A DNA stretch of 64,000 nt, taken from the NCBI GenBank assembly GCA_001189155.1, contig LFCP01000001.1, positions 23,160 to 87,159 of the forward strand, written 5' to 3'. The DNA comes from Parcubacteria bacterium C7867-006 (GTDB lineage Bacteria > Patescibacteriota > Minisyncoccia > Phycocordibacterales > DATDWN01). Shown here piece after piece: positions 1 to 64,000 of this stretch (positions are counted from its first letter, which is position 1; every line of letters begins with the position of its first letter). The position numbers and the translations under genes were made by a program. A model generated the notes under the pieces. That model ran no database searches and had not been told where the DNA came from. It worked only from the letters and a program-made list of their open reading frames with translations.

Positions 1-1162
1 AATAGATGTAAGCTACCGCTAAGCCAACTAATATAAAAAAGAAACTATAAAATCCAACACACCAGGAACCAATAATAGCAATGGCAAAAAAGATATAACT
101 AGAACCAATCATATCTTCTTTAGAGATAATATTTTCTGGTAGAGGCCTCTCTGTGTTAGAGATCTTGTCTATCTCGATGTCATAAATATCGTTTATGTGA
201 ACTGAATACATCCACATTCCAAACCAAGATATAAGTAGACAAATTACCCCTAAAATATCTACCCATGAATAAAAAGTTCCATAATCAAAAAATACAGCAT
301 AGCCCATAGCTATAATTAGTGGAGCAAGATAATAAGTTATTCTAATTGGTCTTGAATTTTTTAATATTGATGAGAGTTTTTGTTTATCACTTTTCCAGAA
401 AAATCCAATAGTTATAAAAAAAGATATAACAAAAAGTATTTGTGACATCAGTTTATCAAAACCCAATTGGAAAAATCTAAATCTTGATACAGAAAAAGCT
501 CCTTCGTGAAGAGTATTGTGAAAAATATTTGATTTTAATATTACATCTTCTAGGTATAAAGAAATTTGAGAAGTAGTGATTCCTATGTTGTTAGCGTGGG
601 AGATTATATACAAAAGACTTGGAATTGCTCCGAGTACAAACATAAAAATATAAGAAGATAGTATGGTAAAAAATATATTTTTATAACTACCAGTTTTTAT
701 CCAAACATATGAAGCTATAGCTATAAAAAGAACAGCTATCTGAACATTCATTCCGAAAGTTATTCCGTTTACTGGGATGAAAAAAGGAAATTTAAAAAAA
801 TTAAAAAAAAGTTCTCTTGGTAGTGCGTATATGTATGACATTGCTTGTCCACCCCTATTTAAAGATAGGTCTATAAGTGGAGCTGTCCACATTATTGGAA
901 ATATAAAAAGTATAAATTTACTTGAGCCAACAAAATTTTTTGTAAAATATCCTGTGATAAATATTAGCCCCAGTATTACAGCTAGAAAAAATAATCCATA
1001 ATGAATCAGTGTATATGGATCAGTCGGCATCATTCCAGATGGAGAAGGACTAGATATTGATTCAAGTAAAAATCGGACGAAGACTATGCAAATAAAACCA
1101 ATTATCCAGTCGAAAATACTAATTTTAGTATTTTCTATTTTTTCTATAATTCCTCTAATCAT
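1..1162 (-). pseudogene. UbiA-family prenyltransferase-like integral membrane protein. The 3' end lies outside the window and the frame is broken by at least 3 frameshifts between 1162 and 790; the frame from 790 to 1 is intact.
   Basis: The minus frame is open for 263 codons from 790 to 1 and encodes a hydrophobic protein with NDIYDIEID...ERPLP (UbiA Asp-rich motif NDxxDxxxD...RPL) at about 199..119. Upstream hydrophobic segments sit in the other two minus frames (1162->1031, 1034->921, 1020->772). The ATG at 1162 overlaps the ksgA stop (ATGA). The shifts coincide with A/T homopolymer runs (795-810, 935-941). Confidence 0.45.
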
Positions 1163-1941
1163 ATACTTATTTCTTTACAAAGTTTTATCCAGGTTTCCAA
1201 TCCTAAATCCTCAGCTCTGGCTTTTTCATTTATTTCACATTTTTTAAAAACATCAGCTAAGTCCCCCCTTTTATATATACTACTTAAGTTTGGAAGAAGT
1301 TGTTTTCTTTTGTGTGCAAATCCAGAATGTATAACTTTAAAAAATAATTCTTCTTTAACCCCCCCGAGTCTATTTTTGTTTATGTTTTCTATGTTTATTA
1401 CAGCTGAATCTACATTTGGTTGTGGGGTAAAGGCCCCTCTTCCAACAGTTCTGATTATCTTTGGTTCGCCGAAAATTTTTATAGAAAGAGATAGTAGACT
1501 CTCTTTTCCATCTCTGGCAACGATTCTATCAGCTACTTCTTTTTGAATAAGAAGAGTCATTGAGGTAGGTTGAGCGTCGCTTTCCAAAAACATTCTCATG
1601 ATCTGGCCTGTTATGTAGTATGGAATATTTGCAACTAGTTTATATTTATCTTTTGTTATATGAGTAATACCAACATCCAAAACATCGGCGTGTATAAGTT
1701 CTAACTGTTTGAGGGATATTTCTTTTGAAAATCTTTTTTGGAGTTCGGGTATTAATCTGTCATCTTTTTCTATTGAAATTATATGGGCTCCAGTTTCCAG
1801 AAGTTTTTCCGTGAGAACCCCTTCTCCTGGACCAATCTCTAAAACAACATTATCTTTATTAACATTTCCAGCAGAAACAATATCTTTCACAATCTGTGGT
1901 GAATTTAGAAAATGTTGACCTAGTGATTTTTTCTTTAACAT
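1159..1941 (-). CDS. rsmA: 16S rRNA (adenine1518/1519-N6)-dimethyltransferase RsmA/KsgA
   Basis: SLGQHFL, LEIGPGEGVLT (SAM-binding) and NIPYYIT motifs; 260 aa. Confidence 0.9.
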   Translation of the reverse strand: MLKKKSLGQHFLNSPQIVKDIVSAGNVNKDNVVLEIGPGEGVLTEKLLETGAHIISIEKDDRLIPELQKRFSKEISLKQLELIHADVLDVGITHITKDKYKLVANIPYYITGQIMRMFLESDAQPTSMTLLIQKEVADRIVARDGKESLLSLSIKIFGEPKIIRTVGRGAFTPQPNVDSAVINIENINKNRLGGVKEELFFKVIHSGFAHKRKQLLPNLSSIYKRGDLADVFKKCEINEKARAEDLGLETWIKLCKEISI

Positions 1942-1943
1942 TT

Positions 1944-3923
1944 TTAGAAATCTATACTAAACAAAGGAGCTTTTGGACTCTCACCAAATCCCTCTCTGTC
2001 TATATATTTAGAAGGTATATCATCTATAAACTCAGATGGAGAGTTAACTTCCATTGTACCAAATATAGTGCGTGTTTGGGCGTACGTTAAAAACAACTTT
2101 TTTCCAGCTCTTGTTACTGCTACATAGAATAACCGTCTTTCTTCCTCAGCATCTTCTCCAGATTTTCTAGATTCGCCCATACCTTTATGTGGGAATAAGT
2201 CATTTTCAAGGCCACAAATAAAGACATAATTAAACTCTAACCCCTTTGATGCGTGTACTGTCATTAGTCTTACTCCAGTTTTTTCTCCATCTAGAGAATC
2301 TTGGTCTGAGGCTAGTGATGTATCGGTTAAAAACTTCTCGATTCCCTCCTCTGGGGTCAGTTCGTCATATTTTGTAGCTAAGGTCACCAACTCCATAATG
2401 TTTTCAAGTCTGTCTGTGTCTTCCTCTAATCCCGTTTTTAGAGAGTCTTCGATACCTGATTTTTTAACAATATATTTTAAAGCTTCACTTGGCTTTTCTG
2501 TTGTTAGGACGTTTTTAAAATCCAAAAGCATTTTCCTAAAATTATTTATTTTTATTTTCATGCTTTCTGGAAGTTCACTCTCTTTTCCTTCCATTATTTT
2601 TTGAAGAGTGGTTTTGCCTATTCCTCTAGCTGGAATATTTATTATTCTTGCAAAGTCGCTGACATTTTCTGGATTAAGGCTTGCCCTTATAAAACTAACC
2701 ATATCTTTTATTTCTTTTCTTTCAAAGAACTTTGTTCCTAGCATTTGATATGGAACCCCATATGAAAGAAATGCATCTTCCAAAACTCTAGATTGAAAGT
2801 TTGCTCTATATAGAACAGCTATATGATCTGCTTTTACCCCGTTTTCTATTAGCCATTTTGATTTAAGCGCAATAAAATGTGCCTCATCTATCTCGTTTCT
2901 TCCTTCAAATAACCCTATTTTTTCTCCAGAATCATTTTCTGTAAAAAGTTTTTTTGGTATACGAAAATTATTTTTTTCTATTATTTCATTCGCTACTGCT
3001 AGAATATTTTTTGTTGAACGATAATTCTGTTCTAGAAAAAAAGTTTGAACTTCTGGATATGATCTTTCAAAATGCAGCATATTTTTTATTTCTGCACCTC
3101 TCCAGCTGTATATGTTTTGGTCCGTGTCTCCTACAACACAGATGTTTCTATTTTTTCTGGCAAGCATTTCAACTATTGAGTTCTGGACTTTGTTTGTGTC
3201 TTGGTACTCGTCTATATGGATGTATAAAAACCTTTCTTGGTATTTAGTTAAAACATCAGGATATTTTTCTAGAAGTTTTAAGGTCTTAAGGAGTAAATCA
3301 TCAAAGTCTAATGCATGTTCTTTTTTCAAGCTTTCTTCATAAAGAACCCAGACTTTTTTTGTCATTTCTGAATTAAAATCATAACTTGCTCTTTCCTCGT
3401 ATTCGGAGACGGTTACTCCTCTTCCCTTTTCTCCAGATATTATGTGACGAACACGTTCTAAATGTTCTTTGGGATCAAGTCCAACTTTTGTTAAAACATC
3501 TTTTAAAGTTTTTTTAGTATCAGATGTGTCAAAAATACTAAAATGTCTTGGCAGTTTTAAAATCTCTGCATTTTCTTTTATTATCTGCACTCCCAATGAG
3601 TGAAAGGTGCTGATAAAAGGAGCTCTCTTTCTTAAGTGGGCTAAATTAGTATCGTTTTCTAACAAAGACATAACTCTCTCCCTCATTTCTCTCGCAGCTT
3701 TGTTTGTAAATGTTATAGCTAGAATCCTTTCTGGAGATACCCCACTAGCAATAATATGTAGGATTCTATGTGTTAGGGTTTTTGTTTTGCCTGCTCCTGC
3801 TCCAGCCACGATGAGTACCGGTCCTTCGGTAGCTAAAACTGCCTTTTTTTGTTCAGAATTAAGAGAGTTTAAGTAATATTTTTTATCTTCCATTGCGAGA
3901 TTATAGCATTTTCGTATATCCAC
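1944..3923 (-). CDS. pcrA: UvrD/PcrA-family ATP-dependent DNA helicase
   Basis: Walker A GAGAGKTKTLTHR, DEYQDTN motif and VTRA near the C-terminus; 659 aa. Confidence 0.85.
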   Translation of the reverse strand: MDIRKCYNLAMEDKKYYLNSLNSEQKKAVLATEGPVLIVAGAGAGKTKTLTHRILHIIASGVSPERILAITFTNKAAREMRERVMSLLENDTNLAHLRKRAPFISTFHSLGVQIIKENAEILKLPRHFSIFDTSDTKKTLKDVLTKVGLDPKEHLERVRHIISGEKGRGVTVSEYEERASYDFNSEMTKKVWVLYEESLKKEHALDFDDLLLKTLKLLEKYPDVLTKYQERFLYIHIDEYQDTNKVQNSIVEMLARKNRNICVVGDTDQNIYSWRGAEIKNMLHFERSYPEVQTFFLEQNYRSTKNILAVANEIIEKNNFRIPKKLFTENDSGEKIGLFEGRNEIDEAHFIALKSKWLIENGVKADHIAVLYRANFQSRVLEDAFLSYGVPYQMLGTKFFERKEIKDMVSFIRASLNPENVSDFARIINIPARGIGKTTLQKIMEGKESELPESMKIKINNFRKMLLDFKNVLTTEKPSEALKYIVKKSGIEDSLKTGLEEDTDRLENIMELVTLATKYDELTPEEGIEKFLTDTSLASDQDSLDGEKTGVRLMTVHASKGLEFNYVFICGLENDLFPHKGMGESRKSGEDAEEERRLFYVAVTRAGKKLFLTYAQTRTIFGTMEVNSPSEFIDDIPSKYIDREGFGESPKAPLFSIDF

Positions 3924-4170
3924 AGCTGAAGTTTGCCTAATTGGCTATTGTGTTGACTGTTGGTAACTGCTATTGACCCACAGAGTCCAGTTTATATAAT
4001 GGTTAAGTACAGAAAAGGTTGTAAATAATATGGCTCAACAAAGCCATATTATAATTCGGAAAACTAGAATATACGTTAAATTTTAGCTTATTTTAGGTCT
4101 ACTACAGGATCCAAAGTTCTGGTCAGGTCTTAAAATCACCTCAAAAGTTTTATTTTTAAAACTAAAACAG

Positions 4171-5211
4171 GTGGGATCTACCATTTCCTCGGTGAACATA
4201 TTTGCGTCAATAATCCCAATTTTTCTAATTTTGACGTTATTTTTAGCCCCAAAAACTACACATGCAGGTGTTAGTGATGTTACCTGTTCTATATTTGGGA
4301 TTTTTTGTCCTGTAGAAGCAGAGACAGAAGAACTAGAGGCAAATTCTCAGAACATGGCCCTTCTTCAAGCTGTCATTTCTCCAGACCCAAAAGCTTCTTC
4401 AACAAAAGATAACTCTGTCATTGTTGGTGGTAATTCCCTTGCTCCAGAGACTCAGGCACCAGAATCTAAATCAATAGAGGATGATCAGATTAGTTTATAT
4501 GTTGTTCATCAGGGAGACACCTTGCCAGCTATAGCCAAGATGTTTGGTGTTACAGTAAACACAATAAGATGGGCTAATGATATAAAAGGTAACACAATAA
4601 GTGTCGGTCAAACTTTGGTAATTCTTCCTATATCTGGAATACAACATACTGTTAAATCTGGAGATACACTTCAAAGTATTGCTAAATTACATAAAGGAGA
4701 TTTGAATGAAATATTGCAATATAACAACTTAACTAAAGATGCAAAACTAGCAATCGGAGATATCATTGTTATTCCAGATGGTGAGGCAACAGTCACAACA
4801 AGTTCTTCTGGAACAAAAACTGGAACTACAAAACCTAGTTCCTCATATCCTGTTTACGATGGTTACTATATGAGACCTATAATAGGTGGAATTAGAACTC
4901 AAGGAGTTCATGGTCATAACGGTGTTGATTTGGCTTCATCATATGGCGCAAAGATTTATGCTGCTGCTGATGGTGATGTTATTATTTCAAGAAGTTCTGG
5001 ATGGAATGGTGGTTATGGTTCATATATTGTAATCAAGCATGGAAATGGAACACAAACTTTGTACGGACATTTGAGTGGAACTGCGGTTTCTGCTGGTCAA
5101 CGTGTTACACAAGGACAGGTAATAGGATATATGGGTAACTCAGGACAGGTAACGGGACATACTGGAGTACATCTACACTTTGAGATTCGTGGTGCCAGAA
5201 ATCCATTTTAA
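4171..5211 (+). CDS. Secreted peptidoglycan hydrolase with two LysM domains and a C-terminal M23 peptidase domain
   Basis: N-terminal signal/TM segment. Two LysM repeats (YVVHQGDTLPAIAKMFGV..., HTVKSGDTLQSIAKLHKG...). M23 motifs HNGVDLA and GHTGVHLHFEIR. Confidence 0.8.
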   Translation: MGSTISSVNIFASIIPIFLILTLFLAPKTTHAGVSDVTCSIFGIFCPVEAETEELEANSQNMALLQAVISPDPKASSTKDNSVIVGGNSLAPETQAPESKSIEDDQISLYVVHQGDTLPAIAKMFGVTVNTIRWANDIKGNTISVGQTLVILPISGIQHTVKSGDTLQSIAKLHKGDLNEILQYNNLTKDAKLAIGDIIVIPDGEATVTTSSSGTKTGTTKPSSSYPVYDGYYMRPIIGGIRTQGVHGHNGVDLASSYGAKIYAAADGDVIISRSSGWNGGYGSYIVIKHGNGTQTLYGHLSGTAVSAGQRVTQGQVIGYMGNSGQVTGHTGVHLHFEIRGARNPF

Positions 5212-5366
5212 CACTCAGGTCTTTTTCCTGAATCTCATCGTCTAAAATTTGAAAAATATCTTCACCGTACTATAAGTACGCCTCAGATAATTTTTAAAAT
5301 TTTATACGCGACCTTCAGGAAAAATCCTCTGAGTTATTTTTCAAATTTGATTTTTTTAAAAACCAA

Positions 5367-6929
5367 CTACAAAGTTTGATATTTCTTAGGACGATACTGG
5401 AGAGCTTCTAAAATGTGGTTTTCAGAAATTTCTTTCTCCCCTTCCATATCAGCAATAGTTCTCGCTAGTTTGATAATGCGATGATATGAACGCGCAGAGA
5501 GGTCTAGTTGTTTTGCTGAATTATTTAAAACCTCTTTTACTTTATCTGAAAGTTTTATATGAGAGACTAAATCTTTTGCCGTTAGTTCAGCATTGGTTTT
5601 TATTTTTAATTTTTTATATCTACCTTCTTGTATTTTTCTAGCCTTCCCTATTCTCGGAATTATTTTTTCAGTTTTTTCGTGAAGATCCCTTGAGTCAGTT
5701 AGTTTACCGTGTTCTATCTTTGAAACTTCAACCCATAAATCTATTCTATCTACTATTGGTCCAGATAATTTTCTTTTATATCTTTCTATTGCTTGTACTG
5801 AACAAGTGCAATCTTTGCCTTTTACTCCTAGGTTTCCGCACGGACAAGGATTCATTGTGGCAACCAAAATAAAATGGGCAGGATATTTTACTGAACCTTT
5901 TGCGCGAGAGACCGTCACCACTCTGTCTTCTAGAGGTTGTCTTAAAGTTTCCAAAACTTTTCTATCAAACTCTGGGAATTCATCTAGAAACAAAACTCCT
6001 TTATGGGCCAAAGTCACTTCACCGGGTTTTAGGTTTGTTCCTCCTCCAACCAAAGAGACATATGATGCTGTGTGGTGAGGTGAACGAAAAGGAGGATTCT
6101 CTATTAGACCTTCTTGTAGGATTCCGCCGATAGAATAAATAGATGTAACCTCTAGCATCTCATCAAAAGAAAGTTTTGGAAGTAAGTGCGTAAAAGCTTT
6201 TGCCAGCATAGTTTTTCCAGTTCCAGGTGGGCCATACATTATGATGTTGTGTCCTCCAGCCGCAGCTATCTCAAGTCCCCTTTTTGCGGACTCCTGACCC
6301 TTTACATCTGCAAAGTCTACTTCAATTTCTCTTTTTATTTTCTTTTTCTTTTTGCTCTTGTATAAAGGAAGAAAAATTTTTTGAACAGGATTTGTTTCCT
6401 CATCATATTCTTTTGTGTTTATATGTTTCACCACATCGAGAAGTGACTCTGCTCCGTAAACTTTTATTCCATTTATACTAGAAGCTTCCTCAGCATTTTC
6501 AATTGGCAAAAATATTTCTGTGAAACCATGCTTCGCTGCCATCTGTGCTATAGGCAGAGCACCTTTGATTGGTCTAAGTTTTCCATCCAAAGATAATTCG
6601 CCAATGAATAACCTGTTTTCAACAGACGCTTCTATGTCTCCGGAGGCGATAAGATAAGCTAGTGCAATAGGTAAATCAAACAACGGTCCTTCTTTTTTAA
6701 TATCTGCTGGGGCCAGTGAAACAACAACTTTTTGATTTTTGTTTTTAGGAGATTTCCAGCCAGAATTTTTTATTGCAGCTCCAACTCGGTCTTTTGATTC
6801 ATCAACGGATTTATCGGCTAGGCCGACTATAGAAAAAGAGTGGAGCCCTTTTGAGAGATCCACCTCTATATCTATTAACTGTGCGGAAAGTAGTATTGCT
6901 TGAGCTGAATATATTTTTGAAACAGCCAT
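5367..6929 (-). CDS. comM: YifB/ComM family Mg-chelatase-like AAA+ ATPase
   Basis: Lon-like N-terminal domain, Walker A GPPGTGKTMLA and a ComM/YifB-like C-terminal region. Carries an internal KKKKKIKRE Lys-rich insertion. Confidence 0.85.
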   Translation of the reverse strand: MAVSKIYSAQAILLSAQLIDIEVDLSKGLHSFSIVGLADKSVDESKDRVGAAIKNSGWKSPKNKNQKVVVSLAPADIKKEGPLFDLPIALAYLIASGDIEASVENRLFIGELSLDGKLRPIKGALPIAQMAAKHGFTEIFLPIENAEEASSINGIKVYGAESLLDVVKHINTKEYDEETNPVQKIFLPLYKSKKKKKIKREIEVDFADVKGQESAKRGLEIAAAGGHNIIMYGPPGTGKTMLAKAFTHLLPKLSFDEMLEVTSIYSIGGILQEGLIENPPFRSPHHTASYVSLVGGGTNLKPGEVTLAHKGVLFLDEFPEFDRKVLETLRQPLEDRVVTVSRAKGSVKYPAHFILVATMNPCPCGNLGVKGKDCTCSVQAIERYKRKLSGPIVDRIDLWVEVSKIEHGKLTDSRDLHEKTEKIIPRIGKARKIQEGRYKKLKIKTNAELTAKDLVSHIKLSDKVKEVLNNSAKQLDLSARSYHRIIKLARTIADMEGEKEISENHILEALQYRPKKYQTL

Positions 6930-6938
6930 AGTTTTTAA

Positions 6939-7295
6939 CTACATATGAGACTTGCAAGTTCTGGCTGAAGGGTTGGCCATAAGTCGGTCTTCCTCTATTT
7001 CCTCACCACCAACTTCACAAACTCCATATGTTCCATTTTCTATTTTTTCTAAAGCATCTTTAACATCCTTTAGTTGTCTTTCAAGATTTTCAACTTCAGC
7101 ATTGTTGTTTTCAAATTGTTCTAGACTTCCCGCTACTTCTCCTTCGTCGGCTTCGTCTGCACCATTCTCTGGGATAGTTGCTTGCCAATCAGATGGATTT
7201 TCTGGATTCATTCTTCCAATAGAAGCAAGCTGTTTCTCTACAGTTTCTTTCTCTTTTGATAAAACTTCTTTGAAATGTTGTGTGTCTATAGTCAT
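6939..7295 (-). CDS. DksA/TraR-family zinc-finger-like regulator
   Basis: Coiled-coil N-terminus and a DksA-like C-terminus (GTYGVCEVGGEEIEEDRLMANPSARTCKSH). Only 2 Cys are present, so the zinc finger is degenerate. Confidence 0.55.
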   Translation of the reverse strand: MTIDTQHFKEVLSKEKETVEKQLASIGRMNPENPSDWQATIPENGADEADEGEVAGSLEQFENNNAEVENLERQLKDVKDALEKIENGTYGVCEVGGEEIEEDRLMANPSARTCKSHM

Positions 7296-7332
7296 AATCC
7301 AATTATACCAAAATTAAGATAAATAACCAAAG

Positions 7333-8190
7333 TTATTTTGCTTGTTTGCTAACAGTAAATCTACCAATAATAGCGTTGAAAATCTTATCATTTTTTGTAA
7401 TCAGGAGGGTTTCTTTGTCTATAAAAGAATAAAGAAGTTCAATTTTCCCAGAAGGGCTTCTCAGCACCCTGAGGTCTTTGTTTTTTACTGCTAGGTCGCT
7501 AAATGGACTGGTTGTGCTAACAAGGTCTGGGTTGATTGAAAATATTTTTTGTAAATCTTTCGGCATATCATTTTCCCATTTAAGCATTCCAGAATAACTT
7601 GAAGCAAAATCTTTTACTTTGATGATAAAAAATATTTCATTTGTATCATACGAATAAACCCCAATCATATATTGGCTATCAAATGACCTGATTAGAGATG
7701 ATGGTGCGCTTGGTCCAACAAGAGACATTATTTTACTGAGTTGAACCGGGTTTGTTCCATCTGTGGTGTTTACATACAAAACAGAATTAACTGGTTGTTT
7801 AAATCCCTCTTTCTCTTTGGTTAGTGCGATTATAAGATTTTCTCTTGTTGAGCTAGCGACAGCAATACTGTCTTCTTTTGTAAAACTCAAAAGAGTTTTT
7901 GTTGCTTGTTCTACAATAGTTTTTTCGTGAGCTCTAAAATAATATATACCTATAACACTTCCCACTCCTAGTATAAAAAATATCACACTCAAATATATAA
8001 AAATTTTGTTTCTTGTTCCGCTGTATCTGACACTCACCACTTTCTCAGGTCTCTCTTCTTTTCTCTTTTGTTCTGCAACAAGAATAGTGGTACTGGAGTA
8101 TTTATTTTTACCAATAGCTTCCTCCACATCACCTTGGTATGTACGTAGTGATTTTATTGGAATTCTTCCTTTTTTTTCTTCTGGAGGCAT
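7333..8190 (-). CDS. Hypothetical membrane-anchored protein
   Basis: 285-aa ORF with a single N-terminal TM segment (IFIYLSVIFFILGVGSVIGIYYF); no recognisable domain. Confidence 0.5.
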   Translation of the reverse strand: MPPEEKKGRIPIKSLRTYQGDVEEAIGKNKYSSTTILVAEQKRKEERPEKVVSVRYSGTRNKIFIYLSVIFFILGVGSVIGIYYFRAHEKTIVEQATKTLLSFTKEDSIAVASSTRENLIIALTKEKEGFKQPVNSVLYVNTTDGTNPVQLSKIMSLVGPSAPSSLIRSFDSQYMIGVYSYDTNEIFFIIKVKDFASSYSGMLKWENDMPKDLQKIFSINPDLVSTTSPFSDLAVKNKDLRVLRSPSGKIELLYSFIDKETLLITKNDKIFNAIIGRFTVSKQAK

Positions 8191-8244
8191 TTGTATTAGT
8201 TTAACAAAATATTATCAATTATAAAATCAATTTTTTTGAAAATA

Positions 8245-8440
8245 AAAAAGACCGGCATGTGCCGATCGTGTGTGACTTAACTTTGCACTGACCATATGGT
8301 CAGTAACTCATAACGAACTCCTTAACCTGGTCGGGAGAAGGAGGATCAGAACCAAACGCCCGCATTGGAGGCGCGCGCGTATGGTGCTGGCCCCGCCCCC
8401 CTTCTCCCTTCCAGGTCCCGCCAATTCTTTACGATGGCGA
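8245..8440 (-). ncRNA. Candidate structured small RNA, unclassified (possibly SRP-RNA-like or 6S-like), ending in an intrinsic terminator
   Basis: About 60% GC island in a 33% GC genome with no ORF. A long-range helix CCUGG..GGGAGAAGG / CCUUCUCCC..CCAGG encloses about 60 nt. Minus strand carries tandem 3' hairpins (ACUGACCA/UGGUCAGU, CGGCA/UGCCG) followed by a U6 tract. Confidence 0.35.
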
Positions 8441-8496
8441 AATATCTACCAATATAATATATCTAAAAGTGGTTTATGTCAATTATTATAGACAAC

Positions 8497-8532
8497 AAGA
8501 AACGGAGCTTAAATGCTCCGTTTCTTGTTATT
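8497..8532 (-). terminator. Rho-independent terminator downstream of the NYN gene (possibly bidirectional)
   Basis: agaaacggagc-ttaaat-gctccgtttct hairpin flanked by A/T runs. Confidence 0.6.
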
Positions 8533-9084
8533 TTATTCTTCTGTTTTTGTTCTAGGAACTCTTCTTGTGCTCCTATCTCTGAATCCAAGTAAATATTTTC
8601 TAGGATTTAAATCTAGGTCTATGAAGTCATCACTAGCTTCTATAAGTTTTGCTGAAGTAGCTTTTCCAAAAGACATTACCTCAACTTGGCACCCTTCATT
8701 CTGCAAGTATTCAACTAGTGGAACAAAATCACCATCTCCTGTTACTAGTATTATCGCATCTAGTTTTGGAGCAAGTTTGATAGCATCAACAGCGAGGCCG
8801 ACATCCCAGTCTGCTTTTTTTGAGCCTCCAGCAAATATCTGGAGATTTTTTGTTTTTGTTTCTATTCCCATCTTACCAAGAGCTTCGAAAAAGTTTTTCT
8901 CATCCCCTGCTTCGGTGGTAATAACGTAGGCAACAGCTCTGGTTAGAGATCTGCCTGCTAGACCGTCTTTTACAACTTGGTCAAAGTTTACTTTTGCGCC
9001 ATAAATATTTTTGGCACAATGATAAAGGTTCTGGGTATCTATGAAGATCCCAACCCTTTGGTTTTTGTGTTTAATTACACTCAT
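8533..9084 (-). CDS. NYN-domain (LabA/YacP-like) putative RNase
   Basis: VGIFIDTQNLYH and LVTGDGDFVPLV motifs typical of the NYN/PIN-like fold. Confidence 0.75.
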   Translation of the reverse strand: MSVIKHKNQRVGIFIDTQNLYHCAKNIYGAKVNFDQVVKDGLAGRSLTRAVAYVITTEAGDEKNFFEALGKMGIETKTKNLQIFAGGSKKADWDVGLAVDAIKLAPKLDAIILVTGDGDFVPLVEYLQNEGCQVEVMSFGKATSAKLIEASDDFIDLDLNPRKYLLGFRDRSTRRVPRTKTEE

Positions 9085-9199
9085 ATATAAAAAATTAATT
9101 CTAAAATTTCAAAAAATAGTACAAATCTAATTGTATATCATTTCTAAAATAAATGCTTATTAAAGAAAACAAACTCCGAAGAGTTTGCTTTCAAAGAGA

Positions 9200-9466
9200 T
9201 TATTTTTTAAGACCGATTTTTTTGACTAGCGCACTGTATCTTTTTGGGTTTTTCTTTTCAAGATACTTCATGTGAGTTTTTCTGTCAGCTACCATTTGCA
9301 GTAATCCTCGTCTTGAGTGATTATCTTTTGCATTTTTCTTCAAGTGAGAAGCTAACTCATCAATTCGACGAGTCAAAATAGCTATTTGTACTTCAGGAGA
9401 GCCAGTATCTTTGTCGTGTACTTGCACATCCTTAATAACCTTTGATTTCTTTGTCTTTGTAAGCAT
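9200..9466 (-). CDS. rpsO: 30S ribosomal protein S15
   Basis: HDKDTGSPEVQIAILTRRIDELASHLKKNAKDNHSRRGLLQMVADRK. The true start is at internal Met 9466; the longer ORF listed to 9643 is an artefactual extension. Confidence 0.9.
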   Translation of the reverse strand: MLTKTKKSKVIKDVQVHDKDTGSPEVQIAILTRRIDELASHLKKNAKDNHSRRGLLQMVADRKTHMKYLEKKNPKRYSALVKKIGLKK

Positions 9467-9596
9467 TGATGAAAGAATATCATAAATACCTTTATTTTGC
9501 AAGCTGTTTTGCATAGCTATAAACAGCCTGTTTTCTCTCTTAAAACACTTGACATTTATCTTATTTATGATATTATTGTAGGTAAGGGAGGTCGTC

Positions 9597-9785
9597 ATGG
9601 CTAGCTTCTCAGTTTCTCTCATCGGGTCCACTAACCATATCATCGTTCACTCGTTTGTGGACGGAGACCGGATTGTGGAAATCCCAACTCGCCGCTCCAA
9701 GGAAGACTTTCTCGCTCACATCCGTTGGCTCGAACGCCACGGGCGCCGTGAAGAAGCAAGGGTGCTCCGAGAGAAGTACTCTTAA
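9597..9785 (+). CDS. Small protein (62 aa) of unknown function in GC-rich mini-cassette A
   Basis: About 55% GC versus a 33% host. GGGAGG SD 7 nt upstream of ATG. Upstream TTGACA-16-TATTAT promoter. Followed by a GC-rich terminator. Confidence 0.55.
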   Translation: MASFSVSLIGSTNHIIVHSFVDGDRIVEIPTRRSKEDFLAHIRWLERHGRREEARVLREKYS

Positions 9786-9797
9786 CTCACAACTTTT

Positions 9798-9835
9798 GGC
9801 CGTCAGTTCGTAAGAGCTGACGGCCTCTTCATTTA
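9798..9835 (+). terminator. Intrinsic terminator of cassette A
   Basis: ggccgtcag-ttcgtaagag-ctgacggcc hairpin followed by tcttcatttat. Confidence 0.7.
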
Positions 9836-9924
9836 TATTGATATCGTACCAGAAGAGTACTTCTACTAGACTAAGTATAGTATGTCGCACAATATTTTGA
9901 TTTAATGATACAATTAGACTAAAT

Positions 9925-10881
9925 ATGGCTTCTTTAAAGCAGTTAAAACAACAATTTCTTGAATATATAGAGATAGAAAGAGGACGTTCGGTGAAAACTG
10001 TTGAAAATTACGACCACTACCTTAGTCGTTTTTTTGAATTTATAAAAACAGACAAGCCAGAGGAGATAAAAGATGAGGTTGTGCGACAATTCAGACTTTG
10101 GCTCAACCGCCAACCAACAGGAAATACCAAAGTTCCAAATGAAACTCTCTCTAGAAAAACTCAAAACTACTATCTTATTGCAGTTAGAGCTTTTCTTAAA
10201 TATCTAGCAAGGCAGGAAATCAAATCACTTCCAGCCGAAAGGATAGAGTTAGCAAAAGTCGGAGAACGTTCACTCGATCTTATTACCGAAACAGAGCTTA
10301 ACCGTCTCCTCAATTCTCCAAAAGGTACTGATTTAAAAGATTTAAGAGATAAAGCCATTCTAGAGCTTCTTTTTTCTACCGGTTTACGAGTTTCAGAGCT
10401 ATGTTCCCTTACATCAGATATTGATTTAAGCTCTGACGAAATAAGTATCCGAGGAAAAGGAGGAAAAGTTAGAGTGGTATTTATTTCAGACGAAGCAAAA
10501 AGGCATTTAAGAGCATATCTTTCTGCTAGAAAAGATATGAATGAAGCTTTGTTTGTTCAAGTTGGTGTTGAAATAAAGAAAAAATCAATCCAGAGCAAAA
10601 ACGGAGTTAAGAAAAATGGAGAAAAAGAAATCGGAGCCTTAACTAAGCGTTCTATAGAGAGAATTGTAAAACAACACGCCACAAAAGCTGGTATTTCTAA
10701 AAAAGTTACCCCGCATACCATAAGACACCTTTTTGCTACAGGGCTTCTTTCAAATGGTGCAGATATTCGGTCAGTTCAAGCAATGCTTGGACATTCGAGT
10801 ATTGTCACAACACAGATATATACTCATGTTACTGATAAACATTTAAAAGATATTCACAAGAAGTTTCATAAAAAGAACTAA
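9925..10881 (+). CDS. xerC: Tyrosine recombinase XerC/XerD family
   Basis: SAM-like N-terminal domain. C-terminal catalytic motifs HTIRHLFAT...LGHSSIVTTQIYTHV. Carries an internal Lys-rich insertion. Confidence 0.85.
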   Translation: MASLKQLKQQFLEYIEIERGRSVKTVENYDHYLSRFFEFIKTDKPEEIKDEVVRQFRLWLNRQPTGNTKVPNETLSRKTQNYYLIAVRAFLKYLARQEIKSLPAERIELAKVGERSLDLITETELNRLLNSPKGTDLKDLRDKAILELLFSTGLRVSELCSLTSDIDLSSDEISIRGKGGKVRVVFISDEAKRHLRAYLSARKDMNEALFVQVGVEIKKKSIQSKNGVKKNGEKEIGALTKRSIERIVKQHATKAGISKKVTPHTIRHLFATGLLSNGADIRSVQAMLGHSSIVTTQIYTHVTDKHLKDIHKKFHKKN

Positions 10882-10898
10882 GTTGATACAATAACTTT

Positions 10899-11696
10899 AT
10901 GAAAATTATCTCTTGGAATGTTAATGGAATAAGAGCAGTTCATAAAAAAGACCTATTTGTGCCTTTTGTTGAAAAATACAAGCCGGATTTGCTTTGTTTG
11001 CAGGAAACTAAGGCACAGGAATATCAAAGTGAAGTAGATTTGCCAGAATATGAGGAATATTGGAACTCTGCAGAAAGAAAAGGTTATAGTGGTACAGCTA
11101 TATTTACCAAAGAAAAACCCCTCTCTATATTACTAGGTTTGCCAGAGAAGATTACTAAAAAATATGATTGGAATGAAAACGGATATGGTGATCCAAATAC
11201 AGAGGGTCGTGTTACTACTTTGGAATACAATGATTTCTACATAGTGACTGTCTATACTCCGAACGCAAAAGATGACCTCTCTCGCCTATCTCTTCGTCAC
11301 AAACAATGGGACCCAGCTTTTCTGGCTTATGTTAAAGAGTTAGATAAAAAGAAACCAGTTATATTTTGTGGAGATTTAAATGTTGCTCACACAGAAGATG
11401 ATCTTGCTAGACCAAAAGATAATATTGGTAAAAAAGGTTTTACAAATGAAGAACGCGAAGGAATACAGAAAATGATAGATGAAAATTTTGTAGATACTTT
11501 TAGAATTTTTACAAAAGGAAACGGGTATTACACATGGTGGAGTCATTTTGCAAACGCTCGAGAAAGAAATATTGGTTGGAGAATTGATTATATTTTTGTT
11601 AGTAAAAGACTAGAAGGAAAAGTCAAAAAAGCGTTGATACATAAGGATGTTTTTGGTTCTGACCACTGCCCTGTTGAGTTAGATATTTCTATATAA
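10899..11696 (+). CDS. xth: Exodeoxyribonuclease III (AP endonuclease)
   Basis: IISWNVNGIR, LCLQETK and GDLNVAH...SDHCPV motifs. Confidence 0.9.
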   Translation: MKIISWNVNGIRAVHKKDLFVPFVEKYKPDLLCLQETKAQEYQSEVDLPEYEEYWNSAERKGYSGTAIFTKEKPLSILLGLPEKITKKYDWNENGYGDPNTEGRVTTLEYNDFYIVTVYTPNAKDDLSRLSLRHKQWDPAFLAYVKELDKKKPVIFCGDLNVAHTEDDLARPKDNIGKKGFTNEEREGIQKMIDENFVDTFRIFTKGNGYYTWWSHFANARERNIGWRIDYIFVSKRLEGKVKKALIHKDVFGSDHCPVELDISI

Positions 11697-12053
11697 GACT
11701 TAAAATAATTTAAGGTTATCCACACATTTGTCTCACATTGTCCTTTACTTGTCTTTTAAAAAAACATAAAATGAATTTCAGAACGAGATTATAAATTCGA
11801 TAAACCCCGGATGGACATTCTCAATTGTTCTTTCATATTGTGCTTGAGAGGTGCGCACCTCTCCCCTTGGAAGACACTTTCTGGTTAAGGTGGTGTTGTT
11901 CGATCAACTCATCCCCAACCTTATCTATATTTTTTAGCTTGTGATGCTGTTATCCGCATCATTCTTTGCTGGAGTGATCTTTCTCTCTTCAACCGCCCAA
12001 TGACGAGTGCCTGTGTAAAGATAACACACGGACCCCCTTTATTGGGCGGTTTT

Positions 12054-13520
12054 TTATTTAACGTGATGACTAGAACGGATTTTTTTGATTTCCTCTTCGT
12101 CAGCTTCTTCTTTAGACATTTTACCTTTTTCTCCAAGTGCCTCAAGTTCCTTAATCGGTAAATTAACTAGTATTTTAGCCTTATTTTCCAAATATTCAGC
12201 TGTATTTTTTTTTGGATCTTCTAAAACTTCCTCTAGTAACGCATGCAAAATATAACCAATTTTGGGTCCTGGAGTAATTTCTGTAACTTCCATTATTTTT
12301 TTACCATCAATCTTTAACATTCCAACAGAAATTGGGTCACGAAGAGCCTCTTCTATCATCGCATGATATTTTCGGAGACGGTAGGGGTCTTCTTTGGGTC
12401 TACCAGTCCCTATACGGTCGCATATGCGTAGATTCATCAAATCCCATATATTCTCTCGTCCAACATTTACAATCATTCTACGGACCGCTGAGAGCGTTAT
12501 TTGCTCTGTGTCAGAAAAGAACATATGCCAACGGACCATATTGGTAACTTTTTCAATAATTTTTGTTGGATATTTGAGATTCGTAAGGATTTTTTTTGTA
12601 GTTCTTGCTCCAAGTACTTCATGACCATAAAAAGTCCAAGTATCTTGTTCTTTCCCCCATCTTCTAGATTCCGGTTTAGAAATATCGTGGAATAGAGCCG
12701 CCAAACGGAGATCTAGGGGGTATTTTTTATCAGCAGCTCCCTGCAAAGAACGTAGTAAATGTTCCCAAACATGATATGAGTGTGCCCTGTTTTGCTCTAC
12801 TCCCACAGTTTTTTCTAATTCAGGAACAATGTAAGGTAATAAACCTAGTTTTTTTATGGCCAATAAACCATCCATTGGTCTATCGGACATAATTATTTTT
12901 GTGAATTCATCTCTTACTCTCTCCATTGAGATGTTTTTCAAGAGCTCTGCATTTTCAAATATAGCTTTTTCAGTGTTAGCTTCTATTTCAAAGCCTAATT
13001 CAGCTGAAAATCTAACTGCACGCAGTATTCGAAGACCATCTTCCTTAAAACGACTAACAGAATCCCCTACAGTTCTGATTATTTTATTTTCTATGTCATT
13101 TTGTCCCCCAAATAGGTCAATTATCTCTTTTTTTGATGTAGAGTAAGCCAAAGAGTTCATTGTGAAGTCCCTTCTTTTTAGATCATCTTCTATTTTTTGG
13201 CTAAAAATAACGGTATCAGGGTGTCTATTGTCGGAATATTCCCCTTCTATTCTGTATGGAGTAACTTCAATAACAGTAAGGGTTGGATCAGTTGTTTCCT
13301 CGTTTACAACCCCGACTGTTCCAAAGGTATTTTCGTAAAAAGTCTTTGGAAATAAAGCGATAATCTCATCTGGTTTTGCATTTGTTGTAATATCCCAATC
13401 CTTTGGAGTTTTATTTAACAAAAGATCTCTTACGCATCCACCTACGACAAAAGCCTCAAAACCATCTTTTTCAAGTTGCTCTGTTACATATGAAACTTCT
13501 GTTGGAATTGAGAATGTCAT
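12054..13520 (-). CDS. cca: CCA-adding tRNA nucleotidyltransferase with an HD domain
   Basis: GGCVRDLLL...DWD polymerase-beta motif plus an HD motif (HD..K); 488 aa. Confidence 0.85.
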   Translation of the reverse strand: MTFSIPTEVSYVTEQLEKDGFEAFVVGGCVRDLLLNKTPKDWDITTNAKPDEIIALFPKTFYENTFGTVGVVNEETTDPTLTVIEVTPYRIEGEYSDNRHPDTVIFSQKIEDDLKRRDFTMNSLAYSTSKKEIIDLFGGQNDIENKIIRTVGDSVSRFKEDGLRILRAVRFSAELGFEIEANTEKAIFENAELLKNISMERVRDEFTKIIMSDRPMDGLLAIKKLGLLPYIVPELEKTVGVEQNRAHSYHVWEHLLRSLQGAADKKYPLDLRLAALFHDISKPESRRWGKEQDTWTFYGHEVLGARTTKKILTNLKYPTKIIEKVTNMVRWHMFFSDTEQITLSAVRRMIVNVGRENIWDLMNLRICDRIGTGRPKEDPYRLRKYHAMIEEALRDPISVGMLKIDGKKIMEVTEITPGPKIGYILHALLEEVLEDPKKNTAEYLENKAKILVNLPIKELEALGEKGKMSKEEADEEEIKKIRSSHHVK

Positions 13521-13572
13521 TTAAGTTTAATTATAGACCACTTTGTAGATTTATAGTATAGTAGTTTACTAA

Positions 13573-13644
13573 TGCACCCGTAGCTCAACGGATAGAGTAC
13601 CGGTCTTCGGAACCGTGGATGTGGGTTCGATTCCTGCCGGGTGC
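13573..13644 (+). tRNA. tRNA-Arg (anticodon TCG); no encoded CCA
   Basis: Manual fold: acceptor GCACCCG/CGGGUGC, GGUUCGAUUCC T-arm, anticodon loop CUUCGGA. Confidence 0.8.
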
Positions 13645-13797
13645 ACAATTTGTTTTTATAGTGCGGGATACACGACTCGGAAACCCAAGGTTTTCCGACG
13701 CTCGTTTCACTCGCTGCCTTCCTCCACGGAAAACTACCGTTTTCCGACCCTTTCCCACCGCTACCCACACAAAACATTCGCTATGCTCATTTATTTG

Positions 13798-13868
13798 TGC
13801 GGGTAGCGGTAATCGAAACCGCGTCTCGTCCTTGGCAAGGACGTGTTCTACCACTAAACCATACCCGC
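13798..13868 (-). tRNA. tRNA-Gly (anticodon GCC)
   Basis: Minus-strand GCGGGUA acceptor, anticodon loop UUGCCAA, T-loop UUCGAUU. Confidence 0.8.
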
Positions 13869-14173
13869 AATATTTGAACTTTATCATCATATACTAAAGC
13901 TTTTAAAATTAAAAGAGGTGGACTTATCCCCTAGTTTTTGTGGAAAACTGTGGATAAGTCTGGGGACATGTGTATTAAAGACAGGTCTTTGACTAGTGTC
14001 AATTTTTGAGACATTTCTCTGTCTCTATCCGAGATATGGCTCTAAATAAGGTTATTTTTACAGACATATGTCTCTATTCTGTCTGTTTTTTAGAAATATA
14101 GATAAATGTTTCACGTGAAATATATAAATAAGGTTACATGTGTAACAACCAGGGTTAGAGTTATAATATAGCA

Positions 14174-14632
14174 ATGTATAACAAAAACTTCTTCAAAGAA
14201 CCAACAGAAAAACAAAAAATTGGCCAGATAGGGGAAGATTCTGCTTGTAAATGGCTAGAAAAGGAGGGTTACAGGGTTATTGAGAGGAACTATCTAAAGA
14301 AGTGGGGAGAGATAGATATTGTTGCCACAAAGGGAAATAAGATCCATTTTATTGAGGTCAAAAGTGTTTCTAGAAACTTATCTGATGTTACACATGTAAC
14401 CTCAGTAGCAGAGCAGAGCTCGCTAATGGGCAGGCAATCAGAGGGGGATTATAGGGCAGAGGATAATATGCATCCATGGAAACTAAAAAGGTTGGGCAGG
14501 GCAGTTCAATCATATTTTCTGGATAGAAATGTTTCAGATGAAACAGATTGGCAGTTTGATATTGTAACTGTTCATATAGATATGTCTAAAAGACTAAGTC
14601 GTGTCTTTTTTATTCCAGATATTGTTTTATAG
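14174..14632 (+). CDS. yraN: YraN/UPF0102 family endonuclease-like protein
   Basis: GEDSACKWLEKEGYRVIERNY...EIDIVA...IHFIEVK and a C-terminal WQFDIVTV; carries an extra internal ~35-aa insert. Confidence 0.7.
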   Translation: MYNKNFFKEPTEKQKIGQIGEDSACKWLEKEGYRVIERNYLKKWGEIDIVATKGNKIHFIEVKSVSRNLSDVTHVTSVAEQSSLMGRQSEGDYRAEDNMHPWKLKRLGRAVQSYFLDRNVSDETDWQFDIVTVHIDMSKRLSRVFFIPDIVL

Positions 14633-14691
14633 GCTTTTTATTTGTTATTTGAATTTTTTGTGATAGACTCTATTCTGTATTTGTCGGTATT

Positions 14692-14733
14692 CGGAGTGTA
14701 GTGTAACGGCTAACATTCCTTTTTGGGGAAGTG
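14692..14733 (+). repeat. Degenerate copy of the tRNA-Pro 5' half (acceptor through anticodon stem), 59 nt upstream of the intact gene
   Basis: 29/29 nt identical to 14751..14779 (cggagtgtagtgtaacggctaacattcct), then diverging. Confidence 0.7.
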
Positions 14734-14750
14734 ATCTTTGAAAATTGCGT

Positions 14751-14823
14751 CGGAGTGTAGTGTAACGGCTAACATTCCTGTTTTGGGAACAGGCGACTCC
14801 GGGTTCGAATCCCGGCACTCCGA
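14751..14823 (+). tRNA. tRNA-Pro (anticodon TGG)
   Basis: Acceptor CGGAGUG/CACUCCG, anticodon loop UUUGGGA, T-arm CCGGGUUCGAAUCCCGG, discriminator A. Confidence 0.8.
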
Positions 14824-14876
14824 CGGAATTTTTAAAATCAATTCCAGAAACATGTTATGTTTCTGTGGTCCGCAGG

Positions 14877-14911
14877 AAGGCGACTCCGGGTTCGAATCCC
14901 GGCACTCCGAC
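14877..14911 (+). repeat. Direct repeat of the tRNA-Pro 3' end (variable loop, T-arm and acceptor 3' strand), 55 nt downstream of the gene
   Basis: ggcgactccgggttcgaatcccggcactccgac is identical to 14790..14822. Confidence 0.75.
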
Positions 14912-14919
14912 AATTTAAA

Positions 14920-15225
14920 ATGGTTTTTATTCGTAAAACTGAAGATTTTACTTGCGAGCATTGCGGATTTTTTGTAGAAGGCAATGGTTACACTAATCAC
15001 TGTCCTCAATGCCTGTATTCAAAACATGTTGATATAAACCCTGGAGATAGGTTGGCTACTTGTGGGGGATTGATGAAACCTATTGGAATAGAAAAGAAAG
15101 GTAAAGAATATATAATTAAACACAAATGTGTTAAATGTGGTTTTGAAAAACCAAATAAGGCAGTAAAGGAGGATAGTTTTGATATGATAGTTCAGATTTC
15201 TGCCAGCAGTCTTTCGAAGATTTAG
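14920..15225 (+). CDS. RNHCP-domain zinc-ribbon protein
   Basis: CEHCGF...NGYTNHCPQCLYSKHVD...GDRLATCGGLM...CVKCG matches the RNHCP domain pattern. The start is taken at Met 14920, inside the longer listed ORF. Confidence 0.65.
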   Translation: MVFIRKTEDFTCEHCGFFVEGNGYTNHCPQCLYSKHVDINPGDRLATCGGLMKPIGIEKKGKEYIIKHKCVKCGFEKPNKAVKEDSFDMIVQISASSLSKI

Positions 15226-15418
15226 TTTTCCAGAGACTGCGGAAGTAATTAGCAATTAACGACGAAGATAAAGTAAGCCCGAAGCATTGTTTGAGCACTA
15301 GTAATCTAGGCGAGTTTGCGAGAGGGCTACGTATCGAGAAGATTAATTGCTTGATTGCTGAGCGAGAGGAAAATTCTAGCAAGAATTTATCCGTGCTCTG
15401 GAAAACTAAATCGGAGTA

Positions 15419-16546
15419 TTATTTATTTAACTCGTCGGTTATTAGTTTTGTTAGTTCTGGTGCTGTGGTGCTTGCAAACATTTTTGCAAAATCTCCTGGA
15501 TCCTGAGATAGGAATTGAGCAAAATTAATTTTCAGCTCTCTTTGTAGGTCTCTGTTTATGTATGCGAGAGTTATAGCATTTAAACCTCTTTGGCTTGTTG
15601 TATCTCCGTCTGAACTAGTAGATATAACACCTATGAGTGTAGCTTTTTTATCAACTACGAGTCCTCCAGATGAGCCCTTTTGAGAAACAATTGTGCCTCC
15701 GACCGAAATAATATCAATAGTTCCATCTTTGAAAGTATAAACATCTTGAATATTTGTTATTGAGCTTGTTATATTCAGATTTTGCAGTATTGATAATCCA
15801 CCTAAAAATCCAGCAGGGTAGGAGACAAGTATTACTGGTTCATTTATCTCTATATTTTCACGAACATTCATAGTTATAAACGGTAACTGCTCTGGAAGGT
15901 TTGAGTTGTCTATCATTTTTGTTATTCGCAAGAAAGCAAAATCATCTTCGCCCGTACCTTTTGGATTTTGTTCTTTTAGTTCTGTTTTGTTATTTGCTAC
16001 CCAAGTAGGGGATATGTAAACCAGTTCCAAGTTGTATGTTGGGTATGCGGGGCTTCCTGTTCTAGCAACACATTGAATAAAATCTTTTTCTCTATAATCT
16101 TTTAGTAATAAATATTGTGCTACGTGTGCGTTGGTTAATATAAGACCGTTCGGTTCAACTATGGCTCCGGTCCCAGATATTGGGTTTAACTCTCCACCTT
16201 TCGTTGTACACAAAATATTCACTGTAGCTTTTCTAGCAAAAGTGTTTATTGCTTCAAAATCTGGTGTAGGTTCAGGAGCTTTTGGGATTTGGGGTTGGAC
16301 AACTACTTCCGGTGTTGTTTTTTGAACCTCTGCCGGCTTTTTTACTGTAGTTTTTTTAGTCTCTGTTGTAGTGGGTTTGGTGTCTTTTATTGTTTTTATT
16401 ATTGAAGATGTTGCTATCGCAATTGTGTTTGTTGTGGTTGCTTGGATAGAAATAGGTTCTTCTGGAGCAACATACACTTTAGTGTTTGTTCCTCCCAGAA
16501 ACATTAAGTGGGCCAATATGAAAGATATGACTGTTTTAATAAACAT
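15419..16546 (-). CDS. Secreted trypsin-like (S1 family) serine protease with a Thr-rich linker
   Basis: N-terminal signal/TM segment. LILTNAHV (His region) and GSSGGLVV (Ser region). Confidence 0.65.
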   Translation of the reverse strand: MFIKTVISFILAHLMFLGGTNTKVYVAPEEPISIQATTTNTIAIATSSIIKTIKDTKPTTTETKKTTVKKPAEVQKTTPEVVVQPQIPKAPEPTPDFEAINTFARKATVNILCTTKGGELNPISGTGAIVEPNGLILTNAHVAQYLLLKDYREKDFIQCVARTGSPAYPTYNLELVYISPTWVANNKTELKEQNPKGTGEDDFAFLRITKMIDNSNLPEQLPFITMNVRENIEINEPVILVSYPAGFLGGLSILQNLNITSSITNIQDVYTFKDGTIDIISVGGTIVSQKGSSGGLVVDKKATLIGVISTSSDGDTTSQRGLNAITLAYINRDLQRELKINFAQFLSQDPGDFAKMFASTTAPELTKLITDELNK

Positions 16547-16632
16547 TGGTTAATTATAGCACTTTAGTTATAGTACTCATTTGATAGAGGATTTATTTTC
16601 TGGTATGATGGCCTAGTTGAGATAGTGAATAT

Positions 16633-16703
16633 GCGGGATTAGTTTATCGGTAAAACGACAGTTTTCCAAACTGTAGTGAGCGGTTCGACTCCGCTATCCC
16701 GCA
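16633..16703 (+). tRNA. tRNA-Gly (anticodon TCC)
   Basis: Acceptor GCGGGAU/AUCCCGC, anticodon loop UUUCCAA, T-arm AGCGGUUCGACUCCGCU. Confidence 0.8.
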
Positions 16704-16749
16704 CAGACGAAAGGCCCCTCGAAAGAGGCGGCCTTTCGCTTTTAGCGGG

Positions 16750-16960
16750 ATAGCGGAGAGAGGGGTCGGGAGAGGATACTCTCCCGTGGAGGAAGGTGAG
16801 GTTGGGATGGGACCCAACCGCAAGACCTTTTTCAGGTATTTTATGAGCAGAGCGAAATAAAATACCGAAAAGGTGTACTGCTCCTGTAAGGAGGGGAGTA
16901 TTTAAAACCGCCGGTTTCCCAGCCCGCGTATTCCCGCACTTTACAATTATTTTTGTAATG
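16750..16960 (+). other. GC-rich structured non-coding element bracketed by tRNA-Gly-like 5' and 3' end sequences
   Basis: Starts GCGGGAUAGCGG (compare tRNA 5' GCGGGAUUAG) and ends UAUUCCCGCAC (compare tRNA 3' UAUCCCGCACA). Internal hairpins GGGAGAG-GAUA-CUCUCCC, GGUUGGG..CCCAACC and GGUAUUUUAU..AUAAAAUACC. Preceded by a 13-bp terminator hairpin at 16706-16745. Confidence 0.3.
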
Positions 16961-16973
16961 ATAAAGTTCGTTT

Positions 16974-17594
16974 ATGTTAACAGCAACAAGTACAGAATTT
17001 ATACTCCTTTCTCGTCAGGTAGATTATTTGAATAATTCATTTAATTGGGTTGTGGGTGGAATTGGTGTAGTAATTACAATTGTAATTGGAGTTATTGGTC
17101 TGACCCAGTTTTTTTACAATAGAAAATTGATTTCACAAGAATCAGAGGTAATAAAGAAAGATCTTGCTGATGTTGTAAATAAGATAGTGGACGATAAGGC
17201 GCTAAGTTTGCAATCATTTATCGAGGAAAGCATTGCAGATGTAAGGATGGAGTTGGAACTTCAAAAGAAATCAATGGGAGGTGATATTGCAAGAAGTTAC
17301 GCTCTTTCGTGTGAAAAAGATGATCTTCATGCCACTGCATTTAATTGGTGGCTTTCTGCTGCAGAAAATTATGATTCTAGAAATAATGGTTTGTTGCCAA
17401 TGACTATTAAATCAGCAAAAGATTGTCTGGAAAAGATAGTAGCCGGTGATAGTTTTAATATAAAAATATTGTGGGATAAAATGACAGATAATCAGGAAAA
17501 AATAGCTAGACTAAAAATAAAGCACCCCACAGAGGCAAAATTACTTGAAGATTTAATGATGGCGAAAGCTAGTCTTTCAGAAACAAAACTTTAA
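16974..17594 (+). CDS. Hypothetical membrane-anchored protein
   Basis: 206-aa ORF with one N-terminal TM segment (VVGGIGVVITIVIGVIGLTQFF). Confidence 0.5.
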   Translation: MLTATSTEFILLSRQVDYLNNSFNWVVGGIGVVITIVIGVIGLTQFFYNRKLISQESEVIKKDLADVVNKIVDDKALSLQSFIEESIADVRMELELQKKSMGGDIARSYALSCEKDDLHATAFNWWLSAAENYDSRNNGLLPMTIKSAKDCLEKIVAGDSFNIKILWDKMTDNQEKIARLKIKHPTEAKLLEDLMMAKASLSETKL

Positions 17595-17607
17595 TATTTA
17601 ACCAATC

Positions 17608-17637
17608 AAAAAAGAGCTCAATTGAGCTCTTTTTTGA
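17608..17637. terminator. Bidirectional intrinsic terminator between the 16974 ORF and hup
   Basis: aaaaaagagctcaattgagctctttttt: an 8-bp perfect palindrome flanked by A6 and T6. Confidence 0.75.
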
Positions 17638-17656
17638 TTTCTCTCGAGAGAAATGT

Positions 17657-17929
17657 CTATTTTACGGCCTCCTTCAAAGCCTTAGCAGCTCTGAATTTCG
17701 GAACCTTCATTGAAGGAACTGAGATAGTCTCTCCAGTTCTAGGGTTTCGAGCCTGTCTTGCAGCTCGAGTCTTTGTTGAGAAGATACCTAGACCAGCTAT
17801 TGATACCTCACCACCTTTTTTAAGTGTTGAGACAATTGAGTCGATCATTGTATCTACAACCTCCTCCGCCTGAACTTTCGTACCACCTAGTTTCGCATGT
17901 ACTGCGTCAACAATTGCTTGTTTATTCAT
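17657..17929 (-). CDS. hup: DNA-binding protein HU
   Basis: MNKQAIVDAV...GFGIFSTKTRAARQARNPRTGETI; 90 aa. Confidence 0.9.
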   Translation of the reverse strand: MNKQAIVDAVHAKLGGTKVQAEEVVDTMIDSIVSTLKKGGEVSIAGLGIFSTKTRAARQARNPRTGETISVPSMKVPKFRAAKALKEAVK

Positions 17930-18028
17930 GATGATAAAAATTAACTACACTTATAAATCCATACCTTATCTATAAAGGTATTATATATTAAGGCTTTTTT
18001 AACGCAACATCTAGACAAATGTCAATTT

Positions 18029-19561
18029 TTATCGTGCAAATTCTATGTTTCTAGACTCTCTGATTAGTGTAACTTTTATTTCACCAGGATATTTTAGTTC
18101 TGATTCAATACGAAGTGCAATATCACGCGCCATTTTCTTTGCTTCTAGGTCTGTAACTTCAGTTGGTGTAACAAAAATTCTTATTTCACGACCAGCTTGT
18201 AATGCATAAGATTTTTCTACACCTTTAAATGAAGAGGCAACAGCTTCTAGGTCTTTCAATCTCTTCAAATAATTTTCAATACTATCTCTTCTTGCACCAG
18301 GTCGTCCTCCAGATATTGCATCAGCAGATTGAACGATCATTGATTCCAATGTTTCGTAAGGATACTCGTTGTGATGCGCTTCCATTGCTTTGATAATATT
18401 TTCATCAGTTCCAAATTTTTGTAGAATTCTTCTTCCGATTTCAACGTGAGTACCAACAACTTCATGATCAAGAGCTTTTCCGATATCGTGAACTAGTGCT
18501 CCCGCTTTTGCAACCTGAACATTTGCACCGATTTCTTCTGCAATCATTCCTGCGATGTGCGCCATCTCAACAGAGTGTGCTAGAACATTTTGTCCGTAAC
18601 TTGTTCTGAAGTGCAGTCTTCCTAGTATAGAAACAACTCTCGGATCCAAACCAAGCACTCCGGTTTCGTAAACAGCTTCTTCACCTTTTTCTTTTATTGT
18701 TTTTGCAATTTCTGCCTCAGCTTTTTGAACCATCTCTTCAATTTTTGCTGGTTGTATTCTTCCGTCAGCAACCAGTTTCTCGAGAGCGTTTTTAGCTATT
18801 TGTCTTCTGACTGGATCAAAAGAAGAGATTGTGATTGAACCGGGAGTATCATCCACGATAACTTCAACTCCTGTTGCTCTCTCAAAAGCCTTTATATTTC
18901 GACCTTCTTTTCCGATTATTTTTCCTTTTAGCTCATCGTTAGGAATAGCAACTTGGGTAGTTAGCATATCCGAAGAAACAGAGTTGGCCAAACGCTGTAT
19001 TGATGTGGCCAGAATTTCTTTTGCTTTTTCTTCAAGTTTTTCTTGGCCAGATTGTTCTAGTTTTCTCATCTTAACCAAAATGTCTTCTTCTGATTCTCTC
19101 TCAACTTTTTTTATAATTTCTTCCCTAGCTTCTTCTTGTGAAAGTTTTGCAATTTTTTCTAACTCTTCTTTTTTCTGAGACTCAAGTAGTTCCGCATTTT
19201 GTCTGATATTTTTTATTTCTTCAATTCTTTTTTTTACTTCTTCTACTTCTTTATCTATTTCTGTTTGTCTATGATCAAGAAGCTCATCTTTTTTGATAAG
19301 TCTTTCCTCATTTTTTTTGTTATCTTCTTCTTTCTGCTTTATTTCTACTCGGGCTACTTTCAGTATTTCTTCAGCTTTGTTTTCCGCCTCTTCAATTATT
19401 TTCTGTTCTCGGTCTTTGGCTTCCAACATCATTTGTTTGATGTCGAGTTCCATTGATCCTCGTCTTCCTCTTGAAACCAAAATTCTCAAACCGTAACCAA
19501 GCGCCAATGAAACCAGTGACGCTGTGCTCAACATGAGCGCAATTATTTTTAATGAAAACAT
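18029..19561 (-). CDS. rny: Ribonuclease Y
   Basis: N-terminal TM segment, coiled coil, KH domain (GKIIGKEGRNIKAFERATG) and HD domain (HSVEMAHIAGMIAEE...VHDIGKA). Confidence 0.9.
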   Translation of the reverse strand: MFSLKIIALMLSTASLVSLALGYGLRILVSRGRRGSMELDIKQMMLEAKDREQKIIEEAENKAEEILKVARVEIKQKEEDNKKNEERLIKKDELLDHRQTEIDKEVEEVKKRIEEIKNIRQNAELLESQKKEELEKIAKLSQEEAREEIIKKVERESEEDILVKMRKLEQSGQEKLEEKAKEILATSIQRLANSVSSDMLTTQVAIPNDELKGKIIGKEGRNIKAFERATGVEVIVDDTPGSITISSFDPVRRQIAKNALEKLVADGRIQPAKIEEMVQKAEAEIAKTIKEKGEEAVYETGVLGLDPRVVSILGRLHFRTSYGQNVLAHSVEMAHIAGMIAEEIGANVQVAKAGALVHDIGKALDHEVVGTHVEIGRRILQKFGTDENIIKAMEAHHNEYPYETLESMIVQSADAISGGRPGARRDSIENYLKRLKDLEAVASSFKGVEKSYALQAGREIRIFVTPTEVTDLEAKKMARDIALRIESELKYPGEIKVTLIRESRNIEFAR

Positions 19562-19773
19562 ATTTTATGCTGGCAGTTTCTCGTCTCTCGTTTTAGGAAT
19601 TTCTAGTGTTATTTAAGTAAATTCTATAAGTCTTTAAGATTTTGTATGTGTTGGGGTTTCAGTCAGTCGGGATATAAACAGGAAAGTCATCAGGAAAAAC
19701 AAAAAACAACCGTTTATTATTTAATCAATAATAAACTCACTATATAAGAAACGTCGTCATAAGTCAAAAATGG

Positions 19774-19903
19774 ATAAAACTCGTAAATCTGGCAAATTTC
19801 TGTGTTGCTAGGATTATTTGCTCCACGCGCAGTACTATAATGTACAGCTTGGTCACAAATAATCCGTCGCGCCTTGAACTTTACTCAGATTTACGAGTTT
19901 TAT
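19774..19903 (-). repeat. Structured repeat element, copy 1: nested long hairpin (18-bp outer and 10-bp inner inverted repeats) homologous to 41722..41834
   Basis: Outer ataaaactcgtaaatctg / cagatttacgagttttat; inner ggattatttg / caaataatcc; conserved core GUUCAAGGCGCGACG...UAGUACUGCGC.UGGAG...CUAGCAAC. Confidence 0.6.
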
Positions 19904-19926
19904 GAAATACCAGAATAGATTTGAGA

Positions 19927-20499
19927 CTATAAAACTTTATCCACGATTCCGTATTTTTTAGCCTCCTCAGCTGACATAAAGAAATCTCTATCCATATCTT
20001 TTTCTACTTGAGCTAGGGGTTTACCTGTATTTTTAGAGAATATTTTGTTCAGACTGTCCTTGTTTTTAAGCATTTGTCTAGCTGTAATTTCAATATCTGA
20101 GACTTTTCCTTCAATTCCTCCTCCCCAAGGTTGGTGGATCATAACCTCTGCGTTAGGCAAAGAGAATCTTTTACCCTTTGTCCCTGCAGCTAGTATGTGA
20201 GCGCCCATAGAAGCAGCTATCCCTACAGCAACTGTAGAAATATCGTTCTTTATATGGTTCATTGTGTCTATAATAGCCAAACCTGCTGTAACGCTACCTC
20301 CAGGAGAGTTTATATAGAAAGAAATATCCTTTTTTGGGTCTTCTGACTGCAAAAATAGCATTTGAGCTATGATGAGGTTAGCTACGTGGTCATCAATTGG
20401 ACCATCTAGAAAGATGATATTGTCTCGTAAAAGTCTAGAGAATATATCGTATGCTCTCTCTCCAAACTGTGATTTTTCTATTACTGTTGGTATTAACAT
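19927..20499 (-). CDS. clpP: ATP-dependent Clp protease proteolytic subunit
   Basis: ClpP fold with the catalytic Ser in GIAASMGA, plus MIHQP. Confidence 0.9.
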
Positions 20500-20604
20500 G
20501 AAAATGAGTATAGCAGAAAGTAAAGAATAGGTAAAATTGGTTTAAAAAAGAGCCCGGCAGAATTATCTACCGGGCCCTCAACTCTTCCAGTGGCCGTTCG
20601 ACCT

Positions 20605-20790
20605 CTACTGGAAACGCGATCTTCCTTCCGATGTGGTCCTCAGCCCGACGGTTTCGTCCTGGGTCGGGTTGTTTTTGGGAAGGTTGTTGTACTCGGGACA
20701 CGCCTTGCCGTGCCCTGCATTTCCATGGAAAGTCTGGTTGCACCACGGGCACTCGCGTTCCCGAGGCGGGTCCACAAAAGATCTTGGCAT
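20605..20790 (-). CDS. Small Cys/His-rich protein (61 aa, putative zinc ribbon) in GC-rich mini-cassette B
   Basis: About 60% GC. GGAGGAGGAG SD immediately upstream of ATG. CPWCNQTFHGNAGHGKAC motif. GC hairpin terminator gagggcccgg..ccgggctc followed by T6 at 20550-20590. Confidence 0.5.
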   Translation of the reverse strand: MPRSFVDPPRERECPWCNQTFHGNAGHGKACPEYNNLPKNNPTQDETVGLRTTSEGRSRFQ

Positions 20791-20822
20791 ACTCCTCCTC
20801 CGAAATATGTTATCATTTTGTC

Positions 20823-21527
20823 ATGAGAATTCATAGATTCTACATAAGTACACCAATAACTGATAAAAAGTTTGATATTTCAGATAGGGAGTTAGTTCAT
20901 CAGTGGAGGTCAGTATTTCGTTATAATGTTGGTAGTCAGGTTATTCTTTTTGATGGAAGCGGGGTAGACTATGTTTGCATGATAACCTCAATCAGAAACC
21001 TCGGCGCATCCGTAGAAGTATTTAGTGAGAAAAATACAGAGCTTGCACCACGTAGGAATATCTACCTGTGTATGGCGCTTGTTAAAAAGGATAACTTTGA
21101 ACTTATTGCGCAAAAAGCTACAGAACTTGGTGTTAACCATATTATTCCAATACTATGTGAGCATAGTGAAAAGAGAAAATTAAATATGGAGAGATTAAAA
21201 AAAATTACGATTGAAGCCTCTGAACAGTCTGGTAGGGGAGATGTTCCAACTATTTACGAAATAATGAAGATCGAAGAGATCTTCCAGAAGGGTATTCTCC
21301 CTCAAGAAAAAATAGCTCTTCATCCAGAAGGTGAAGGTATTCATAAATATTTGTCAGGGTTAAATAGTGTAAACTCCTTTGCTGTTTTTATTGGTCCAGA
21401 AGGAGGATTTAGTCCAAAGGAAATAGAACTTTTTAAGTCATATAACATATCAGTCATATCTCTAGGTTCTCAGATTCTGCGTGCAGAAACAGCAGCTATT
21501 GCTACTGCAAGTATTTTATTGATTTAG
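20823..21527 (+). CDS. rsmE: 16S rRNA (uracil1498-N3)-methyltransferase RsmE
   Basis: MRIHRFYI start, PUA-like N-terminus and a SPOUT C-terminus (GPEGGFSPKEIE). The listed ORF from 20631 is an upstream extension running into cassette B. Confidence 0.8.
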   Translation: MRIHRFYISTPITDKKFDISDRELVHQWRSVFRYNVGSQVILFDGSGVDYVCMITSIRNLGASVEVFSEKNTELAPRRNIYLCMALVKKDNFELIAQKATELGVNHIIPILCEHSEKRKLNMERLKKITIEASEQSGRGDVPTIYEIMKIEEIFQKGILPQEKIALHPEGEGIHKYLSGLNSVNSFAVFIGPEGGFSPKEIELFKSYNISVISLGSQILRAETAAIATASILLI

Positions 21528-21568
21528 ATTAAACAAAAAAACGGTATTCACCGTTTTTTGTTTCGCTG

Positions 21569-22000
21569 TTATTTATTGTACCAATTTTTATACCACTCTT
21601 GCATTTGTAATATTTCTTTGTTTTGTGCGGTAATTATGTTTGTAGACAAGTCTTTTATCTCTTGGTGTTTTGCATTTTGTAGTGCTGACTGTGCCATTAG
21701 GACTGCACCTTGATGATGAACTATCATTTCAGAAAGGAAGGCTTTGTCAAAATCATCTCCTGTCTTTCCATTTAGACCCAACATCATATCATCCATCATT
21801 CCAGACATACCTCCCGCACCATTGTTACTCATTAACTGTCCGTCTGGCATTTTATGCATACCTGAAAATTTTGAAGAGTTGTTACTAGCAAGCATATAAC
21901 CAAGAACAAGTCCCAAGATCATAGTTGATACCACCAAAACAATCGTATTGTTTTTTTCCATTATATTTTCAATTAATTTAGTCCTATGTTTGTTATACAA
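21569..22000 (-). CDS. DUF305 family membrane-anchored protein
   Basis: FDKAFLSEMIVHHQGAVLMAQ DUF305 motif with an N-terminal TM segment. Confidence 0.6.
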   Translation of the reverse strand: MYNKHRTKLIENIMEKNNTIVLVVSTMILGLVLGYMLASNNSSKFSGMHKMPDGQLMSNNGAGGMSGMMDDMMLGLNGKTGDDFDKAFLSEMIVHHQGAVLMAQSALQNAKHQEIKDLSTNIITAQNKEILQMQEWYKNWYNK

Positions 22001-22014
22001 ACATCAAGAGGCTT

Positions 22015-23085
22015 TTATTCCAAATTCTCTAAAAATTGAAATACTAACTCATTTGTCATAAAAGTCTCTACATACATTCTTACTCGGAATCTATCAGCGT
22101 CTTTGTAGTGAGAAAGAATATGTTCCATTTCTTTTTTAACCTCCTCTTCGTTTGGAGATAGACTCTCATCTTTTGCTATAGTGTTCAGTATTACTTGAGA
22201 TTTAGCTCTTTTTGTCGCTGTATCTTTCCACTCAGATCTTAAATCATCCTCTGTTTTCTTAATGTGTTTCAAGTAATCTTCAAAAGATAATCCTGATCTA
22301 GCAATATCGTCTTTGAACTGTGCTGTCATTTTATCCAGCTCTCCATCAATTATTATTTTAGGTAAATCAATAGTTGATTCTTCCATAATTTTTTCCAACA
22401 CCTCTGTTCTTCTTTTATCTTTTTCTTTAACTTCTTTTTCTTTGGCTAGGTTTTCTTTAATTTTTGACTTGAAGTCATCAACATTTTTGAAGTCTCCCAA
22501 CATTTTTACAAAATCATCATTTACTTCCGGTAGGTCTGCATCAGTTACTTCTCTGTGGTTATGCTCTTTACCTCCTCCAGCTTCAGCGTGAACTTTTTCG
22601 TGAGCAATATTTTCTCTGATTGTTTTTATTACATCATCAACTTCTTTTTCGGAAACTTCAGTTTTCTCAACATCTTTTGAGAAAGTTTTTTTTGAAATTT
22701 TTTTGTAGTCAGCAAGTTTTACCTCTGGCATTAAAGCAGTTTTAACTTTAAACTCCATATCACTACCAACACCAATTTTTGTGATCGTTATTTCCGGTCG
22801 TCCAATAGCGTCTATTTTGTGTTCTTCCAAAATATTAGGATATTCTTCGTTTAGAGCTATTTCAGCAGCTTCTTCTAATAGAGAACCCTCTCCAACTTTT
22901 TGAGCAATAAGATTTTCTGGAGCATTACCTTTTCTAAATCCCGGTATTTCTACGGTCTCCCTAAGTCTTTTTATAGCTTTCTCTCTCATTAAGCTCATTT
23001 TTTCTGCAGTAATAGTTCCTATAATTTCCAACTCTCTTTCTGGAAGAGGGCTAAGTTTAACGTCTTTATAGTGTTTTTTTGTCAT
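22015..23085 (-). CDS. tig: Trigger factor lacking the PPIase domain
   Basis: N-terminal ribosome-binding domain (GFRKGNAPENLIAQKVGE signature) and C-terminal chaperone arm. Synteny with clpP. Confidence 0.7.
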   Translation of the reverse strand: MTKKHYKDVKLSPLPERELEIIGTITAEKMSLMREKAIKRLRETVEIPGFRKGNAPENLIAQKVGEGSLLEEAAEIALNEEYPNILEEHKIDAIGRPEITITKIGVGSDMEFKVKTALMPEVKLADYKKISKKTFSKDVEKTEVSEKEVDDVIKTIRENIAHEKVHAEAGGGKEHNHREVTDADLPEVNDDFVKMLGDFKNVDDFKSKIKENLAKEKEVKEKDKRRTEVLEKIMEESTIDLPKIIIDGELDKMTAQFKDDIARSGLSFEDYLKHIKKTEDDLRSEWKDTATKRAKSQVILNTIAKDESLSPNEEEVKKEMEHILSHYKDADRFRVRMYVETFMTNELVFQFLENLE

Positions 23086-23170
23086 GGATTTCAGTCTATA
23101 TTGCTGATTTACTTTTGTAAAGCAAAAATCACCTTTAGGGTGATTTTTGTTAATTTACCTATTTTTTATT

Positions 23171-23449
23171 TTAGTTGCTTACTTCTGTTCCTAGGCCGTC
23201 TAGTTTTGTGTTATTTAGGTCTGCTTCGATAGAGTTCAGGTCGTCAGAATTTGAAACACTTTTTATTGTTGCAGCCTCACTCATTTCTACTGGCTGTTGA
23301 GTGTTTGCACTATCTGTTACAAGGTTTTGTCTCAATTTTGATTCTTCTACTCTTTTACCCCAGAAATAGAGTCCTCCAAGAATAATAATCGCGATGATGA
23401 CTATTGTTCCTATGATAGAGCCAACTGATGATTTGTTTTCTTGTTCCAT
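23171..23449 (-). CDS. Small hypothetical membrane protein
   Basis: 92 aa with one TM segment (IIGTIVIIAIIILGGLYFW). Confidence 0.4.
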   Translation of the reverse strand: MEQENKSSVGSIIGTIVIIAIIILGGLYFWGKRVEESKLRQNLVTDSANTQQPVEMSEAATIKSVSNSDDLNSIEADLNNTKLDGLGTEVSN

Positions 23450-23469
23450 ATGTTTTATTTATCCTATTG

Positions 23470-24069
23470 TTAATTTGTCTCTTTAGTAGAAGATGCGTTT
23501 TTTAGCTGTGATACTCCTCTCAAAACTCCCACTGATTTCAATAAATCTTTGTGTGCCTCTCTAAGGTGTTTTTCTATTTCCTGAGCAGAATTTCTCATGC
23601 TTTTTATTGTTGTTGTTGAGAGTCTATCTGTAGTTGATGATGCTATTTCTTTGTCTTCATTCGCTATTACTTCTAGAGCGTCTAAATTTTTCTGTGCCTC
23701 ATCTATGTGAGTTTTTGCACTAGCTACCAATTTTTCTGCTTCTGTTGTTGATCCTCCGTTGGCTTTAATTTTGTCAATTCTTGAGTTTATTTTTGCCATT
23801 ATTATTTTCTCTCTGTCTATTGTAGCTTGGAATCTGTCAAACATTTTTCCATATCTTTTTTCAACTTTGTTTTTTATAAGATCCTTCAATGCATTTATTT
23901 GTGCCTGAGTTGAGCTCGCTATGTTTTTTATTTCTGCACGAGTATCCTGTCTAACAGTTTTCATCTGATTTCTTATTGTCGAACTAGAATTTGTTTCAGC
24001 ATTTGCAACTACAGCTCCTCCTAGTGCTAGAGCAGTAATCAATGAATTTAATATAATTTTTTTCATCAT
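23470..24069 (-). CDS. Hypothetical secreted coiled-coil protein
   Basis: Signal peptide MMKKIILNSLITALALGGAVVANA, then an alpha-helical repeat-like sequence. Confidence 0.45.
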   Translation of the reverse strand: MMKKIILNSLITALALGGAVVANAETNSSSTIRNQMKTVRQDTRAEIKNIASSTQAQINALKDLIKNKVEKRYGKMFDRFQATIDREKIIMAKINSRIDKIKANGGSTTEAEKLVASAKTHIDEAQKNLDALEVIANEDKEIASSTTDRLSTTTIKSMRNSAQEIEKHLREAHKDLLKSVGVLRGVSQLKNASSTKETN

Positions 24070-24210
24070 CTTTGGATAATTTTATTAATGGATAATATTA
24101 TATACCAAATAGGGTATATTTGTCCTTGCGACGTTTAAAACATTATGAACTTACAAAAAACTGTATCATGTTTGTGATACAGTTTTTTGTTTTGTTTTAT
24201 TACAATAGCT

Positions 24211-24732
24211 TTATTTCTGGCTGTTTTTGTAGCTTTCTATTGCGTGATCAAAAGCTTCTTTTGCTTTATCTGCTCCCTCAGTACTTTTTATTTCTACAGT
24301 TTTCTTTGAAAGACCTTTGTATGTTTTATAGAAATGCTCGATTTCTTTCATTGTATGTTTGTTAACATCAGCTAGGTCTCTTACATCGTCCCATCTTGGA
24401 TCATGAACTGGTACTGCAATAATTTTTACATCACTTTCTCCACCGTCAATCATATCTACCATTGCAACAGGTCTAACCTTCACTAGGATCCCTGGTAGTA
24501 GTGGGTATGTTGTTAGAACAAGCACATCTAGTGGGTCTCCATCTTCCCAAAGAGTCTGTGGAACAAATCCGTAGTCGTATGGATAGTCTTGTGCAGTGTG
24601 CATTGCTCGGTCTAGGCTGATAAGACCAGTTTTTTTATCTATCTCGTACTTGTTTTTAGAACCTTTATTTATTTCTATGATGACATTTATTTCATCTCGT
24701 GTTCCTGGATCAACTTCTTTTATTAGATTCAT
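24211..24732 (-). CDS. ppa: Inorganic pyrophosphatase (family I)
   Basis: EINKGSKNKYEID...DYPYDYGFVPQTLWEDGDPLDVLV. Confidence 0.9.
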   Translation of the reverse strand: MNLIKEVDPGTRDEINVIIEINKGSKNKYEIDKKTGLISLDRAMHTAQDYPYDYGFVPQTLWEDGDPLDVLVLTTYPLLPGILVKVRPVAMVDMIDGGESDVKIIAVPVHDPRWDDVRDLADVNKHTMKEIEHFYKTYKGLSKKTVEIKSTEGADKAKEAFDHAIESYKNSQK

Positions 24733-24772
24733 GTTTTTATTAAATTTAATCCTGATATTGTATCACAATTTA

Positions 24773-25930
24773 TTATTCTGATACTCCTGTTTCAGATTCT
24801 ACTGGAGCTTCTGAAGTTTCAGTTTTTCCTCCAACAGACTGAATATCTATTTTCCAACCAGTAAGTTTTGCTGCTAGTCTAACGTTCTGTCCACCTTTTC
24901 CGATTGCTAATGACTGTTGGTCTTCAGAAACAGTAACAGTTGCTTGTTTTTCTGCTTCATTGATTTTTACGTCAATAGTTTTTGCAGGGGATAGAGCATC
25001 CTCAATGAATTTCTTTGGATCATCATTCCACTCTATAATATCTATTTTTTCTCCACCCAACTCTGACATAACAGTAGAGACACGAACTCCTCTTTGTCCA
25101 ACCATAGAACCGACAGGATCTATATGAGAATCTTTTGATGAAACAGCTATTTTTGTTCTAGAGCCAGCTTCTCGTGCTATAGATTTAACTATTACAGTTC
25201 CATTAGCTATTTCTGGAGCCTCTGTTTCAAAAAGTTTTTCTAGGAATTTTGGATGACTTCTAGAAAGTCTTAGAAACACACCTTTTCCTGACTCTTCTAC
25301 TCTGTATAGATAGGCTCGGATTCTCTCTCCCTGACCAAATCTTTCTCCAGGGATTTGTTCCTCATATGGAAGTAGTCCAGTAGCTCGGCCCATATCTATA
25401 AATATATTACCTCGCTCTATTCTCTGAACTGTTCCAGAGACAATTTCTCCTTCTCTTTTTCCATATTCAGACATAACAGAAACTTTCTCTGCTTCTCTGA
25501 TTTTTTGCATAATAACCTGCTTTGCTGTTTGAGCGGCAATTCTACTATAATCTTCCTGGCCTTCTAGAGGGAAAACCATCTCATCCCCAAGCTGAACGTC
25601 TTTTTTAATACGACGAGCATCACCAATCATTATGTGTTTCTCTGGGTTGTATAGTTCTATTTCAGCTTCACCTTCTTTGGGTTCTAGGGGTATTTCGTCC
25701 TCGTTCATTGCTACTGTTGACTCATCAACTACGATTTTTACCTGAAACATTTCAGTTTTTCCTGAATTCATATCAAATTTAGCTCGAACGATTTGTCCTT
25801 TCTTTCCATATTCCTTTTTGTAAGCAGTAGCTAAGGCAAGTTCAATAGCCTCAATGATTTTTGCTTGAGGGATTCCTCGCTCTTCTTCTAGTTGAGCTAG
25901 TACTGAATGTATAACTTTTAAGTCCATCAT
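24773..25930 (-). CDS. nusA: Transcription termination/antitermination factor NusA
   Basis: NusA N-terminal domain, S1 and KH domains. Start taken at MMDLKV (25930); the listed ORF to 26053 is an upstream extension. Confidence 0.85.
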   Translation of the reverse strand: MMDLKVIHSVLAQLEEERGIPQAKIIEAIELALATAYKKEYGKKGQIVRAKFDMNSGKTEMFQVKIVVDESTVAMNEDEIPLEPKEGEAEIELYNPEKHIMIGDARRIKKDVQLGDEMVFPLEGQEDYSRIAAQTAKQVIMQKIREAEKVSVMSEYGKREGEIVSGTVQRIERGNIFIDMGRATGLLPYEEQIPGERFGQGERIRAYLYRVEESGKGVFLRLSRSHPKFLEKLFETEAPEIANGTVIVKSIAREAGSRTKIAVSSKDSHIDPVGSMVGQRGVRVSTVMSELGGEKIDIIEWNDDPKKFIEDALSPAKTIDVKINEAEKQATVTVSEDQQSLAIGKGGQNVRLAAKLTGWKIDIQSVGGKTETSEAPVESETGVSE

Positions 25931-25949
25931 AATGATTTTTGTTAATTTT

Positions 25950-25980
25950 TTTAAAAAAATGGCCCGCCGTGAGGCGAACT
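25950..25980 (-). terminator. Intrinsic terminator/attenuator hairpin immediately upstream of the nusA start
   Basis: Minus strand GUUCGCC-UCAC-GGCGGGC followed by U7, about 25 nt before the ATG. Confidence 0.5.
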
Positions 25981-26029
25981 TCAATAAAACAATAATATCA
26001 GCAACTAAATTATTTGTCAAATTAATAAA

Positions 26030-26300
26030 GAGAGGGGGCCTGTCCGAAGACAAGGCCCCCTCTGGTTTTGGTGCGGGACGTTATTAGTCCGCACCTAGGG
26101 TATAGGAATACCCTATAGCATCCAAGTCTAGATCTAAAAGACAATGATTACGACTACGGCGTGCTCTCAAGTCCCAGATGTACGTCTGTGGACGAGGCAC
26201 AGGTGACGGACTAATCATTGGTTTTGATCTAAATGAGTGTTGCGGGCACCCACTGGTGATATGGACTTGTCACCATTACGACACGGCGTCCGTCACCCCT
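26030..26300. promoter_or_regulatory. GC-rich highly structured leader/intergenic element between divergent nusA and pilB
   Basis: Hairpins AGAGGGGGCC..GGCCCCCUCU (10 bp), UAGGGUAU-AGGA-AUACCCUA and GGUGACGGAC...GUCCGUCACC (10-bp inverted repeat spanning about 75 nt). No ORF. Confidence 0.3.
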
Positions 26301-26373
26301 CAAATGTAAACGATATGCAGATTATTGCTTTAGTCAATTATTTTTATTTCTTATTAACATATGCGATTAGAAA

Positions 26374-28167
26374 TTGAATACTACGGCATGCTATAATTTA
26401 AAAACAAATTTCTCTATGCACATTGAAGAATCACAATTAAAGAATTTTATTCTTGATTCAGGCCTTGTCTCACGCGCTGATTTAGAGTCTGCAGAAAAAG
26501 AAGCAAAAGAAACTGCCGGCAATCTTGGGAAAATTCTTGTAAATAAAGGAAAACTAACGGAGGATGATCTGCGAAGAATGCAAGCTTATATTCTCGGGAT
26601 ACCATTCGTAGATTTGAAAGGCGAGAAACTGCCTTTTGATGTACTTTCTCTTATTCCAGAACCAATTGCTAGAAACCACAACATTGTAGCTTTCAAAAAA
26701 ACTAGTGACACACTAGAGGTTGCTATGCTTGATACAGAGGATCTAACAGCTATTGATTTCGTAAAGAAAAAAGTAGGCTTGAAAATTCTTCCTCGTCTTA
26801 CAGATGCTGATTCAATGAAAAGTGCTATTTTGCAATATCAAAAAAGTTTGAAAGCAGAGTTTGGTGATTTGATTGCAGAAGATGTTGGTCAAATAAAAAG
26901 TATCCCAGATGATAAACTAGATGATTTGAATGAATCCGATCTAAAAAAGTTGGCTGATGATGTGCCGATGATTCGTATAGTAGACACTCTTTTAAAGCAT
27001 GCTATTTTACAAAATGCATCAGATATTCATATCGAGCCACAAGAAACTCAGCTTTTAGTTAGATATAGGATAGATGGACTTTTGCACGATGCTATGATTT
27101 TGCCAAAAAATATGGCTCCTAGTATAGCCGCCCGTATAAAAGTTCTTTCCGGTTTGAAACTAGATGAAAAAAGATTACCTCAGGATGGAAGATTTAAAAT
27201 TGACTCTGATGGAGAAAAAGTTTCTTTCCGTGTTTCTACGTTACCAACATACTATGGAGAGAAAATTGTAATGCGTCTTTTGAGAGATGCTGTTTCAGGA
27301 TTTACTTTGGAGGGTTTGGCTTTTCATGGTTCAGGTCTTGAGAGAATTCACACAGCTTTGAAATCTACAACAGGAATGATTCTAGCTACTGGTCCAACTG
27401 GTTCTGGAAAAACAACCACTCTTTATACTATTTTGGATATTTTAAATACTCCAGACGTAAATATTTCTACTATTGAAGATCCTATTGAGTACCAAATGAA
27501 AAGAATCAATCAAACTCAAGTCAGACCAGAGATAGGTTTCTCTTTTGTATCTGGACTTAGAACTTTAGTTCGTCAGGACCCAGATATTATTATGGTTGGT
27601 GAAATTCGAGATAACGAAACAGCTTCTTTGGCTGTTAACGCTTCTCTTACTGGTCACGTTGTGCTTTCTACTCTTCACACAAACTCTGCTGCTGGAGCCG
27701 TACCAAGACTTATAGATATGAAGGTAGAACCTTTTCTTATCGTTTCCACGGTAAATATAATAGTAGGACAGAGACTTGTGAGAAAATTAACAGATCAAAA
27801 AGAAAAATACTTTTTAACAAAGGCAGAAATAAACACTCTCGGTAAGTCAATTAATCTAGATAAAGTTTTGAATGCATTGAAAGAAGAAAAAGTTGTTGGA
27901 AAGTCAGACGACTGGGAAAAAATTCCATTTTGGAGAGTTAAAGAAGGAGTCTCTCCTTCAGAGGGTTTTTCTGGAAGAGCTGGTATTCATGAGATTTTGA
28001 AAGTTTCTCCGGCAATTAAAGAAGCTATTTTGAAATCTGGAAATGCTGATGAGATTCAAAAAATTGCAGAACAGGAGGGTATGCTAACTATGTTTGAGGA
28101 CGGTATTTTCCAAGCAGTACAAGGTAACACAACAATAGAGGAGGTATTAAGAGTAATATCAGAGTAA
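26374..28167 (+). CDS. pilB: Type IV pilus assembly ATPase PilB (GspE family)
   Basis: T2SE N-terminal domains and Walker A GPTGSGKTTTL; 597 aa. An alternative start at 26416 is possible. Confidence 0.85.
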   Translation: MNTTACYNLKTNFSMHIEESQLKNFILDSGLVSRADLESAEKEAKETAGNLGKILVNKGKLTEDDLRRMQAYILGIPFVDLKGEKLPFDVLSLIPEPIARNHNIVAFKKTSDTLEVAMLDTEDLTAIDFVKKKVGLKILPRLTDADSMKSAILQYQKSLKAEFGDLIAEDVGQIKSIPDDKLDDLNESDLKKLADDVPMIRIVDTLLKHAILQNASDIHIEPQETQLLVRYRIDGLLHDAMILPKNMAPSIAARIKVLSGLKLDEKRLPQDGRFKIDSDGEKVSFRVSTLPTYYGEKIVMRLLRDAVSGFTLEGLAFHGSGLERIHTALKSTTGMILATGPTGSGKTTTLYTILDILNTPDVNISTIEDPIEYQMKRINQTQVRPEIGFSFVSGLRTLVRQDPDIIMVGEIRDNETASLAVNASLTGHVVLSTLHTNSAAGAVPRLIDMKVEPFLIVSTVNIIVGQRLVRKLTDQKEKYFLTKAEINTLGKSINLDKVLNALKEEKVVGKSDDWEKIPFWRVKEGVSPSEGFSGRAGIHEILKVSPAIKEAILKSGNADEIQKIAEQEGMLTMFEDGIFQAVQGNTTIEEVLRVISE

Positions 28168-28171
28168 TAAT

Positions 28172-29389
28172 ATGCCAATATTTAAATACAAAATTTTAAC
28201 TCCAGCTGGAAGTTCGAAAGAGGGGACAGTGGATGCAAAGGATAAATTCTCTCTTTATCACTCCATAAAACAGGATGGAAGTACTGTTATATATGCAGAG
28301 GAAGTTAAAAAGGGGGGATTATCTCTCAACAATATTAAACTTCCTTTTTTGGGTGGAGTGAAAATGCACGAGAAAATTGTTTTTGCAAAAAATATGTCAA
28401 AAATGATTGATGCAGGTCTTCCCATGACAAGAGCTCTGACTATCATGGAAAAAGAATCTAAAGGAGATTTGAAAAGTATTTTGAATAATCTTAATGATTC
28501 TCTGTCCAAAGGAAACACTTTAAGTGATGCTATGAAAAACTATCCAGATGTGTTTTCTACTTTATTTGTTTCTATGGTTAGGGCTGGAGAAGAATCAGGT
28601 AATCTTTCTTTAGCTTTGCAAAATGTTAGTTTACAGATGGAAAAATCCTATCAGTTGAATAAGAAAATTAGAGGAGCTTTGATGTATCCAACAATCATTT
28701 TGATTTTAATGGTTGCTATCGGTATTTTGATGATGATTTATATGGTTCCAACTCTTACTTCGACATTTACCGGACTTGGATTAAAACTTCCTCTTTCAAC
28801 AAGGCTTATAATTGGAACTAGTAATTTTTTGGTTTCTTACTTTTTGTTTGTTTTAGCTGGACTTATTGTTTTAATTGCTGGTTTGGTTTTTGCTTTTAGA
28901 ACAGCTAGAGGGCAAAGATTTCTTGATTATTTTATTTTGCACGTTCCGGTTATAAAAGAAATGGTTAAGCAGATTAACTCCGCTAGAACTACTAGAACAT
29001 TATCATCTCTTGTGACTTCTGGAGTAGATATCGTTGTAGCTATAGATGTTACAAAGGATGTTTTACAGAACTCTTATTACAAAGAAGTTCTGGATGAAAT
29101 AAAAGTTGTTATTCAAAAAGGAGGTTCAGTTTCATCAGTTTTCTCATCTCACTCAAATCTTTATCCAACATTCGTTTCAGAGATGGCTTCTGTTGGAGAG
29201 GAAACTGGAAAAATTGGCGATATGCTTTTGAGTGCCGCTATGTTTTATGAAGAGGAGATAGACCAAAAGACAAAAGATCTATCTTCTGTTATAGAACCAT
29301 TCCTAATGATATTTATAGGTTTGGCTGTTGGATTTTTTGCTATTTCAATAATAAGTCCTATTTATTCTATAGGAGACAGTATTCAATAA
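28172..29389 (+). CDS. pilC: Type IV pilus platform protein PilC (GspF family)
   Basis: Two T2SSF domains with three TM segments. Confidence 0.85.
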   Translation: MPIFKYKILTPAGSSKEGTVDAKDKFSLYHSIKQDGSTVIYAEEVKKGGLSLNNIKLPFLGGVKMHEKIVFAKNMSKMIDAGLPMTRALTIMEKESKGDLKSILNNLNDSLSKGNTLSDAMKNYPDVFSTLFVSMVRAGEESGNLSLALQNVSLQMEKSYQLNKKIRGALMYPTIILILMVAIGILMMIYMVPTLTSTFTGLGLKLPLSTRLIIGTSNFLVSYFLFVLAGLIVLIAGLVFAFRTARGQRFLDYFILHVPVIKEMVKQINSARTTRTLSSLVTSGVDIVVAIDVTKDVLQNSYYKEVLDEIKVVIQKGGSVSSVFSSHSNLYPTFVSEMASVGEETGKIGDMLLSAAMFYEEEIDQKTKDLSSVIEPFLMIFIGLAVGFFAISIISPIYSIGDSIQ

Positions 29390-29391
29390 TT

Positions 29392-29856
29392 ATGAATATA
29401 AAATACAAATTAGGTATTACTCTGGCAGAACTATTGGTAGTTCTGGGAATAATGTCTTTGCTCGTCACTATATTTATGGGAACTTTTATAAGTTTTAGAA
29501 GAAATCAGGCTTTAGTTATGGATACAGATACTGTAGTTAGTTTACTCAGACAAGCCAGAAACCAAACTTTGTCGTCAAAAAACTCTATGTCGTATGGCGT
29601 TCATTTTACTGCTCCGAAAGTCACAATTTTTACTGGACCAACATATGATGCAAACGCGGTAGATAATCAAGATTTTGTTTTAAGTTCCACCGATACTGTT
29701 CTGGCGATTAGTTTAAATGGTGGTGGAAGTGATGTCGTTTTTAATCGTTTGACCGGTGAGACTTCACAAGATGGGACAGTCGTCATATCTTCTACTGGAA
29801 TATCACAAACAAAAACTGTTACAATATATAAAACAGGATTGGTTCAGTCTCAATAA
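29392..29856 (+). CDS. Prepilin-type N-terminal cleavage/methylation domain pilin
   Basis: KLGITLAELLVVLGIM class III signal (G|xTLxE). Confidence 0.75.
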   Translation: MNIKYKLGITLAELLVVLGIMSLLVTIFMGTFISFRRNQALVMDTDTVVSLLRQARNQTLSSKNSMSYGVHFTAPKVTIFTGPTYDANAVDNQDFVLSSTDTVLAISLNGGGSDVVFNRLTGETSQDGTVVISSTGISQTKTVTIYKTGLVQSQ

Positions 29857-29861
29857 TAAAT

Positions 29862-30332
29862 ATGAAAAAAACAAAAGGCATGGCCTTGGTTGAAATCATA
29901 ATAGGTTCAGCAATCATCTCAGTAGGAATACTGGCAGCTATAACTTCTTATAATACTTATATAAATTACGCCCTAGCGAATAATAAAAACATTCAAGCTT
30001 CATATATCTTGGAAGAGGGCTTGGAGGTTATGACTTTTTTTAGAGATGTGTCTTGGACAAATATATCGGGTTTAAGTACAACAACTACTTATCATTTAGT
30101 TTTCAATGGTGTTTCTTGGGCTACCACGACAACACCAGAGTATGTTGACGGAGAATTTTTAAGAAGTATTACTGTTTCAGATGTGAAAAGGAATGGTAGC
30201 GACCAGATAGATATTTCTGGGGTTTACGATCCAAATATTAAAATGATTACTACTACAGTTGATTATTCACAAGGTCACACAACAACAACAAAGTCTATTT
30301 CAACTTATATAACAAATATAAATGCAAATTAA
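29862..30332 (+). CDS. Prepilin-like pseudopilin
   Basis: KGMALVEIIIGSAIISVGILA N-terminal methylation-motif-like segment. Confidence 0.65.
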   Translation: MKKTKGMALVEIIIGSAIISVGILAAITSYNTYINYALANNKNIQASYILEEGLEVMTFFRDVSWTNISGLSTTTTYHLVFNGVSWATTTTPEYVDGEFLRSITVSDVKRNGSDQIDISGVYDPNIKMITTTVDYSQGHTTTTKSISTYITNINAN

Positions 30333-30834
30333 AAATAAAAAATCTGGTTATACATTGGTAGAGATGGTCATTTATGTGGCTGTAATGTCTATTGTATTTT
30401 TACTTATAGTAAATACAGTTTTATCTTTCACTAAATCTTATAAAGGTATTTACGTTTTAAGAATTGTAGATGGCTCTGCGGTAGATGCGATGGAAAGAAT
30501 GACTCGAGAAATAAGGGGAGCTACTAGTGTAGATACTGTGAACAGTACATTTGGCTCTAATCCTGGAGTTCTAACTTTAGTTTCTGTATCGAGCAGTAAC
30601 TCCACAACAACTAAGTTTTATTTAGATAATGGAGTTTTAAAGGTTGATATTAATGGAGTTTATTCCGGTCCTTTAAGTGGGGTTGGGGTTAGTGTTGATA
30701 GTCTAATCTTTACAAAACTCGATAGTGGTATATCGACAGCTATAAAAATAGATATGATTGTTCGTGGTACAGCTGGACAGACAACTAGGACAAAAAATTA
30801 TCATACAACCATATTATTAAAAATATTTAATTAA
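30322..30834 (+). CDS. Prepilin-like pseudopilin
   Basis: SGYTLVEMVIYVAVMSIVFLL prepilin N-terminus. Confidence 0.65.
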   Translation: MQIKNKKSGYTLVEMVIYVAVMSIVFLLIVNTVLSFTKSYKGIYVLRIVDGSAVDAMERMTREIRGATSVDTVNSTFGSNPGVLTLVSVSSSNSTTTKFYLDNGVLKVDINGVYSGPLSGVGVSVDSLIFTKLDSGISTAIKIDMIVRGTAGQTTRTKNYHTTILLKIFN

Positions 30835-30838
30835 AAAT

Positions 30839-32122
30839 ATGACTAACAATAAAATTAGAACTGATGGTGGCGCTGCTATGCTTATCGCAGTTATATTTTT
30901 TCTATTTGCAACGATGACTATTATTTTGGGAGTAGCGAGTCCGGTACTAAAACAGGCTGCTGTTTCAAAAAATATAATTACCTCTAAAGGGAGTTATTAT
31001 TCTGCAGAGTCTTCTGTTGAAGATATTTTATATAGGTTAAAAAATGGAAAACAAGTTTCTGCTACAGAGTCTCTGTCTTTAAATGGGGGAACAGTAATTA
31101 CTGATGTAACAGATACTGGAAATGGAAAGAAACTGGTTTCTAATGGTGTAATCTCAAGTTTGAACAGAAAAGTACAAACGATTGTATCTTTCGGTACCGG
31201 AGTAGCATTCTTTTACGGTGTACAAGCTGGACAAGGAGGATTCGATCTTCAAAATAGTTCTTCTATTGTTGGTAATGTATATTCTGGCGGTCCAATAACT
31301 GGTAGTGGGAATATTATCTACGGAGATGTAGTTTCATCTGGCCCAAGTGGTATTATAGATGGCATTCATGCAACAGGCACTGCTTATTCTCACACAATAC
31401 AAAATTCAACCATAGATAAAGATGCTCACTATGTAACAAAAACTAGTACTACTGTCGGGGGAGTCTCCTATCCTAATAGTCCAGATTTGCCAGATGCACC
31501 ACTTCCTATTTCAGACGCTCAGATTTCAACATGGGAATCTGATGCTACTACTGGCGGAACCGCAACCTGTTCTGGTGGCACATATACAATAAGTTCAAGT
31601 AGATCAATTGGACCAATTAAAATTCCTTGTGATTTGTCTATTAGCGGAAACACAACTTTGACTTTAAATGGAGCTGTTTGGGTTACAGGCAATATAACTG
31701 TACAAAACAGTGTCATAATAAAAGTTTCTCCAAGTTTTGGTAATAAAAGTGTTATGATGATTGCTGACAATCCATCGAACAGAAGCTCAAGTAGTAAGAT
31801 TTCTCTACAAAACAGCAGTTCATTCCAGAATTCCGGCACAGCTGGCTCTTTCGTGTTAATGATAGCTATGAATAATAGTGGTGAAAACGGTGGAGGAACA
31901 GCTGCTATTGAAAACGCAAATAGTGCCGGAGGAGCTGTTGTTTTATATGCACCACACGGACTAATCACTCTTCAAAATAGCATTAATGTGAAAGAAGTTA
32001 CAGCTTATAGAATAACCCTACAAAACTCTGCACAAGTTAAGTACGATACGGGTTTACCAAGCTCACTTTTTGATAGTGGTCCTGGGGGAGGATACACTAT
32101 AACTGACTGGAGAGAGATTTAA
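30839..32122 (+). CDS. Large pilus-associated protein (putative minor pilin / tip adhesin) with Gly/Ser/Thr-rich beta-helix-like repeats
   Basis: N-terminal hydrophobic pilin-like helix, then repetitive GxxxSG/NxS motifs; 427 aa. Confidence 0.45.
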   Translation: MTNNKIRTDGGAAMLIAVIFFLFATMTIILGVASPVLKQAAVSKNIITSKGSYYSAESSVEDILYRLKNGKQVSATESLSLNGGTVITDVTDTGNGKKLVSNGVISSLNRKVQTIVSFGTGVAFFYGVQAGQGGFDLQNSSSIVGNVYSGGPITGSGNIIYGDVVSSGPSGIIDGIHATGTAYSHTIQNSTIDKDAHYVTKTSTTVGGVSYPNSPDLPDAPLPISDAQISTWESDATTGGTATCSGGTYTISSSRSIGPIKIPCDLSISGNTTLTLNGAVWVTGNITVQNSVIIKVSPSFGNKSVMMIADNPSNRSSSSKISLQNSSSFQNSGTAGSFVLMIAMNNSGENGGGTAAIENANSAGGAVVLYAPHGLITLQNSINVKEVTAYRITLQNSAQVKYDTGLPSSLFDSGPGGGYTITDWREI

Positions 32123-32165
32123 TAAAACTTTCCTTTTATCCGTCTAAATCTGATATAATCGGGTT

Positions 32166-32924
32166 ATGAAAAAAGTAAAGAAACTTGTTGTTGGGAACTG
32201 GAAGATGAACCCGGTTAGTCTAGAGGAGGCCAGAAAAATTGTTGGTACGGTTAAAAGAAATATGAAAAATATAAAGAGGACAGAGGTTGTTTTTTGTCCT
32301 CCATTTGTATATCTATCTCCATTATCAAAAGCAATGAAGGGCAGTTTGTCTTTAGGAGCACAGGATGCTAACAGTGAAACTGCAGGACCTTTTACAGGTG
32401 AGGTGGGGCATCTCCAGTTGCCACAGTTTGGTGTTAAGTATGTAATCGTCGGTCACTCAGAGAGAAGAAACATGGGGGAGACTGATGAAATTGTAAACAA
32501 AAAAGTTCAATCTGTTACTTCTTTAGGTATGACCGCTATAGTTTGTGTTGGGGAGTCTTCAAGGGACGCAAATGGAGAGTATTTGGATTTTGTAAAACAA
32601 CAAATATTGAAAGCTTTAAAAGATGTTCCTAAAAAATCTTTTGAAAATATTGTTATTGCATATGAGCCAATATGGGCAATTGGAGCAAAGCAAGCAATGA
32701 CATCATTGGATCTGCACGAAATGTCTATTTTTATAAAAAAAGTTTTGAAAGATAGTTACAGTATTGCCTCTGATGGAGTTAGAATTATCTATGGCGGTTC
32801 TGTTGATAGAGTAAATGCTAGTTCTTTAGTGAAAGAGGGTAATGTTTCAGGTCTTTTGGTTGGACGACAAAGTTTGGAATCAAAAGATTTTGTTGAGATT
32901 ATTAATTTAGTTGATGCACAGTAA
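32166..32924 (+). CDS. tpiA: Triosephosphate isomerase
   Basis: VVGNWKMN, GHSERR and AYEPIWAIG motifs. Confidence 0.9.
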   Translation: MKKVKKLVVGNWKMNPVSLEEARKIVGTVKRNMKNIKRTEVVFCPPFVYLSPLSKAMKGSLSLGAQDANSETAGPFTGEVGHLQLPQFGVKYVIVGHSERRNMGETDEIVNKKVQSVTSLGMTAIVCVGESSRDANGEYLDFVKQQILKALKDVPKKSFENIVIAYEPIWAIGAKQAMTSLDLHEMSIFIKKVLKDSYSIASDGVRIIYGGSVDRVNASSLVKEGNVSGLLVGRQSLESKDFVEIINLVDAQ

Positions 32925-32934
32925 ATAATTCTTT

Positions 32935-34074
32935 ATGAAATACATTGATGAATTAAAGGGTGACGATCTGAAAGGTAAGTATGTTTTACTTAGACTTGAT
33001 TTGAATGTTCCTGTGTCTAACGGACAAGTTGTTAATGCATATAGAATAGACAGAGCAATTCCAACTATAGATTATTTGAGAGAGCATGGGGCCAAAGTGA
33101 TTATAATCGCTCATACTGAAAGCGATGCAAATATGACTCTTGTTCCGGTTGCGCAGTATTTAAGTGGTTTTTTTAAAATTGATTTTTGTCAGACCTACTT
33201 TAATCCAATAGCTATAGATAAAATATCAAAACTAGAAGATAGAGGTGTTTTGCTTTTTGAAAATCTCAGAATAAATCCAGAAGAAAAAGAAAACAATATA
33301 GAATTTGCAAAAAAATTAGCTCAAATGGCAGATATCTACGTTGATGATGCTTTTGGTGCAATGCACAGAAAGCACGCTTCCATTATAGGAGTCCCGGAGT
33401 TTCTTCCTCATTATGGTGGTTTGCTTTTGAAACAGGAGATTGAAAATCTATCAAAAGTTTTTTCTCCAAAGAAACCATTTCTATTTATTGTTGGTGGAGT
33501 GAAGTTCAGCACAAAACTACCTTTAATTAAAAAATATTTAGATAAGGCCGATTATGTTTTTATTGTTGGAGCTTTAGCTAACGGGATTTTTAAGGAGAAG
33601 GGTTTCACTTTGGGAACATCGCTATCTATTGATGGAGATTTTGGCATTAAAGAATTAATGAATAAGGATAATTTTTTGTATCCTATTGATGTAACAGTTC
33701 AAAAATCAGATGGATCTTTTGAATTCAGAAATCCAGATGAAATAGGTAACGACGAATATATCGGAGATCTTGGTCCAAAAACTATGGAAAAATTAAAGGA
33801 ATTGATTGGTATTTCAAAAACTGTCGTTTGGAATGGACCTTTGGGTGATTTTGAAAAAGGTTTCAAGGATAAGACAGAACAATTAGCAGAGGTTATTATG
33901 AAAGCTACAGAAGAAGGAAAGATAGAGAGTATTGTTGGTGGAGGTGATACTTTGGCTTCAATAAATATAAATGAGTTTGAGCATGGGTTTACTTTTGTCT
34001 CTACTGGTGGTGGAGCAATGCTTGATTATCTTGTCAACGAAACACTACCCGGCATAGAAGCATTAAATAAATAA
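32935..34074 (+). CDS. pgk: Phosphoglycerate kinase
   Basis: LLRLDLNVP N-terminal motif and GGGDTLA...STGGGAML C-terminal motif. Confidence 0.9.
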   Translation: MKYIDELKGDDLKGKYVLLRLDLNVPVSNGQVVNAYRIDRAIPTIDYLREHGAKVIIIAHTESDANMTLVPVAQYLSGFFKIDFCQTYFNPIAIDKISKLEDRGVLLFENLRINPEEKENNIEFAKKLAQMADIYVDDAFGAMHRKHASIIGVPEFLPHYGGLLLKQEIENLSKVFSPKKPFLFIVGGVKFSTKLPLIKKYLDKADYVFIVGALANGIFKEKGFTLGTSLSIDGDFGIKELMNKDNFLYPIDVTVQKSDGSFEFRNPDEIGNDEYIGDLGPKTMEKLKELIGISKTVVWNGPLGDFEKGFKDKTEQLAEVIMKATEEGKIESIVGGGDTLASININEFEHGFTFVSTGGGAMLDYLVNETLPGIEALNK

Positions 34075-34076
34075 AA

Positions 34077-34100
34077 TAAAACCGCCAATTGGCGGTTTTA
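34077..34100. terminator. Bidirectional intrinsic terminator shared by pgk and the HIT gene
   Basis: aaaaccgccaattggcggtttta. Confidence 0.75.
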
Positions 34101-34102
34101 TT

Positions 34103-34471
34103 TTATATAAACTCTTTTATCTTTTTTAAATTCTCTTCAAAATCTTTTGGATTGCCGGAGACTTCTTTGTTTGGAAACACCCATATATGAGCGTGGGGGA
34201 CTTCGTCTCCTATTATTCTAGATAATATAAAATCAGTATTAAAAGCTGATCGGAGAGCTAGAGCCACTTTTTTTGCTACTTCAAAATACTCTCCAGTGTT
34301 ATCAGTGTCCCAAACCCATCGAACGTGCTTCTTTGGGATTATTTGAGTATGTCCAGGGGATTGGGGGTTGATGTCTAGAAAAGCTAGATAATTATCATCC
34401 TCATATACTTTATATGAGGGTATTTCTCCAGCTACTATTTTGCAAAATATACAGTTTTCCATGGACTTCAT
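34103..34471 (-). CDS. HIT-family nucleotide hydrolase
   Basis: HIT motif HAHIWVFP and a CxxC N-terminus. Confidence 0.7.
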   Translation of the reverse strand: MKSMENCIFCKIVAGEIPSYKVYEDDNYLAFLDINPQSPGHTQIIPKKHVRWVWDTDNTGEYFEVAKKVALALRSAFNTDFILSRIIGDEVPHAHIWVFPNKEVSGNPKDFEENLKKIKEFI

Positions 34472-34485
34472 TATATCAAATGATG

Positions 34486-34628
34486 AGGTTTTTGTTTTTC
34501 CAGACCGCTCACTCCGCCAGCGCTTTGTTCGCTTAGTCCTCGGTTGAAATCTGTCAATGAGCCTTGCGGACGTTGACAGAACCAGCTTTCAACCTGCAGG
34601 GTCTTTCAAAACAAAAACCTCATCATTT
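34486..34628. ncRNA. Candidate structured RNA: about 140-nt nested perfect hairpin in the HIT/recJ divergent region
   Basis: Outer 18-20-bp stem tgatgaggtttttgtttt / aaaacaaaaacctcatca. Inner stems AGACC/GGUCU, GGUUGAAA/UUUCAACC and CUGUCAA/UUGACAG. GC-rich core. Confidence 0.3.
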
Positions 34629-34648
34629 GGTTGTGGTAAACTGTTTCT

Positions 34649-36391
34649 ATGTCAAAAAAGTACGCCTTGCGGGAGCCTATTCCAGAAAAGATAGATAAAT
34701 TATTTGAAGCTTATTCTCCTTTAGTCAGGTCACTTCTATACTCTAGAGGGATAGAAGATTTAGAGAATGCAGAAAGTTTTCTGAATCCAAAATACGAAAG
34801 TCTGCATAATCCTTTTCTTTTGAAAAACATGGATAAAGCGACGGAAAGAATTTTGAAAGCAATAAAAGAAAATGAAAAAATTGCCATATTCAGTGACTAT
34901 GATGCAGACGGTATTCCTGGGGGAGTAACGCTGCACGACTTTTTCAAAAAAATAGGTTACAACAATTTTATAAACTACATACCTCTCCGAAATGAAGAAG
35001 GGTTTGGACTAAACCATACAGCTATAGATAACATTGCATCACAAGATGTAAAATTGGTTATCACAATAGACTGTGGTATCACAGATGTTGAACAAGTAGA
35101 GACTGCGAACAAACATGGAATGGATGTGATCATCACCGATCACCACATTCCTGGAAAGAAACTTCCAAAAGCTTTTGCAATAATTAATCCAAAACAAAAT
35201 GGATGTGATTATCCAGAGAAAATGTTGCGTGGATCTGGAGTTGTTTTCAAAGTTATTCAGGCACTAATAATAAAAGGAAAAGAGGAAAAAGTTTTTGATT
35301 GGAAAGATGGGCAAGAGAAATGGTTTTTGGATATGGTTGGGCTTGCTACGCTTTCTGACATGGTGCCACTTTTAGGAGAGAATAGAATACTTTCATATTT
35401 TGGAATGAAAGTTTTACAGAGGACCCCGCGAGTTGGGCTTTTGAAACTATTATCCTTACTCAAGATAAACCAGGTAACACTTACAGAGGATGATATTGGT
35501 TTTATGGTTACTCCTCGTATAAATGCAGCCTCACGAATGGGTATACCACTTGATGCATTTAAACTTTTGTCTACAACAGACGAGGTTGAGGCGGGAATGC
35601 TGGCAGAACATTTGAATAATAAAAATGACGAGAGAAAAGGTGTGGTGGGGAGTATGATAAAGGAGGTTAAAAAAAGAATTGAAAATAGTGATACTGAGAT
35701 GAAGCATGTGCTCGTGTTTGGAAATCCAGAATGGAAACCGTCATTACTTGGTTTGGTTGCAAACAGTTTTGGTGATGAGCACAATCGACCAGTTTTCTTT
35801 TGGGGTAGGAATGGAGAGACAGAAGGTGATGGGATAATAAAAGGATCTTGTAGAGCTGGCGGAGATACAGATATAGTAAAACTAATGGAGAAAGCCAGTA
35901 CAATTTCTCCGGATATTTTTGTCGACTATGGGGGACACAAGGGAGCTGGAGGGTTCTCTATTTTGCAGGACAATATTCATACACTCGAAGACAGATTGAA
36001 CAAGGCTTTTGTAGAACTCTTGAATGAGCACAAAATTATAGAAGACACTCTACTAGACAAAAAGCTTTCAATCGATGACGTTAATTGGAATACATACAGC
36101 TCTGTCGAAAAGTTTGCACCATTTGGATTGGATAATCCCAAGCCACTATTTCTATTTGAAAACATAACTGTTTCGGCAATGAAATTGTTTGGTAAAGAAA
36201 AAAATCATCTAGAATTAAAATTTAAAAATTCAAATAGTAAGGATGTTACTGCAATAGCATTTTTTCAAAATGGAGACAGATTCGCTGTTCCAGTAAAAGA
36301 AGGAAGCAGTATAAATCTTGTAGCCACTTTGGAAAAATCCACTTTCCGAAACTTCCCAGAACTCCGTCTCAGAATAGTGGATGTGTTTTAG
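34649..36391 (+). CDS. recJ: Single-stranded-DNA-specific exonuclease RecJ
   Basis: DHH motifs (DYDADGI, DHH) and a DHHA1 domain; 580 aa. Confidence 0.85.
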   Translation: MSKKYALREPIPEKIDKLFEAYSPLVRSLLYSRGIEDLENAESFLNPKYESLHNPFLLKNMDKATERILKAIKENEKIAIFSDYDADGIPGGVTLHDFFKKIGYNNFINYIPLRNEEGFGLNHTAIDNIASQDVKLVITIDCGITDVEQVETANKHGMDVIITDHHIPGKKLPKAFAIINPKQNGCDYPEKMLRGSGVVFKVIQALIIKGKEEKVFDWKDGQEKWFLDMVGLATLSDMVPLLGENRILSYFGMKVLQRTPRVGLLKLLSLLKINQVTLTEDDIGFMVTPRINAASRMGIPLDAFKLLSTTDEVEAGMLAEHLNNKNDERKGVVGSMIKEVKKRIENSDTEMKHVLVFGNPEWKPSLLGLVANSFGDEHNRPVFFWGRNGETEGDGIIKGSCRAGGDTDIVKLMEKASTISPDIFVDYGGHKGAGGFSILQDNIHTLEDRLNKAFVELLNEHKIIEDTLLDKKLSIDDVNWNTYSSVEKFAPFGLDNPKPLFLFENITVSAMKLFGKEKNHLELKFKNSNSKDVTAIAFFQNGDRFAVPVKEGSSINLVATLEKSTFRNFPELRLRIVDVF

Positions 36392-36395
36392 AAAT

Positions 36396-36424
36396 TTGAC
36401 ATTAATAATATTTACTACATAATC
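36396..36424 (+). promoter_or_regulatory. Near-consensus sigma70 promoter driving cassette C
   Basis: TTGACA, 17-nt spacer, (c)ATAAT(c), directly abutting the AGGAGG SD. Confidence 0.5.
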
Positions 36425-36460
36425 AATTTCTGATCCCAATATTGGGGAAAGGAGGCCAGA

Positions 36461-36826
36461 TTGAAGGTTGTGTACACAGCGCAAATGCCATTCATGAGAG
36501 ATGGGCGTCCTGTTGGTGCGCGTTTCGAGACTGAGGATGACTTTATCCCTGATTTCGAAATGGAAATCAAGCCAACAGACGACGTAACTCTCTACGTTGA
36601 GAGTCGATCGTACAACCCGCATGACAAGTCGGTCTGCATCGAACTCACATTCCTCAACCCCTTCGATGAAGAAGACGAAGGCGCAACAGATCTCGATTCA
36701 CGAGAGCTGGCGCAGATCGAGATGGCACTCGAGCAGTTGATCGCGAATGGTTGGTTACCCATCAACGATGATGACCTCATTCGTTCTGATGGTGAGTTGC
36801 CGAAGCGCAGGGAGTCGACTCACTAA
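36461..36826 (+). CDS. Acidic protein (about 121 aa, roughly 23% Asp+Glu) of unknown function in GC-rich mini-cassette C
   Basis: AGGAGG SD 6 nt before a TTG start (alternative ATG at 36485). About 55% GC. Terminator ggtcggcac-ttcg-gtgccgacc at 36851-36880. Confidence 0.5.
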   Translation: MKVVYTAQMPFMRDGRPVGARFETEDDFIPDFEMEIKPTDDVTLYVESRSYNPHDKSVCIELTFLNPFDEEDEGATDLDSRELAQIEMALEQLIANGWLPINDDDLIRSDGELPKRRESTH

Positions 36827-36962
36827 CTCTTTCAACCTCCACCCATGAGTTCAACAAGGTCGGCACTTCGGTGCCGACCACTTTTATATAAAAATATATT
36901 CTGAAATAGTCGAAAGGCCCCGGTCAGATGACACGAGGCCTGTTCTCAGTTGACTTGAGCGT

Positions 36963-37340
36963 CTAGATACCCAAGTCGTAGCGTTCGGTTGATGGAAGAT
37001 ATTTTCTTCCCAGCCACCGAAAGATGTAGTCCACGATAGATGAGACTTCAGGGATTTCTGGGTCGTTAGTCCTCCCGTACGGCTCAAATTTCATGAAGGT
37101 GAACTTCTTCACGAACACTCGGAGCGGAACTCCTCTTTGCAAGGAAGCCGAAGTTCCCATTGCAATAGAGTTCAGAAGACCAGAGAGAGTTGAGCCCTCT
37201 TTGTTCATTCTGACAAAAATCTCACCGAGTGTACCGTCGTCATAGACGCCGGTAGTGATGATGATTTCGTGTTCTCCGTTGATCCACACTGTCCGTGTAA
37301 ACCCGGCCCTTTCTGGGGGTAGACGATTTCTTTCTGCCAT
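36963..37340 (-). CDS. Isolated C-terminal fragment (125 aa) homologous to class II (B12-dependent) ribonucleotide reductase, part of cassette C
   Basis: GEIFVRMNKEGSTLSGLLNSIAMGTSASLQRGVPLRVFVKKFTFMKFEPYGRTNDPEIPEVSSIVDYIFRWL resembles the NrdJ C-terminal region. Own GGAGG SD. About 48% GC. No N-terminal catalytic part nearby. Confidence 0.45.
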   Translation of the reverse strand: MAERNRLPPERAGFTRTVWINGEHEIIITTGVYDDGTLGEIFVRMNKEGSTLSGLLNSIAMGTSASLQRGVPLRVFVKKFTFMKFEPYGRTNDPEIPEVSSIVDYIFRWLGRKYLPSTERYDLGI

Positions 37341-37407
37341 AGCGCCTCCGGACTTGATACTACCATTGATTACAAATAAGAAAAGACTTTCTGATATAAT
37401 AAAAAAT

Positions 37408-38082
37408 ATGACAATTATATTTACTGACGGATCATCTAGAGGTAATCCTGGTCCAGGAGGGTGGGGGGCGATAGTCTTAACAGAGGATTCTGCTCATGAA
37501 CTTGGTGGTAGGGAGGATGAAACTACAAACAACAGAATGGAAATGATGGCAGTTATTTCTGCATTAGAGTTCGCAAAAAATGAAAATGATATAATTCTAT
37601 ATACTGACTCTGCATATGTACTGAACGGTGCCACTCGTTGGGTAAAAGGTTGGGAGAAAAATAATTGGAAAACTTCAACAAAGGAAGATGTTGTAAATCG
37701 TGATTTGTGGGAAAAAATAATTCCTTTAACTGTACACAAAAATATTGATTGGCAGTTGGTTAAAGGTCACAGCGGAACAGAAGGCAATGAGCGTTGTGAT
37801 GTTATAGCAACATCATTTGCAGATAATGCTCCAGTTGTTTTGTATAACGGATCACGTGAGAGATATGGTGTTGATGTAAAAATAAACCAACCGAATTCAA
37901 ATAAAAAATCTAAATCAAAGAGCAAAGCCTATTCATATGTGAGTATGGTAGATGGTGTAATTCAAACTCACAAAACTTGGGATGAGTGCAAAGCTCGTGT
38001 AAATGGTGTTGCTGGAGCAAGATATAAAAAATCTGTTTCACCTGCAGACGAAGAGGAGATTATAAAAGAATTTGCTAACTAG
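37408..38082 (+). CDS. rnhA: Ribonuclease HI with a C-terminal hybrid-binding (caulimovirus viroplasmin-like) domain
   Basis: RNase H core TDGSSRGNPGPGGWG...TNNRMEMMAV...YTDS. C-terminal YSYVSMVDGVIQTHKTWDECKARVNGVAGARYKKSVSPADEEEIIKEF matches the HBD consensus. Start taken at 37408. Confidence 0.75.
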   Translation: MTIIFTDGSSRGNPGPGGWGAIVLTEDSAHELGGREDETTNNRMEMMAVISALEFAKNENDIILYTDSAYVLNGATRWVKGWEKNNWKTSTKEDVVNRDLWEKIIPLTVHKNIDWQLVKGHSGTEGNERCDVIATSFADNAPVVLYNGSRERYGVDVKINQPNSNKKSKSKSKAYSYVSMVDGVIQTHKTWDECKARVNGVAGARYKKSVSPADEEEIIKEFAN

Positions 38083-38222
38083 TTATGACACCTACTATAG
38101 TTAAAATTTTTTTGGAACATCGCGGAGTCCGTGAAGAGACGAGCGCGAAGAAAATTTTCAGCAGAAAATTATTCTGTTTCCAAAAAAGTTTTAAATATAG
38201 TAGGCGATAAATTTTAAAATTT

Positions 38223-39689
38223 ATGTTACTTCAACTCTCGATTGGTTTCATGGTTGGGATTGCGATTGGGTCATTTATTCCGATTAACTTCGGATTTTTT
38301 ATTGCTTGTGCTTTTCTGACTATTCTTGTTTATTTTTATAAATATTTTGTTTCAGAAAAAGAAAGGAATTTTGTTGTAGCAACTTCGTTTATTTTGATTG
38401 GAGTTTTGTTTGGGATGGGTCGAATGCTTGTTTCTGATTTATATAAACCATCACATCTAGATAGCTATGTTGGTGGAAAAATATCTGCAGAGGGAATAAT
38501 AGTTGATGAACCGGATATTAGGGAGAGTAATACAAAATTAACTGTGAAACTCACAAACGTAGAGGGCAATAGTGTTTCGGAGAGGGTTTTGGTTTCTGTG
38601 CCCATTCATCCAGAGTACCAGTATGGAGATAAAGTTTCACTAACTCTTGTGCTGAAAGAACCAGAGCTAATTGAATCAGAAAATGGAAGAGTTTTTGATT
38701 ACAAAGGATATCTTCGTGTTCGTGGTATTTGGTATACAAGTCAGTTTACAACTATCAAACTACTCTCTTCGGGTAACGGTAGTCCTATAAAAACAATGTT
38801 ATTCAGAGTTAAACATTTATTTACTAACTCGATTAACAACACTCTACCTGAACCAGAATCAAGTTTGCTTTCAGGGCTTTTATTGGGAGGGAAACAGTCA
38901 CTTGGAAAGGATTTGTTATCAGAGTTTCAAAAAACTGGCACGTCACACATAGTTGTTCTTTCTGGTTATAACATTGTAATAGTAGCAGAAAGCATAATGG
39001 ATGTTTTTAAGTTTCTGCCAAAAAATATTTCGTTTGGTGCAGGGGCAGTGGGGATTATTTTATTCACTATTTTATCTGGTGGTGGAGCGTCAGCATGGAG
39101 AGCGGCTATTATGGTTTTGGTTGCTCTGTTTGCAAAAAAGATGAACCGGGATTACAAAGTTTCTCGCGCATTAGGTTTTGCTGTTGTCCTCATGCTTGCT
39201 GGAAATCCAACTCTTCTTGTTTTTGATCCATCGTTTCAACTTTCTGTTTTAGCAACAATAGGACTTGTTTTTGTTTCACCATTTATTGAGCCATTTCTAA
39301 AAAAAGTTCCAGAACGTTTTGGTTTGCGAGAAATTATTTCAGCTACTATTGCAACTCAAATAACAGTTCTACCTTATCTTGTCTATTCAACAGGAATAGT
39401 TTCTCTAGTTTCACTGCCAGTAAATATTTTGATATTGAGCACCATTCCGTTAACAATGTTTCTTGGTTTTGTAACAGGAATATTTGGTTTAGTTTCTCTT
39501 TATCTTTCTTTCATCCCTGCATTATTTGCATACAGTCTTTTGTGGTACCAGTTAGCTGTTGTTCATATTGGAAGTATTGTGCCGATGGGTTACATAAAAC
39601 TCCCAGCTTTTTCACCAGGAGTTTTATTGTTTACCTATTCAGTTATTTTTATTGGATTATATTTTTTAAAACAAAATAAAACTATTTAG
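38223..39689 (+). CDS. comEC: ComEC/Rec2 competence channel protein (membrane core, no MBL domain)
   Basis: Multi-TM protein with a DUF4131-like N-terminus and a competence-domain core; 488 aa. Confidence 0.7.
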   Translation: MLLQLSIGFMVGIAIGSFIPINFGFFIACAFLTILVYFYKYFVSEKERNFVVATSFILIGVLFGMGRMLVSDLYKPSHLDSYVGGKISAEGIIVDEPDIRESNTKLTVKLTNVEGNSVSERVLVSVPIHPEYQYGDKVSLTLVLKEPELIESENGRVFDYKGYLRVRGIWYTSQFTTIKLLSSGNGSPIKTMLFRVKHLFTNSINNTLPEPESSLLSGLLLGGKQSLGKDLLSEFQKTGTSHIVVLSGYNIVIVAESIMDVFKFLPKNISFGAGAVGIILFTILSGGGASAWRAAIMVLVALFAKKMNRDYKVSRALGFAVVLMLAGNPTLLVFDPSFQLSVLATIGLVFVSPFIEPFLKKVPERFGLREIISATIATQITVLPYLVYSTGIVSLVSLPVNILILSTIPLTMFLGFVTGIFGLVSLYLSFIPALFAYSLLWYQLAVVHIGSIVPMGYIKLPAFSPGVLLFTYSVIFIGLYFLKQNKTI

Positions 39690-40308
39690 CTTTAGCAAAA
39701 TTCTCTTCAATCTTTGACCAGTTTAGATTTGCAAAAAAGTCTTCAATGTATTGTTTCTTTCCAGATGGTTGGTAGTCAGCAACAAAAGAGTGCTCCCACA
39801 TATCTAGTGCAAGTATTGGTGTACAACCCTGGAGTTGTCCTAGATGCTGTTCATCAACCCATGTATTGAGTAGTCTATCTTCTTGTTTGTTGTACCACAT
39901 AACAGCCCATCCGACTCCGCGAGTCATTGCAAGCATTTTGAAAATTGAGAGCCATGTTTCAAAAGAACCTTGAGTTTCTTCAATTTTCTTTTTTAGAGGG
40001 CTATTGTCTGAAAGTGGAGTTGCTCCTCCAGATAGTGAATCAAAATAAACTTCGTGATTTCGCATTCCATTGTATTCAAAACTGAAACGTCTAACTATTT
40101 CAGAAGCCTCATATTGATGTTTATCCATTCCATCTTTGTACATTTCTCCAAGTTTCTCTCCAACAAGGTTTGCGTTCTTTACATAACCAGAATATAGCTT
40201 CAAATGTTCCTCAATAGTTTTACTACTTATACCTTTCAGTTCACCGATGTTAAATTTTTTCTCTTCAAATGGTTTCATATTGTTTTTATAAAATCTTTTA
40301 CTCGGCAC
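39682..40308 (-). CDS. sodA: Fe/Mn superoxide dismutase
   Basis: HHxxHH-type N-terminus and DMWEHSFVADYQ C-terminal metal-ligand motif. Confidence 0.8.
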   Translation of the reverse strand: MPSKRFYKNNMKPFEEKKFNIGELKGISSKTIEEHLKLYSGYVKNANLVGEKLGEMYKDGMDKHQYEASEIVRRFSFEYNGMRNHEVYFDSLSGGATPLSDNSPLKKKIEETQGSFETWLSIFKMLAMTRGVGWAVMWYNKQEDRLLNTWVDEQHLGQLQGCTPILALDMWEHSFVADYQPSGKKQYIEDFFANLNWSKIEENFAKAK

Positions 40309-40398
40309 AATTTTTGATAGGCCAGACCCTACCCCTAACCCCTATAAAAAATTTTGCCTCGACGAGATTTTCAAATATTAATAAGTATAATATAGCAT

Positions 40399-41307
40399 AT
40401 GCGAAGTGCCTTTTCCCATTTCAAAACCTATTTGCGTTGGTATATATTAGTTTTTCTAATAATTCTGAGTACTTTAATTTGGTTTGCTGTATTTCATGAA
40501 AACAGACAGGGCATTCTTACTTTTGAAGTTTTAAATATTGGTCAGGGTGATGCTCTTTGGATCGAGTCTCCAACTGGGGTCCAAGTTTTGGTTGATGGTG
40601 GGCCAAACAATACTTTGATGAAAGAAATATCAAAAGTGATGCCTTGGTATGATAGACACATAGATATGTTGGTGGTAACAAATCCGGATAAAGATCACTT
40701 TGAAGGTTTTATTTCTCTTTTAAAAAAATACTCTGTTGACGTTGTTTTGGAACCTGGTACTGAAAATAATACTGATACATATAAAACTTTAGAAAAAGAA
40801 ATTGATGATAAAAAAATTCCAAAAGTTTTGGCTCGTCGTGGTCAGGTGGTGGATTTGGGTGGGGGAGCTTATTTACAAATACTTTTTCCAGATAGAGATG
40901 TCTCAGGATTGTCTTCAAATGACGGTTCTCTTGTGATGAAACTAGTTTATGGGGAAACAACCGTTATGCTTACAGGAGATTCTACAGAAAAAATAGAGCA
41001 TTATCTTGTGAGTATGGATGGAGAAGGTCTAAAAAGCACAATACTTAAAGCTGGTCATCATGGAAGTAGAACTAGTAGCAGTGAAGAATATGTTAGCGCT
41101 GTTAATCCGGAGTGGACTGTGATTTCTTCTGGGATAAAAAATGATTACGGTCATCCTCACAAAGAAACTATTGAGACTATGCAAAAATTAAAAATCCTAA
41201 CATATGATACCTGTAATAACGGTAGAATCATTTTTGTCTCGGATGGAGAAAAATTTGTACTAAAAAATAAAAATATAAAAGAAGCTGTTGTTGGGTGTAA
41301 AATTTAA
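40399..41307 (+). CDS. MBL-fold metallo-hydrolase (ComEC C-terminal-like beta-lactamase domain) with an N-terminal TM segment
   Basis: VLNIGQGDALWIE...LVVTNPDKDHFEGF...LKAGHHGSRTSSS...YGHPH. Confidence 0.7.
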   Translation: MRSAFSHFKTYLRWYILVFLIILSTLIWFAVFHENRQGILTFEVLNIGQGDALWIESPTGVQVLVDGGPNNTLMKEISKVMPWYDRHIDMLVVTNPDKDHFEGFISLLKKYSVDVVLEPGTENNTDTYKTLEKEIDDKKIPKVLARRGQVVDLGGGAYLQILFPDRDVSGLSSNDGSLVMKLVYGETTVMLTGDSTEKIEHYLVSMDGEGLKSTILKAGHHGSRTSSSEEYVSAVNPEWTVISSGIKNDYGHPHKETIETMQKLKILTYDTCNNGRIIFVSDGEKFVLKNKNIKEAVVGCKI

Positions 41308-41358
41308 TTTTGACAGAGTCCAAAAACAGTGTTATTTTGATAAACAGAGGAGGCCGCC

Positions 41359-41643
41359 GTGAGACACGCCAAATTTGAGCAGTATACTTTCCGGTATACT
41401 GTCCCAAGCACTGACGCACAAGGAGAGGAGACGAGGGTGAAAAGAGAGATTCCCCTCGGTTTCAAGACCAGAGAGACAGCTTTGGCGATGGTGAGGGAAT
41501 ACGCCATCAGCCTCAGCTCTGACCCGAATCTTCAAGGGTTCAAGCTCATCTGCCCAGACGATTCCGAGATCGAAATCGATGTCTCGGGGGTGGTTCGGGT
41601 GAACGAGACGGCGCTGGGGATGCTTTCCCACAGCCGGCCTTAA
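41359..41643 (+). CDS. Small protein (94 aa) of unknown function in GC-rich mini-cassette D
   Basis: AGGAGG SD 5 nt before a GTG start. About 55% GC. Upstream TTGACA-17 promoter. Terminator acgaccgg..ccggtcgt followed by a T-run at 41668-41710. Confidence 0.5.
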   Translation: MRHAKFEQYTFRYTVPSTDAQGEETRVKREIPLGFKTRETALAMVREYAISLSSDPNLQGFKLICPDDSEIEIDVSGVVRVNETALGMLSHSRP

Positions 41644-41721
41644 TCTCAAGTTCTACACAAACAAAACGACCGGGCCTATCAAGGTTCCGGTCGTTCTCAT
41701 TTTTATTTAAGTTTGTGTGGA

Positions 41722-41834
41722 TTTTTGTTTGAGTTCAAGGCGCGACGTTTTATTTTTGACTAAGCTTTACATCTAGTACTGCGCATGGAGAAAATAAAAC
41801 TAGCAACGAAGAAATCAGACAAAAAGACGACAAA
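41722..41834 (+). repeat. Structured repeat element, copy 2 (homolog of 19774..19903)
   Basis: Shares GUUCAAGGCGCGACG, UAGUACUGCGC(A/G)UGGAG and CUAGCAAC..AGAAAU. Inner stem GUUUUAUUUU / AAAAUAAAAC shows compensatory changes relative to copy 1. Confidence 0.6.
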
Positions 41835-42077
41835 CTATACTATTCCTGCTTTGTGGAGTGTGGCGTATGCTCCGTTTTTCTGAATAGTTTTTATTCCTTT
41901 TGTAGATAGAGTTAAAGTTACTGATTTTTTAAGTTCAGGAATGTAGATCTTCTTTTTCTGAAGATTTGCGTATCGTCTTTTTACTCCAGTTGGGTTGAAC
42001 TGTGTAGCACGAGTTCGGTTAGAGTAACCTCCACCTAACTGAGATGATTTGTTTGTTATTGCGCAGACTTTTGCCAT
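41835..42077 (-). CDS. rpmB: 50S ribosomal protein L28
   Basis: MAKVCAITNKSSQLGGGYSNRTRAT...; 80 aa. Confidence 0.85.
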   Translation of the reverse strand: MAKVCAITNKSSQLGGGYSNRTRATQFNPTGVKRRYANLQKKKIYIPELKKSVTLTLSTKGIKTIQKNGAYATLHKAGIV

Positions 42078-42118
42078 ATGTTTTATTTGTTTGGATATGC
42101 TAACATAAAACTCATATT

Positions 42119-42733
42119 ATGCAAATAGATTTCATATTTTCAATAATAATACTTATATTTTCAGTTATTGTTCACGAAGTATCTCATGGTTACTCAGCCT
42201 ATCTTCTAGGGGATAATACTGCTAAATATGCTGGCAGACTTAACCTAAACCCGTTAAACCATCTAGAGTGGTTTGGTTCATTTATATTACCAGTACTCTC
42301 GTATAGTCTAGGAGGTTTTATTCTTGGTTGGGCGAAACCAGTACCTTTTAACCCTTATAATCTTAGAAATCAAAAATGGGGTGAAGCTATGGTGGCTATA
42401 GCTGGGCCTCTATCTAATATATGTATAGCTCTATTTTTCGGATTACTTATTCGGTTTGGTATAGCAGCACAGTTCGGTGTGCCTTTTGTTAATATCTCTC
42501 TTATGATAGTTATTATCAATCTAGTATTGGCAACATTTAATCTAGTGCCAATCCCTCCTCTAGACGGTTCAAAAATACTGTTTTCTTTAATACCATATAA
42601 TATGAGGTATATAAGGGATTTTCTTGAGAAAAATCAGCTTTTTCTTATTCTTGTGTTCATATTCTTTCTTTGGAATCTTATTTCTCCACTGGTCAGTCTA
42701 GAACTCAAACTTATTACAGGCCTATCTATTTAG
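42119..42733 (+). CDS. Site-2 protease family (peptidase M50) membrane metalloprotease
   Basis: HEVSHG (HExxH) and NLVPIPPLDGSKIL motifs; multi-TM. Confidence 0.75.
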   Translation: MQIDFIFSIIILIFSVIVHEVSHGYSAYLLGDNTAKYAGRLNLNPLNHLEWFGSFILPVLSYSLGGFILGWAKPVPFNPYNLRNQKWGEAMVAIAGPLSNICIALFFGLLIRFGIAAQFGVPFVNISLMIVIINLVLATFNLVPIPPLDGSKILFSLIPYNMRYIRDFLEKNQLFLILVFIFFLWNLISPLVSLELKLITGLSI

Positions 42734-42796
42734 CCGCGGTAAATCACTTGCGTTTTTCTATCGGATATATTAGAGTAGCAAGGTTAATTAAAAGAA

Positions 42797-43210
42797 ATGT
42801 CAACAATAAATCAACTAATCAGACGAAAGCGATCAAAGCCTAAGGTAAAGCCAAAGGCTGTTGCTCTTACTCGTGGTTTTAACACTCTTACAAACAGACC
42901 TGTATTTTATGGTTCTCCATTTAAGAGAGGTGTATGTACAAAGGTAACAACAAAGACTCCAAAGAAGCCTAACTCAGCTATCCGAAAATACGCGAGAGTT
43001 CGACTTACAAACGGAATGGAAGTTTCTGCTTACATCCCAGGTATGGGTCACAACCTACAGGAGCACTCAGTGGTTCTACTTCGAGGAGGAAAGGTAAAGG
43101 ATGTCGGTCTTCGATACACTATTGTTCGAGGTGTTTTGGATGCTACTGGAGTTGATTCAAGACGACAAGGACGATCACGATACGGTAACAAGAAGCCAAA
43201 AGCTAAGTAA
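42797..43210 (+). CDS. rpsL: 30S ribosomal protein S12
   Basis: [11 protein letters not shown]...[19 protein letters not shown]. Confidence 0.95.
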
Positions 43211-43221
43211 TTTAAATATAT

Positions 43222-43692
43222 ATGCGACGAAAAGTAACTAACAGAAATATAGTAGGACCAGATCACGTATACAACTCTGAAAAGATTGGTAAATTTATCA
43301 ACTATGTAATGCTACGAGGTCAAAAAGAAACAGCTAGAGGTATAGTTTACGAGGCTCTTGAGTTGGTTAAAGAAAGAGCAAAAGTAGAAGATCCTATGGA
43401 GGTTTTGGATGCAGCTTTGAAAAATGCAGGTCCTCTAACAGAAGTACGATCAAGACGAGTTGGTGGTGCTAACTACCAGATTCCTCGAGAGGTTAGACCT
43501 GAGAGACGATCTTTTCTATCTATGAAATGGATCATCGAAGCAGCACGAGAAGGAAAGGGTGCTCCTATGGCATCACGACTAGCAGATGAGATCATTCTAG
43601 CTTCAAAGAACGAAGGAAAGGCGGCAAAGAAGAGAGAGGATACTCATAAGATGGCGGAAGCCAATAAAGCCTTTGCTCATTTTGCTTGGTAA
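43222..43692 (+). CDS. rpsG: 30S ribosomal protein S7
   Basis: Canonical S7 sequence with str-operon synteny. Terminator at 43692-43722. Confidence 0.95.
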   Translation: MRRKVTNRNIVGPDHVYNSEKIGKFINYVMLRGQKETARGIVYEALELVKERAKVEDPMEVLDAALKNAGPLTEVRSRRVGGANYQIPREVRPERRSFLSMKWIIEAAREGKGAPMASRLADEIILASKNEGKAAKKREDTHKMAEANKAFAHFAW

Positions 43693-43924
43693 GAAAAAGC
43701 CCTTCGGGGCCTTTTTCTTACCAAGCAAAATCAATTAAATAGTGCATGGTCGGTAGATAAAATTGCTTTAGAAATTTTATCTCCGGGTGTATTTTTTAAA
43801 AACTCTTAACGTCGTATCTCATCCAAATTGTGAAAACTTAAATTAAACAGTGCTTGATCGGTAAGAAAAAGTTTTTTAATTTTTGTCTTCTGGGTTGGAT
43901 TTTACTTATGATAAAATATTTCAT

Positions 43925-44122
43925 ATGGAAACCTTTTTTGATCTAGTTAAAGATCCGGCACATTGGGAGTTTGAGATATTACTCATCATTATTTTTGATG
44001 TAATTATTGGTTTGGTTATCTGGCCTTTTGTACAGAAGGCTCTTGTTCACCACAAGTCAGATCACGAGAGGTTGGAGGATTTAGAGAGGGAAGTTGAAAG
44101 GCTGAAGAACCCTCAGGGTTAG
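43925..44122 (+). CDS. Small hypothetical membrane protein between rpsG and fusA
   Basis: One TM segment (ILLIIIFDVIIGLVIWPFV); 65 aa counted from the internal Met. Confidence 0.35.
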   Translation: METFFDLVKDPAHWEFEILLIIIFDVIIGLVIWPFVQKALVHHKSDHERLEDLEREVERLKNPQG

Positions 44123-44207
44123 GATTGCTCAAAATGGTCTTTTGGTATATAGTTTGCACATTCCACTCAGGAATTTTTTTTACTCTTTATTATTCATTAA
44201 TTAATTT

Positions 44208-46349
44208 ATGAACCGCGATTATTCATTAGATAAAGTTCGAAACTTCGGTATTATTGCTCACATTGACGCAGGAAAGACAACAACTTCAGAGCGTGTGCTT
44301 TTCTATACAGGAATGACTCACAAAATCGGTGAGGTGCACGAGGGAGAAACTGTTACAGACTGGATGGAGCAGGAGAGAGAGCGAGGTATCACTATTACAG
44401 CTGCTGCTATTACTTGTTTCTGGAACCCAACATACAAACCAAAGGGACAGAAGCCAGAGTATCGATTTAACGTTATTGATACACCGGGTCACATTGACTT
44501 TACAGCTGAAGTAAAAAGATCTCTTAGAGTTTTGGACGGCGCGGTTGTTGTGTTCGATGGAGTTGCTGGAGTAGAACCTCAGTCAGAAACTAACTGGAGA
44601 TACGCTGATGATGGAAACGTTCCACGAATCTGTTTCATCAACAAACTGGACCGAACGGGTGCATCTTTTGAGCGTTCATATGCTTCTATTCTAGATAGAC
44701 TAACTAAAAATGCTGTTAGAGTTCAGATTCCTATCGGACTTGAAGATAAGTTTGAGGGGGTTATCGATCTTTTGAAAATGAAGGCGTTTTACTTTGAGGG
44801 AAACATGGGAATGACTATTAGAGAGGAAGAAATTCCTGCTGAGTATTTAGATGAAGCAAATAAATACAGAGCTGAGCTTGTTGAAAAAGTTGTCGAGCAA
44901 GATGATACTTTGATGGCCGCATATTTAGAAGGAAAGGAGCCTTCATTTGATGACTTAAAGGCTACACTTAGAAAAGCTACTTTGGCGGTTAAGCTAGTGC
45001 CGGTATTTGCTGGTTCAGCTCTGAAAAACAAAGGAGTTCAGTTGGTGCTAGACGGTGTGGTTGATTATCTACCATCTCCACTAGATATTCCTCCTGTTCA
45101 CGGAATTGATCCAAAGACAGGTGGTGAGATATATAGAAATGCATCTGACACAGAACCTTTTGCAGCGCTTGCATTCAAACTTCAGAACGACCCATTCGTA
45201 GGACAGCTAACATTCTTTCGAGTATATTCTGGAACAGTAGAAGCTGGTACATATCTATATAACTCAACTACAGGTGAGAAAGAAAGACTGGGACGTATTG
45301 TGCGACTACAGGCAGATAAACGAGAAGAAGTGAAAAAAGTTTTTGCCGGAGAAATCGCAGCCGCTGTGGGACTAAAGTCAGCAAAGACTTCTCACACGCT
45401 TTGTGATGAAACAAATCCGATCATCCTAGATCCTATTAAATTCGTTGCACCTGTGGTGTCTCTACGAATTGAACCAAAAACAAAAGCAGACCAGGAGAAA
45501 ATGGGTATGGCTTTGAAGAAACTTTCTGACGAAGATCCAACTTTTGTTATTTCATCAAACACAGAAACAGGAGAGTCTATTGTTTCAGGAATGGGTGAGC
45601 TACACCTTGAAATTATGGTTGATCGTATGAAAAGAGAGTTCGGTGTTGAAGTAAATGTCGGTAAACCTCAAGTAGCATACAGAGAGACTATTTTGGGAAC
45701 TGCAGAAGCAGAGCACAAATACATCAAGCAGACTGGAGGTAAGGGTCAGTATGGTCACGTTAAACTGACAATCAAACCAATGGAGAAGATTGAGGAGGGA
45801 GATAAAATTCCAAAGAATGTTAAAAGATACGAAGACTTTGAATTTATTGACTCAATCAAAGGAGGAGTTATTCCACAGGAGTTTATTCCTGCAGTTGAAA
45901 AGGGAGTTCACGAGGCTATGGATAGAGGAATCGTTGCTGGTTTCAAAATGGTAAATATTTCTTGTGAACTAACATTCGGTTCATACCACGATGTGGACTC
46001 ATCTGAAATTGCATACAAGATTGCAGCATCACAAGCCTTCCAAGAAGCAGCTAAAAAAGCAAAACCAGTTATTCTAGAACCTATTATGAAAGTTGAAGCT
46101 ATAATGCCAGAACAATTCATGGGAGATGTGACTGGTTCACTTTCAGGTAAACGAGGACAGATAGAAGGAATGGATGAAAGAGGAATGCTTCGAGTTATTC
46201 ATGCAAAAGTACCTCTATCAGAGATGTTCGGTTATACAACAGATATCCGATCTATGACACAGGGAAGGGGTTCAGTGATGATGGAGTTTGATCATTATGA
46301 AGTTGTTCCTCCTAATGTTGAGAAACAAATAGTAGAAAGCAGAAAATAA
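44208..46349 (+). CDS. fusA: Elongation factor G
   Basis: AHIDAGKTT and DTPGHIDF motifs; 713 aa. Terminator at 46355-46388. Confidence 0.95.
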
Positions 46350-46441
46350 TTAAACAAAAAACTCACCGTACGGTGAGTTTTTTGTTTTAATACACAGAAT
46401 TTTTTGCTAGTACATTTTAAAAAAGTTACAATGTATGCATA

Positions 46442-49400
46442 ATGGTTACTGTTTCAGAAAAAATACAATCTCCAGATGAATTAAAAAGTGAGCTTGATCG
46501 TGAACTTCATGGTGCTCATTTTTCTGAGTCTAGTGAAAAAGATCTTGGAAAACTAGTTTCTCACCAACCGACAGAACTTCCTCCAGTTGAGTACATTCCT
46601 ACATCAGTTAGAGGAAAAAGGCACGGTCCTTTAACCAAAAAAGAAGATCAAAAAAGAGTATTTAGAGAGAGTTCTGAGGGTATAGCTTTATCAAAAGAGT
46701 TGGAAGCTTTAAATACGGGGAAACCATCTGATATTGATAAATCTCAATTTAATTTTAATCCAGACGAGGTTAAAGAGTTTGTCCCGTCAGGAAGACCTTT
46801 TAAGCCATATGAAGATGTCGCAAAACCATCATATATTCTTAAGAGAAAAATTAAAAAACTCATAAGTTTTGTAAGATCAAATATAAAAAATTCAGCCAGT
46901 ATTGTTTTTGATTTATACCAGTTCGAAAAAGATTCGGATACTCCTTTGGTTATAAAAGAAATAGATAAATTAGAGGAGAATGGAGTTCTAAATACTGAAC
47001 AAGCAGATGAAGCTAGAAGCTTGATTTCTGATGATTCACAAAATATTATTGAAGAAAAATCAGAAGTTGATAATGTTTTAAAAACAGAAACGGAAACGGA
47101 AACAAAGCCAGAACCTGAAGTTAATACTGATAAAGTTGAGCCGGTTAAAAATATAGATAAAAAAAGAGAGTTAAGTGTAGATGAACTCAAGGCTAGTGCA
47201 ATGGATGCTTATGAAAAAGGAAATACAAGCATCTCTTTGTCTTATATTGATAAAATAAATGACGAAGAGGTTAGAGCTAATTTAATACGAGATATTGTTA
47301 TAGACTCCGTAAACAATAAGTCTTTCTCAAAAGCACGTAAATTTATAGACAAAATTAGGGATGATAGTTACAGGGTAGAATTGGGCGGTTGGTTAGATGG
47401 TCAGATTAAAATTCCTGTAGAAAAAATCAGGTCAGATAACGGAGAGGTATCTTTTGTGAAACCAGAGCCAAAATCTGTATATGCAGATATGCCAGTTATA
47501 GAGGATGACACACAAAAACCTGATTTAGATTTAAATACTGAATCTGAGACAGAAAATAATATTGGTGATTTGAAAATTAGAGAAGCTGAGGCGGAAGAAG
47601 AAACTCCAAAGATTGAGGATGTTAAGCCAAAAGATATTCCAGTAGTTGAAAATTCTGAAGTATTCGGTCCAGAAAACACTCCTCAGTTAGGGCCTTTAAC
47701 ACAAAAAGCACAGGAAGAAGCAGATAAAAAATTGGAAGAAAATCTAGAAAAAACTCGTGATGAGTACGCGAGATTTTATATTGATCATAAAAATAAAATA
47801 AGAGATAGAAAAGGATGGTTTGGTAAACATTTGGCTGATTTAGGTTTCGATAAACAGTTACCAAAAACAGAAGAACCAGAAGAGCTTAGGGAGGCACATA
47901 GAGCTTATGTGGAGGCAAAGAAACATAAAAATGAAATACTTTTTTCTCAGACAGAAAAACGTAAAAAAGAAGTAACTGGCCAGATACTATCGTTGAGAGA
48001 AGTTAGTTATGATTTCAACCCAAAATTACTAGATGAGACAGAAAAGGAATTTGTACTACTTCAAGAGAGAATACAGAACGGTATGCCTCCGTTAGAAAAA
48101 GGTATTGCTGGAAAAGTTTTTGAAAAGTGGGCAAAAATGAGTCGAGTTCAGAGAATTGCATTTAGTAGTGCAATTATAACTGGTACAAATATTGTTTTTG
48201 GAGCATTAACTTTACCAGCAGCTGTTGCGTATGGGGGTTACAGGGCTGGGCGTTCTGCATTGATTGGAACAGGGGTTTCTCAGGGAGTAGGTAAGGGGGT
48301 GGATACTATATTTAAAAAGAAAAATGAAAAGATTCATAAAGAAATGGCCGAAGAGTATTCATTTGAAATAAATGAAGAAAATTTTGCTGAAAAGGAAAAA
48401 GAGATGATGGAAAAAATGCAGAATGAGCAAAATAAAATAAAACGTCAACGCCTCTACAAAGCCGGAGTAATGATTGGAGCAGGAGGTTTGGCCACAATGG
48501 GAGCAGCAAGTTTGGAGTCTTTGGTTAAATCAACTATCGATATTCCTACTACTGTACCAGAACTTCCAAATCATCCAAAAATTAGAATCATGGATTCTAT
48601 TCCAGAAAAAAATATTCCTGAGAGCGTACATTCAGTAGAGGTTCCTGTTTCAAGTAAAGGTTTTATTGATACTTTCCATAATATAAAAGATGAGATAGTA
48701 AAACAGTATGGGGGAGAGGGTAATGTTCCAGAAGAAATTCACCGAACTATTCTAGATAGGTCAGATGTTGATTTGGCAAAACAGTTTCATATGTATGATC
48801 CAGAGCATAATTTGAGCGCAGTTGGGTATAAAGGAGAAACTCTCGGTTTAGATAGCTCAGGAAATCTCGTGTATCATCATTTGGATGGAAACAGTGAAAT
48901 AATGCTTGATACAAAAACCGGATTAACTCACGAGTTTGGTGGTCAGATTGAACATCATCCCGTTAAATTGAAAGTGGTTAGTCATGATACTCCCGGTAAT
49001 CTTGAAGTGAACGAGACTCCAGTTCAATCAACTCATATCGAAGATCAGGATGTTATTCCTACTGGAGATTCTATTCAAGAGTCTATTCCAGTTAGTGAAG
49101 TTACAAACTCAAATATAGAGAGTCGTGTATTTTATAATAATTCGTCTGTTGATGTGCTCCCAATAAACAATGGTGCCGGAAAAGCTGTGACATATCTTGG
49201 TAGGGAAATTGCTCATGAGTATACCGTTGGTGATAAAAAAGTTTTTTATCTAGATGATCAGTATCAAGACAATCCAGCATTCAAGGAAATTAGAGGAGCC
49301 TTTAATGCTTTTTATGAAAAAAATATCCCTAGTAATACACAGGTAGTTGCACCAATAGATTTTGAAGGTGGTAAGATATATATAATAAAGGACGCGATTA

Positions 49401-49585
49401 ATCCTAAAGGTGTAAGTGTGTTGTTAAATGGAAGGGAGATTGCCAAAGGCTTAATAAATGGAACTAGTGCGAAGGTTCAAATAATCAGTAATTTAAAAGG
49501 AGGATGGTTTCTCGCTGACAATGCTTACGAAAGGGCTTTTAAGTTGGCACAGAATGTCATAAAGAACTCTAAATTAACACCATAA
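46442..49585 (+). CDS. Large (1047 aa) acidic membrane protein of unknown function inserted between fusA and tuf
   Basis: N-terminal 550 aa acidic and repetitive (ETETETKPEPEV). Two central TM helices (AIITGTNIVFGALTLPAAVAYGGY; AGVMIGAGGLATMGAASL). C-terminal 350-aa domain. No recognisable family. Confidence 0.55.
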   Translation: MVTVSEKIQSPDELKSELDRELHGAHFSESSEKDLGKLVSHQPTELPPVEYIPTSVRGKRHGPLTKKEDQKRVFRESSEGIALSKELEALNTGKPSDIDKSQFNFNPDEVKEFVPSGRPFKPYEDVAKPSYILKRKIKKLISFVRSNIKNSASIVFDLYQFEKDSDTPLVIKEIDKLEENGVLNTEQADEARSLISDDSQNIIEEKSEVDNVLKTETETETKPEPEVNTDKVEPVKNIDKKRELSVDELKASAMDAYEKGNTSISLSYIDKINDEEVRANLIRDIVIDSVNNKSFSKARKFIDKIRDDSYRVELGGWLDGQIKIPVEKIRSDNGEVSFVKPEPKSVYADMPVIEDDTQKPDLDLNTESETENNIGDLKIREAEAEEETPKIEDVKPKDIPVVENSEVFGPENTPQLGPLTQKAQEEADKKLEENLEKTRDEYARFYIDHKNKIRDRKGWFGKHLADLGFDKQLPKTEEPEELREAHRAYVEAKKHKNEILFSQTEKRKKEVTGQILSLREVSYDFNPKLLDETEKEFVLLQERIQNGMPPLEKGIAGKVFEKWAKMSRVQRIAFSSAIITGTNIVFGALTLPAAVAYGGYRAGRSALIGTGVSQGVGKGVDTIFKKKNEKIHKEMAEEYSFEINEENFAEKEKEMMEKMQNEQNKIKRQRLYKAGVMIGAGGLATMGAASLESLVKSTIDIPTTVPELPNHPKIRIMDSIPEKNIPESVHSVEVPVSSKGFIDTFHNIKDEIVKQYGGEGNVPEEIHRTILDRSDVDLAKQFHMYDPEHNLSAVGYKGETLGLDSSGNLVYHHLDGNSEIMLDTKTGLTHEFGGQIEHHPVKLKVVSHDTPGNLEVNETPVQSTHIEDQDVIPTGDSIQESIPVSEVTNSNIESRVFYNNSSVDVLPINNGAGKAVTYLGREIAHEYTVGDKKVFYLDDQYQDNPAFKEIRGAFNAFYEKNIPSNTQVVAPIDFEGGKIYIIKDAINPKGVSVLLNGREIAKGLINGTSAKVQIISNLKGGWFLADNAYERAFKLAQNVIKNSKLTP

Positions 49586-49587
49586 AT

Positions 49588-49887
49588 ATGAACACAGCTT
49601 TATCTATAGATGTAATAAAAGAATGGGGCTTACAAAAACTTTCTCCCGAGAAACAGGAGGAAATGGTTGAGCGCATAGGTCGTATAATGTACCAGGCTAT
49701 TTTAGTGAGGTCTTTGGATATTCTTTCAGAAAAAGAACAAGATGAGTTCGATGCTCTTTTAGACAAAGACGATACAACTCCACAGACCGTTCTATCTTTT
49801 CTAGAATCAAAAATCCCAACTTTTCAAGAGTTACTAAAAGAAGAAAAAAACAATCTAAAGAGAGATTTATTGATACCGTTGGAGTAG
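49588..49887 (+). CDS. Hypothetical 99-aa protein
   Basis: ORF tightly coupled to the preceding gene (3-nt gap); no motif recognised. Confidence 0.4.
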   Translation: MNTALSIDVIKEWGLQKLSPEKQEEMVERIGRIMYQAILVRSLDILSEKEQDEFDALLDKDDTTPQTVLSFLESKIPTFQELLKEEKNNLKRDLLIPLE

Positions 49888-50075
49888 GGCAACCATTGAC
49901 TATTTTTGGTGTTTTGACTACTATATTCTAATCGCCGTTTTTGCGTGTCAGGAAAGTATTTTTCTGCACTAAAGTTCCTAAAATTCAGCGATAATATTTA
50001 TTGCTCGAACGTTGAGTTTTTGGAATTTCCAAAATGGCAAAATTATAAGGGTTTAATAATTTTAATAATAAAAAT

Positions 50076-51272
50076 ATGACAGATTTTGATCGATCAAAGC
50101 CGCATATGAACGTTGGTACAATCGGCCACGTTGACCACGGTAAGACAACATTAACAGCAGCTATCCTTACAGTTCTAGGACGACAAGGAAATGGTTACGG
50201 TGCCAAAATCAAGGGAGTTGGAGAAATCGACTCAGCACCTGAGGAAAAAGCAAGAGGAATTACTATTGCTCTTTCACACAACGAGTACGAGACACCTACA
50301 AGACACTATGCTCACGTAGATGCCCCAGGACACGCTGACTACATCAAAAACATGATTACTGGTGCCGCTCAAATGGACGGTGCAGTACTAGTGGTAGCAG
50401 CTACAGATGGTGTGATGCCTCAAACACGAGAGCACGTACTTTTGGCAAAGCAGGTTGGAGTTCCAAAGATCATTGTTTTCCTAAACAAGTGTGACATGGT
50501 TCCAGATGCAGAGCTTATTGATCTAGTTGAGGAGGAAGTTCGAGAACTCCTTACAAAGCAAGGATTCGATGGAGCAGGAGCTCCAGTTATCCGAGGTTCA
50601 GGACTAAAAGCTCTTGAATCAGCATCTAACGACGACGAGTGGGCAAAGAAAGTGTTGGATCTAGCAAATGCACTAGACACATACTTCCCAGTTCCACAAC
50701 GAGATCTTGATAAGCCATTCCTAATGCCAGTTGAGGACATATTCTCAATCGAAGGACGAGGAACAGTGGTTACAGGAAGAATCGAGAGAGGTGTTATCAA
50801 AGTAGGTGAGGAAATCGAGTGTGTTGGTCTACACGATACACAGAAGTATACAGTTACTGGTATTGAAATGTTCAACAAATCTCTATCAGAAGGACAAGCT
50901 GGAGACAACGCAGGTATCCTACTCCGAGGTGCAAAGAAAGAAGAAATTCACCGAGGTCAGGTTCTTGCAAAGCCAAAGTCAGTGACTCCACACACAGAGT
51001 TTACAGCTGAGGTTTATATCCTAAAGAAAGAGGAAGGAGGACGACACACACCATTCTTCTCTGGTTACAAGCCACAGTTCTACATCCGAACTACAGACGT
51101 TACAGGAGATGTGACTCTAAACGAGGGAGTAGAGATGGTTATGCCAGGAGATACAGTTACATTCAAAGTTAAACTAGTAGCACCAGTTGCTCTAGAAGAT
51201 AACACAAGATTTGCTATTCGAGAGGGAGGTAAAACAGTTGGAGCCGGCGTGGTTACAAAAATCATCGCTTAA
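50076..51272 (+). CDS. tuf: Elongation factor Tu
   Basis: [10 protein letters not shown] and DAPGHADY motifs; 398 aa. Confidence 0.95.
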
Positions 51273-51293
51273 TTTTAAACTTTAATAAGTTTT

Positions 51294-51322
51294 CAAAAAA
51301 CCACCTTTGGGTGGTTTTTTGA
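51294..51322 (+). terminator. Intrinsic terminator after tuf (module copy 1)
   Basis: aaaaaaccaccttt-gggtggtttttt. Confidence 0.75.
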
Positions 51323-51388
51323 TTGTATGAAAAAACACTTGAACAAAAAATGATTATCTGGTAGTATCTTGAAATCAATTAAATTGAC

Positions 51389-51769
51389 ATGGCAACAAAA
51401 GAAACAACAAAGAAATCAGCTCCAAAGAAGGCTTCTGCAAAGTCTGCTGTAAAATCAGATGTTATTTCAAAGCTACGAATACGAGTTCGAGCTTATGAAT
51501 ACAAGATTCTAGACCTTTCAGTAAAGCAGATTATAGATACAGCTCTAAGATATGATGCAAAGGTAGAAGGACCCATCCCTCTTCCTACTGAGATAAAGAA
51601 ATATACTGTAAACCGATCATCTTTCGTTTACAAAAACGCCAGGGAGCAGTTCGAAATGAGAATTCACAAGAGGGTAATAGACATTCTAAACCCTACACCA
51701 AAGATAATGGAGGCTTTAACAAACCTTTCATTACCATCAGGAGTGAACATCGACGTAAAGATAATTTAA
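51389..51769 (+). CDS. rpsJ: 30S ribosomal protein S10 with an N-terminal Lys-rich extension
   Basis: IRVRAYEYKILD... Confidence 0.9.
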   Translation: MATKETTKKSAPKKASAKSAVKSDVISKLRIRVRAYEYKILDLSVKQIIDTALRYDAKVEGPIPLPTEIKKYTVNRSSFVYKNAREQFEMRIHKRVIDILNPTPKIMEALTNLSLPSGVNIDVKII

Positions 51770-51771
51770 TC

Positions 51772-51800
51772 AAAAAACCACCTTCCAGGTGGTTTTTTGA
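51772..51800 (+). terminator. Intrinsic terminator after rpsJ (module copy 2, near-identical to 51294..51322)
   Basis: aaaaaaccaccttcc-aggtggtttttt, followed by the same acttgaa(t/c)aaaaaa...tagtat promoter-like segment. Confidence 0.7.
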
Positions 51801-51946
51801 TATCTACTAAAAAAGACTTGAATAAAAAAACATTATCTGCTAGTATGACCCAATCGCCGAATAGGCTTTTTTAAATGGTAACTAGTGAAGGGCAATGTTG
51901 AGAAATTCTTTCTCATTACTGTCCGCAAATCGTTACCGCAAATAAC

Positions 51947-52558
51947 ATGAAATTTATATTAGGAACAAAAGTAAATATGACTCAGATCTTTGACGAAAAA
52001 GGTCTAGTTCATCCTGTAACAGTTGTAAAAGCTGGTCCAGTTGTTGTTACACAGGTTAAAACAGTTGCAACAGATGGTTACAATGCTGTTCAAGTAGGTT
52101 TTGGCTCAAAGAGTGCAAAGAACACAAACAAAGCCATGACAGGTCACACAAAAGGTGGTAACTATGCACACCTAGTTGAGTTTAGAACAGAAGGAGAGCC
52201 TTCTTTTAAAGTTGGAGACTCTATCGATCTTTCTACATTTTCAGCGGGTGATATGGTTGTTGTTTCTTCAGTTTCTAAAGGAAAAGGATTCCAAGGGGGT
52301 GTTAAGAGACATGGTTTCAAAGGAGGTTCACGAACACATGGTCAGAAACACTCTGAACGAGAACCAGGTTCTATTGGAGGAGGGGGACGAGATGGAGGCC
52401 GTGTTGCAAAAGGAAAGAGAATGGCCGGAAGAATGGGTGGTGATAGAATCACATCAAAAGGTCTAACAGTTGTTAGTGTAAAGCCAGAGACTAACGAGAT
52501 TTTTATACAAGGAGCTATTGCTGGACGAAGAGGGACTCTTGTTGAGGTTGTAGGCTAA
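51947..52558 (+). CDS. rplC: 50S ribosomal protein L3
   Basis: Canonical L3 sequence. Confidence 0.9.
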   Translation: MKFILGTKVNMTQIFDEKGLVHPVTVVKAGPVVVTQVKTVATDGYNAVQVGFGSKSAKNTNKAMTGHTKGGNYAHLVEFRTEGEPSFKVGDSIDLSTFSAGDMVVVSSVSKGKGFQGGVKRHGFKGGSRTHGQKHSEREPGSIGGGGRDGGRVAKGKRMAGRMGGDRITSKGLTVVSVKPETNEIFIQGAIAGRRGTLVEVVG

Positions 52559-52569
52559 TTTTAAATAAT

Positions 52570-53235
52570 ATGGAAACTGTAATCTATAACACAAAAGGAA
52601 AAGAAGCGGGAAAAATTTCTCTACCAGAGGCAGTATTTGGTCTAAAATGGAATGCAGACTTGGTTCACCAGGTTGTGACTTCAATGGAGTCGTCTGCTAG
52701 AACAAATGTAGCTCATACAAAAAACCGAGGAGATGTACGAGGAGGAGGAAAGAAACCTTGGCAGCAAAAAGGAACAGGACGAGCTAGACACGGTTCTATC
52801 CGATCTCCACTATGGAGAAAGGGAGGTGTTACTCACGGTCCTTTAAAGGAGGAAAATTTTGAGAGAAAAGTAAACAAGAAAATGAAAGCAAAAGCTCTTT
52901 ATACTATTCTTTCATCAAAACTAAAAAAAGGTCAGATACTTTTCGTTGATGATATTTCAATGACTGCTCCAAAAACTAAAGACGCTGTTAGTGTAGTATC
53001 AAATCTTTCAAAAATAAAAGGTTACACAGATTTACTTTCAAAGAGAAAAAATTCAGCATATATAAATCTAGCTGATAAAAATATAAATACAGAAAAGAGC
53101 TTTAGAAACATGAATAACTTAGTTGTTGATGAAATAAGAAATATGAATCCTGTTGATTTGATGAAATATAAATATGTTGTTATTTCAAATCCAGAAAAAG
53201 CTCTTCCTCAAATAGTAAATAAACTCGATAAATAA
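52570..53235 (+). CDS. rplD: 50S ribosomal protein L4
   Basis: Canonical L4 sequence. Confidence 0.9.
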   Translation: METVIYNTKGKEAGKISLPEAVFGLKWNADLVHQVVTSMESSARTNVAHTKNRGDVRGGGKKPWQQKGTGRARHGSIRSPLWRKGGVTHGPLKEENFERKVNKKMKAKALYTILSSKLKKGQILFVDDISMTAPKTKDAVSVVSNLSKIKGYTDLLSKRKNSAYINLADKNINTEKSFRNMNNLVVDEIRNMNPVDLMKYKYVVISNPEKALPQIVNKLDK

Positions 53236-53236
53236 T

Positions 53237-53518
53237 ATGAAAAAAGATCTTAACGCATTTATAATAAGACCTCACATTACAGAAAAAGCTTCAATGAAGG
53301 CTGAGGGAGGAGTTTATGTTTTTGAAATTGCTTCAAATGCAACAAAGGCACAGGTTGAAAAAGCTTTCGAGGAAAAATACAAATTTAGTCCAGTAAAAGT
53401 TTCTACTGTAACTATTCCTGCAAAGAACGTTTTTGTTAGAGGAAAGAGAGGAAAGAAATCTGGCTATAAAAAAGCTTATGTTTACCTAAAGAAAGGAGAC
53501 AAGATTGAGACTCTATAA
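53237..53518 (+). CDS. rplW: 50S ribosomal protein L23
   Basis: Canonical L23 sequence. Confidence 0.9.
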   Translation: MKKDLNAFIIRPHITEKASMKAEGGVYVFEIASNATKAQVEKAFEEKYKFSPVKVSTVTIPAKNVFVRGKRGKKSGYKKAYVYLKKGDKIETL

Positions 53519-53534
53519 TTTTTAAAAAACTTAT

Positions 53535-54377
53535 ATGAAACGATATAAACCAACATCAAAGTCTCGACGAGGAATGACAACAATCTCTTTTGGAGACTAC
53601 ATAACAGCAACAGAACCAGTAAAGTCACTTACTCATGGTTTTAGACGACAGATGGGAAGAAACCATCATGGAAAAATAACTACTCGACATAAAGGAGGAG
53701 GAGCAAAGAGACTATTCCGAGAGATTGATTTTAAATATGACAAAATAGACGTGCCTTATACTATAAAAACAGTTGAGTACGATCCAAATAGATCAGGATT
53801 TATTGGTCTCGCTCAGTATCAAGATGGAGCAAAGAGATACGTTCTTATCCCTAGAGGAATAAAAGTTGGTGATACATTTATAACATCTCCAAACGCTGAA
53901 CAAAAACCAGGAAATAGATTACAGTTAAAGAACATTACTATTGGTACTTTTGTTTACAATGTTGAAGTAAAACCAGAAGGGGGAGCAAAGCTAGCTCGTT
54001 CTGCTGGAAACTATGTAGAAGTTATTGCAAAGGATGCAGGATACGTAGATATCAAACTTCCATCAACTGAAGTTAGAAAAATAAAAGATACAGCATGGGC
54101 TTCTATTGGAGATGTTTCAAACCCAGAAAACAGACTAGTTAATCTAGGAAAAGCTGGAAGATCACGATGGCTAGGTATAAGACCTACAGTTCGAGGAACA
54201 GCTCAAAACCCAGTTGACCACCCATACGGAGGAGGAGAAGGAAGACAGGGAAGAGGCCGAAAGAGAGCAATCTCAGTTTACGGAAAGCCGACAGGAAAGG
54301 GTCAGAAGTCACGAACTCCAAAGAAGTATTCAAACAAATTCATCGTTTCAAGACGAAAAGTTGGAAAGAAGAAGTAA
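53535..54377 (+). CDS. rplB: 50S ribosomal protein L2
   Basis: Canonical L2 sequence. Terminator aaaaccgccgaaaggcggtttt at 54378-54412. Confidence 0.95.
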   Translation: MKRYKPTSKSRRGMTTISFGDYITATEPVKSLTHGFRRQMGRNHHGKITTRHKGGGAKRLFREIDFKYDKIDVPYTIKTVEYDPNRSGFIGLAQYQDGAKRYVLIPRGIKVGDTFITSPNAEQKPGNRLQLKNITIGTFVYNVEVKPEGGAKLARSAGNYVEVIAKDAGYVDIKLPSTEVRKIKDTAWASIGDVSNPENRLVNLGKAGRSRWLGIRPTVRGTAQNPVDHPYGGGEGRQGRGRKRAISVYGKPTGKGQKSRTPKKYSNKFIVSRRKVGKKK

Positions 54378-54615
54378 AAAACAAAACCGCCGAAAGGCGG
54401 TTTTGTTTTTGGTTTATTTATTCGAAATTATTGGATTTTAGTGAAAATAGTCAAAGGTTGGTTTATTGGGGTTATATCTGTTGACATTATTAAGAGTTTT
54501 GTATAGTATAGTCGTCACTGAAGTATTTACATTCTGTTTGAGTTTTTAAGTAAGTCAGTACCACGAAAATGTGGTTTTCTTCTTGCCGATTTGGCGGGGA
54601 ATTAAAATAGACACA

Positions 54616-54960
54616 ATGACACGATCATCAAAAAAAGGTCCATATGTTGACGAAAGACTCCTTAAGAAAATTGAGGGTAAAAAGCCTATAGAAACAGGTG
54701 TTATAAAAACATGGTCTAGAGCCTGTGTTATTTCTCCCGAAATGATAGGTTTTAATTTTGGTGTACACAATGGAAAGACTCATATAGAAGTTCTAGTTTC
54801 AGAAGATATGGTTGGACACAGACTAGGCGAGTTCTCTCCTACAAAGAAATTCATAAAACACGGAGGAAAGATGCAGAAAGAGTTAGAGCAGAAGAAAAAG
54901 GAAAGTGAAATTGCTGCAGCTCAATCAGCTAAATCAGCAGGTGATTCAGCTAAGAAATAA
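54616..54960 (+). CDS. rpsS: 30S ribosomal protein S19 with a C-terminal Lys/Ala-rich tail
   Basis: [19 protein letters not shown]. Start at 54616 inside the listed ORF. Preceded by TTGACA-17-TATAGT. Confidence 0.9.
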
Positions 54961-54969
54961 TAAACTATC

Positions 54970-55410
54970 ATGGCAACAGCAAAAGCAACATTATCAAACT
55001 TCCGACAGGCACCTCGAAAAATGCGAATGGTGGCTAATACAGTAAGAGGAAAGAAAGTTTCTGAGGCTTTGATAAACCTAGACTTTGTTGCAAAGAAAGC
55101 TTCAGCTCCTATTAAAACTTTAATTGCTTCTGCTCTTGCTAACGCAAAAGCTCTTGATATTCCTACAGAAAATTTGGTTGTAAAAACAATCAAAGTTGAT
55201 GGTGGTTCAATAATGTACAGAAGACGACCAGCTGCTAGAGGATCAGCTCATCCTATCCGAAAGAGAACTTCTAGTATTTTTGTTGAGTTAGGAGAAGTAG
55301 AGTCAAAAAAGAAAGTTAAGGTTGCAAAGGAGGTTGCTATAGAAGCTCCAAAGGCTGAAGTAGTTAAAAAAGCTCCTAAGGCTAAAAAAACAACTACATC
55401 TAAAAAATAA
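54970..55410 (+). CDS. rplV: 50S ribosomal protein L22
   Basis: Canonical L22 core with a C-terminal Lys-rich extension. Confidence 0.9.
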   Translation: MATAKATLSNFRQAPRKMRMVANTVRGKKVSEALINLDFVAKKASAPIKTLIASALANAKALDIPTENLVVKTIKVDGGSIMYRRRPAARGSAHPIRKRTSSIFVELGEVESKKKVKVAKEVAIEAPKAEVVKKAPKAKKTTTSKK

Positions 55411-55415
55411 ATTCT

Positions 55416-56072
55416 ATGACACATACAGTACACCCATATTCACATAGACTTGGAATCATAAGAGATTGGAAATCTCGATGGTTTGGAGTTAAAGGAAAGT
55501 ACAAAGAGTTCTTAAAGAGCGATGTGCTTTTGCGAGAGTACCTAGAAAAGAAAATGCGAGGTATGTATGTTTCTAATATAGAGATGGAAAGAGGGGAGAA
55601 GGTTTTAAGAATCATTATAGAAACATCTAGACCTGGAGTTATTATAGGACGATCTGGTGATGGTGCTGTAAAACTAAAAAACGATATCATTGCTTTTCTA
55701 TCAAAAAATAAACTATCTTCAGGAGGAGAAGTAAAAGTTGATATCAAGGAGGTAAAATCTCCTGAATCAAATGCTACTATTGTTGCTCAGATGATTGCTG
55801 ATGGTCTTGAAAAGAGACTTCCTTTCAGAAGGGTAACAAAACAAATGGTTGAGAAAGTTATGGCTAACAGAGATGTTCTTGGAGTAAAGATTGAACTATC
55901 TGGAAGACTAGCTGGAGCAACTATGGCACGACAGGAGAAGATAAAGAGAGGACGAATTCCTCTTCAAACTCTTCGAGCTGACGTGGATTTCTGTAAGTAT
56001 GAAGCTAGACTTCCATACGGAGGAATCGGAATAAAGGTCTGGATATACAAAGGTGATATTTTCAATAAATAA
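55416..56072 (+). CDS. rpsC: 30S ribosomal protein S3
   Basis: KH-type S3 N-terminal and C-terminal domains. Confidence 0.9.
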   Translation: MTHTVHPYSHRLGIIRDWKSRWFGVKGKYKEFLKSDVLLREYLEKKMRGMYVSNIEMERGEKVLRIIIETSRPGVIIGRSGDGAVKLKNDIIAFLSKNKLSSGGEVKVDIKEVKSPESNATIVAQMIADGLEKRLPFRRVTKQMVEKVMANRDVLGVKIELSGRLAGATMARQEKIKRGRIPLQTLRADVDFCKYEARLPYGGIGIKVWIYKGDIFNK

Positions 56073-56082
56073 TTAAACTACC

Positions 56083-56505
56083 ATGTTATTACCAAAGAAA
56101 GTTAAATACAGAAAGTGGCACACATTCAGAAAAAACGCTAACAAGGTTGGAGTTGCTTCTCGTGGAACAACTGTTGCTTTCGGATCTCATGGTCTAAAGG
56201 CTCTTGAGGGTGCTCGAATTATGTCTAACCAGCTAGAGGCTGCTCGAAAAGCACTTTCAAGAGAGTCTGGAAAGACGGGAAAACTTTGGATTAGAGTTTT
56301 TCCAGATATGCCTCTTACAAAGAAACCAGCTGAAGTAAAGCTTGGAAAAGGAAAAGGAGACTTGTTTGGTTACTGTGCTCCAGTAAAACCAGGAAGAGTT
56401 ATTTTTGAAGTTGACGGTGTTTCAGATGCCGTTGCTAGAGAGGCTCTAAGAAAGGCTGGAACAAAGCTTCCTTTAAAGACAAAGGTAATAGCAGCTCACA
56501 ACTAA
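56083..56505 (+). CDS. rplP: 50S ribosomal protein L16
   Basis: MLLPKKVKYRK... Confidence 0.95.
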   Translation: MLLPKKVKYRKWHTFRKNANKVGVASRGTTVAFGSHGLKALEGARIMSNQLEAARKALSRESGKTGKLWIRVFPDMPLTKKPAEVKLGKGKGDLFGYCAPVKPGRVIFEVDGVSDAVAREALRKAGTKLPLKTKVIAAHN

Positions 56506-56509
56506 TACT

Positions 56510-56698
56510 ATGAAAGATTTAATCAAAAAAACTCCAAAGGAATTGATGACACTTTTGAAAGAAAAGCAGACAGCTCTTCGAGCATTCAGATTTTCTGTTG
56601 CAGGAAGTAATGCTAGAAATGTAAAAGAGGGAAGTGTGTTGAAAAAAGACATAGCTAGAATAATGACACTTCTTAACAAACCTACAGAGGCTAAATAA
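56510..56698 (+). CDS. rpmC: 50S ribosomal protein L29
   Basis: 62 aa, at the syntenic position. Confidence 0.85.
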   Translation: MKDLIKKTPKELMTLLKEKQTALRAFRFSVAGSNARNVKEGSVLKKDIARIMTLLNKPTEAK

Positions 56699-56703
56699 AA
56701 CAT

Positions 56704-56961
56704 ATGAACAAGACTATGAAAAAAACAGAAGTAAGTAAATCACGAAAGCAACTAGTTGGAACAGTTGTTTCTGACAAGATGAAAGACACGGTAGTTGTTG
56801 AGGTAAGCCGCTTTGTAAAACACCCAAAGTATGATAAATATCTTTCTAAGGATAAGAGATTTAAAGCTGACGATAAGGGAAACACAAAGAAAGTGGGAGA
56901 TAAAGTAACTATCGAGGAGTGTGCACCTATCTCAAAAGATAAGAAATTCCGAGTAATATAA
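56704..56961 (+). CDS. rpsQ: 30S ribosomal protein S17
   Basis: GTVVSDKMKDTVVVEV... Confidence 0.9.
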   Translation: MNKTMKKTEVSKSRKQLVGTVVSDKMKDTVVVEVSRFVKHPKYDKYLSKDKRFKADDKGNTKKVGDKVTIEECAPISKDKKFRVI

Positions 56962-56982
56962 TCTCGATTAACATTAAAAGCC

Positions 56983-57360
56983 ATGATACAACCAAGAACA
57001 ATAGTTAAAATAGCTGACAACACAGGAGCAAAGCTCGGAAGAATTTTCAAAGTGCTTGGAAGCTCAAAAAAGCGATACGCTAGTATCGGTGAATTGGTTG
57101 TACTTTCAGTTCAGAAGGCAGAGCCAAGAAAGTCTACAAAGAAAAAAGACGTAGTTTACGGTATTGTTGTTAGGCAAAAAGCTCCTTTCAGAAGAAAAGA
57201 TGGATCATACATTAGATTTGATGAGAATGCTGTTGTTATTGTAATGAAGGATGCAAAGAAAAAAGAGCCAGTTGCTGGACGTGTATTCGGTCCTATTCCA
57301 AGAGAGATTGGTGAAGTTGGATATCAGAAGATTATTTCTCTAGCACCAGAGGTAGTTTAA
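56983..57360 (+). CDS. rplN: 50S ribosomal protein L14
   Basis: MIQPRTIVKIADNTGAK... Confidence 0.95.
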   Translation: MIQPRTIVKIADNTGAKLGRIFKVLGSSKKRYASIGELVVLSVQKAEPRKSTKKKDVVYGIVVRQKAPFRRKDGSYIRFDENAVVIVMKDAKKKEPVAGRVFGPIPREIGEVGYQKIISLAPEVV

Positions 57361-57371
57361 TTTTTAAATAT

Positions 57372-57593
57372 ATGCACGTAAAGAAAGATGATAAAGTAAT
57401 AGTTCTAACAGGAAAAGACAAGGGAAAAACTGGTACAGTTATTAAGTCTATGCCAAAAGAGGGTAAGGTAGTAGTTTCTGGAGTAAACGTATTAAAGTCT
57501 CATCAGAAGCCTAGAAGAGGGGGGGAGAAGGGACAGATTGTAGAGAAGACTATGCCTATTAGTGCTTCAAATGTTAAGAAAGTAGGTAAGTAA
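57372..57593 (+). CDS. rplX: 50S ribosomal protein L24 (short form)
   Basis: MHVKKDDKVIVLTGKDKGKTG, KOW motif. Confidence 0.9.
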   Translation: MHVKKDDKVIVLTGKDKGKTGTVIKSMPKEGKVVVSGVNVLKSHQKPRRGGEKGQIVEKTMPISASNVKKVGK

Positions 57594-57608
57594 GATAAAT
57601 AAAACACC

Positions 57609-58157
57609 ATGGAATCAACAAAAACAAAAACAGCAGGTGCATTCGAGGCTTTGAAAAAAGATTTCGGATACAAAAATAAGATGCAGGCTCCAAAAATACA
57701 GAAGCTGGTTGTTTCTGCTGGTGTCGGTTCAATAAAAGATAAAAAGAAAATTGAATTAGTTGCAGATAGACTTTCAAAAATCACTGGACAAAAACCAGTT
57801 AAGAAAGGAGCAAAGGTTTCTATTGCATCATTTAAAACACGACAGGGTGATATTGTTGGAATGCAAGTTACTTTGCGAGGAGCTAGAATGTATGATTTCC
57901 TAGATAAGCTTATTCATGTTGCTATTCCTAGAACAAAGGACTTCCGAGGTATTTCTCCTACAGGAGTAGATGAGATGGGTAACTACACTATGGGTATAAA
58001 AGAAAATACTATTTTCCCAGAATGTTCAGATGAAGAGTTGAAAGATGTTTTCGGCCTAGCTATCACAGTAGTTACAAACATAAAGAATCCAAAGGAAACA
58101 AAAGCATTTCTAGACTATCTAGGATTTCCATTTAAAAAAGTAGAAGCAAAGAAGTAG
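57609..58157 (+). CDS. rplE: 50S ribosomal protein L5
   Basis: Canonical L5 sequence. Terminator aaaaaccgctcaattgagcggttttt at 58166-58193. Confidence 0.95.
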   Translation: MESTKTKTAGAFEALKKDFGYKNKMQAPKIQKLVVSAGVGSIKDKKKIELVADRLSKITGQKPVKKGAKVSIASFKTRQGDIVGMQVTLRGARMYDFLDKLIHVAIPRTKDFRGISPTGVDEMGNYTMGIKENTIFPECSDEELKDVFGLAITVVTNIKNPKETKAFLDYLGFPFKKVEAKK

Positions 58158-58269
58158 CATTAAGAAAAACCGCTCAATTGAGCGGTTTTTCTTTGGATTA
58201 CTAATGTTGACTTTTAATGGCTATTCTGATAACCTAAACCCAGCTTGAAAAAGCTTTTTTAATTACTTT

Positions 58270-58455
58270 ATGGCTAAGACATCAGTAAAAGCACGAGCAG
58301 CAAAGAAACCAAAGTTTAGTACAAAAGCTACTAATCGATGTTTTCGATGTGGCCGTGGAAGAGGATTCATGCGAGATTTCGGTCTTTGTAGAATCTGCTT
58401 TAGAGAGTTAGCTAATGAAGGTAAGATCCCAGGAATAAAAAAAAGTTCTTGGTAA
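58270..58455 (+). CDS. rpsZ: 30S ribosomal protein S14 type Z (zinc-binding)
   Basis: [23 protein letters not shown]. Confidence 0.9.
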
Positions 58456-58525
58456 GATAAAAGAAGTCTAGGAAAGTCTAGAACCGCTAGGGGACAGAAA
58501 CTGCCGAGATATAATAACAAAACAA

Positions 58526-58915
58526 ATGCACGATCCAATCGCAGACATGATAGTTAGAATGAAAAACGCTTCTGATTCAAGAAAAGAGTCAGTTGTATTT
58601 CCTCATTCAAAATTAAAACTAGCAATTCTAGATGTTTTAATGAAAAATGGTTTCGTAAAATCATTTGGTAAAAAGGGTAAGAAGGTTGCAAAATTTATTG
58701 AGGTTGTGTTGTCATATGATGATAATGGACCAAAAATAACTGGAGTAGAAAGAGTCTCAAAAACTTCAAAGAGAGTTTACAGTAAATCAAAAGAAATTAG
58801 AAAAGTTAAAAATGGTCTAGGTTTACTTGTTATATCAACTCCAAAAGGCATTATGACAGACAAAGAAGCGAAAGCTGCAAATGTTGGAGGTGAAGCTCTA
58901 TTTAAGATCTGGTAA
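58526..58915 (+). CDS. rpsH: 30S ribosomal protein S8
   Basis: Canonical S8 sequence. Confidence 0.9.
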   Translation: MHDPIADMIVRMKNASDSRKESVVFPHSKLKLAILDVLMKNGFVKSFGKKGKKVAKFIEVVLSYDDNGPKITGVERVSKTSKRVYSKSKEIRKVKNGLGLLVISTPKGIMTDKEAKAANVGGEALFKIW

Positions 58916-58927
58916 TAATATAAATAT

Positions 58928-59461
58928 ATGTCACGAATCGGAAAAAAAATAATAGCAATACCAGCAGGAACAGAAGTCTCTTTCACTTCAGGTGTTTTGA
59001 CTGTAAAAGGTTCACAAGGAACTCTATCAAAAACTTTCAAGGGTGATATTTTGGTAAATATTGCTGATGGAAATGTAACATTATCTCCAAAAATAATGAA
59101 TCTTGAAAACAAAGCTCTTTGGGGAACATATGCTTCTCACGTTATGAATATGATAACTGGTGTTACAACTCCATTTACAAAGAAACTTATCCTAGAAGGT
59201 ATTGGATATAAGTCAGAGGTAAAAGGAACAAATCTCGTTTTGGCCCTAGGTTTCTCACACCCAGTTAATGTACCAATTCCAGAGGGATTGAAAGTTACAG
59301 CTGATAAAAACGTTATAACAGTTACAGGTATAGATAAAGAAGTAGTAGGTGAGTTCGCTGCATCTGTTAGAGCTCTAAAGAAACCAGAACCATATAAAGG
59401 TAAGGGTATGAGATATGATGGTGAGGTTATTAAGCGAAAGCAGGGTAAGAAGACTGCATAA
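58928..59461 (+). CDS. rplF: 50S ribosomal protein L6
   Basis: Canonical L6 sequence. Confidence 0.9.
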
Positions 59462-59475
59462 TAGAATCTAAAAAA

Positions 59476-59826
59476 ATGAAATCATTAAATTCAAAAGTAG
59501 CTAGTAGAACAAGAAGACACAAGAGAATCCGAGCAAAGATTTCAGGTACTTCTGACACACCTCGTCTTTCTGTTTTCAAATCTAACAAGCACATATCTGC
59601 TCAGCTTATTGATGACGTAAATGCAAAAACAATTGCTTCTGTGCACTCAAGAGATGTAAAAGGAAAGGGGATGATGGAAAAATCAACTAAAGTTGGAGAG
59701 GAGATTGCAAAGAAAGCTATTGCAAAAAATATAGATAAGGTTGTTTTTGATAGAGGAGGATTTATTTACACAGGGAATGTTAAGGCTTTAGCAGATGGTG
59801 CAAGAGCTGGAGGACTTAAGTTTTAA
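59476..59826 (+). CDS. rplR: 50S ribosomal protein L18
   Basis: Canonical L18 sequence. Confidence 0.9.
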
Positions 59827-59837
59827 TTAAAAATTAT

Positions 59838-60416
59838 ATGGAACCAATTGTTACAAAAACAGAAGAAGTAATAGCAGAGACTCTACCAGTAGAGACTGCT
59901 TCTCCTGCACAAGATAAACAAGGAAGAGAATTCAAAAAGAATTCACGAAAAGGAGCTCCAAGAAGAGAAGCTAGAGTTAAGCCTGAATTTGATCAAAAAA
60001 TAATTGATATCAGAAGAGTGACTCGTGTTGTTACTGGAGGACGAAGATTTTCTTTCTCAGTATCAGTTGTTATTGGAGACCGTAAAGGACGTGTTGGTGT
60101 TGGAATGGGTAAGGCAGGGGATACTCCTGTTGCTATTGATAAGGCTGTTAGAGATGCGCGAAAAAATATGATCAAAGTGAATCTAACAAAAAATTCTTCT
60201 GTTCCTCATGAAGCTGATGCAAAATACTCAAGTTCAAGGATATTGATTATGCGAGCTCCAGGTAAAGGAGTTTTGGCTGGATCTTCTGTTCGTGTAGTTT
60301 TGGAGCTTGCTGGAATAAAAGAAGTCAGTGCAAAAATATTCTCTAGAAGTAAAAACAAAATCAATAACGCAAAGGCTGCTATCAAAGCGCTAAGCAAAAT
60401 GAAAGCTGTTAAATAA
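59838..60416 (+). CDS. rpsE: 30S ribosomal protein S5
   Basis: Canonical S5 sequence, followed directly by L15 with no L30 gene between them. Confidence 0.9.
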   Translation: MEPIVTKTEEVIAETLPVETASPAQDKQGREFKKNSRKGAPRREARVKPEFDQKIIDIRRVTRVVTGGRRFSFSVSVVIGDRKGRVGVGMGKAGDTPVAIDKAVRDARKNMIKVNLTKNSSVPHEADAKYSSSRILIMRAPGKGVLAGSSVRVVLELAGIKEVSAKIFSRSKNKINNAKAAIKALSKMKAVK

Positions 60417-60437
60417 TATTGATTTAATAAAAAAGCC

Positions 60438-60878
60438 ATGCAAAATCATAATTTAAAAAGAAAAACAAAAAATAAGAAGCACCGACAGATGGGGCGAGGA
60501 GGAACTCGTGGTAAAACTTCTGGACGAGGTACAAAAGGACAGAATGCTAGAGCGGGTCACAAAAAGCGACCAGAAATCCGAGATTTCATCAAAAGAATTC
60601 CAAAGATGAGAGGACGAGGAAAAAATCTTAACACAGGTATTCAATCTAAATACTCAGTAGTTAATATTGGTCTTTTGAATAAACTATGTAAAAACGGTGA
60701 TACCATATCTCCAGAGACATTGGTAAAACACAATGTTCTATCTATGAACAAGGGTTCTCTTCCAAAGGTAAAAATTTTGGCAAAAGGAGAGCTAGATAAA
60801 AAACTATCTTTTGAAGGTTGTTTAGTTTCAGCTACTGCAAGAGTAGCTATTGAGAAAGCAGGTGGTAGTGTAAAATAA
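60438..60878 (+). CDS. rplO: 50S ribosomal protein L15
   Basis: Canonical L15 sequence. Confidence 0.9.
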   Translation: MQNHNLKRKTKNKKHRQMGRGGTRGKTSGRGTKGQNARAGHKKRPEIRDFIKRIPKMRGRGKNLNTGIQSKYSVVNIGLLNKLCKNGDTISPETLVKHNVLSMNKGSLPKVKILAKGELDKKLSFEGCLVSATARVAIEKAGGSVK

Positions 60879-60882
60879 TAAT

Positions 60883-62154
60883 ATGAAAGACTTCTTCAAT
60901 AAATTTTCTCTCGTCTTTGCTGATAAAATCCTAAGACGACGAATATTTTTCACACTTTTTGCTCTAGTAATATTTAGAGTTCTTGCTTCTATTCCAGTTC
61001 CAGGAGTTGATCATGGTAGACTAGCTCAGTTTTTCTCAAGCAACGAATTTTTCGGTCTACTTAATATTTTCTCTGGAGGAGGACTTTCACAACTTTCTAT
61101 TGTTATGCTAGGAGTTGGTCCTTATATTACTGGTTCAATCATAATGCAGCTTTTGACTATCATGTCTCCTAGATTAAAGGAGATGTATCAGGAAGAAGGG
61201 GAAGCAGGAAGAATGAAGTTTGCTCAATACTCAAGACTTATAACTGTGCCTTTAGCAGTGCTTCAGTCATTTAGCTTTATAAAACTTTTAGAAAGTCAGG
61301 GTGTAATAGCTCATTTGTCACCATTGGCTTTAATTACAAATATTTTAGTAATAACAGCAGGTTCAGTTCTACTTATGTGGATTGGAGAACTTATTTCTGA
61401 GTTTGGAATTGGTAATGGTATGAGTCTCATTATCTTCTCTGGTATTGTTGCTTCTCTACCAACAGAGATAAGTCAGTTAGCATTTGCTTTTGATGTATCA
61501 CAGATACCTGTTTATCTAGCTTTTGCGGCAGTCGCAGCTATTGTTATTGTTGCTGTAGTTGTTATTACAGAAGCCGAAAGACCAATACCGGTAACATATG
61601 CAAAGCAGGTTAGAGGAAATAGAGTTTATGGTGGAACTTCAACATATCTACCACTAAGAATAAATCAAGCTGGAGTTATTCCAATTATTTTTGCTTTGTC
61701 TATTCTTCTTTTCCCTCAGATGATTTTGAGATTTTTGCAGAATTCAAGTCACGCTATTGTAAAAACAGTTTCATCTGCAGTTTTGGGAGTTTTGGCTAAC
61801 AGCTGGTTCTATGCAATAGCATATTTCCTACTAGTATTTATATTCACATATTTCTATACAGCAGTTACTTTTGATCCAGATCAGATTGCAAACAACCTTC
61901 AGAAAAACGGAGCATTTATTCCAGGAGTTAGACCAGGAAAATCTACTTCAGAGCATATCGCTAGAATACTAACTAGACTTACTCTTGTCGGTGCGCTATT
62001 CCTAGGTTTCATCGCAGTTCTTCCGTTAATCATGAGAGGTGTTACAGGTATCACAGCTGTTTCAGTTGGAGGTACAGCTCTTCTTATCGTAGTTTCTGTA
62101 GTTATTGATTTGATTAAGCGAGTTGATGCTCAGGCTTCAATCCGAGAATATTAA
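60883..62154 (+). CDS. secY: Preprotein translocase subunit SecY
   Basis: 10-TM SecY; 423 aa. Terminator hairpin aaaaaacagtgtt...gacactgtttttt at 62196-62245. Confidence 0.95.
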   Translation: MKDFFNKFSLVFADKILRRRIFFTLFALVIFRVLASIPVPGVDHGRLAQFFSSNEFFGLLNIFSGGGLSQLSIVMLGVGPYITGSIIMQLLTIMSPRLKEMYQEEGEAGRMKFAQYSRLITVPLAVLQSFSFIKLLESQGVIAHLSPLALITNILVITAGSVLLMWIGELISEFGIGNGMSLIIFSGIVASLPTEISQLAFAFDVSQIPVYLAFAAVAAIVIVAVVVITEAERPIPVTYAKQVRGNRVYGGTSTYLPLRINQAGVIPIIFALSILLFPQMILRFLQNSSHAIVKTVSSAVLGVLANSWFYAIAYFLLVFIFTYFYTAVTFDPDQIANNLQKNGAFIPGVRPGKSTSEHIARILTRLTLVGALFLGFIAVLPLIMRGVTGITAVSVGGTALLIVVSVVIDLIKRVDAQASIREY

Positions 62155-62288
62155 TTAGTTTTTTGTTCTGTTTCGTTACATTGAATTTGTAGAAAAGAAA
62201 AAACAGTGTTGGAATATTAAATATTTTGACACTGTTTTTTCTTTTCTATAGACTGGCATAAGAGTTGTTAAAGAGAGGAGGCGATAAG

Positions 62289-62993
62289 GTGGCAGATTGG
62301 AAAAAGAGCAAACCTAGAAGAGACTGGAATGCTCCTCCGAAGAAGTACGCAGGCCTACCACCCCCTCCAAAAGAGGCTGTGGCTAGGTATGTCGAGATGC
62401 TCGACAAAATCCCCAGACCAGGAAGGGTCATTGATTGGGGGCTTAGGGAAGGTGACCAGTTGCTCGTGAGCTGGCTTCCTCCATACGTAGCTGATGGTTC
62501 TCCACAAGGTGATATAAGAGGGTGTCAGATCGCAGTTCTGCGAGACGGCAAGTATCTTCTTTGGAGCGCTCGGCTCCTAATGAAGGACCCAACTGAAACT
62601 TACCTTTGTGCTCCATACCTAACATCCAAGAAGGATGTCGGCCACTTTGTTGATCTCATTGCGCGACTCTCCGGTTACGCTTTGCAGGTGAATGTAGAGG
62701 CTACAACATCCTTCAGGGCTGTGCTGGTGGATTCTGGTAATGAAGTTAGTCGCCGTGTGGTTCGTGGCGACGAGCTTTACTACAGCTTCGCATCCAGAAT
62801 ATTCACTGTTTCTCGCTCTCACATGACAATTGATATGAACCTTTATCATCCAACTGACTCTGGTATTATCATTGAGGCTAGGACTCCATACCTCAATGCT
62901 ATTCACCATGGTGTTGCGCTGGTGCACTTGGCCGCTGAGGTCAACGGGTTCATGCCAAAGTGTGTGGGTAACAACAAGTACGTTTGTGTGTAG
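62289..62993 (+). CDS. Protein (about 234 aa) of unknown function in GC-rich mini-cassette E, inserted between secY and adk
   Basis: About 55% GC. AGGAGG SD 7 nt before a GTG start (62289). Upstream TTGACA-17-TAGACT embedded in the secY terminator. GC hairpin terminator ggccgcgacgatgttctcgtcgcggcc at 62997-63023. Confidence 0.5.
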   Translation: MADWKKSKPRRDWNAPPKKYAGLPPPPKEAVARYVEMLDKIPRPGRVIDWGLREGDQLLVSWLPPYVADGSPQGDIRGCQIAVLRDGKYLLWSARLLMKDPTETYLCAPYLTSKKDVGHFVDLIARLSGYALQVNVEATTSFRAVLVDSGNEVSRRVVRGDELYYSFASRIFTVSRSHMTIDMNLYHPTDSGIIIEARTPYLNAIHHGVALVHLAAEVNGFMPKCVGNNKYVCV

Positions 62994-63076
62994 TTAGGCC
63001 GCGACGATGTTCTCGTCGCGGCCGGCTTGTTTACATTATATGAGCAATATTTATATATTTTGGTATAATTCTTTTT

Positions 63077-63667
63077 ATGACACCACAAACTTTTATATTT
63101 ATAGGGCGTTCTGGATGCGGAAAGGGAACACAGGCGGCACTGATACAAGAATTAATAAAACAAAAAGATCCAACAGGCGAGGTGTCTTATATTGAAACAG
63201 GAGCTCAGTTCAGAGAGTTCATAAAAGGTTCTGGTTTCTCAAATAAACTTTCAAATAAAATATATGAGAATGGAGAAAGACAACCAGACTTTTTAGCTAT
63301 ATGGATGTGGGCGCATCTTCTTTTGGAAAAATTTAAAGGAACAGAGCATTTAGTTTTTGATGGAATAAATCGATCTTTAGCAGAAGCTATGGCTTTTACT
63401 ACTGCTTTAGAGTTTTATGGTAGACGGGCAACCATTGTTTTTATAAATGTTAGTAGAGAGTGGTCAAAAACAAGACTTTTGGAAAGAAAAAGATCAGATG
63501 ATATAAATCCCGCTGAAGTAGAAAAAAGATTGAATTGGTTTGATAGGGATTCAGCTCCCGCTATAGCTTATTTTAAGGTAAATGATAAATATGACCTTAT
63601 TCAGGTTGATGGTGAGAGGACTATTGAGGAAGTTCATGATGATATTGTGTCCAGAGTTAGTTGGTAG
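63077..63667 (+). CDS. adk: Adenylate kinase-like NMP kinase
   Basis: P-loop GRSGCGKGTQA; syntenic position after secY; 196 aa. Confidence 0.7.
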   Translation: MTPQTFIFIGRSGCGKGTQAALIQELIKQKDPTGEVSYIETGAQFREFIKGSGFSNKLSNKIYENGERQPDFLAIWMWAHLLLEKFKGTEHLVFDGINRSLAEAMAFTTALEFYGRRATIVFINVSREWSKTRLLERKRSDDINPAEVEKRLNWFDRDSAPAIAYFKVNDKYDLIQVDGERTIEEVHDDIVSRVSW

Positions 63668-63682
63668 TAGTATCAATCTATC

Positions 63683-64000
63683 GTGATTTATATAAAAACA
63701 CAGGAGGAAATAGCTATTCTAAGAGAGGGGGGAAAGCGCCATGCTTATATTCTTGCAGAAGTGGCAAAAAAAGTAGCTCCAGGAGTTTCAACACAACACT
63801 TAGAGGATTATGCCCAGAAACTTATTCATGAAGGTGGAGACACTGCGGCTTTTTTTAATTACACACCAAGAGGGGCAAAAAGACCATATCCAGCAGCTTT
63901 GTGTGTTTCAGTAAACAATGAAATTGTTCACGGTATTCCAAATGAAGACCCTATTATATTGCAAGATGGAGATGTAGTATCTCTGGATCTAGGTCTGGTC
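63683..64000 (+). CDS. map: Methionine aminopeptidase type I (5' part; continues beyond the window)
   Basis: IKTQEEIAILREGGKRHAYIL...PGVSTQHLEDYA...CVSVNNEIVHGIP...DGDVVSLDLG. GTG start. Truncated by the window edge. Confidence 0.7.
   Translation, partial: MIYIKTQEEIAILREGGKRHAYILAEVAKKVAPGVSTQHLEDYAQKLIHEGGDTAAFFNYTPRGAKRPYPAALCVSVNNEIVHGIPNEDPIILQDGDVVSLDLGLV

Follow-up and report, generated by a model that had tools for sequence, protein, structure and literature searches.

The 64-kb stretch of Parcubacteria DNA analyzed here (hereafter the window) carries, between two minus-strand genes, a short GC-rich segment that lacks an evident protein-coding gene and raises the question of whether it specifies an RNA, and if so of which kind and for what purpose. 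A sequence-only reading had put forward a minus-strand small RNA there, possibly a small signal recognition particle (SRP, 4.5S) RNA, and had taken the lack of a match in Rfam together with that of a stable transcript, should both occur, as the sign of a degraded remnant of foreign DNA. We asked whether the segment has the properties of an RNA gene, whether relatives of it exist in other genomes, and which of the known RNA classes, if any, it resembles.

Strand, fold and predicted limits of the transcript

The RNA lies downstream of an NYN gene and upstream of a membrane-protein gene, the two neighbors that the sequence-only reading had named (Table 1). The GC content of positions 8243-8447 is 60-62%, against a mean of 36.5% over the 64 kb; it stays at 0.60-0.61 in 100-nt windows across 8300-8449, and the GC peak of the entire window, computed in 120-nt windows, lies at 8261-8470 (0.625). 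The longest ORF overlapping 8240-8450 on either strand has 38 aa, and no ribosome-binding site was found at any ORF overlapping this interval on either strand, which bears out the description of the segment as about 60% GC and ORF-free. A small-protein gene at this locus is hardly credible: ORFs of 20-38 aa are present, a linker of the RNA holds AAGGAG-N6-AUG, and neighboring GC-rich islands encode small proteins, but the AUG that follows AAGGAG opens a 3-codon mini-ORF in this genome only and is not conserved in the other members of the family described below. The remaining ORFs lack ribosome-binding sites and run across helices or the terminator, and the substitutions seen among members are compensatory for helices and come with insertions and deletions of many sizes.

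The minus strand of the segment folds at -96.9 kcal/mol (z -7.2), a value that none of 200 shuffles equaled, while the fold of the plus strand is weaker (-77 kcal/mol, z -4.3). Moreover, the main helix (P3) has 22 pairs, of which 6 are G·U on the minus strand and would turn into A·C mismatches on the other strand, and because these pairs are strand-specific, we assign the RNA to the minus strand. A promoter scan predicted a sigma-70 promoter, TTGACA-17-TATTAT, at 8482..8454(-), with 11 of 12 consensus positions, and a terminator scan predicted a terminator stem at 8267..8250(-) followed by T6. The NYN gene is closed by a strong terminator hairpin of its own, which separates the NYN transcript from the promoter of the RNA. 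From the positions of the promoter and terminator, together with the terminator of the NYN gene, the RNA would extend from about 8447 to about 8244(-), that is, over about 205 nt.

The helix that had been read as pairing CCUGG..GGGAGAAGG with CCUUCUCCC..CCAGG is real and forms the base of a 94-nt hairpin at 8324-8417, and the two tight hairpins and U6 tract previously noticed on the minus strand correspond to P4 (8288-8303) and to the terminator (8250-8267, with T6 at 8244-8249). The parts of the RNA, in 5′ to 3′ order between its promoter and terminator, are listed in Table 1. Pairing between the 5′ and 3′ ends of the RNA was not seen in the folds. Two further tertiary or long-range arrangements were considered and discarded by inspection: pairing of the 5′ tail with the 3′ linker, which would close a three-way junction, is not conserved across members, and a kissing contact between the P1 loop and the apex loop is inconsistent across them.

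Table 1. Predicted elements of the minus-strand RNA and of its surroundings, in positions of the window
Feature	Position	Strand	Basis and remarks
NYN gene	8533-9084	minus	183 aa; orthologues in fetched loci carry Pfam PF01936
Strong NYN-closing terminator hairpin (context)	8494..8529		terminator scan
-35 box TTGACA	8477..8482	minus	promoter scan
-10 box TATTAT, 17-nt spacer	8454..8459	minus	promoter scan; spacing places the start near 8447
P1, 5-bp hairpin CGCCA/UGGCG, 11-nt loop	8419..8439	minus	fold and alignments
94-nt hairpin (P2 to apex)	8324-8417	minus	fold
P2 5′ arm GACCUGG	8411..8417	minus	pairs with 8324-8330; 7 pairs
Internal loop, 5′ side AA	8409..8410	minus	model-based alignments A4-A6
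P3 5′ arm GGGAGAAGGGGGGCGGGGCCAG	8387..8408	minus	main G-rich/C-rich helix; fold
Bulge CACCAU, 6 nt	8381..8386	minus	MFE and centroid folds; not conserved in other members
Apex hairpin	8356..8380	minus	loop CCUCCAA at 8365-8371; fold
P3 3′ arm UUGGUUCUG-A-UCCUCCUUCUCCC	8333..8355	minus	fold, alignment
Internal loop, 3′ side GA	8331..8332	minus	opposite AA of 8409..8410
P2 3′ arm CCAGGUU	8324..8330	minus	fold, alignment
Single-stranded linker	8304..8323	minus	(A)AGUUC(U/G) motif at 8314-8320; reads GAGUUCG
P4, small hairpin CUGACC-AUAU-GGUCAG	8288..8303	minus	fold
Second linker UGCAAAGUUAAGUCACACAC	8268..8287	minus	AAGUU and AGUC repeats, read from sequence
Intrinsic terminator, 7-bp stem 8250-8267, then U6 (T6 8244-8249)	8244..8267	minus	terminator scan
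Extended -10 TGtTAAACT of membrane gene (context)	8198..8206	minus	read from sequence; putative promoter
Membrane-protein gene	7333-8190	minus	285 aa, single-pass

A family of related RNAs at one genomic site

To look for relatives, we fetched 80 related loci by way of the NYN protein and more by way of homologues of the membrane protein; all of them come from Parcubacteria/Paceibacteria assemblies, and a metagenome scan using the membrane protein added 2 loci only. No match was obtained by blastn of the RNA against the 80 related loci, and the homologues were detected solely by covariance models, whose E-values are rough owing to a shortened calibration. A model built from the window sequence alone (R1), searched in 719 kb, returned the loci L004 (E 0.0055) and L089 (E 0.0071), and both matches, which are on the strand of the genes, fall exactly into the interval that separates the NYN and membrane genes. 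A second model (R2), built from L004 and L089 only and thus excluding the window sequence, scored the minus strand of the window at 44.4 bits (E 1e-9) and did not report its plus strand. In the newly fetched loci, R2 matched L093 (E 1e-15), L091 and the identical L092 (E 4.6e-13), and L099 (E 1.2e-4), again between the NYN and membrane genes. The family thus comprises six distinct sequences (the window, L004, L089, L091, L093 and L099), and a third model built from these (R3) scores all six at E<=4e-7 and finds no second copy of the RNA within the 64-kb window. One further contig, L094, begins inside the RNA.

All six members share the site between the NYN and membrane genes, the gene strand, an upstream TTGACA...TAYTAT and a downstream hairpin with a U run. 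The immediate flanks in every member locus are rpsO, the NYN gene, the membrane gene, dksA/traR, and comM or pnp, with rpsO always two genes upstream of the RNA. No Pfam family matched the membrane protein at 7333-8190, which is 100% identical to a protein listed for Parcubacteria bacterium C7867-006.

As MAFFT misaligned the 3′ arm, model-based alignments were used to examine conservation. In the six-member alignment, which is fitted to the model and hence favors structure, both sides have changed in 19 of the 39 pairs. Standard pairs make up 93.5% of the cells, compared with 39-56% after a shift of the 3′ partners by 1-3 columns, and none of 500 shuffles matched the observed pairing values. 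Both-sided changes affect three of the five pairs of P1, in which 100% of the cells are paired, and five of the seven pairs of P2 across the six members; alignments of three and of five sequences agree with this picture of the pairing.

Sequence conservation is concentrated in a few places. TTGACA and the TTTTAGATATAYTATA that follows it are conserved in L089, L091, L093 and L004, and the single G between P1 and P2 is invariant. The internal loop between P2 and P3 occurs in the variants AA/GA, CAA/GAA, CGA/GAC and, in L099, AAA/GGA, and contains an A before GGG and a G after CCC that are invariant across members; the 3′ strand reads CCCGA in five members and CCCGGA in L099. The first three G-C pairs of P3 are the same in all six, and about one helical turn up P3 a G·U pair followed by a G-C pair is present in five members, L099 lacking the G·U. 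L004 retains P3 only as far as this G·U/G-C step, suggesting that the part of P3 delimited by the step is essential. Above it, the apex GCG-CCUCCA-CGC is common to the window, L089, L091 and L093, while the apices of L004 and L099 differ from it completely.

The 3′ part of the RNA is more variable. An AGUUCU-like motif directly follows the P2 3′ arm in L004, L091 and L093, is shortened to GUUCU in L099 and is absent in L089; a motif of this kind is also present in L008, an unproven candidate. Hairpins equivalent to P4 but of other sequence are found in L004, L091, L093 and L099, and AAGUU- or AGUC-like elements precede the terminator in L093, L004 and L099. Terminators and 3′ domains differ among members in sequence and in number of hairpins, and all end in a hairpin and a U run. 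The shared core consists of the promoter, P1, P2, the AA/GA purine loop, the GGGAG/CUCCC helix, the AGUUCU motif and the terminator.

The distribution of the unit among genomes is uneven. In the closest relatives (L001-L003, L081 and L083-L088), whose membrane proteins are 58-68% identical to that of the window, only 16-75 nt separate the two genes and the element is absent at the site. L090, with a membrane protein 55% identical, has a 112-nt spacer that lacks the element as well, and the RNA is also absent from the rpsO-NYN spacer of L100, which is AT-rich. Since the unit is missing at the site in the closest relatives, it is either dispensable there or located elsewhere in those genomes. 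Six loci (L005, L008, L011, L014, L016 and L082) carry other GC-rich units with promoter, hairpin and terminator at the same site. R3 gave 11-18 bits on these units and nothing at the site for L014, L016 and L082, and they were not accepted as family members, their R3 scores being no better than those of unrelated terminator hairpins.

The absence from close relatives, together with the presence in the window of several other GC-rich insertions that lie between core genes and carry strong promoters and terminators, could also mean that the segment is non-functional or selfish GC-rich DNA, a decaying acquired remnant that is one of a set of scattered cassettes and folds by chance. We regard this as improbable. 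Homologues occupy the same site although the flanking membrane proteins of L004 and L089 are only 52-55% identical to that of the window, the G·U pairs are strand-specific, and the unit is present in a single copy in the 64-kb window. Phage and plasmid records showed no similarity by blastn. A scan of viral contigs with the pattern GGGAG..GCGCCTCCA..CTCCCGA gave 12 matches, all attributable to chance and none with the fold; eleven of them are in contigs of 58-71% GC and one (L109) in a contig of 46%. Many pairs have been kept through both-sided changes and the promoter boxes have been retained, which argues for selection on RNA structure rather than decay. The expectation that an element without a match in Rfam would be a degraded foreign remnant does not hold: the Rfam scans described below matched no family, yet the structure is conserved across diverged genomes.

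We thus think it very likely that the segment from about 8447 to about 8244(-), with start and end as predicted, encodes a structured small RNA of about 205 nt that is transcribed on its own, and is a real gene of a new RNA family. The earlier proposal of a minus-strand small RNA is in this respect strengthened by homologues with compensatory base changes. As predicted from the genomes compared, this structured RNA family is restricted to the Parcubacteria/Paceibacteria (CPR) lineage, is without a match in Rfam 15 and always occupies the same location, flanked by the NYN-domain nuclease gene and the putatively leaderless membrane-protein gene.

Comparison with known RNAs and with a leader of the downstream gene

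At gathering thresholds, Rfam 15 detected four tRNAs only in the 64-kb window and no SRP, 6S, RNase P or tmRNA, in keeping with the earlier statement that no SRP, RNase P or tmRNA gene is otherwise evident there. A more permissive search (E<=10) of both strands of 8150-8560 (411 nt) gave no SRP, 6S, RNase P, tmRNA, riboswitch or leader family; what it did return, far below gathering, were miRNA and snoRNA models on the element and sRNA- or terminator-like models on the AT-rich flanks and the terminators. Likewise, no SRP, 6S or riboswitch family was found at E<=1 in L004, L005, L008, L011, L014 and L016, among which L004 is the sole confirmed member; in all of these scans tRNAs alone reached gathering, the remainder being weak matches to miRNA, snoRNA and sRNA models.

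A divergent housekeeping RNA, either small SRP RNA or 6S RNA, had some initial appeal. In size and in having one long GC-rich hairpin the element superficially recalls SRP RNA, the likeness to RF00169 being an extended hairpin of about 100 nt within an AT-rich genome. With 6S RNA (RF00013) the element shares a stand-alone, highly structured unit of about 200 nt with a promoter and terminator, in which structure is conserved over sequence. Nor did the rest of the 64-kb window yield an SRP or 6S gene. Nevertheless, RF00169, RF00013 and related models gave no match at E<=10 in the 411 nt. The apical loop, CCUCCAA in the window, varies between members, and there is neither a GNRA tetraloop nor the internal loops of domain IV, while P1, P4 and a 3′ domain are additional to the SRP RNA plan. 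As for 6S RNA, both the 5′/3′ closing stem and the large central bubble are absent in the folds. Close relatives lack the gene at this position, which one would not expect of an essential RNA, though it may sit elsewhere in their genomes. Because of the lack of an Rfam match, of a GNRA tetraloop and of a closing stem and central bubble, we reject SRP and 6S RNA, an identity that we consider extremely improbable, and with it the SRP suggestion of the sequence-only reading, which fares badly against the CCUCCAA loop and the closest relatives without the gene at the site.

The position of rpsO two genes upstream in every member would suit a mimic of the ribosomal RNA, a decoy acting in trans that would present a ribosomal-protein site, one candidate being the S15 and S6/S18 binding site of 16S helix 22. 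In the core, the internal loop is purine-rich and abuts a G-rich/C-rich helix in which a G·U pair followed by a G-C pair is conserved, and this resembles what we take to be the arrangement in helix 22 of E. coli and B. subtilis (AGA/GGA loop, G666·U740/G667-C739), and the S15 sites of rpsO leaders such as RF00114 offer the same combination near rpsO. The S15 regulators known so far are part of the rpsO 5′ UTR, however, whereas the present RNA forms a unit of its own past the terminator of the NYN gene, outside that UTR. The families of S15 leaders gave no Rfam match, and the helix that would close a three-way junction is not conserved. In addition, about 10 bp separate the G·U step from the loop here, whereas the two are adjacent in helix 22, and L099 lacks the G·U of the helix-22-like step. 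A ribosomal-protein decoy of this type is thus, in our view, very unlikely.

Among other regulatory RNAs, RsaE/RoxS (RF01820), which belong to the Hfq-independent sRNAs of Gram-positive bacteria with C-rich loops, are comparable in being free-standing, with their own promoter and intrinsic terminator, and in exposing in a hairpin loop a C-rich sequence, CCUCCA in the present RNA, that could pair with G-rich Shine-Dalgarno regions. The RNA described here differs from them in that it is much longer (about 205 nt) and dominated by the 94-nt hairpin, has the C-rich loop in four of six members only, and is not matched by Rfam. In its setting, an AT-rich genome with covarying helices in a long GC-rich intergenic region, the RNA resembles the orphan structured noncoding RNA motifs reported by the Breaker-lab surveys of such regions (PMC6429828, PMC8632094, PMC11109978). 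In the accessible portions of the literature on structured noncoding RNAs of Parcubacteria and the CPR, we found no naming of the motif. Retron, CRISPR/tracr and toxin-antitoxin RNAs were dismissed as candidates, the flanks of the member loci being without a reverse transcriptase, cas or toxin gene.

The arrangement of the locus also recalls a cis-acting 5′ leader, a riboswitch or attenuator of the membrane gene, in which the promoter of the RNA would drive the gene and its terminator would be the regulated switch. The layout is indeed that of a classic riboswitch, with a promoter, a structured GC-rich RNA, a terminator and, some 55 nt further on, a gene of the same strand, and this order is kept in all members. 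Against such a leader, the membrane gene has a putative, conserved extended -10 of its own, 7 nt before the ATG, and lacks a Shine-Dalgarno sequence, and the same -10 is found in the relatives whose NYN and membrane genes are just 16-75 nt apart. TGnTAnAnT-N7-ATG is thus a feature of the membrane gene in genomes with and without the RNA. Because of the position of the extended -10 and the lack of a Shine-Dalgarno sequence, we read the membrane gene as leaderless, and TGnTAnAnT would be the extended -10 promoter of its leaderless mRNA. Furthermore, no conserved alternative acting as an antiterminator was seen, the 3′ domains and terminators diverge between members, and no riboswitch or aptamer family matched in Rfam. 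Taken together, these observations make a leader of the membrane gene quite unlikely.

Possible function and biological meaning

An independently transcribed sRNA of this family with a trans-acting role, in regulation or in protein binding, is overall the explanation that we favor, and we hold it to be probable. The RNA would thus not serve as the leader of the downstream gene. The invariant core, with its tandem-purine loop, GGG/CCC helix and fixed G·U/G-C step, is a candidate site of protein recognition.

In the subclade to which the window belongs, the exposed apical CCUCCA resembles an anti-Shine-Dalgarno sequence and could pair with GGAGG(C) sites, and such pairing of the loop with ribosome-binding sites could block translation. 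We consider this anti-Shine-Dalgarno mechanism doubtful, if conceivable, and it would not be the function of the family as a whole, because the CCUCCA loop is absent from L004 and L099. Within the window, GGAGG placed 4-7 nt ahead of a start codon is nearly confined to the six GC-rich ORFs, and four of the six have GGAGGC, complementary to the GCCUCC of the loop, a match in which composition bias is likely to play a part. A GC-rich probe favors GC-rich ribosome-binding regions regardless, and GC-rich genes with GGAGG are also present in relatives that lack the RNA at this site. When the members were checked for pairing between the RNA and the start regions of the adjacent membrane, NYN and dksA genes, no site proved to be conserved, and the best z reached only -2.0.

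A more specific version of this mechanism makes the RNA an anti-Shine-Dalgarno silencer of the GC-rich accessory gene cassettes. Four of the six cassettes use the GGAGGC(GC) version of the site, to which the apical GCGCCUCCA loop is complementary, and this version presumably pairs over a greater length with the loop than with the tail of the 16S rRNA, whose sequence we assume here. If true, the silencer would be dedicated to curbing the translation of a distinct class of genes, which may have been acquired, in an ultra-small symbiont, a role suggested by base complementarity that we regard as decidedly unlikely.

CPR bacteria are uncultured, have genomes under 1 Mb and are without many of the standard regulators, and to our knowledge almost nothing is known of their regulatory or structured RNAs. 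In the parts of the literature accessible to us, no regulatory or structured RNA named for Parcubacteria was found. Most of the other GC-rich islands in the window correspond to small orphan genes that have GGAGG ribosome-binding sites as well as terminators and strong promoters, and the GC-rich islands of these AT-rich genomes thus appear as a mixture of structured RNAs and of small orphan genes with unusually strong translation signals. The RNA described here, from a family that is small and narrowly sampled (six sequences), would be a clean new RNA family in poorly understood bacteria and provides a concrete object to seek in metatranscriptomes and to test for a protein partner.

Occupants of the NYN/membrane-gene site

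In more distant Parcubacteria, the site between the NYN-nuclease gene and the membrane-protein gene holds other GC-rich units, 150-210 nt long and made up of a promoter, a hairpin and a terminator (six are listed in the table, where L-numbers denote related loci fetched for comparison), several of which display a G-rich/C-rich hairpin over a purine-rich internal loop. The covariance model built from the six members of the small RNA family scored 11-18 bits on the L005, L008 and L011 units, which is not separable from noise, and gave no same-strand match at this site in L014, L016 and L082. These six units may be fast-diverging relatives of the RNA family or independent occupants of the site. 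The linker of the window's own RNA reads UAAGGAG-N6-AUG AGU UAC UGA, a perfect ribosome-binding site before a three-codon mini-ORF, which is present in this RNA only and is not conserved in the other family members.

Coordinates of the features discussed
Locus	Feature	Position (nt)	Strand	Remark
L005	GC-rich unit	3829-4018
L008	GC-rich unit	4552-4766
L011	GC-rich unit	4589-4826
L014	GC-rich unit	3434-3619
L016	GC-rich unit	4577-4812
L082	GC-rich unit	1579-1792
Window	TGnTAnAnT region	8188-8206	-
Window	Linker with mini-ORF	8304-8323	-
Window	GC-rich small ORF region	9549-9825	+	ORF 9597-9785
Window	tRNA	16633-16703
Window	59-aa TTG ORF	16644-16823	-
Window	Second GC-rich stretch	16705-16945	+
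Window	GC-rich small ORF	20605-20790	-	no Pfam family
Window	GC-rich small ORF	36461-36826	+	no Pfam family
Window	GC-rich small ORF	36963-37340	-	TSCPD domain
Window	GC-rich small ORF	41359-41643	+	no Pfam family
Window	GC-rich small ORF	62289-62993	+	no Pfam family
L001	GC-rich ORF start	2178
L002	GC-rich ORF start	2513
L004	GC-rich ORF start	3516
L005	GC-rich ORF start	250
L011	GC-rich ORF start	3439
L013	GC-rich ORF start	2460
L088	GC-rich ORF start	338
L093	GC-rich ORF start	137
L096	GC-rich ORF start	405

Flanking genes

The ATG of the membrane-protein gene is preceded, at exactly 7 nt, by TGnTAnAnT, which is kept at the same position in L001-L004, L088, L089, L091, L093 and L099, and no Shine-Dalgarno sequence is found at the gene start in the window or in those loci. 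This arrangement suggests an extended -10 promoter giving a leaderless mRNA. More distant relatives display the gene order rpsO-NYN-pnp (at least L018, L026, L029, L031, L036-L039, L044, L047, L058, L059 and L062); because pnp, encoding polynucleotide phosphorylase, directly follows the NYN gene, this order links the nuclease to RNA turnover.

A second GC-rich stretch

Another GC-rich stretch of the window lacks a convincing ORF, the one TTG ORF overlapping both it and the tRNA. It lies directly after this tRNA and a terminator-like hairpin, and its predicted fold is multi-branched (-111.5 kcal/mol, z -6.7); the closing helix contains the 3′ end of the tRNA as an inverted copy, AGCGGGATAGCGGAG. 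Apart from the tRNA, no Rfam family matched at E<=1. The stretch may be another structured RNA of no known family, or an integration scar.

GC-rich small ORFs

Six small ORFs or regions with a GC of 0.49-0.58 are set between AT-rich core genes of the window, one being flanked by secY and adk. In all six the ribosome-binding site is GGAGG, with a spacing of 4-7 nt to the start, and sites of this kind are almost exclusive to them in the window; five of the six have no Pfam family. The two flanks read, those of 9597-9785 and 20605-20790, show a terminator plus a promoter or promoter-like -35, and the promoter scan detected only one of these signals, at 9549-9576.

GGAGG-led small ORFs with a GC of 0.50-0.65 are also found in related Parcubacteria loci of GC 0.37-0.40. 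Placement relative to rpsO, read from called genes, covers three of the nine listed loci, L088, L093 and L096, in which the ORF lies upstream of rpsO and in the opposite direction, adjoining xerC in relatives where xerC was called. The window's 62-aa gene has this same arrangement. Small GC-rich, GGAGG-led ORFs appear to be a general trait of this clade.

Follow-up and report, generated by a model that had tools for sequence, protein, structure and literature searches.

The 64,000 nucleotides of Parcubacteria bacterium C7867-006 analysed here (the window) raise the question of why an AT-rich chromosome should carry, among its housekeeping genes, short GC-rich genes led by strong Shine-Dalgarno (SD) sequences. 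The host chromosome belongs to Zambryskibacteria (Parcubacteria/Paceibacterota), with a tiny and strongly syntenic genome; the window is 36.5% GC overall and holds five islands at approximately 0.49-0.575 GC. The reading towards which we lean, with modest confidence, is that the islands are autonomous modules with leadered, SD-dependent mRNAs, set among host genes that are leaderless or SD-less, most of the modules having been acquired and one having become fixed.

Five GC-rich islands and six genes

The abrupt GC-rich islands of a preliminary description of this DNA were all recovered when GC was profiled in 200-nt and 120-nt windows: A (9581-9850, GC 0.52), B (20531-20830, GC 0.52 with a peak of 0.575), C (36431-37370, GC 0.49), D (41341-41710, GC 0.52) and E (62251-63050, GC 0.49). 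Its count of five cassettes applies to the islands but not to the genes, of which there are six, since island C contains a convergent pair, C1 and C2; nor was its list of GC islands exhaustive. The window also has GC islands at four tRNAs and at intergenic elements, at least three or four of them, that lack an ORF and look structured.

GC at third codon positions (GC3) is 0.49-0.68 in the six island ORFs versus 0.18-0.33 in host genes, tuf and the ribosomal-protein genes included. Four-fold sites are near uniform in the cassettes, whereas C+G makes up 6% of them in highly expressed host genes; the composition of the cassettes is therefore distinct from that produced by host translational selection.

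The sharp composition boundaries might suggest that the assembly is chimeric or contaminated by a GC-richer organism, a concern that the preliminary description had itself raised and to which we now give next to no weight. Across the A and E junctions the window is matched at 100% identity by a JGI contig (L018, L019), and across the E junction also by a Logan contig (L020, run SRR2043728); a Logan contig of 2,915 bp carries C1 and C2 together, so the islands are not chimeric. The arrangement of C1, C2 and E also recurs in genomes from several independent samples and MAGs. For these three genes, the other assemblies and the shared slots refute a chimeric origin.

A shared set of expression signals

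All six island ORFs have SD complementarity of 5-7 nt placed 5-8 nt before an ATG, GTG or TTG start, versus none of 59 host genes (Fisher p = 1.2e-8), which bears out the earlier claim that strong SDs mark the cassettes and are essentially missing from host genes. Approximately half of Parcubacteria have been reported to lack the anti-SD motif in 16S rRNA (PMC9297842), a point against the SD-dependent reading. In 24 of the 59 host genes a -10 box is located 4-12 nt upstream of the ATG, which points to leaderless host mRNAs; the modules have leaders of 20-45 nt with a strong SD.

Promoters of the sigma-70 type were sought by scanning both strands of the window for TTGACA-N16-18-TATAAT, with a maximum score of 12. 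Five matches score 11/12, A and C1 among them, and sixteen score 10/12, D and E among them. The proposal of a near-consensus promoter at each cassette thus holds for A, C1, D and E but not for B and C2, for which there are weak candidates only. The proposal of a GC-rich terminator at each cassette is borne out, a hairpin being present at all six genes. In the terminator scan, the C1 terminator was the sole cassette terminator detected and the strongest in its 10 kb (34-44 kb); clear GC hairpins at A, B, C2, D and E were recognised by reading the sequence, that of D having been missed by the scan because of its 12-nt loop. A T-rich run follows the hairpins of A, B, D and E, but the tail of C2 is just a weak 'cttt'. 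Taken together, these observations support the view that the island genes form a class distinct in composition and translation signals, with a moron-like promoter-SD-ORF-terminator build.

Cassettes A, B and D

Cassette A (+ strand) has the promoter TTGACA, a 16-nt spacer and TATTAT at 9549-9576 (11/12), followed at 9584-9785 by an SD (AAGGGAGG, 9584-9591; 6-nt match) and a 62-aa ORF (ATG 9597, stop 9785; GC 0.53, GC3 0.60) that encodes a basic protein (pI 9.7, R9/K2), and at 9798-9834 by the terminator ggccgtcag...ctgacggcc with a T-rich tail, which forms a 12-bp stem in the minimum-free-energy fold. Cassette B lies on the minus strand, with SD and ORF at 20605-20801 (SD GGAGGAGGAG 20792-20801; 61 aa, ATG 20790, stop 20605; GC 0.58, GC3 0.68), a CPWC...H...H...C motif in the protein, and the terminator gagggcccgg...ccgggctc plus TTTTTT at 20544-20579, with a 14-bp stem in the fold. 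Cassette D (+ strand) has, at 41310-41353, TTGACA, a 17-nt spacer and TATTTT, TG preceding the second hexamer, and the SD GAGGAGG (41347-41353); its GTG-initiated 94-aa ORF (41359-41643; GC 0.54, GC3 0.66) precedes the terminator acgaccgg...ccggtcgt and a T-run at 41667-41705, as seen in sequence and fold. Searches for family, structure and viral matches to A and B found none, and homologues of D were absent from every locus retrieved and from viral contigs.

As homologues of these three genes were not found, their coding status is read solely from the geometry of SD, ORF and terminator, and one may ask whether A, B and D are GC-rich structured small RNAs in which frames happen to be open. Antisense or alternative frames of 60-105 codons are open in the same islands, whole-transcript folding gives z of -3.3 to -4.4, and the genome contains GC-rich intergenic elements that have promoters and terminators but no ORF. 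We nonetheless regard this explanation as improbable: in each of the three a 6-nt SD precedes the start codon at the canonical distance, the ORF ends 12-23 nt (A, D) or approximately 25 nt (B) before the terminator, Rfam gave no match even at E <= 1, and for the sister modules C1, C2 and E coding has been demonstrated. Furthermore, the CDS-only z of A and B is approximately -0.7 to -0.9, so their excess stability comes mostly from the terminator.

Variable slots in related genomes

Across ten related genomes synteny is conserved and slot content is variable. In genomes with ClpP at least 90% identical, the A and B slots hold no gene, the gaps being 54 and 62-110 nt: this applies to the A slot in L031-L033 and to the B slot in L031 (rsmE-clpP gap of 54 nt). 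The D slot, between MBL and L28, is empty in L006 and L008, and genomes whose RecJ is 90-97% identical differ in whether they have C1 and C2. C1 is missing from L013, and there the stop codon of recJ directly adjoins the C2 terminator, which indicates that the promoter moves with the gene. Conversely, a slot that the window leaves empty holds, in close relatives, a lipoprotein-like gene of another kind, again GC-rich and SD-led, and unrelated GC-rich, SD-led genes occur in L006 (80 aa), L008 (185 aa), L010 (63 aa), L013 (106 aa), L017 (255 aa) and L009 (197, 113, 86 and 78 aa). From these patterns we infer that A, B, D, C1 and C2, together with the unrelated modules of the relatives, are accessory, as had been suggested; the accompanying idea of one dispersed gene family fails, the six proteins being unrelated to one another.

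The convergent pair C1 and C2

On the + strand, C1 is preceded at 36396-36455 by the promoter TTGACA, a 16-nt spacer and CATAAT (11/12), a 5' UTR hairpin (36435-36446) and the SD AAAGGAGG (36448-36455). Its TTG-initiated ORF (36461-36826) encodes an acidic protein of 121 aa (pI 4.2, 29 D+E) for which no family match was found, and ends before an intrinsic terminator at 36858-36889, GGTCGGCACTTCGGTGCCGACC followed by a T-run, the top call in 34-44 kb. An orthologue in the same slot of L014 (64% identity, GC3 0.57) has the promoter and the hairpin as well, with differing stems (CCCAATATTGGG against CCCCGTACCGGGG). Between the two, dN is 0.24 and dS 2.3 (dN/dS approximately 0.1), and C1 is thus a real coding gene under purifying selection.

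C2, on the minus strand, consists of the SD GGAGG (37345-37349) and a 125-aa ORF, together at 36963-37349, and a terminator hairpin (ggccccg/cgaggcc, 36912-36941) whose DNA is nearly identical in L013 and L021. It had been taken for a truncated C-terminal fragment of a class II ribonucleotide reductase (RNR), but the ORF is complete. Judging from its matches to Pfam PF12637 (1.1e-9, 38.9 bits; cut-off 22.8 bits) and NCBIfam PRK06556 (2.3e-39, NrdJ positions 741-862 of 960), C2 is a TSCPD/NrdJ-type domain that stands alone; proteins of this kind also occur on mobile elements. Its outside relatives P0058 and P0037 (50% and 53% identity) lie on mobile-element-like contigs of 56-57% GC.

Orthologues of C2 occupy the recJ-rnhA slot of L007, L009, L013 and L021. 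The C2 series runs through GC3 values of 0.70, 0.55, 0.54, 0.36 and 0.32, and allele identities are incongruent with those of the flanking genes. When changes were polarised, the AT-rich orthologues showed 17 GC-to-AT versus 5 AT-to-GC; in the GC-rich ones the counts are 7 versus 12 and thus not AT-directed. This amelioration-like series fits a putative foreign origin of C2 followed by decay toward host composition. The SD is retained in the AT-rich orthologues too.

Cassette E and a possible maintenance of GC-richness

The terminator hairpin of secY and the promoter of E (10/12) together occupy 62192-62254 on the + strand; the hairpin spans 62192-62246, and the -35 box TTGACA (62226-62231) lies within its 3' arm, ahead of the -10 box TAGACT (62249-62254). 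RNAalifold on five genomes gave 20 pairs for this hairpin, 7 of them with compensatory changes. SD and ORF follow at 62276-62993 (SD AGGAGG 62276-62281; GTG 62289; 234 aa), and the terminator ggccgcgacg...cgtcgcggcc with a T-rich tail at 62997-63033; analogous hairpins lie downstream of E in L001, L026, L029 and L030. The AF2 model of the protein has a pLDDT of 88, and its fold had no close match among solved (PDB) or predicted viral (BFVD) structures.

E had been grouped with the imports, but its relatives contradict a recent import. Its family is clade-wide (approximately 230 aa, 31 clusters at 50% identity), and all eight members looked up lie between secY and adk or, on short contigs, adjoin adk; no member was found outside this slot. 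Identities of 46, 31 and 25% parallel SecY identities of 93, 83 and 76%, and dN/dS of approximately 0.09 marks E, like C1, as a real coding gene under purifying selection. E partly answers to the description of a conserved gene of locally biased composition, and to that extent the import proposal is undercut. E was probably fixed early in the clade and is now a conserved clade-specific protein.

Its composition is more difficult to explain. E is GC-rich in all five AT-rich genomes read, with GC3 of 0.47-0.56 (four measured) versus 0.19-0.29 in the flanks, and synonymous sites are saturated across the genomes compared. An AAGGAGG-type SD is present in four of the five; L005 starts too near the gene to show one. 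Synonymous changes, polarised with saturated outgroups that push such counts toward balance, are 14 GC-to-AT versus 11 AT-to-GC, where approximately 4:1 would be expected under the estimated host bias. On these comparisons, persistent GC-richness and balanced changes argue against simple import and decay for E.

They also lend some substance to a reading that we consider possible although rather doubtful, namely that the genes are native and that their GC-richness is actively maintained by selection on the mRNA, be it for its structure, for resistance to RNase Y-type decay of AU-rich RNA or for dependence on SD-led initiation; in a host otherwise leaderless and SD-less, the modules would on this view be a translational class under separate control. 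The SD-led minority genes of Bacteroidetes, which respond to ribosome state, offer a parallel. Such maintenance would account for the composition and SD of E despite its saturated divergence and apparently vertical descent, and for the persistence of the SD in AT-rich C2 orthologues. The host encodes an RNase Y (18029-19561), and in CDS-only folding two E orthologues reach z of -5.3 and -7.6, and C1, C2 and D approximately -2 to -3, host controls ranging from +0.6 to -1.9. However, E of the window reaches just -1.4, A and B are as weak as noted above, and the outgroup bias affects the balanced counts. In addition, the C2 orthologues at GC3 0.32-0.36 are intact ORFs in the same slot, so high GC is not required for C2.

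Origin of the modules

A phage origin, with the modules as morons recently imported from a GC-rich, SD-using background and encoding proteins for anti-defence, toxin immunity or host manipulation, was in essence the explanation first proposed. The moron-like build and the presence/absence variation agree with it, as does the occurrence of C2-type TSCPD proteins on contigs with a serine recombinase or primase-like gene; C2 can be aligned to phage genes for class II RNR with 31-46% identity, and the acidity of C1 resembles that of DNA-mimic proteins, as a resemblance only. The searches nevertheless make this origin unlikely. Scans of viral contigs found nothing for A, B, C1, D or E, BFVD contained no viral structure match, PADLOC gave no defence match for the cassette proteins, and PHROGs returned weak matches only (D at E 5e-4 over 28 residues; C2 at 5e-3 to a phage RNR large subunit). 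The cassettes sit among housekeeping genes and are flanked by no phage gene, whether integrase, capsid or other; the integrase-family gene adjoining A carries the annotation XerD, with counterparts at syntenic positions in relatives. E, moreover, is conserved and apparently vertically inherited. Anti-defence, toxin or host-manipulation roles are pure speculation.

Under the reading that we favour, of autonomous, mostly acquired modules, the mRNAs would be leadered and structured and would need SD/anti-SD pairing for translation. Most modules would have come from GC-richer sources. Mobile elements are one candidate; relatives of higher GC content are another, in view of a related contig of 54% GC. 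Against this, no donor was found for A, B, C1, D or E, nor a viral or plasmid source. Entry might have proceeded through ComEC-type competence machinery and recombination in the conserved flanks, which is a guess only, and modules could afterwards drift toward the composition of the host, as the C2 series suggests. SD-independent initiation of the Bacteroidetes type is reported to favour unstructured start regions, and an SD and GC-richness may for this reason go together.

Comparison with known systems

Horizontally transferred islands of 2.7-45 kb have been reported in Patescibacteria (PMC12455944); the present modules, by contrast, are single-gene units of 0.25-0.9 kb. They resemble small transferred islets, or the flexible-genome slots of streamlined bacteria, in their variable slot content and atypical composition, in C2 alleles incongruent with their flanks and in the amelioration-like gradient of one gene. 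Unlike such islets, they share one grammar (-35 promoter, strong SD, terminator) that host genes lack, their donors were not found, and E keeps a foreign-looking composition though apparently vertical.

Phage morons are autonomous promoter-gene-terminator units between conserved genes of lambdoid prophages. The modules are similar in being single genes of atypical composition with their own promoter and terminator, placed between conserved syntenic genes and variably present among close relatives. They differ in lying in a bacterial chromosome among ribosomal, secY, recJ, clpP and similar genes, in being GC-richer than their surroundings, in the clade-wide conservation of E and in that no phage genes or homologues were found.

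In passing the Pfam threshold and aligning with NrdJ from approximately position 741 to 862, C2 is comparable to stand-alone TSCPD (PF12637) proteins and to split NrdJa/NrdJb, a region roughly where split NrdJ enzymes divide. NrdJb, however, has approximately 230 aa against 125 in C2, and no nrdJa-like partner is adjacent to C2, which is unlikely to be an essential RNR subunit since several close relatives lack it.

The ribosomes of Bacteroidetes ignore the SD except at a few SD-led genes, such as rpsU in Flavobacterium johnsoniae. The present host is similar in that its core genes lack an SD and a small minority of genes has a strong, conserved one; the modules differ from the SD-led genes of Bacteroidetes in being accessory or clade-specific and GC-rich. 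An SD-led minority in an otherwise SD-less host implies a separate mode of translation initiation.

Results

Gene grammar of the host chromosome

A genome-contig scan placed the nearest relatives of this chromosome among Zambryskibacteria/Paceibacterota MAGs, some of which carry a Saccharibacteria label in their record. The whole window has a GC content of 36.5%, and its gene content is housekeeping: the str, S10 and spc ribosomal-protein operons, tuf, fusA, secY and adk, together with recJ, rnhA, comEC, clpP, the RNase Y gene, rsmE and xerD. Third-position codon GC (GC3) was measured in 51 host genes and lay within 0.18-0.33 throughout, also in tuf and the genes for ribosomal proteins. Shine-Dalgarno (SD) complementarity of at least 5 nt was found in none of 59 host genes, and a TATAAT-like box ends 4-12 nt 5' of the ATG in 24 of these 59 (for example at 63058-63079 and in the 12054 and 40399 regions); given the missing SD and the position of this box, the core genes appear to be leaderless or SD-independent. 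In the limited set of literature searched, we found no description of leaderless core genes or of single-gene GC-rich SD-led modules in the Parcubacteria group, which is not proof of novelty. A type IV secretion/conjugation-like cluster with TrbL/VirB6-, PrgI-, TraC- and VirB4/TraG-like genes lies some 10 kb left of where the window begins, at 10780-20783 of the matching contig L018, and adjoins an rRNA dimethyltransferase gene.

Anatomy of the GC-rich genes

The preliminary description had proposed five foreign GC-rich mini-cassettes, each built of promoter, SD, small ORF and terminator, and sliding-window GC recovered islands at all five sites: 9585-9835 (A), 20550-20805 (B), 36440-37365 (C), 41344-41710 (D) and 62270-63025 (E). 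One correction is that island C holds two convergent genes, C1 on the forward strand and C2 on the reverse strand. The six ORFs, recognized by reading and translation, encode proteins of 62 aa (A), 61 aa (B, reverse strand, with a CPWC..H..H..C motif), 121 aa (C1, pI 4.2), 125 aa (C2), 94 aa (D) and 234 aa (E, from a GTG at 62289). Their GC3 is 0.49-0.68, against 0.18-0.33 in the host, and SD complementarity of 5-7 nt at canonical spacing precedes all six, against none of the 59 host genes (Fisher p = 1.2e-8), so that the claimed contrast in SD use stands. For E, the NCBI and JGI calls place the start at a TTG at 62265 (242 aa, 62265-62993); the AGGAGG motif (62276-62281) argues for a start at GTG 62289 and a protein of 234 aa, as on the Logan contig that covers this locus.

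Near-consensus promoters, claimed for every cassette, were found for four of the genes. Matches of 11/12 to TTGACA-N16-18-TATAAT occur only five times in the 64 kb on both strands, and two of them are the promoters of A and C1; those of D and E are among sixteen matches of 10/12 in the same search space, whereas B and C2 have weak promoter candidates only. A GC hairpin ends every unit, as had been proposed, and is followed by a T-rich run in A, B, C1, D and E and by a weak 'cttt' in C2. With a promoter and terminator of their own and an atypical composition, the cassettes have the features of autonomous transcription units, and their description as such holds well beyond chance.

Assembly chimerism does not account for the islands. 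The A and E junctions are 100% identical in a JGI contig, the E junction is 100% identical in a Logan contig from run SRR2043728, C1 and C2 occur together on a separate Logan contig of 2,915 bp, and gene-in-slot arrangements, a slot being the gap between conserved syntenic genes, recur in genomes from unrelated samples.

The other GC islands in the window are tRNAs and ORF-less, structured-looking intergenic elements without an Rfam match. The first such element lies at 8240-8483 (GC 0.51, probably reverse strand). An 11/12 TTGACA-17-TATTAT promoter at 8482(-) would start a transcript about 200 nt long, closed by a terminator hairpin, gatcggcacatgccggtc, and a run of Ts; the element includes gacctggaagggagaagg, a sequence with a vague likeness to SRP RNA, and may be a divergent housekeeping RNA or a novel small RNA. 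A structured-looking stretch at 26060-26310 (GC 0.50), between two divergently oriented genes, gave no SD-led ORF, Rfam match or ARAGORN tmRNA call and may represent a divergent RNA of the RNase P type or another structured RNA. Directly 3' of tRNA-Gly(UCC), several GC hairpins are packed into about 220 nt at 16705-16930, with neither an ORF nor an Rfam match. Finally, a long near-perfect inverted repeat at 34480-34625 (aaatgatgaggtttttgtttt ... aaaacaaaaacctcatcattt), with a GC-rich inner hairpin, separates the divergent gene at 34103-34471 (-) from recJ (+).

Coding status and protein identity

Comparison of orthologues gave a dN of 0.10 and a dS of 1.12 for E (contigs L001 and L005), a dN of 0.24 and a dS of 2.3 for C1 (window and L014), and, for C2 (window and L013), a proportion of nonsynonymous differences of 0.35 with synonymous sites saturated. 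Third-position changes thus dominate, by which E, C1 and C2 are identified at the sequence level as protein-coding genes under purifying selection. A, B and D are putative coding genes, judged from how SD, start codon, ORF and terminator are arranged; other frames are likewise open in the GC-rich cassette stretches. The cassettes were rejected as described structured RNA families: Rfam 15 gave no match overlapping them even at E <= 1, only four tRNAs reached the gathering score, and an E-value scan of three related contigs (L006, L008 and L011) gave a single chance-level match.

Searches with A, B, C1, D and E returned nothing convincing in Pfam, NCBIfam, PHROGs or PADLOC; A, B, C1 and D had no match among PDB sequences, and no homologue of A, B or D was found in family libraries, PDB sequences, viral contigs or related loci. 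C2 matches Pfam PF12637 (TSCPD) at 38.9 bits (cut-off 22.8, E = 1.1e-9, profile positions 13-86 of 88), a domain that 44 of the 48 search matches listed also carry. Against the NrdJ model PRK06556, C2 aligns at 2.3e-39 with positions 741-862 of 960 and scores 134.9 bits, compared with a cut-off of 859 bits; as it covers these positions only and is complete at 125 aa, it was rejected as a full NrdJ enzyme, the alpha chain of which has about 700-1200 aa. The earlier view of C2 as a truncated ribonucleotide reductase (RNR) fragment was likewise abandoned, since the ORF is complete and has its own SD and terminator. These matches identify C2 as a stand-alone TSCPD/class II RNR-type domain.

Slot turnover in related chromosomes

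A ComEC scan yielded nine related chromosomal loci (L006-L014) and a distant locus labelled Gammaproteobacteria (L015), and the synteny of the cassette regions is common to ten related chromosomes. The common order is recJ-[slot]-rnhA-comEC-[slot]-...-MBL-[slot]-L28-M50-[slot]-S12-S7-[slot]-fusA, in which the content of the slots is variable. Between recJ and rnhA, the window has C1 and C2, L014 has C1 alone (64% identity), L013, L007 and L021 have C2 alone, L009 has C2 and another GC-rich gene, and L012 is empty. The same slot holds, at 8660-8860 of L006, a TTGACA-17-TATAAT promoter with an ORF-less transcript of about 150 nt and a terminator, without an Rfam match, and, at 6200-6300 of L011, an SD-led hydrophobic ORF of 26 codons, MLTTIILTLLWKFRVRIVEGLFCLFK, which is type I toxin-like. 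The stop codon of recJ directly adjoins the C2 terminator in L013, and in the window the entire C1 unit, promoter included, sits between them; the promoter belongs to the module and is gained or lost along with its gene.

Turnover extends to the other slots. The D slot (MBL-L28) is empty in L006 and L008, and the A and B slots are empty in four contigs with ClpP at least 90% identical; L031 has 54 nt between rsmE and clpP (B slot), and L031-L033 have 62-110 nt between xerD and rpsO (A slot). Patchy presence and empty sites therefore characterize A, B, C1, C2 and D; E, in contrast, occupied the secY-adk slot in every family member looked up. Conversely, L031 has a GC-rich SD-led gene for a lipoprotein-like protein of 125 aa, occupying a slot closed in the window, L008 and L009 have a GC-rich SD-led pair (185/197 aa) in the M50-S12 slot, and other slots of the relatives contain unrelated GC-rich SD-led genes of 80, 113, 86, 78, 63, 106 and 255 aa; Pfam gave no match for these genes, with none on record for that of L031. 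Since unrelated genes of this kind occupy slots across the relatives, the phenomenon is lineage-wide. The encoded proteins, compared by sequence, are unrelated to one another and have only an expression grammar in common, so the modules cannot be described as the dispersed accessory gene family that had been suggested.

The spc operon of a further related genome (L026, 1388-1846) has an additional ORF inserted between rplE (L5) and rpsN (S14), which encodes 152 aa, begins with a predicted membrane helix at the N-terminus and found no match in Pfam. Its GC is 0.42, its GC3 is 0.39 and its SD is weak, so that an older module in partial decay may be seen here.

The E family

A profile search with E collected 31 clusters (50% identity) into one family, the majority about 190-240 aa long, with the shared motifs NGGLR.GD, GC(Q/R), SRR.I.GD, QGT.DMNLY, HH and AR.LAE.NG. 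All eight members looked up (protein records P0025, on four contigs, P0026, P0074, P0079, P0089 and P0100) lie in the secY-adk slot or beside adk on short contigs; all loci sampled carry E because they were found by searching with E itself. Identity of E to the window falls with that of SecY (46% at 93%, 31% at 83%, 25% at 76%), as expected of a gene that is inherited vertically but evolves faster. E is GC-rich in all five AT-rich genomes read; where measured, in four of them, it has a GC of 0.49-0.53 and a GC3 of 0.47-0.56, compared with 0.19-0.29 for the flanks, and an AAGGAGG-type SD precedes it in all four AT-rich genomes whose upstream sequence could be read. It also occupies the secY-adk slot on one related contig with 54% GC. 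The 3' arm of the secY terminator hairpin carries the -35 box of E, and this hairpin is conserved, seven compensated pairs being counted across five genomes. The predicted fold (AF2) reached a pLDDT of 88 with 23 sequences and 39 with three. Downstream of E, the adenylate kinases encoded by the window (63077-63667) and by contig L003 (1212-1802) are 41% identical, and SecY, two genes upstream, is 93% identical; on these identities, adk seems to be unusually fast-evolving or replaced.

Possible import, decay or maintenance of GC

High expression was considered as a source of the composition. The cassettes were rejected as highly expressed native codon-biased genes, given that tuf and the ribosomal-protein genes have a GC3 of 0.18-0.32; translational selection fails as an explanation because C and G together make up 6% of four-fold sites in highly expressed host genes, whereas these sites are near uniform in the cassettes. 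Composition and codon usage are thus atypical in a manner not explained by expression level.

Import from a GC-richer, SD-using background, as initially proposed, accommodates C2 better than E. The GC3 of C2 orthologues ranges from 0.70 (L009) through 0.55 (L013), 0.54 (window) and 0.36 (L007) to 0.32 (L021). C2 alleles do not track RecJ, being 45-63% identical where RecJ is 90-95% identical, and are as close to TSCPD proteins on contigs with 56-57% GC as to one another; a serine recombinase is encoded on one of these contigs, and an AEP-type primase domain on a second. Polarized synonymous changes in the two AT-rich C2 orthologues number 17 GC-to-AT and 5 AT-to-GC. The history of C2 would therefore fit import followed by decay. 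Horizontal transfer and genomic islands of 2.7-45 kb have been described in Patescibacteria (PMC12455944). For A, B, C1 and D, viral-contig scans found no donor, and for E neither such a scan nor the protein profile search did.

E is conserved, shows the vertical pattern and stays GC-rich. Its polarized changes are 14 GC-to-AT and 11 AT-to-GC, and those of the window and L013 copies of C2 are 7 and 12, where the AT bias of the host, as estimated from host four-fold-site composition, would predict about 4:1; the numbers are small, and saturated outgroups push them toward balance. As they stand, they do not fit a simple decay of E or of the GC-rich copies of C2. This balance favors the main rival explanation, in which GC-richness itself is selected and the modules form a separate translational channel. 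Folding z-scores computed on the CDS alone, which are -5.3 and -7.6 in two E orthologues and about -2 to -3 in C1, C2 and D, hint at selected mRNA structure and point the same way; those of the window's own E, A and B are unremarkable, and the AT-rich C2 orthologues persist intact in their slot, so that this gene does not require high GC. We regard it as a serious but unlikely alternative. Its stronger form, a second expression channel in which GC-rich SD-led genes are maintained by selection and their synonymous GC is selected rather than inherited, would account for the E family still having about 50% GC3 beside neighbors near 22%, and we consider it doubtful. If it were true, local GC would take on a signalling function in mRNA structure, stability or the choice of initiation mode.

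Discussion

The sequence anatomy of the six genes, their contrast with the host genes, the turnover of their slots and the coding status of C1, C2 and E are established by the sequence comparisons. We slightly favor the explanation that the genes are autonomous, leadered, SD-dependent modules placed in the intergenic gaps of a leaderless or SD-less chromosome. A full sigma-70 promoter would drive a leadered, GC-rich and structured mRNA, which would be recruited to the ribosome through its strong SD and would end at its own terminator. SD and GC-richness might be linked in that a structured mRNA could not use the default initiation mode of the host. Modules may be acquired from GC-richer sources, possibly through uptake by competence and recombination in the flanks. 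A more extreme version of the second-channel reading, for which the type IV secretion-like cluster just left of the window may be noted, has these sigma-70/SD/terminator units built for expression in the symbiont's bacterial host; it is conceivable but not supported by the data.

A single small genome thus seems to contain two gene grammars, an AT-rich leaderless or SD-less core and a GC-rich minority with -35 promoters and SD dependence. This would make it a clean natural system for analyzing start-site choice by CPR ribosomes, a question that is open because about half of Parcubacteria are reported to have a 16S rRNA devoid of the anti-SD motif (PMC9297842). No rRNA gene was found, by motif search or otherwise, in the window, in the 10 kb beyond either end or in any related locus; that orthologues of E, C1 and C2 have kept their SD gives only indirect evidence that the ribosome reads it. 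For annotation, a GC jump with GGAGG and a terminator could flag accessory or clade-specific genes in Paceibacterota, and the same signature helps to choose correct start codons, as for E, annotated with 242 aa where the SD supports 234. Conserved and GC-rich beside neighbors with a GC3 near 0.2, E also offers a test of amelioration models and could reveal selection on synonymous GC content. Its family, which has a well-predicted fold and lies beside the spc operon across the clade, is uncharacterized as far as our searches show.

A phage-derived, moron-like origin with possible anti-defence roles had also been suggested. Its appeal lies in architecture, since phage morons, like the cassettes, have their own promoter and terminator and an atypical composition. 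The flanks are housekeeping genes, rpsO/xerD (A), clpP/rsmE (B), recJ/rnhA (C1/C2), an MBL-fold gene/rpmB (D) and secY/adk (E), and no phage genes were found in them; viral-contig scans with A, B, C1, D and E were all negative, and PADLOC-DB HMMs, a library without anti-defence proteins, gave no match to the six proteins at E <= 0.1. Because phage context, phage homologues and defence matches are all missing, we consider this origin improbable. Mobility as an integron or transposon was weakly excluded: no integrase of that type is present nearby, the only tyrosine recombinase near the cassettes is the gene annotated XerD, and reading of the sequences revealed neither repeats common to the cassettes nor flanking repeats when filled and empty slots were compared. 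Among known systems, the phage moron resides within a phage or prophage between conserved phage genes, whereas the cassettes reside between chromosomal housekeeping genes; the integron cassette is an ORF that lacks a promoter, carries an attC recombination site and adjoins an integron integrase and attI, whereas each of the cassettes has a promoter of its own.

What the first reader, a model, noticed from the sequence alone, without database searches (positions are those of the whole stretch)
16633..16960. tRNA-Gly(TCC) followed by a ~250-nt GC-rich structured islet bracketed by copies of the tRNA 5' and 3' ends
After the tRNA and a strong terminator hairpin (16706-16745), the sequence restarts with GCGGGAUAGCGG, the tRNA 5' end. 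It ends with UAUUCCCGCAC, a direct repeat of the tRNA 3' end. In between are several perfect hairpins and no ORF. This could be an att-site scar enclosing a small structured RNA, an unrecognised ncRNA such as a reduced tmRNA or 6S RNA, or a tRNA gene disrupted by an intron-like insertion.
Basis: seen in the sequence. Interest (0 to 1): 0.5.

Follow-up and report, generated by a model that had tools for sequence, protein, structure and literature searches.

The report
tRNA-bracketed structured non-coding cassette
Right behind a glycine tRNA gene of an ultra-small (Patescibacteria) bacterium sits a 195-base, protein-free, tightly folded element closed by an antisense and a sense copy of the tRNA's own tail. 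It belongs to a large family of such tRNA-trailing elements that I could not find in Rfam or in the papers I searched.

Summary
tRNA-Gly(UCC) (16633-16704) is followed by a strong hairpin (16708-16738). Next comes a perfect 14-nt antisense copy of the tRNA 3' end (S', 16745-16758). After it lies a GC-rich folded interior, and then an imperfect sense copy of the tRNA 3' end (S, 16924-16939).

No Rfam family other than tRNA matches. It is not tmRNA, 6S, SRP, RNase P, a riboswitch or a group I intron.

The islet is composite. A "type A" core carries a nested 103-nt "module M" (16794-16896). Both modules recur in related genomes and show strong covariation.

The layout tRNA, hairpin, S', structured interior, S recurs behind 31 of 151 tRNAs of many specificities in Patescibacteria contigs, against 0 upstream. 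The arms always match the local tRNA. Close relatives lack the islet or lack M, and tandem arrays occur. The window holds a second type A element at 13661-13770 (-).

Best reading (confidence about 0.45): a member of a family of small, structure-constrained, non-coding cassettes. They accumulate by recombination at the T-loop-to-3'-end segment of tRNA genes. Their transcript is closed by a helix that mimics the tRNA acceptor/T stem. The function is unknown.

The parts
16581..16609 (+). Promoter-like site (TTGATA-17-TATGAT, with TG) upstream of the tRNA. It is the only candidate promoter for the tRNA plus islet.
   Evidence: No promoter-like site lies between the tRNA and the islet.
16633..16704 (+). 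tRNA-Gly(UCC), with no encoded CCA.
   Evidence: ARAGORN; Rfam RF00005, 65.9 bits.
16684..16704 (+). Segment S of the tRNA (T-loop, T-stem 3' strand, acceptor 3' strand, discriminator, C74). This is the sequence that is copied downstream.
16708..16738 (+). Trailer hairpin (CGAAAGGCC..GGCCTTTCG with an inner CCUC-GAAA-GAGG stem), followed by a weak U-tract.
   Evidence: I7; fold; not called as a + strand terminator.
16745..16758 (+). S': a perfect 14-nt antisense copy of tRNA positions 16689-16702. It forms the 5' strand of closing helix P1.
   Evidence: I1, 100% complementary; (P1 in the MFE and centroid structures).
16763..16796 (+). Type A core, 5' part: GGGUCGG, the P2 hairpin (16767-16774 / 16779-16786, loop GAUA) and the conserved linker GUGGAGGAAGG.
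   Evidence: regex hits in 10 loci; model R2, 48.6 bits; covariation.
16794..16896 (+). Nested module M: GGUGAG, H1, CGCAAG, H2 (with tandem G.A pairs), GUGUACUG, H3 (CUCC-UGUAA-GGAG).
   Evidence: model R1, 47.2 bits, E = 2.8e-10; 121 homologues, all 21 pairs covary; absent from the otherwise identical core in L001 and L009.
16893..16901 (+). GGGGAGTAT, complementary to ATACTCTCC (16776-16784). This is an alternative closing helix for M, like the closing helix seen around M copies elsewhere.
   Evidence: I12; compared with M contexts (for example L139, L149, L163).
16904..16922 (+). 3' part of the type A P3 hairpin (AAAACC-GCC-GGUUUCC-CAG).
   Evidence: motif A2: GAAAACC..GGTTTCC in 11 loci.
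16924..16939 (+). Distal sense copy of the tRNA 3' end (CCGCgTAtTCCCGCAC, two inserted bases). It forms the 3' strand of P1.
   Evidence: D4, I5. The identical arm is present in L001.
13661..13770 (-). Second type A element of the window, directly behind tRNA-Gly(GCC) (13797-13868, -). Its S' is GTGTGGGTAGCGGT and its distal arm is GTATCCCGCAC.
   Evidence: sequence; R2, 76.8 bits at 13676-13750 -; the same element in L049.
14846..14911 (+). Hairpin (14846-14864) and a perfect 33-nt copy of the tRNA-Pro 3' half (14879-14911) behind tRNA-Pro (14751-14824). This is the 'empty' form of a site that carries module M in L044 and L016.

Best explanation
The islet is one copy (in fact two nested copies) of a family of small, protein-free, structure-constrained cassettes. 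In Patescibacteria these cassettes accumulate in the 3' flank of tRNA genes.

Anatomy (shown). The order is: tRNA; trailer hairpin; S' (antisense copy of the tRNA from the T-loop to the 3' end); folded interior; S (sense copy of the same segment). S' and S pair. On the folded strand the interior is therefore closed by a helix with the sequence of the tRNA's acceptor stem stacked on its T stem. In this window the interior is a type A core, and a second element, module M, has been inserted into its P3 region.

How it works (inferred).
1. At the DNA level, cassettes enter or are exchanged by recombination within the S segment, the classic T-loop attachment region of tRNA genes. This regenerates the tRNA and leaves the displaced S copy distally. 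New units are added next to the tRNA, which produces arrays.
2. At the RNA level, the islet has no promoter of its own and follows a hairpin with a poor U-tract, so it is read through from the tRNA promoter. Its tRNA-like closing helix then lets the tRNA-processing enzymes (RNase P, RNase Z, CCA-adding enzyme) excise and stabilise a discrete, folded RNA of about 195 nt.

What that RNA does is unknown.
For: Architecture is non-random:
- 31 of 151 tRNAs have S' followed by S downstream. The figure is 0 upstream and 1 with a shuffled S.
- A direct S copy lies downstream of 46 of 151 tRNAs and upstream of none.
- The arms always match the local tRNA: Gly, Pro, Asp, Thr, Trp, Tyr, Arg, Met, Val, Leu, Ser, His.

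Structure is selected:
- Module M is 98.2% paired, all 21 pairs show double changes, and there are 592 compensatory cells against 135 in shuffles.
- Type A is 97.5% paired, with double changes in 13 of 17 pairs.
- G.U pairs (67) outnumber A.C pairs (19), which identifies the + strand as the folded one.
- In L044 both S' and the distal S have drifted from the tRNA yet still pair (GACAGG / CCTGTC).

Mobility or turnover:
- L049 (93% RNase Y identity) lacks the islet. L001 has it without M. L001 lacks the second type A element that the window and L049 have.
- Tandem units occur in L061, L063, L131 and L022.
- L080 shows an array that includes a two-ORF cassette bounded by an S copy.
- M sits in either orientation inside the T-loop or anticodon loop of tRNA half-copies, and the window holds the empty tRNA-Pro site.
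- M is multi-copy and shows no orientation bias to neighbouring genes. No neighbouring protein recurs.

Co-transcription: a promoter-like site lies only upstream of the tRNA, and the hairpin is not a canonical terminator.

tRNA mimicry: in relatives, an extra hairpin interrupts S' exactly at the acceptor/T-stem boundary and the interior sits at the T-loop.
Against: - No recombinase has been linked to the elements. The integrase-like gene at 9925-10881 looks like an ordinary XerC/D, and no neighbouring protein recurs.
- A cassette carrying tRNA-specific arms cannot simply hop to another tRNA, so how arms for 12 or more tRNA species arose is unexplained.
- Ordinary tyrosine-integrase insertion predicts the direct repeat but not the antisense copy S'.
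- Type B elements behind tRNA-Arg are orthologous in L001, L004, L013 and L025 and have diverged with compensatory changes. That looks like a vertically inherited functional RNA gene rather than a mobile element.
- Most M copies (94 of 130) are not near a tRNA.
- There are no expression data, so transcription, processing and CCA addition are all inferred.
- No filled-versus-empty alleles were available in one population to fix the insertion boundaries.
Confidence: 0.45

Rival explanations
1. A resident, vertically inherited non-coding RNA gene that is not mobile. It would be a tRNA-mimicking small RNA made from the tRNA's 3' external transcribed spacer and acting in trans or in cis, for example as a decoy or sponge for tRNA-binding enzymes or for tRNA fragments. 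The arms match the tRNA because the gene arose by local duplication and must keep the acceptor/T-stem look.
For: - Covariation is strong.
- The core is 51/51 identical between the window and L001, although the trailer hairpins are unrelated.
- Orthologous type B elements behind tRNA-Arg have diverged with compensatory changes.
- The extra hairpin sits exactly at the acceptor/T-stem junction.
- P1 is maintained by compensatory change in L044.
- No separate promoter is found.
Against: - Presence and absence vary among genomes with about 93% RNase Y protein identity.
- Insertions are nested, units occur in tandem and arrays form.
- The same interiors lie behind a dozen different tRNAs, each with arms specific to that tRNA.
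- M occurs in both orientations and mostly away from tRNAs.
- S' matches the functional tRNA better than it matches its own pairing partner in the window, L023 and L045.
Confidence: 0.25
2. A guide-RNA-like element. The conserved interior would be a scaffold, and the adjacent copy of the tRNA tail (S at the 3' end, or S' at the 5' end) would be a guide. The guide would direct an effector encoded elsewhere to the tRNA gene, as the homing crRNAs of type V-K CRISPR-associated transposons and the omega RNAs of TnpB do. The invariant T-loop GGTTC would act as a PAM/TAM-like motif.
For: - The arm always matches the neighbouring tRNA.
- S often begins right after the T-loop TTC.
- The conserved scaffold-like sequence CGUGACC, or the H3 hairpin, abuts S.
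- The elements are multi-copy.
Against: - No TnpB, IscB, Cas12 or IS110-like gene recurs within 3 kb of 130 copies.
- There is no match to Rfam IS605-orfB/omega RNA or other guide families.
- S is base-paired to S', which would occlude a guide.
- Most M copies have no tRNA-derived flank.
- The start of S varies between tRNA positions 52 and 60.
Confidence: 0.08
3. An inert scar: leftovers of conventional integrative elements (prophages or islands) that used the tRNA as attB and were later deleted, perhaps with palindromes extended by replication template switching. On this view there is no function and no dedicated mobility.
For: - The direct repeat runs from the T-loop to the tRNA end, as at classical tRNA att sites.
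- Half-copies of tRNA-Pro lie on both sides of the gene.
- The palindrome runs continuously from the tRNA end through the hairpin into S'.
Against: - The interiors are homologous across many tRNAs and genomes and keep their helices through hundreds of compensatory changes.
- Unpaired motifs are conserved.
- The core is identical between the window and L001 while the flanks differ.
- The architecture recurs 31 times with a fixed order.
Confidence: 0.07
4. A divergent member of a known RNA class: reduced tmRNA, 6S RNA, SRP RNA, RNase P RNA, a group I intron, a T-box or another riboswitch.
For: - The size of about 195 nt is close to that of 6S RNA.
- The ends are tRNA-like, as in tmRNA.
- M shares the octamer AAGGUGUA with group I introns of the same organisms.
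Against: - ARAGORN finds no tmRNA.
- Rfam finds nothing but tRNA at E <= 10 in the islet and nothing on M in 18 other loci.
- The fold is multibranched, not rod-like.
- The elements are multi-copy per genome.
- There is no orientation bias to downstream genes.
- The shared octamer sits in a different structural context.
Confidence: 0.02

Closest known systems
tRNA-gene-targeting integrative elements (tyrosine-integrase attB in the T-loop; the attL/attR identity block runs from the T-loop to the tRNA 3' end)
   Same: The direct repeat of the tRNA segment from the T-loop to the 3' end (plus 0-6 nt) brackets the insert. The tRNA is kept intact. Units accrete in tandem next to the tRNA.
   Different: The insert is only 100-300 nt, has no integrase or any other gene, and carries an antisense copy of the att segment. 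It consists of covarying hairpins.
Folded single-strand recombination sites: integron attC sites and the CTXphi attP(+) hairpin
   Same: The order sense copy, loop, antisense copy, cargo, sense copy is the one I derive for integration of a folded hairpin site by a single strand exchange. That derivation is my own reasoning, not a tool result. Sequence is variable while structure is conserved. The distal arm carries extra unpaired bases. Arrays of cassettes form, some without ORFs.
   Different: No IntI-like gene or R-box (GTTRRRY) was identified. The attachment site is a tRNA. The arms are tRNA-specific over about 20 nt. No single-strand circle has been observed.
Structured intergenic repeat families (REP/BIME, ERIC, BOX, Correia elements, Rickettsia palindromic elements)
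   Same: Small, non-coding, multi-copy, modular or nested, hairpin-forming, and free of orientation bias to neighbouring genes.
   Different: Copies are highly divergent in sequence yet keep every helix by compensatory change. Junction motifs are conserved. The closing stems are made from the neighbouring tRNA.
tRNA-like RNAs and tRNA-spacer-derived small RNAs (tmRNA tRNA-like domain, bacterial Y RNA YrlA, E. coli 3'ETS-leuZ)
   Same: The element lies in the tRNA 3' spacer and is probably co-transcribed. Its closing helix has the acceptor and T-stem sequence and the discriminator of a tRNA.
   Different: There is no T-loop, D-arm or tag ORF. The mimicry copies whichever tRNA is adjacent. No Rfam match is found.
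Homing guides of type V-K CRISPR-associated transposons, and TnpB omega RNAs
   Same: An element carries a sequence matching the tRNA gene next to which it sits.
   Different: No effector gene, CRISPR repeat or omega RNA homology was found. The putative guide is base-paired.

Membership tests
tmRNA | tRNA-like domain with a T-arm and alanine-identity acceptor stem (G3:U70), plus an internal tag-peptide reading frame | tested here: not met
   ARAGORN finds no tmRNA in 64 kb. The Rfam E-value scan gives no tmRNA hit. The acceptor helix is GCGGGAU/AUUCCCGC with G3:C. There is no T-loop.
6S RNA | Rod-like fold with a closing stem, a large central bubble and a terminal stem, present as a single copy | tested here: not met
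   The MFE and centroid structures are multibranched, with five hairpins. Rfam 6S families give no hit at E <= 10. The modules are multi-copy.
Group I intron in a tRNA gene | Insertion inside a complete tRNA gene, with a P3-P7-P8 catalytic core detectable by RF00028 | tested here: not met
   The islet lies downstream of an intact tRNA and has no D or anticodon arm. RF00028 does not hit it, although it does hit true introns in L146, L061 and L085. Only the octamer AAGGUGUA is shared.
Integrative element at a tRNA attB | Direct repeat of the tRNA 3' segment bounding the insert | tested here: met
   Exact TCCCGCAC and an imperfect 16-nt copy at 16924-16939. Copies lie downstream of 46 of 151 tRNAs and upstream of none.
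Integrative element at a tRNA attB | Integrase (or another recombinase) gene inside the bounded segment | tested here: not met
   Only 219 nt lie between the repeats and they hold no ORF. No protein recurs near 130 copies.
MITE (miniature inverted-repeat transposable element) | Family-specific terminal inverted repeats, a short fixed target-site duplication, and near-identical copies within a genome | tested here: not met
   The inverted arms are copies of whichever tRNA is adjacent rather than family-specific. The direct repeat is 13-26 nt and variable in length. Copies are divergent, with compensatory changes.
Integron attC / CTXphi-type folded hairpin site | An imperfect hairpin with extrahelical bases, recombined as a single strand by a tyrosine recombinase (IntI or XerCD), with a conserved R box | tested here: inconclusive
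   The topology and the unpaired bases in the distal arm fit. No R box, IntI gene or single-strand intermediate could be tested with these tools. A XerC/D-like gene is present at 9925-10881.
Intrinsic terminator | GC-rich hairpin immediately followed by a U-tract | tested here: inconclusive
   The hairpin at 16708-16738 is strong, but only UUUUA follows it and the scan does not call it on the + strand. In relatives the trailer hairpin often does have A- and T-tracts.
Retroelement primer-binding site | About 18 nt complementary to the 3' end of a tRNA including CCA, adjacent to a reverse-transcriptase-encoding element | tested here: not met
   Complementarity is present: 14 nt here, and up to 22 nt including CCA in L064 and L131. 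No RT gene is associated, and the template upstream of S' is only the tRNA trailer.
Riboswitch / cis-regulatory leader | Fixed orientation upstream of regulated genes, with an expression platform | tested here: not met
   M shows no orientation bias: 16 downstream same-strand starts against 19 opposite-strand ends within 150 nt. No Rfam hit.

The most novel reading that the evidence does not exclude
These are cassettes of an integron- or CTXphi-like system that uses tRNA genes as its attachment site. A small single-stranded circle (DNA, or conceivably RNA) folds so that S' pairs with S. The branched interior plays the role of the variable terminal structure of an attC site. A tyrosine recombinase supplied in trans exchanges one strand with the T-loop-to-3'-end segment of the cognate tRNA gene. 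Replication then fixes the order tRNA(S), loop, S', cargo, S. Successive events would build the observed arrays, which sometimes carry ORFs, as in L080. If true, this would be a new class of hairpin-site recombination system. It would also be the first cassette platform described in the candidate phyla radiation.
Probability: 0.17. Interest if true: 0.9.

Novelty: new variant of a known kind. Interest (0 to 1): 0.68.

Why it matters
Patescibacteria have tiny genomes with very little non-coding DNA. Even so, at least a fifth of the tRNA genes sampled here are followed by these folded, protein-free elements, and one module (M) is present in well over a hundred metagenome contigs.

None of the modules is in Rfam 15, and five full-text literature searches found no description of them.

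If the elements are mobile, they show a way of targeting tRNA genes in which the element carries both strands of its target. This raises the possibility of hairpin-site or RNA-guided recombination in a phylum where mobile DNA is poorly known.

If they are RNA genes, they are a new class of tRNA-mimicking RNAs produced from tRNA spacers.

Either way, they explain GC-rich 'islets' that annotation pipelines currently leave blank. They also provide ready-made covariance models for finding more copies.

Tried and rejected
- **Known RNA families.** I ran Rfam at gathering thresholds on the whole window and at E <= 10 on 16500-17100. I also ran it on 18 M-bearing loci and 18 further loci. Only tRNA, rRNA and true group I introns were found.
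- **tmRNA.** Rejected by ARAGORN.
- **Group I intron relationship.** M and local introns share only AAGGUGUA, and in a different structural context.
- **RNase P, SRP, T-box, glycine or c-di-GMP riboswitch.** I considered resemblances by eye to RNase P CR-I/P4, SRP domain IV and these riboswitches. None was backed by Rfam.
- **Box C/D-like K-loop.** The GAG..CGAA hairpin loops could be read this way. This was noted but not testable.
- **Associated protein.** All-against-all BLAST of ORFs within 3 kb of 130 M copies found only housekeeping neighbours, in at most 8 of 130 copies.
- **Cis-regulatory role.** No orientation bias.
- **Phage or plasmid origin.** No pattern hit in viral contigs and no blastn hit in phage or plasmid collections.
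- **Strain-level filled and empty alleles.** Exact-protein look-ups either found nothing or found the same population with an identical islet.
- **MAFFT plus RNAalifold on M.** This failed to align the variable hairpins, so I replaced it with covariance-model alignment.
- **S' as a direct copy of the tRNA 5' strands.** Rejected, because S' carries the complement of the T-loop, the discriminator and C74 or CCA.
- **Retroviral-type primer-binding site.** Rejected as the main reading, because no RT is present and there is no template upstream.
Full report
**1. The observation**

The window comes from a Patescibacteria genome of the Ca. Zambryskibacteria / Paceibacteria group. Its RNase Y is 93% identical to proteins in MAGs of that group. 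A JGI contig (3300001199, J055_10000064) is identical across the islet.

tRNA-Gly(UCC) lies at 16633-16704. Downstream of it, in order:
- A strong hairpin at 16708-16738, followed only by UUUUA. It is not scored as a + strand terminator.
- GCGGGATAGCGGAG at 16745-16758. This is a perfect 14/14 reverse complement of the tRNA's T-loop end, T-stem 3' strand and acceptor 3' strand at 16689-16702 (I1). It is unique in the window.
- A GC-rich interior (GC 0.47-0.61).
- CCGCGTATTCCCGCAC at 16924-16939, a sense copy of the tRNA end with two inserted bases (D4).

The two brackets pair. RNA 16745-16939 folds to -87.2 kcal/mol with z = -6.4 and forms a closed multi-hairpin structure. There is no plausible ORF.

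- The left bracket is an antisense copy of the tRNA 3' end, not a copy of its 5' end.
- The islet is 195 nt, not about 250.
- The terminator call is doubtful.
- The brackets form a helix with the sequence of the tRNA acceptor stem stacked on its T stem.

**2. Not a known RNA**

Rfam 15 finds only the four tRNAs in 64 kb. At E <= 10 it finds nothing meaningful in 16500-17100. ARAGORN finds no tmRNA. The tmRNA, 6S, SRP, RNase P, group I intron, T-box and riboswitch readings all fail.

**3. Relatives show a composite of two modules**

I fetched 55 loci through the neighbouring RNase Y gene.
- L001 and L009 carry, in the same place, a short version of about 92 nt. Its first 51 nt and last 37 nt are essentially identical to the window's, but the central ~105 nt are missing.
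- L049, an equally close relative, has no islet at all.

The short version ('type A') consists of:
- GGGUCGG;
- hairpin P2;
- the invariant linker GUGGAGGAAGG;
- an optional hairpin;
- hairpin P3 (GAAAACC..GGUUUCC).

A covariance model of type A (R2) finds it in 10 loci. It finds it twice in the window: at 16763-16820 (+) and at 13676-13750 (-), the latter directly behind tRNA-Gly(GCC). Its helices are 97.5% paired, and 13 of 17 pairs change on both sides.

**4. Module M**

The extra ~105 nt in the window is 'module M'. Its layout is GGUGAG, H1, CGCAAG, H2 (with tandem G.A pairs), GUGUAC(A/U)G, H3 (loop UGUAA).
- Model R1 scores the window copy (16794-16896) at 47.2 bits, E = 2.8e-10.
- R1 aligns 121 copies. 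They are 98.2% paired, all 21 pairs carry double changes, and there are 592 compensatory cells against 135 in shuffles. The covariation score is 0.61 against 0.05-0.08 for slid partners. This alignment is model-fitted, which inflates pairing somewhat. The magnitude and the slid controls still make the structure secure.
- G.U pairs (67) far exceed A.C pairs (19), so the modelled strand, + in the window, is the one that folds.

M is not associated with any protein. It shows no orientation bias to neighbouring genes. It is often present several times per contig, sometimes in tandem. It is enriched near tRNAs: 36 of 130 copies lie within 300 nt, against 11.4 expected and a maximum of 18 in 200 randomisations. 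Most copies nevertheless lie elsewhere.

**5. The bracket architecture is general**

I define S as the tRNA segment running from the T-loop to the 3' end. Behind tRNAs of at least twelve specificities the same order recurs:
1. tRNA.
2. A hairpin whose palindrome runs continuously into the tRNA end.
3. S', the antisense copy of S. It always ends at the complement of T54 (...ATCGAA). It includes the complement of the discriminator and C74, or of an encoded CCA. It is often interrupted by a hairpin exactly at the acceptor/T-stem boundary.
4. A structured interior: type A, a 'type B' (NCGGAG-hairpin-CGAG..GGGGUCG-hairpin-CGUGACC), or M.
5. S, a sense copy starting at tRNA position 52-60 and ending 0-6 nt beyond the tRNA.

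This is documented.

Among 151 tRNAs with 450 nt on both sides:
- 46 have a sense copy of their last 21 nt downstream, and 0 have one upstream.
- 31 have S' followed by S, and 5 have the reverse order.
- The shuffled-S control gives 1.

The arms always match the local tRNA. Tandem units (L061, L063, L131, L022) and a longer array in L080 occur. The L080 array includes a two-ORF cassette bounded by a partial S copy, and a reversed M at the anticodon loop of a tRNA half-copy.

In the window itself, tRNA-Pro is flanked by a 5' half-copy and, after a hairpin, by a perfect 33-nt 3' half-copy. In L044 and L016 that 3' half-copy carries M in its T-loop. The spacer between the convergent tRNA-Arg and tRNA-Gly(GCC) genes holds different elements, on either strand, in different relatives.

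**6. What it is and how it probably works**

*Shown:*
- Composite anatomy.
- Homology to a large family.
- Selection on secondary structure of the + strand.
- tRNA-derived pairing arms.
- Presence/absence variation among close relatives.
- Nesting and arrays.

*Inferred:*
- (a) At the DNA level, the sense repeat has the extent of a classical T-loop att identity block. Together with the arrays, this suggests recombination at S that regenerates the tRNA and pushes older units outward.
- (b) At the RNA level, the only promoter-like site is upstream of the tRNA and the hairpin is a poor terminator. The islet is therefore probably read through. The S':S helix reproduces the acceptor/T-stem stack, and in relatives a hairpin emerges where the D/anticodon domain would. 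This helix would make the islet a substrate for RNase P, RNase Z and the CCA-adding enzyme, releasing a stable folded RNA.

Two observations pull in opposite directions:
- S' matches the functional tRNA better than it matches its pairing partner in the window, L023 and L045. This suggests recent copying.
- In L044 both S' and S have drifted yet still pair, and type B elements behind tRNA-Arg are orthologous and have diverged with compensation. This suggests function.

I therefore rate the readings as follows.

| Reading | Confidence |
|---|---|
| Recombining non-coding cassette whose RNA is closed by a tRNA mimic | about 0.45 |
| Purely resident tRNA-mimic ncRNA gene | 0.25 |
| Guide-RNA-like element | 0.08 |
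| Inert scar | 0.07 |
| Known RNA class | 0.02 |

**7. The most novel reading not excluded**

The order S, loop, S', cargo, S is the one I derive for a folded single-strand hairpin site integrating by one strand exchange. CTXphi does this at dif, and integron cassettes do it at attI. The derivation is my own reasoning, not a tool result. On this reading the branched interior would correspond to the variable terminal structure of an attC site, and the extra bases in the distal arm would correspond to extrahelical bases. I give it about 0.17. No recombinase, R box or circular intermediate could be tested, and it is unclear how arms specific for a dozen tRNAs would arise.

**8. Novelty**

- None of the modules is in Rfam 15.
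- Five full-text searches found nothing describing them. The nearest paper concerns group I introns in patescibacterial tRNA anticodon loops (PMC13011429).
- The phage and plasmid collections hold no similar DNA.

The element combines traits of tRNA att sites, structured intergenic repeats and tRNA-like RNAs in a way I cannot file under any one of them.

**9. Limits**

- There are no expression data.
- Type B, the inserted hairpin and the junction rules rest on inspection of sequences, not on a fitted model.
- No within-population polymorphism was available to fix the insertion boundaries.

Noticed in passing
window 13661-13770 (-): A second type A element lies directly behind tRNA-Gly(GCC) (13797-13868, -), in the spacer shared with the convergent tRNA-Arg (13574-13646, +). 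Its P2 hairpin covaries with the islet's. Its distal arm (GTATCCCGCAC) looks more like the tRNA-Gly(UCC) end than the GCC one.
   Followed up: partly
window 14692-14727, 14846-14864, 14879-14911 (+): tRNA-Pro (14751-14824) is flanked by a 5' half-copy running through the anticodon loop. After a hairpin it is followed by a perfect 33-nt 3' half-copy. The homologous 3' copy in L044 and L016 has module M inserted, in reverse orientation, in its T-loop.
   Followed up: partly
L080 52-2500: tRNA-Glu is followed by two small protein genes (133 and 112 aa). Then come a partial copy of the tRNA end, several S'-type B-S units, and a tRNA 3' half-copy with a reversed M at its anticodon loop. This looks like an accretion array that can also hold ORFs.
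   Followed up: partly
L061 6790-7130 (+): Two identical 137-nt units (hairpin, S', type B, S) lie in tandem behind tRNA-Thr. The same contig has an M-containing unit behind tRNA-Asp.
   Followed up: no
L146 ~4030-4435 (+): A tRNA (probably Asn) is interrupted by a group I intron in the anticodon loop and is missed by ARAGORN (RF00028, 41.9 bits). It is preceded by a 5' partial copy of the same tRNA carrying M at position 26/27. L171 shows the same arrangement for tRNA-Ile.
   Followed up: partly
window 9925-10881 (+) and 12054-13520 (-): A XerC/D-like tyrosine recombinase gene and a CCA-adding enzyme gene lie within a few kb of the tRNA cluster. All four tRNA genes lack an encoded CCA.
   Followed up: no
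many loci, e.g. L023, L027, L008; window 16847-16862: A recurring hairpin building block is closed by tandem G.A pairs, with loops such as GAGCGACGGCGAA or GAGCAGAGCGAA. It resembles K-loop or sheared-GA protein-binding motifs and appears up to three times per element.
   Followed up: no
L074 795-883 (-) and 1-519 (-): A module M copy lies about 280 nt upstream of the 5' end of a 16S rRNA gene. A second copy lies just behind a nearby tRNA. The family is therefore linked with stable-RNA genes in general, not only tRNAs.
   Followed up: no
window 16935-16970 (+): A further AT-rich hairpin (CGCACTTTACAATTA / TAATGATAAAGTTCG) overlaps the distal arm and ends 4 nt before the ATG of the 206-aa membrane-protein ORF (16974-17594). 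That ORF has no Pfam match.
   Followed up: no
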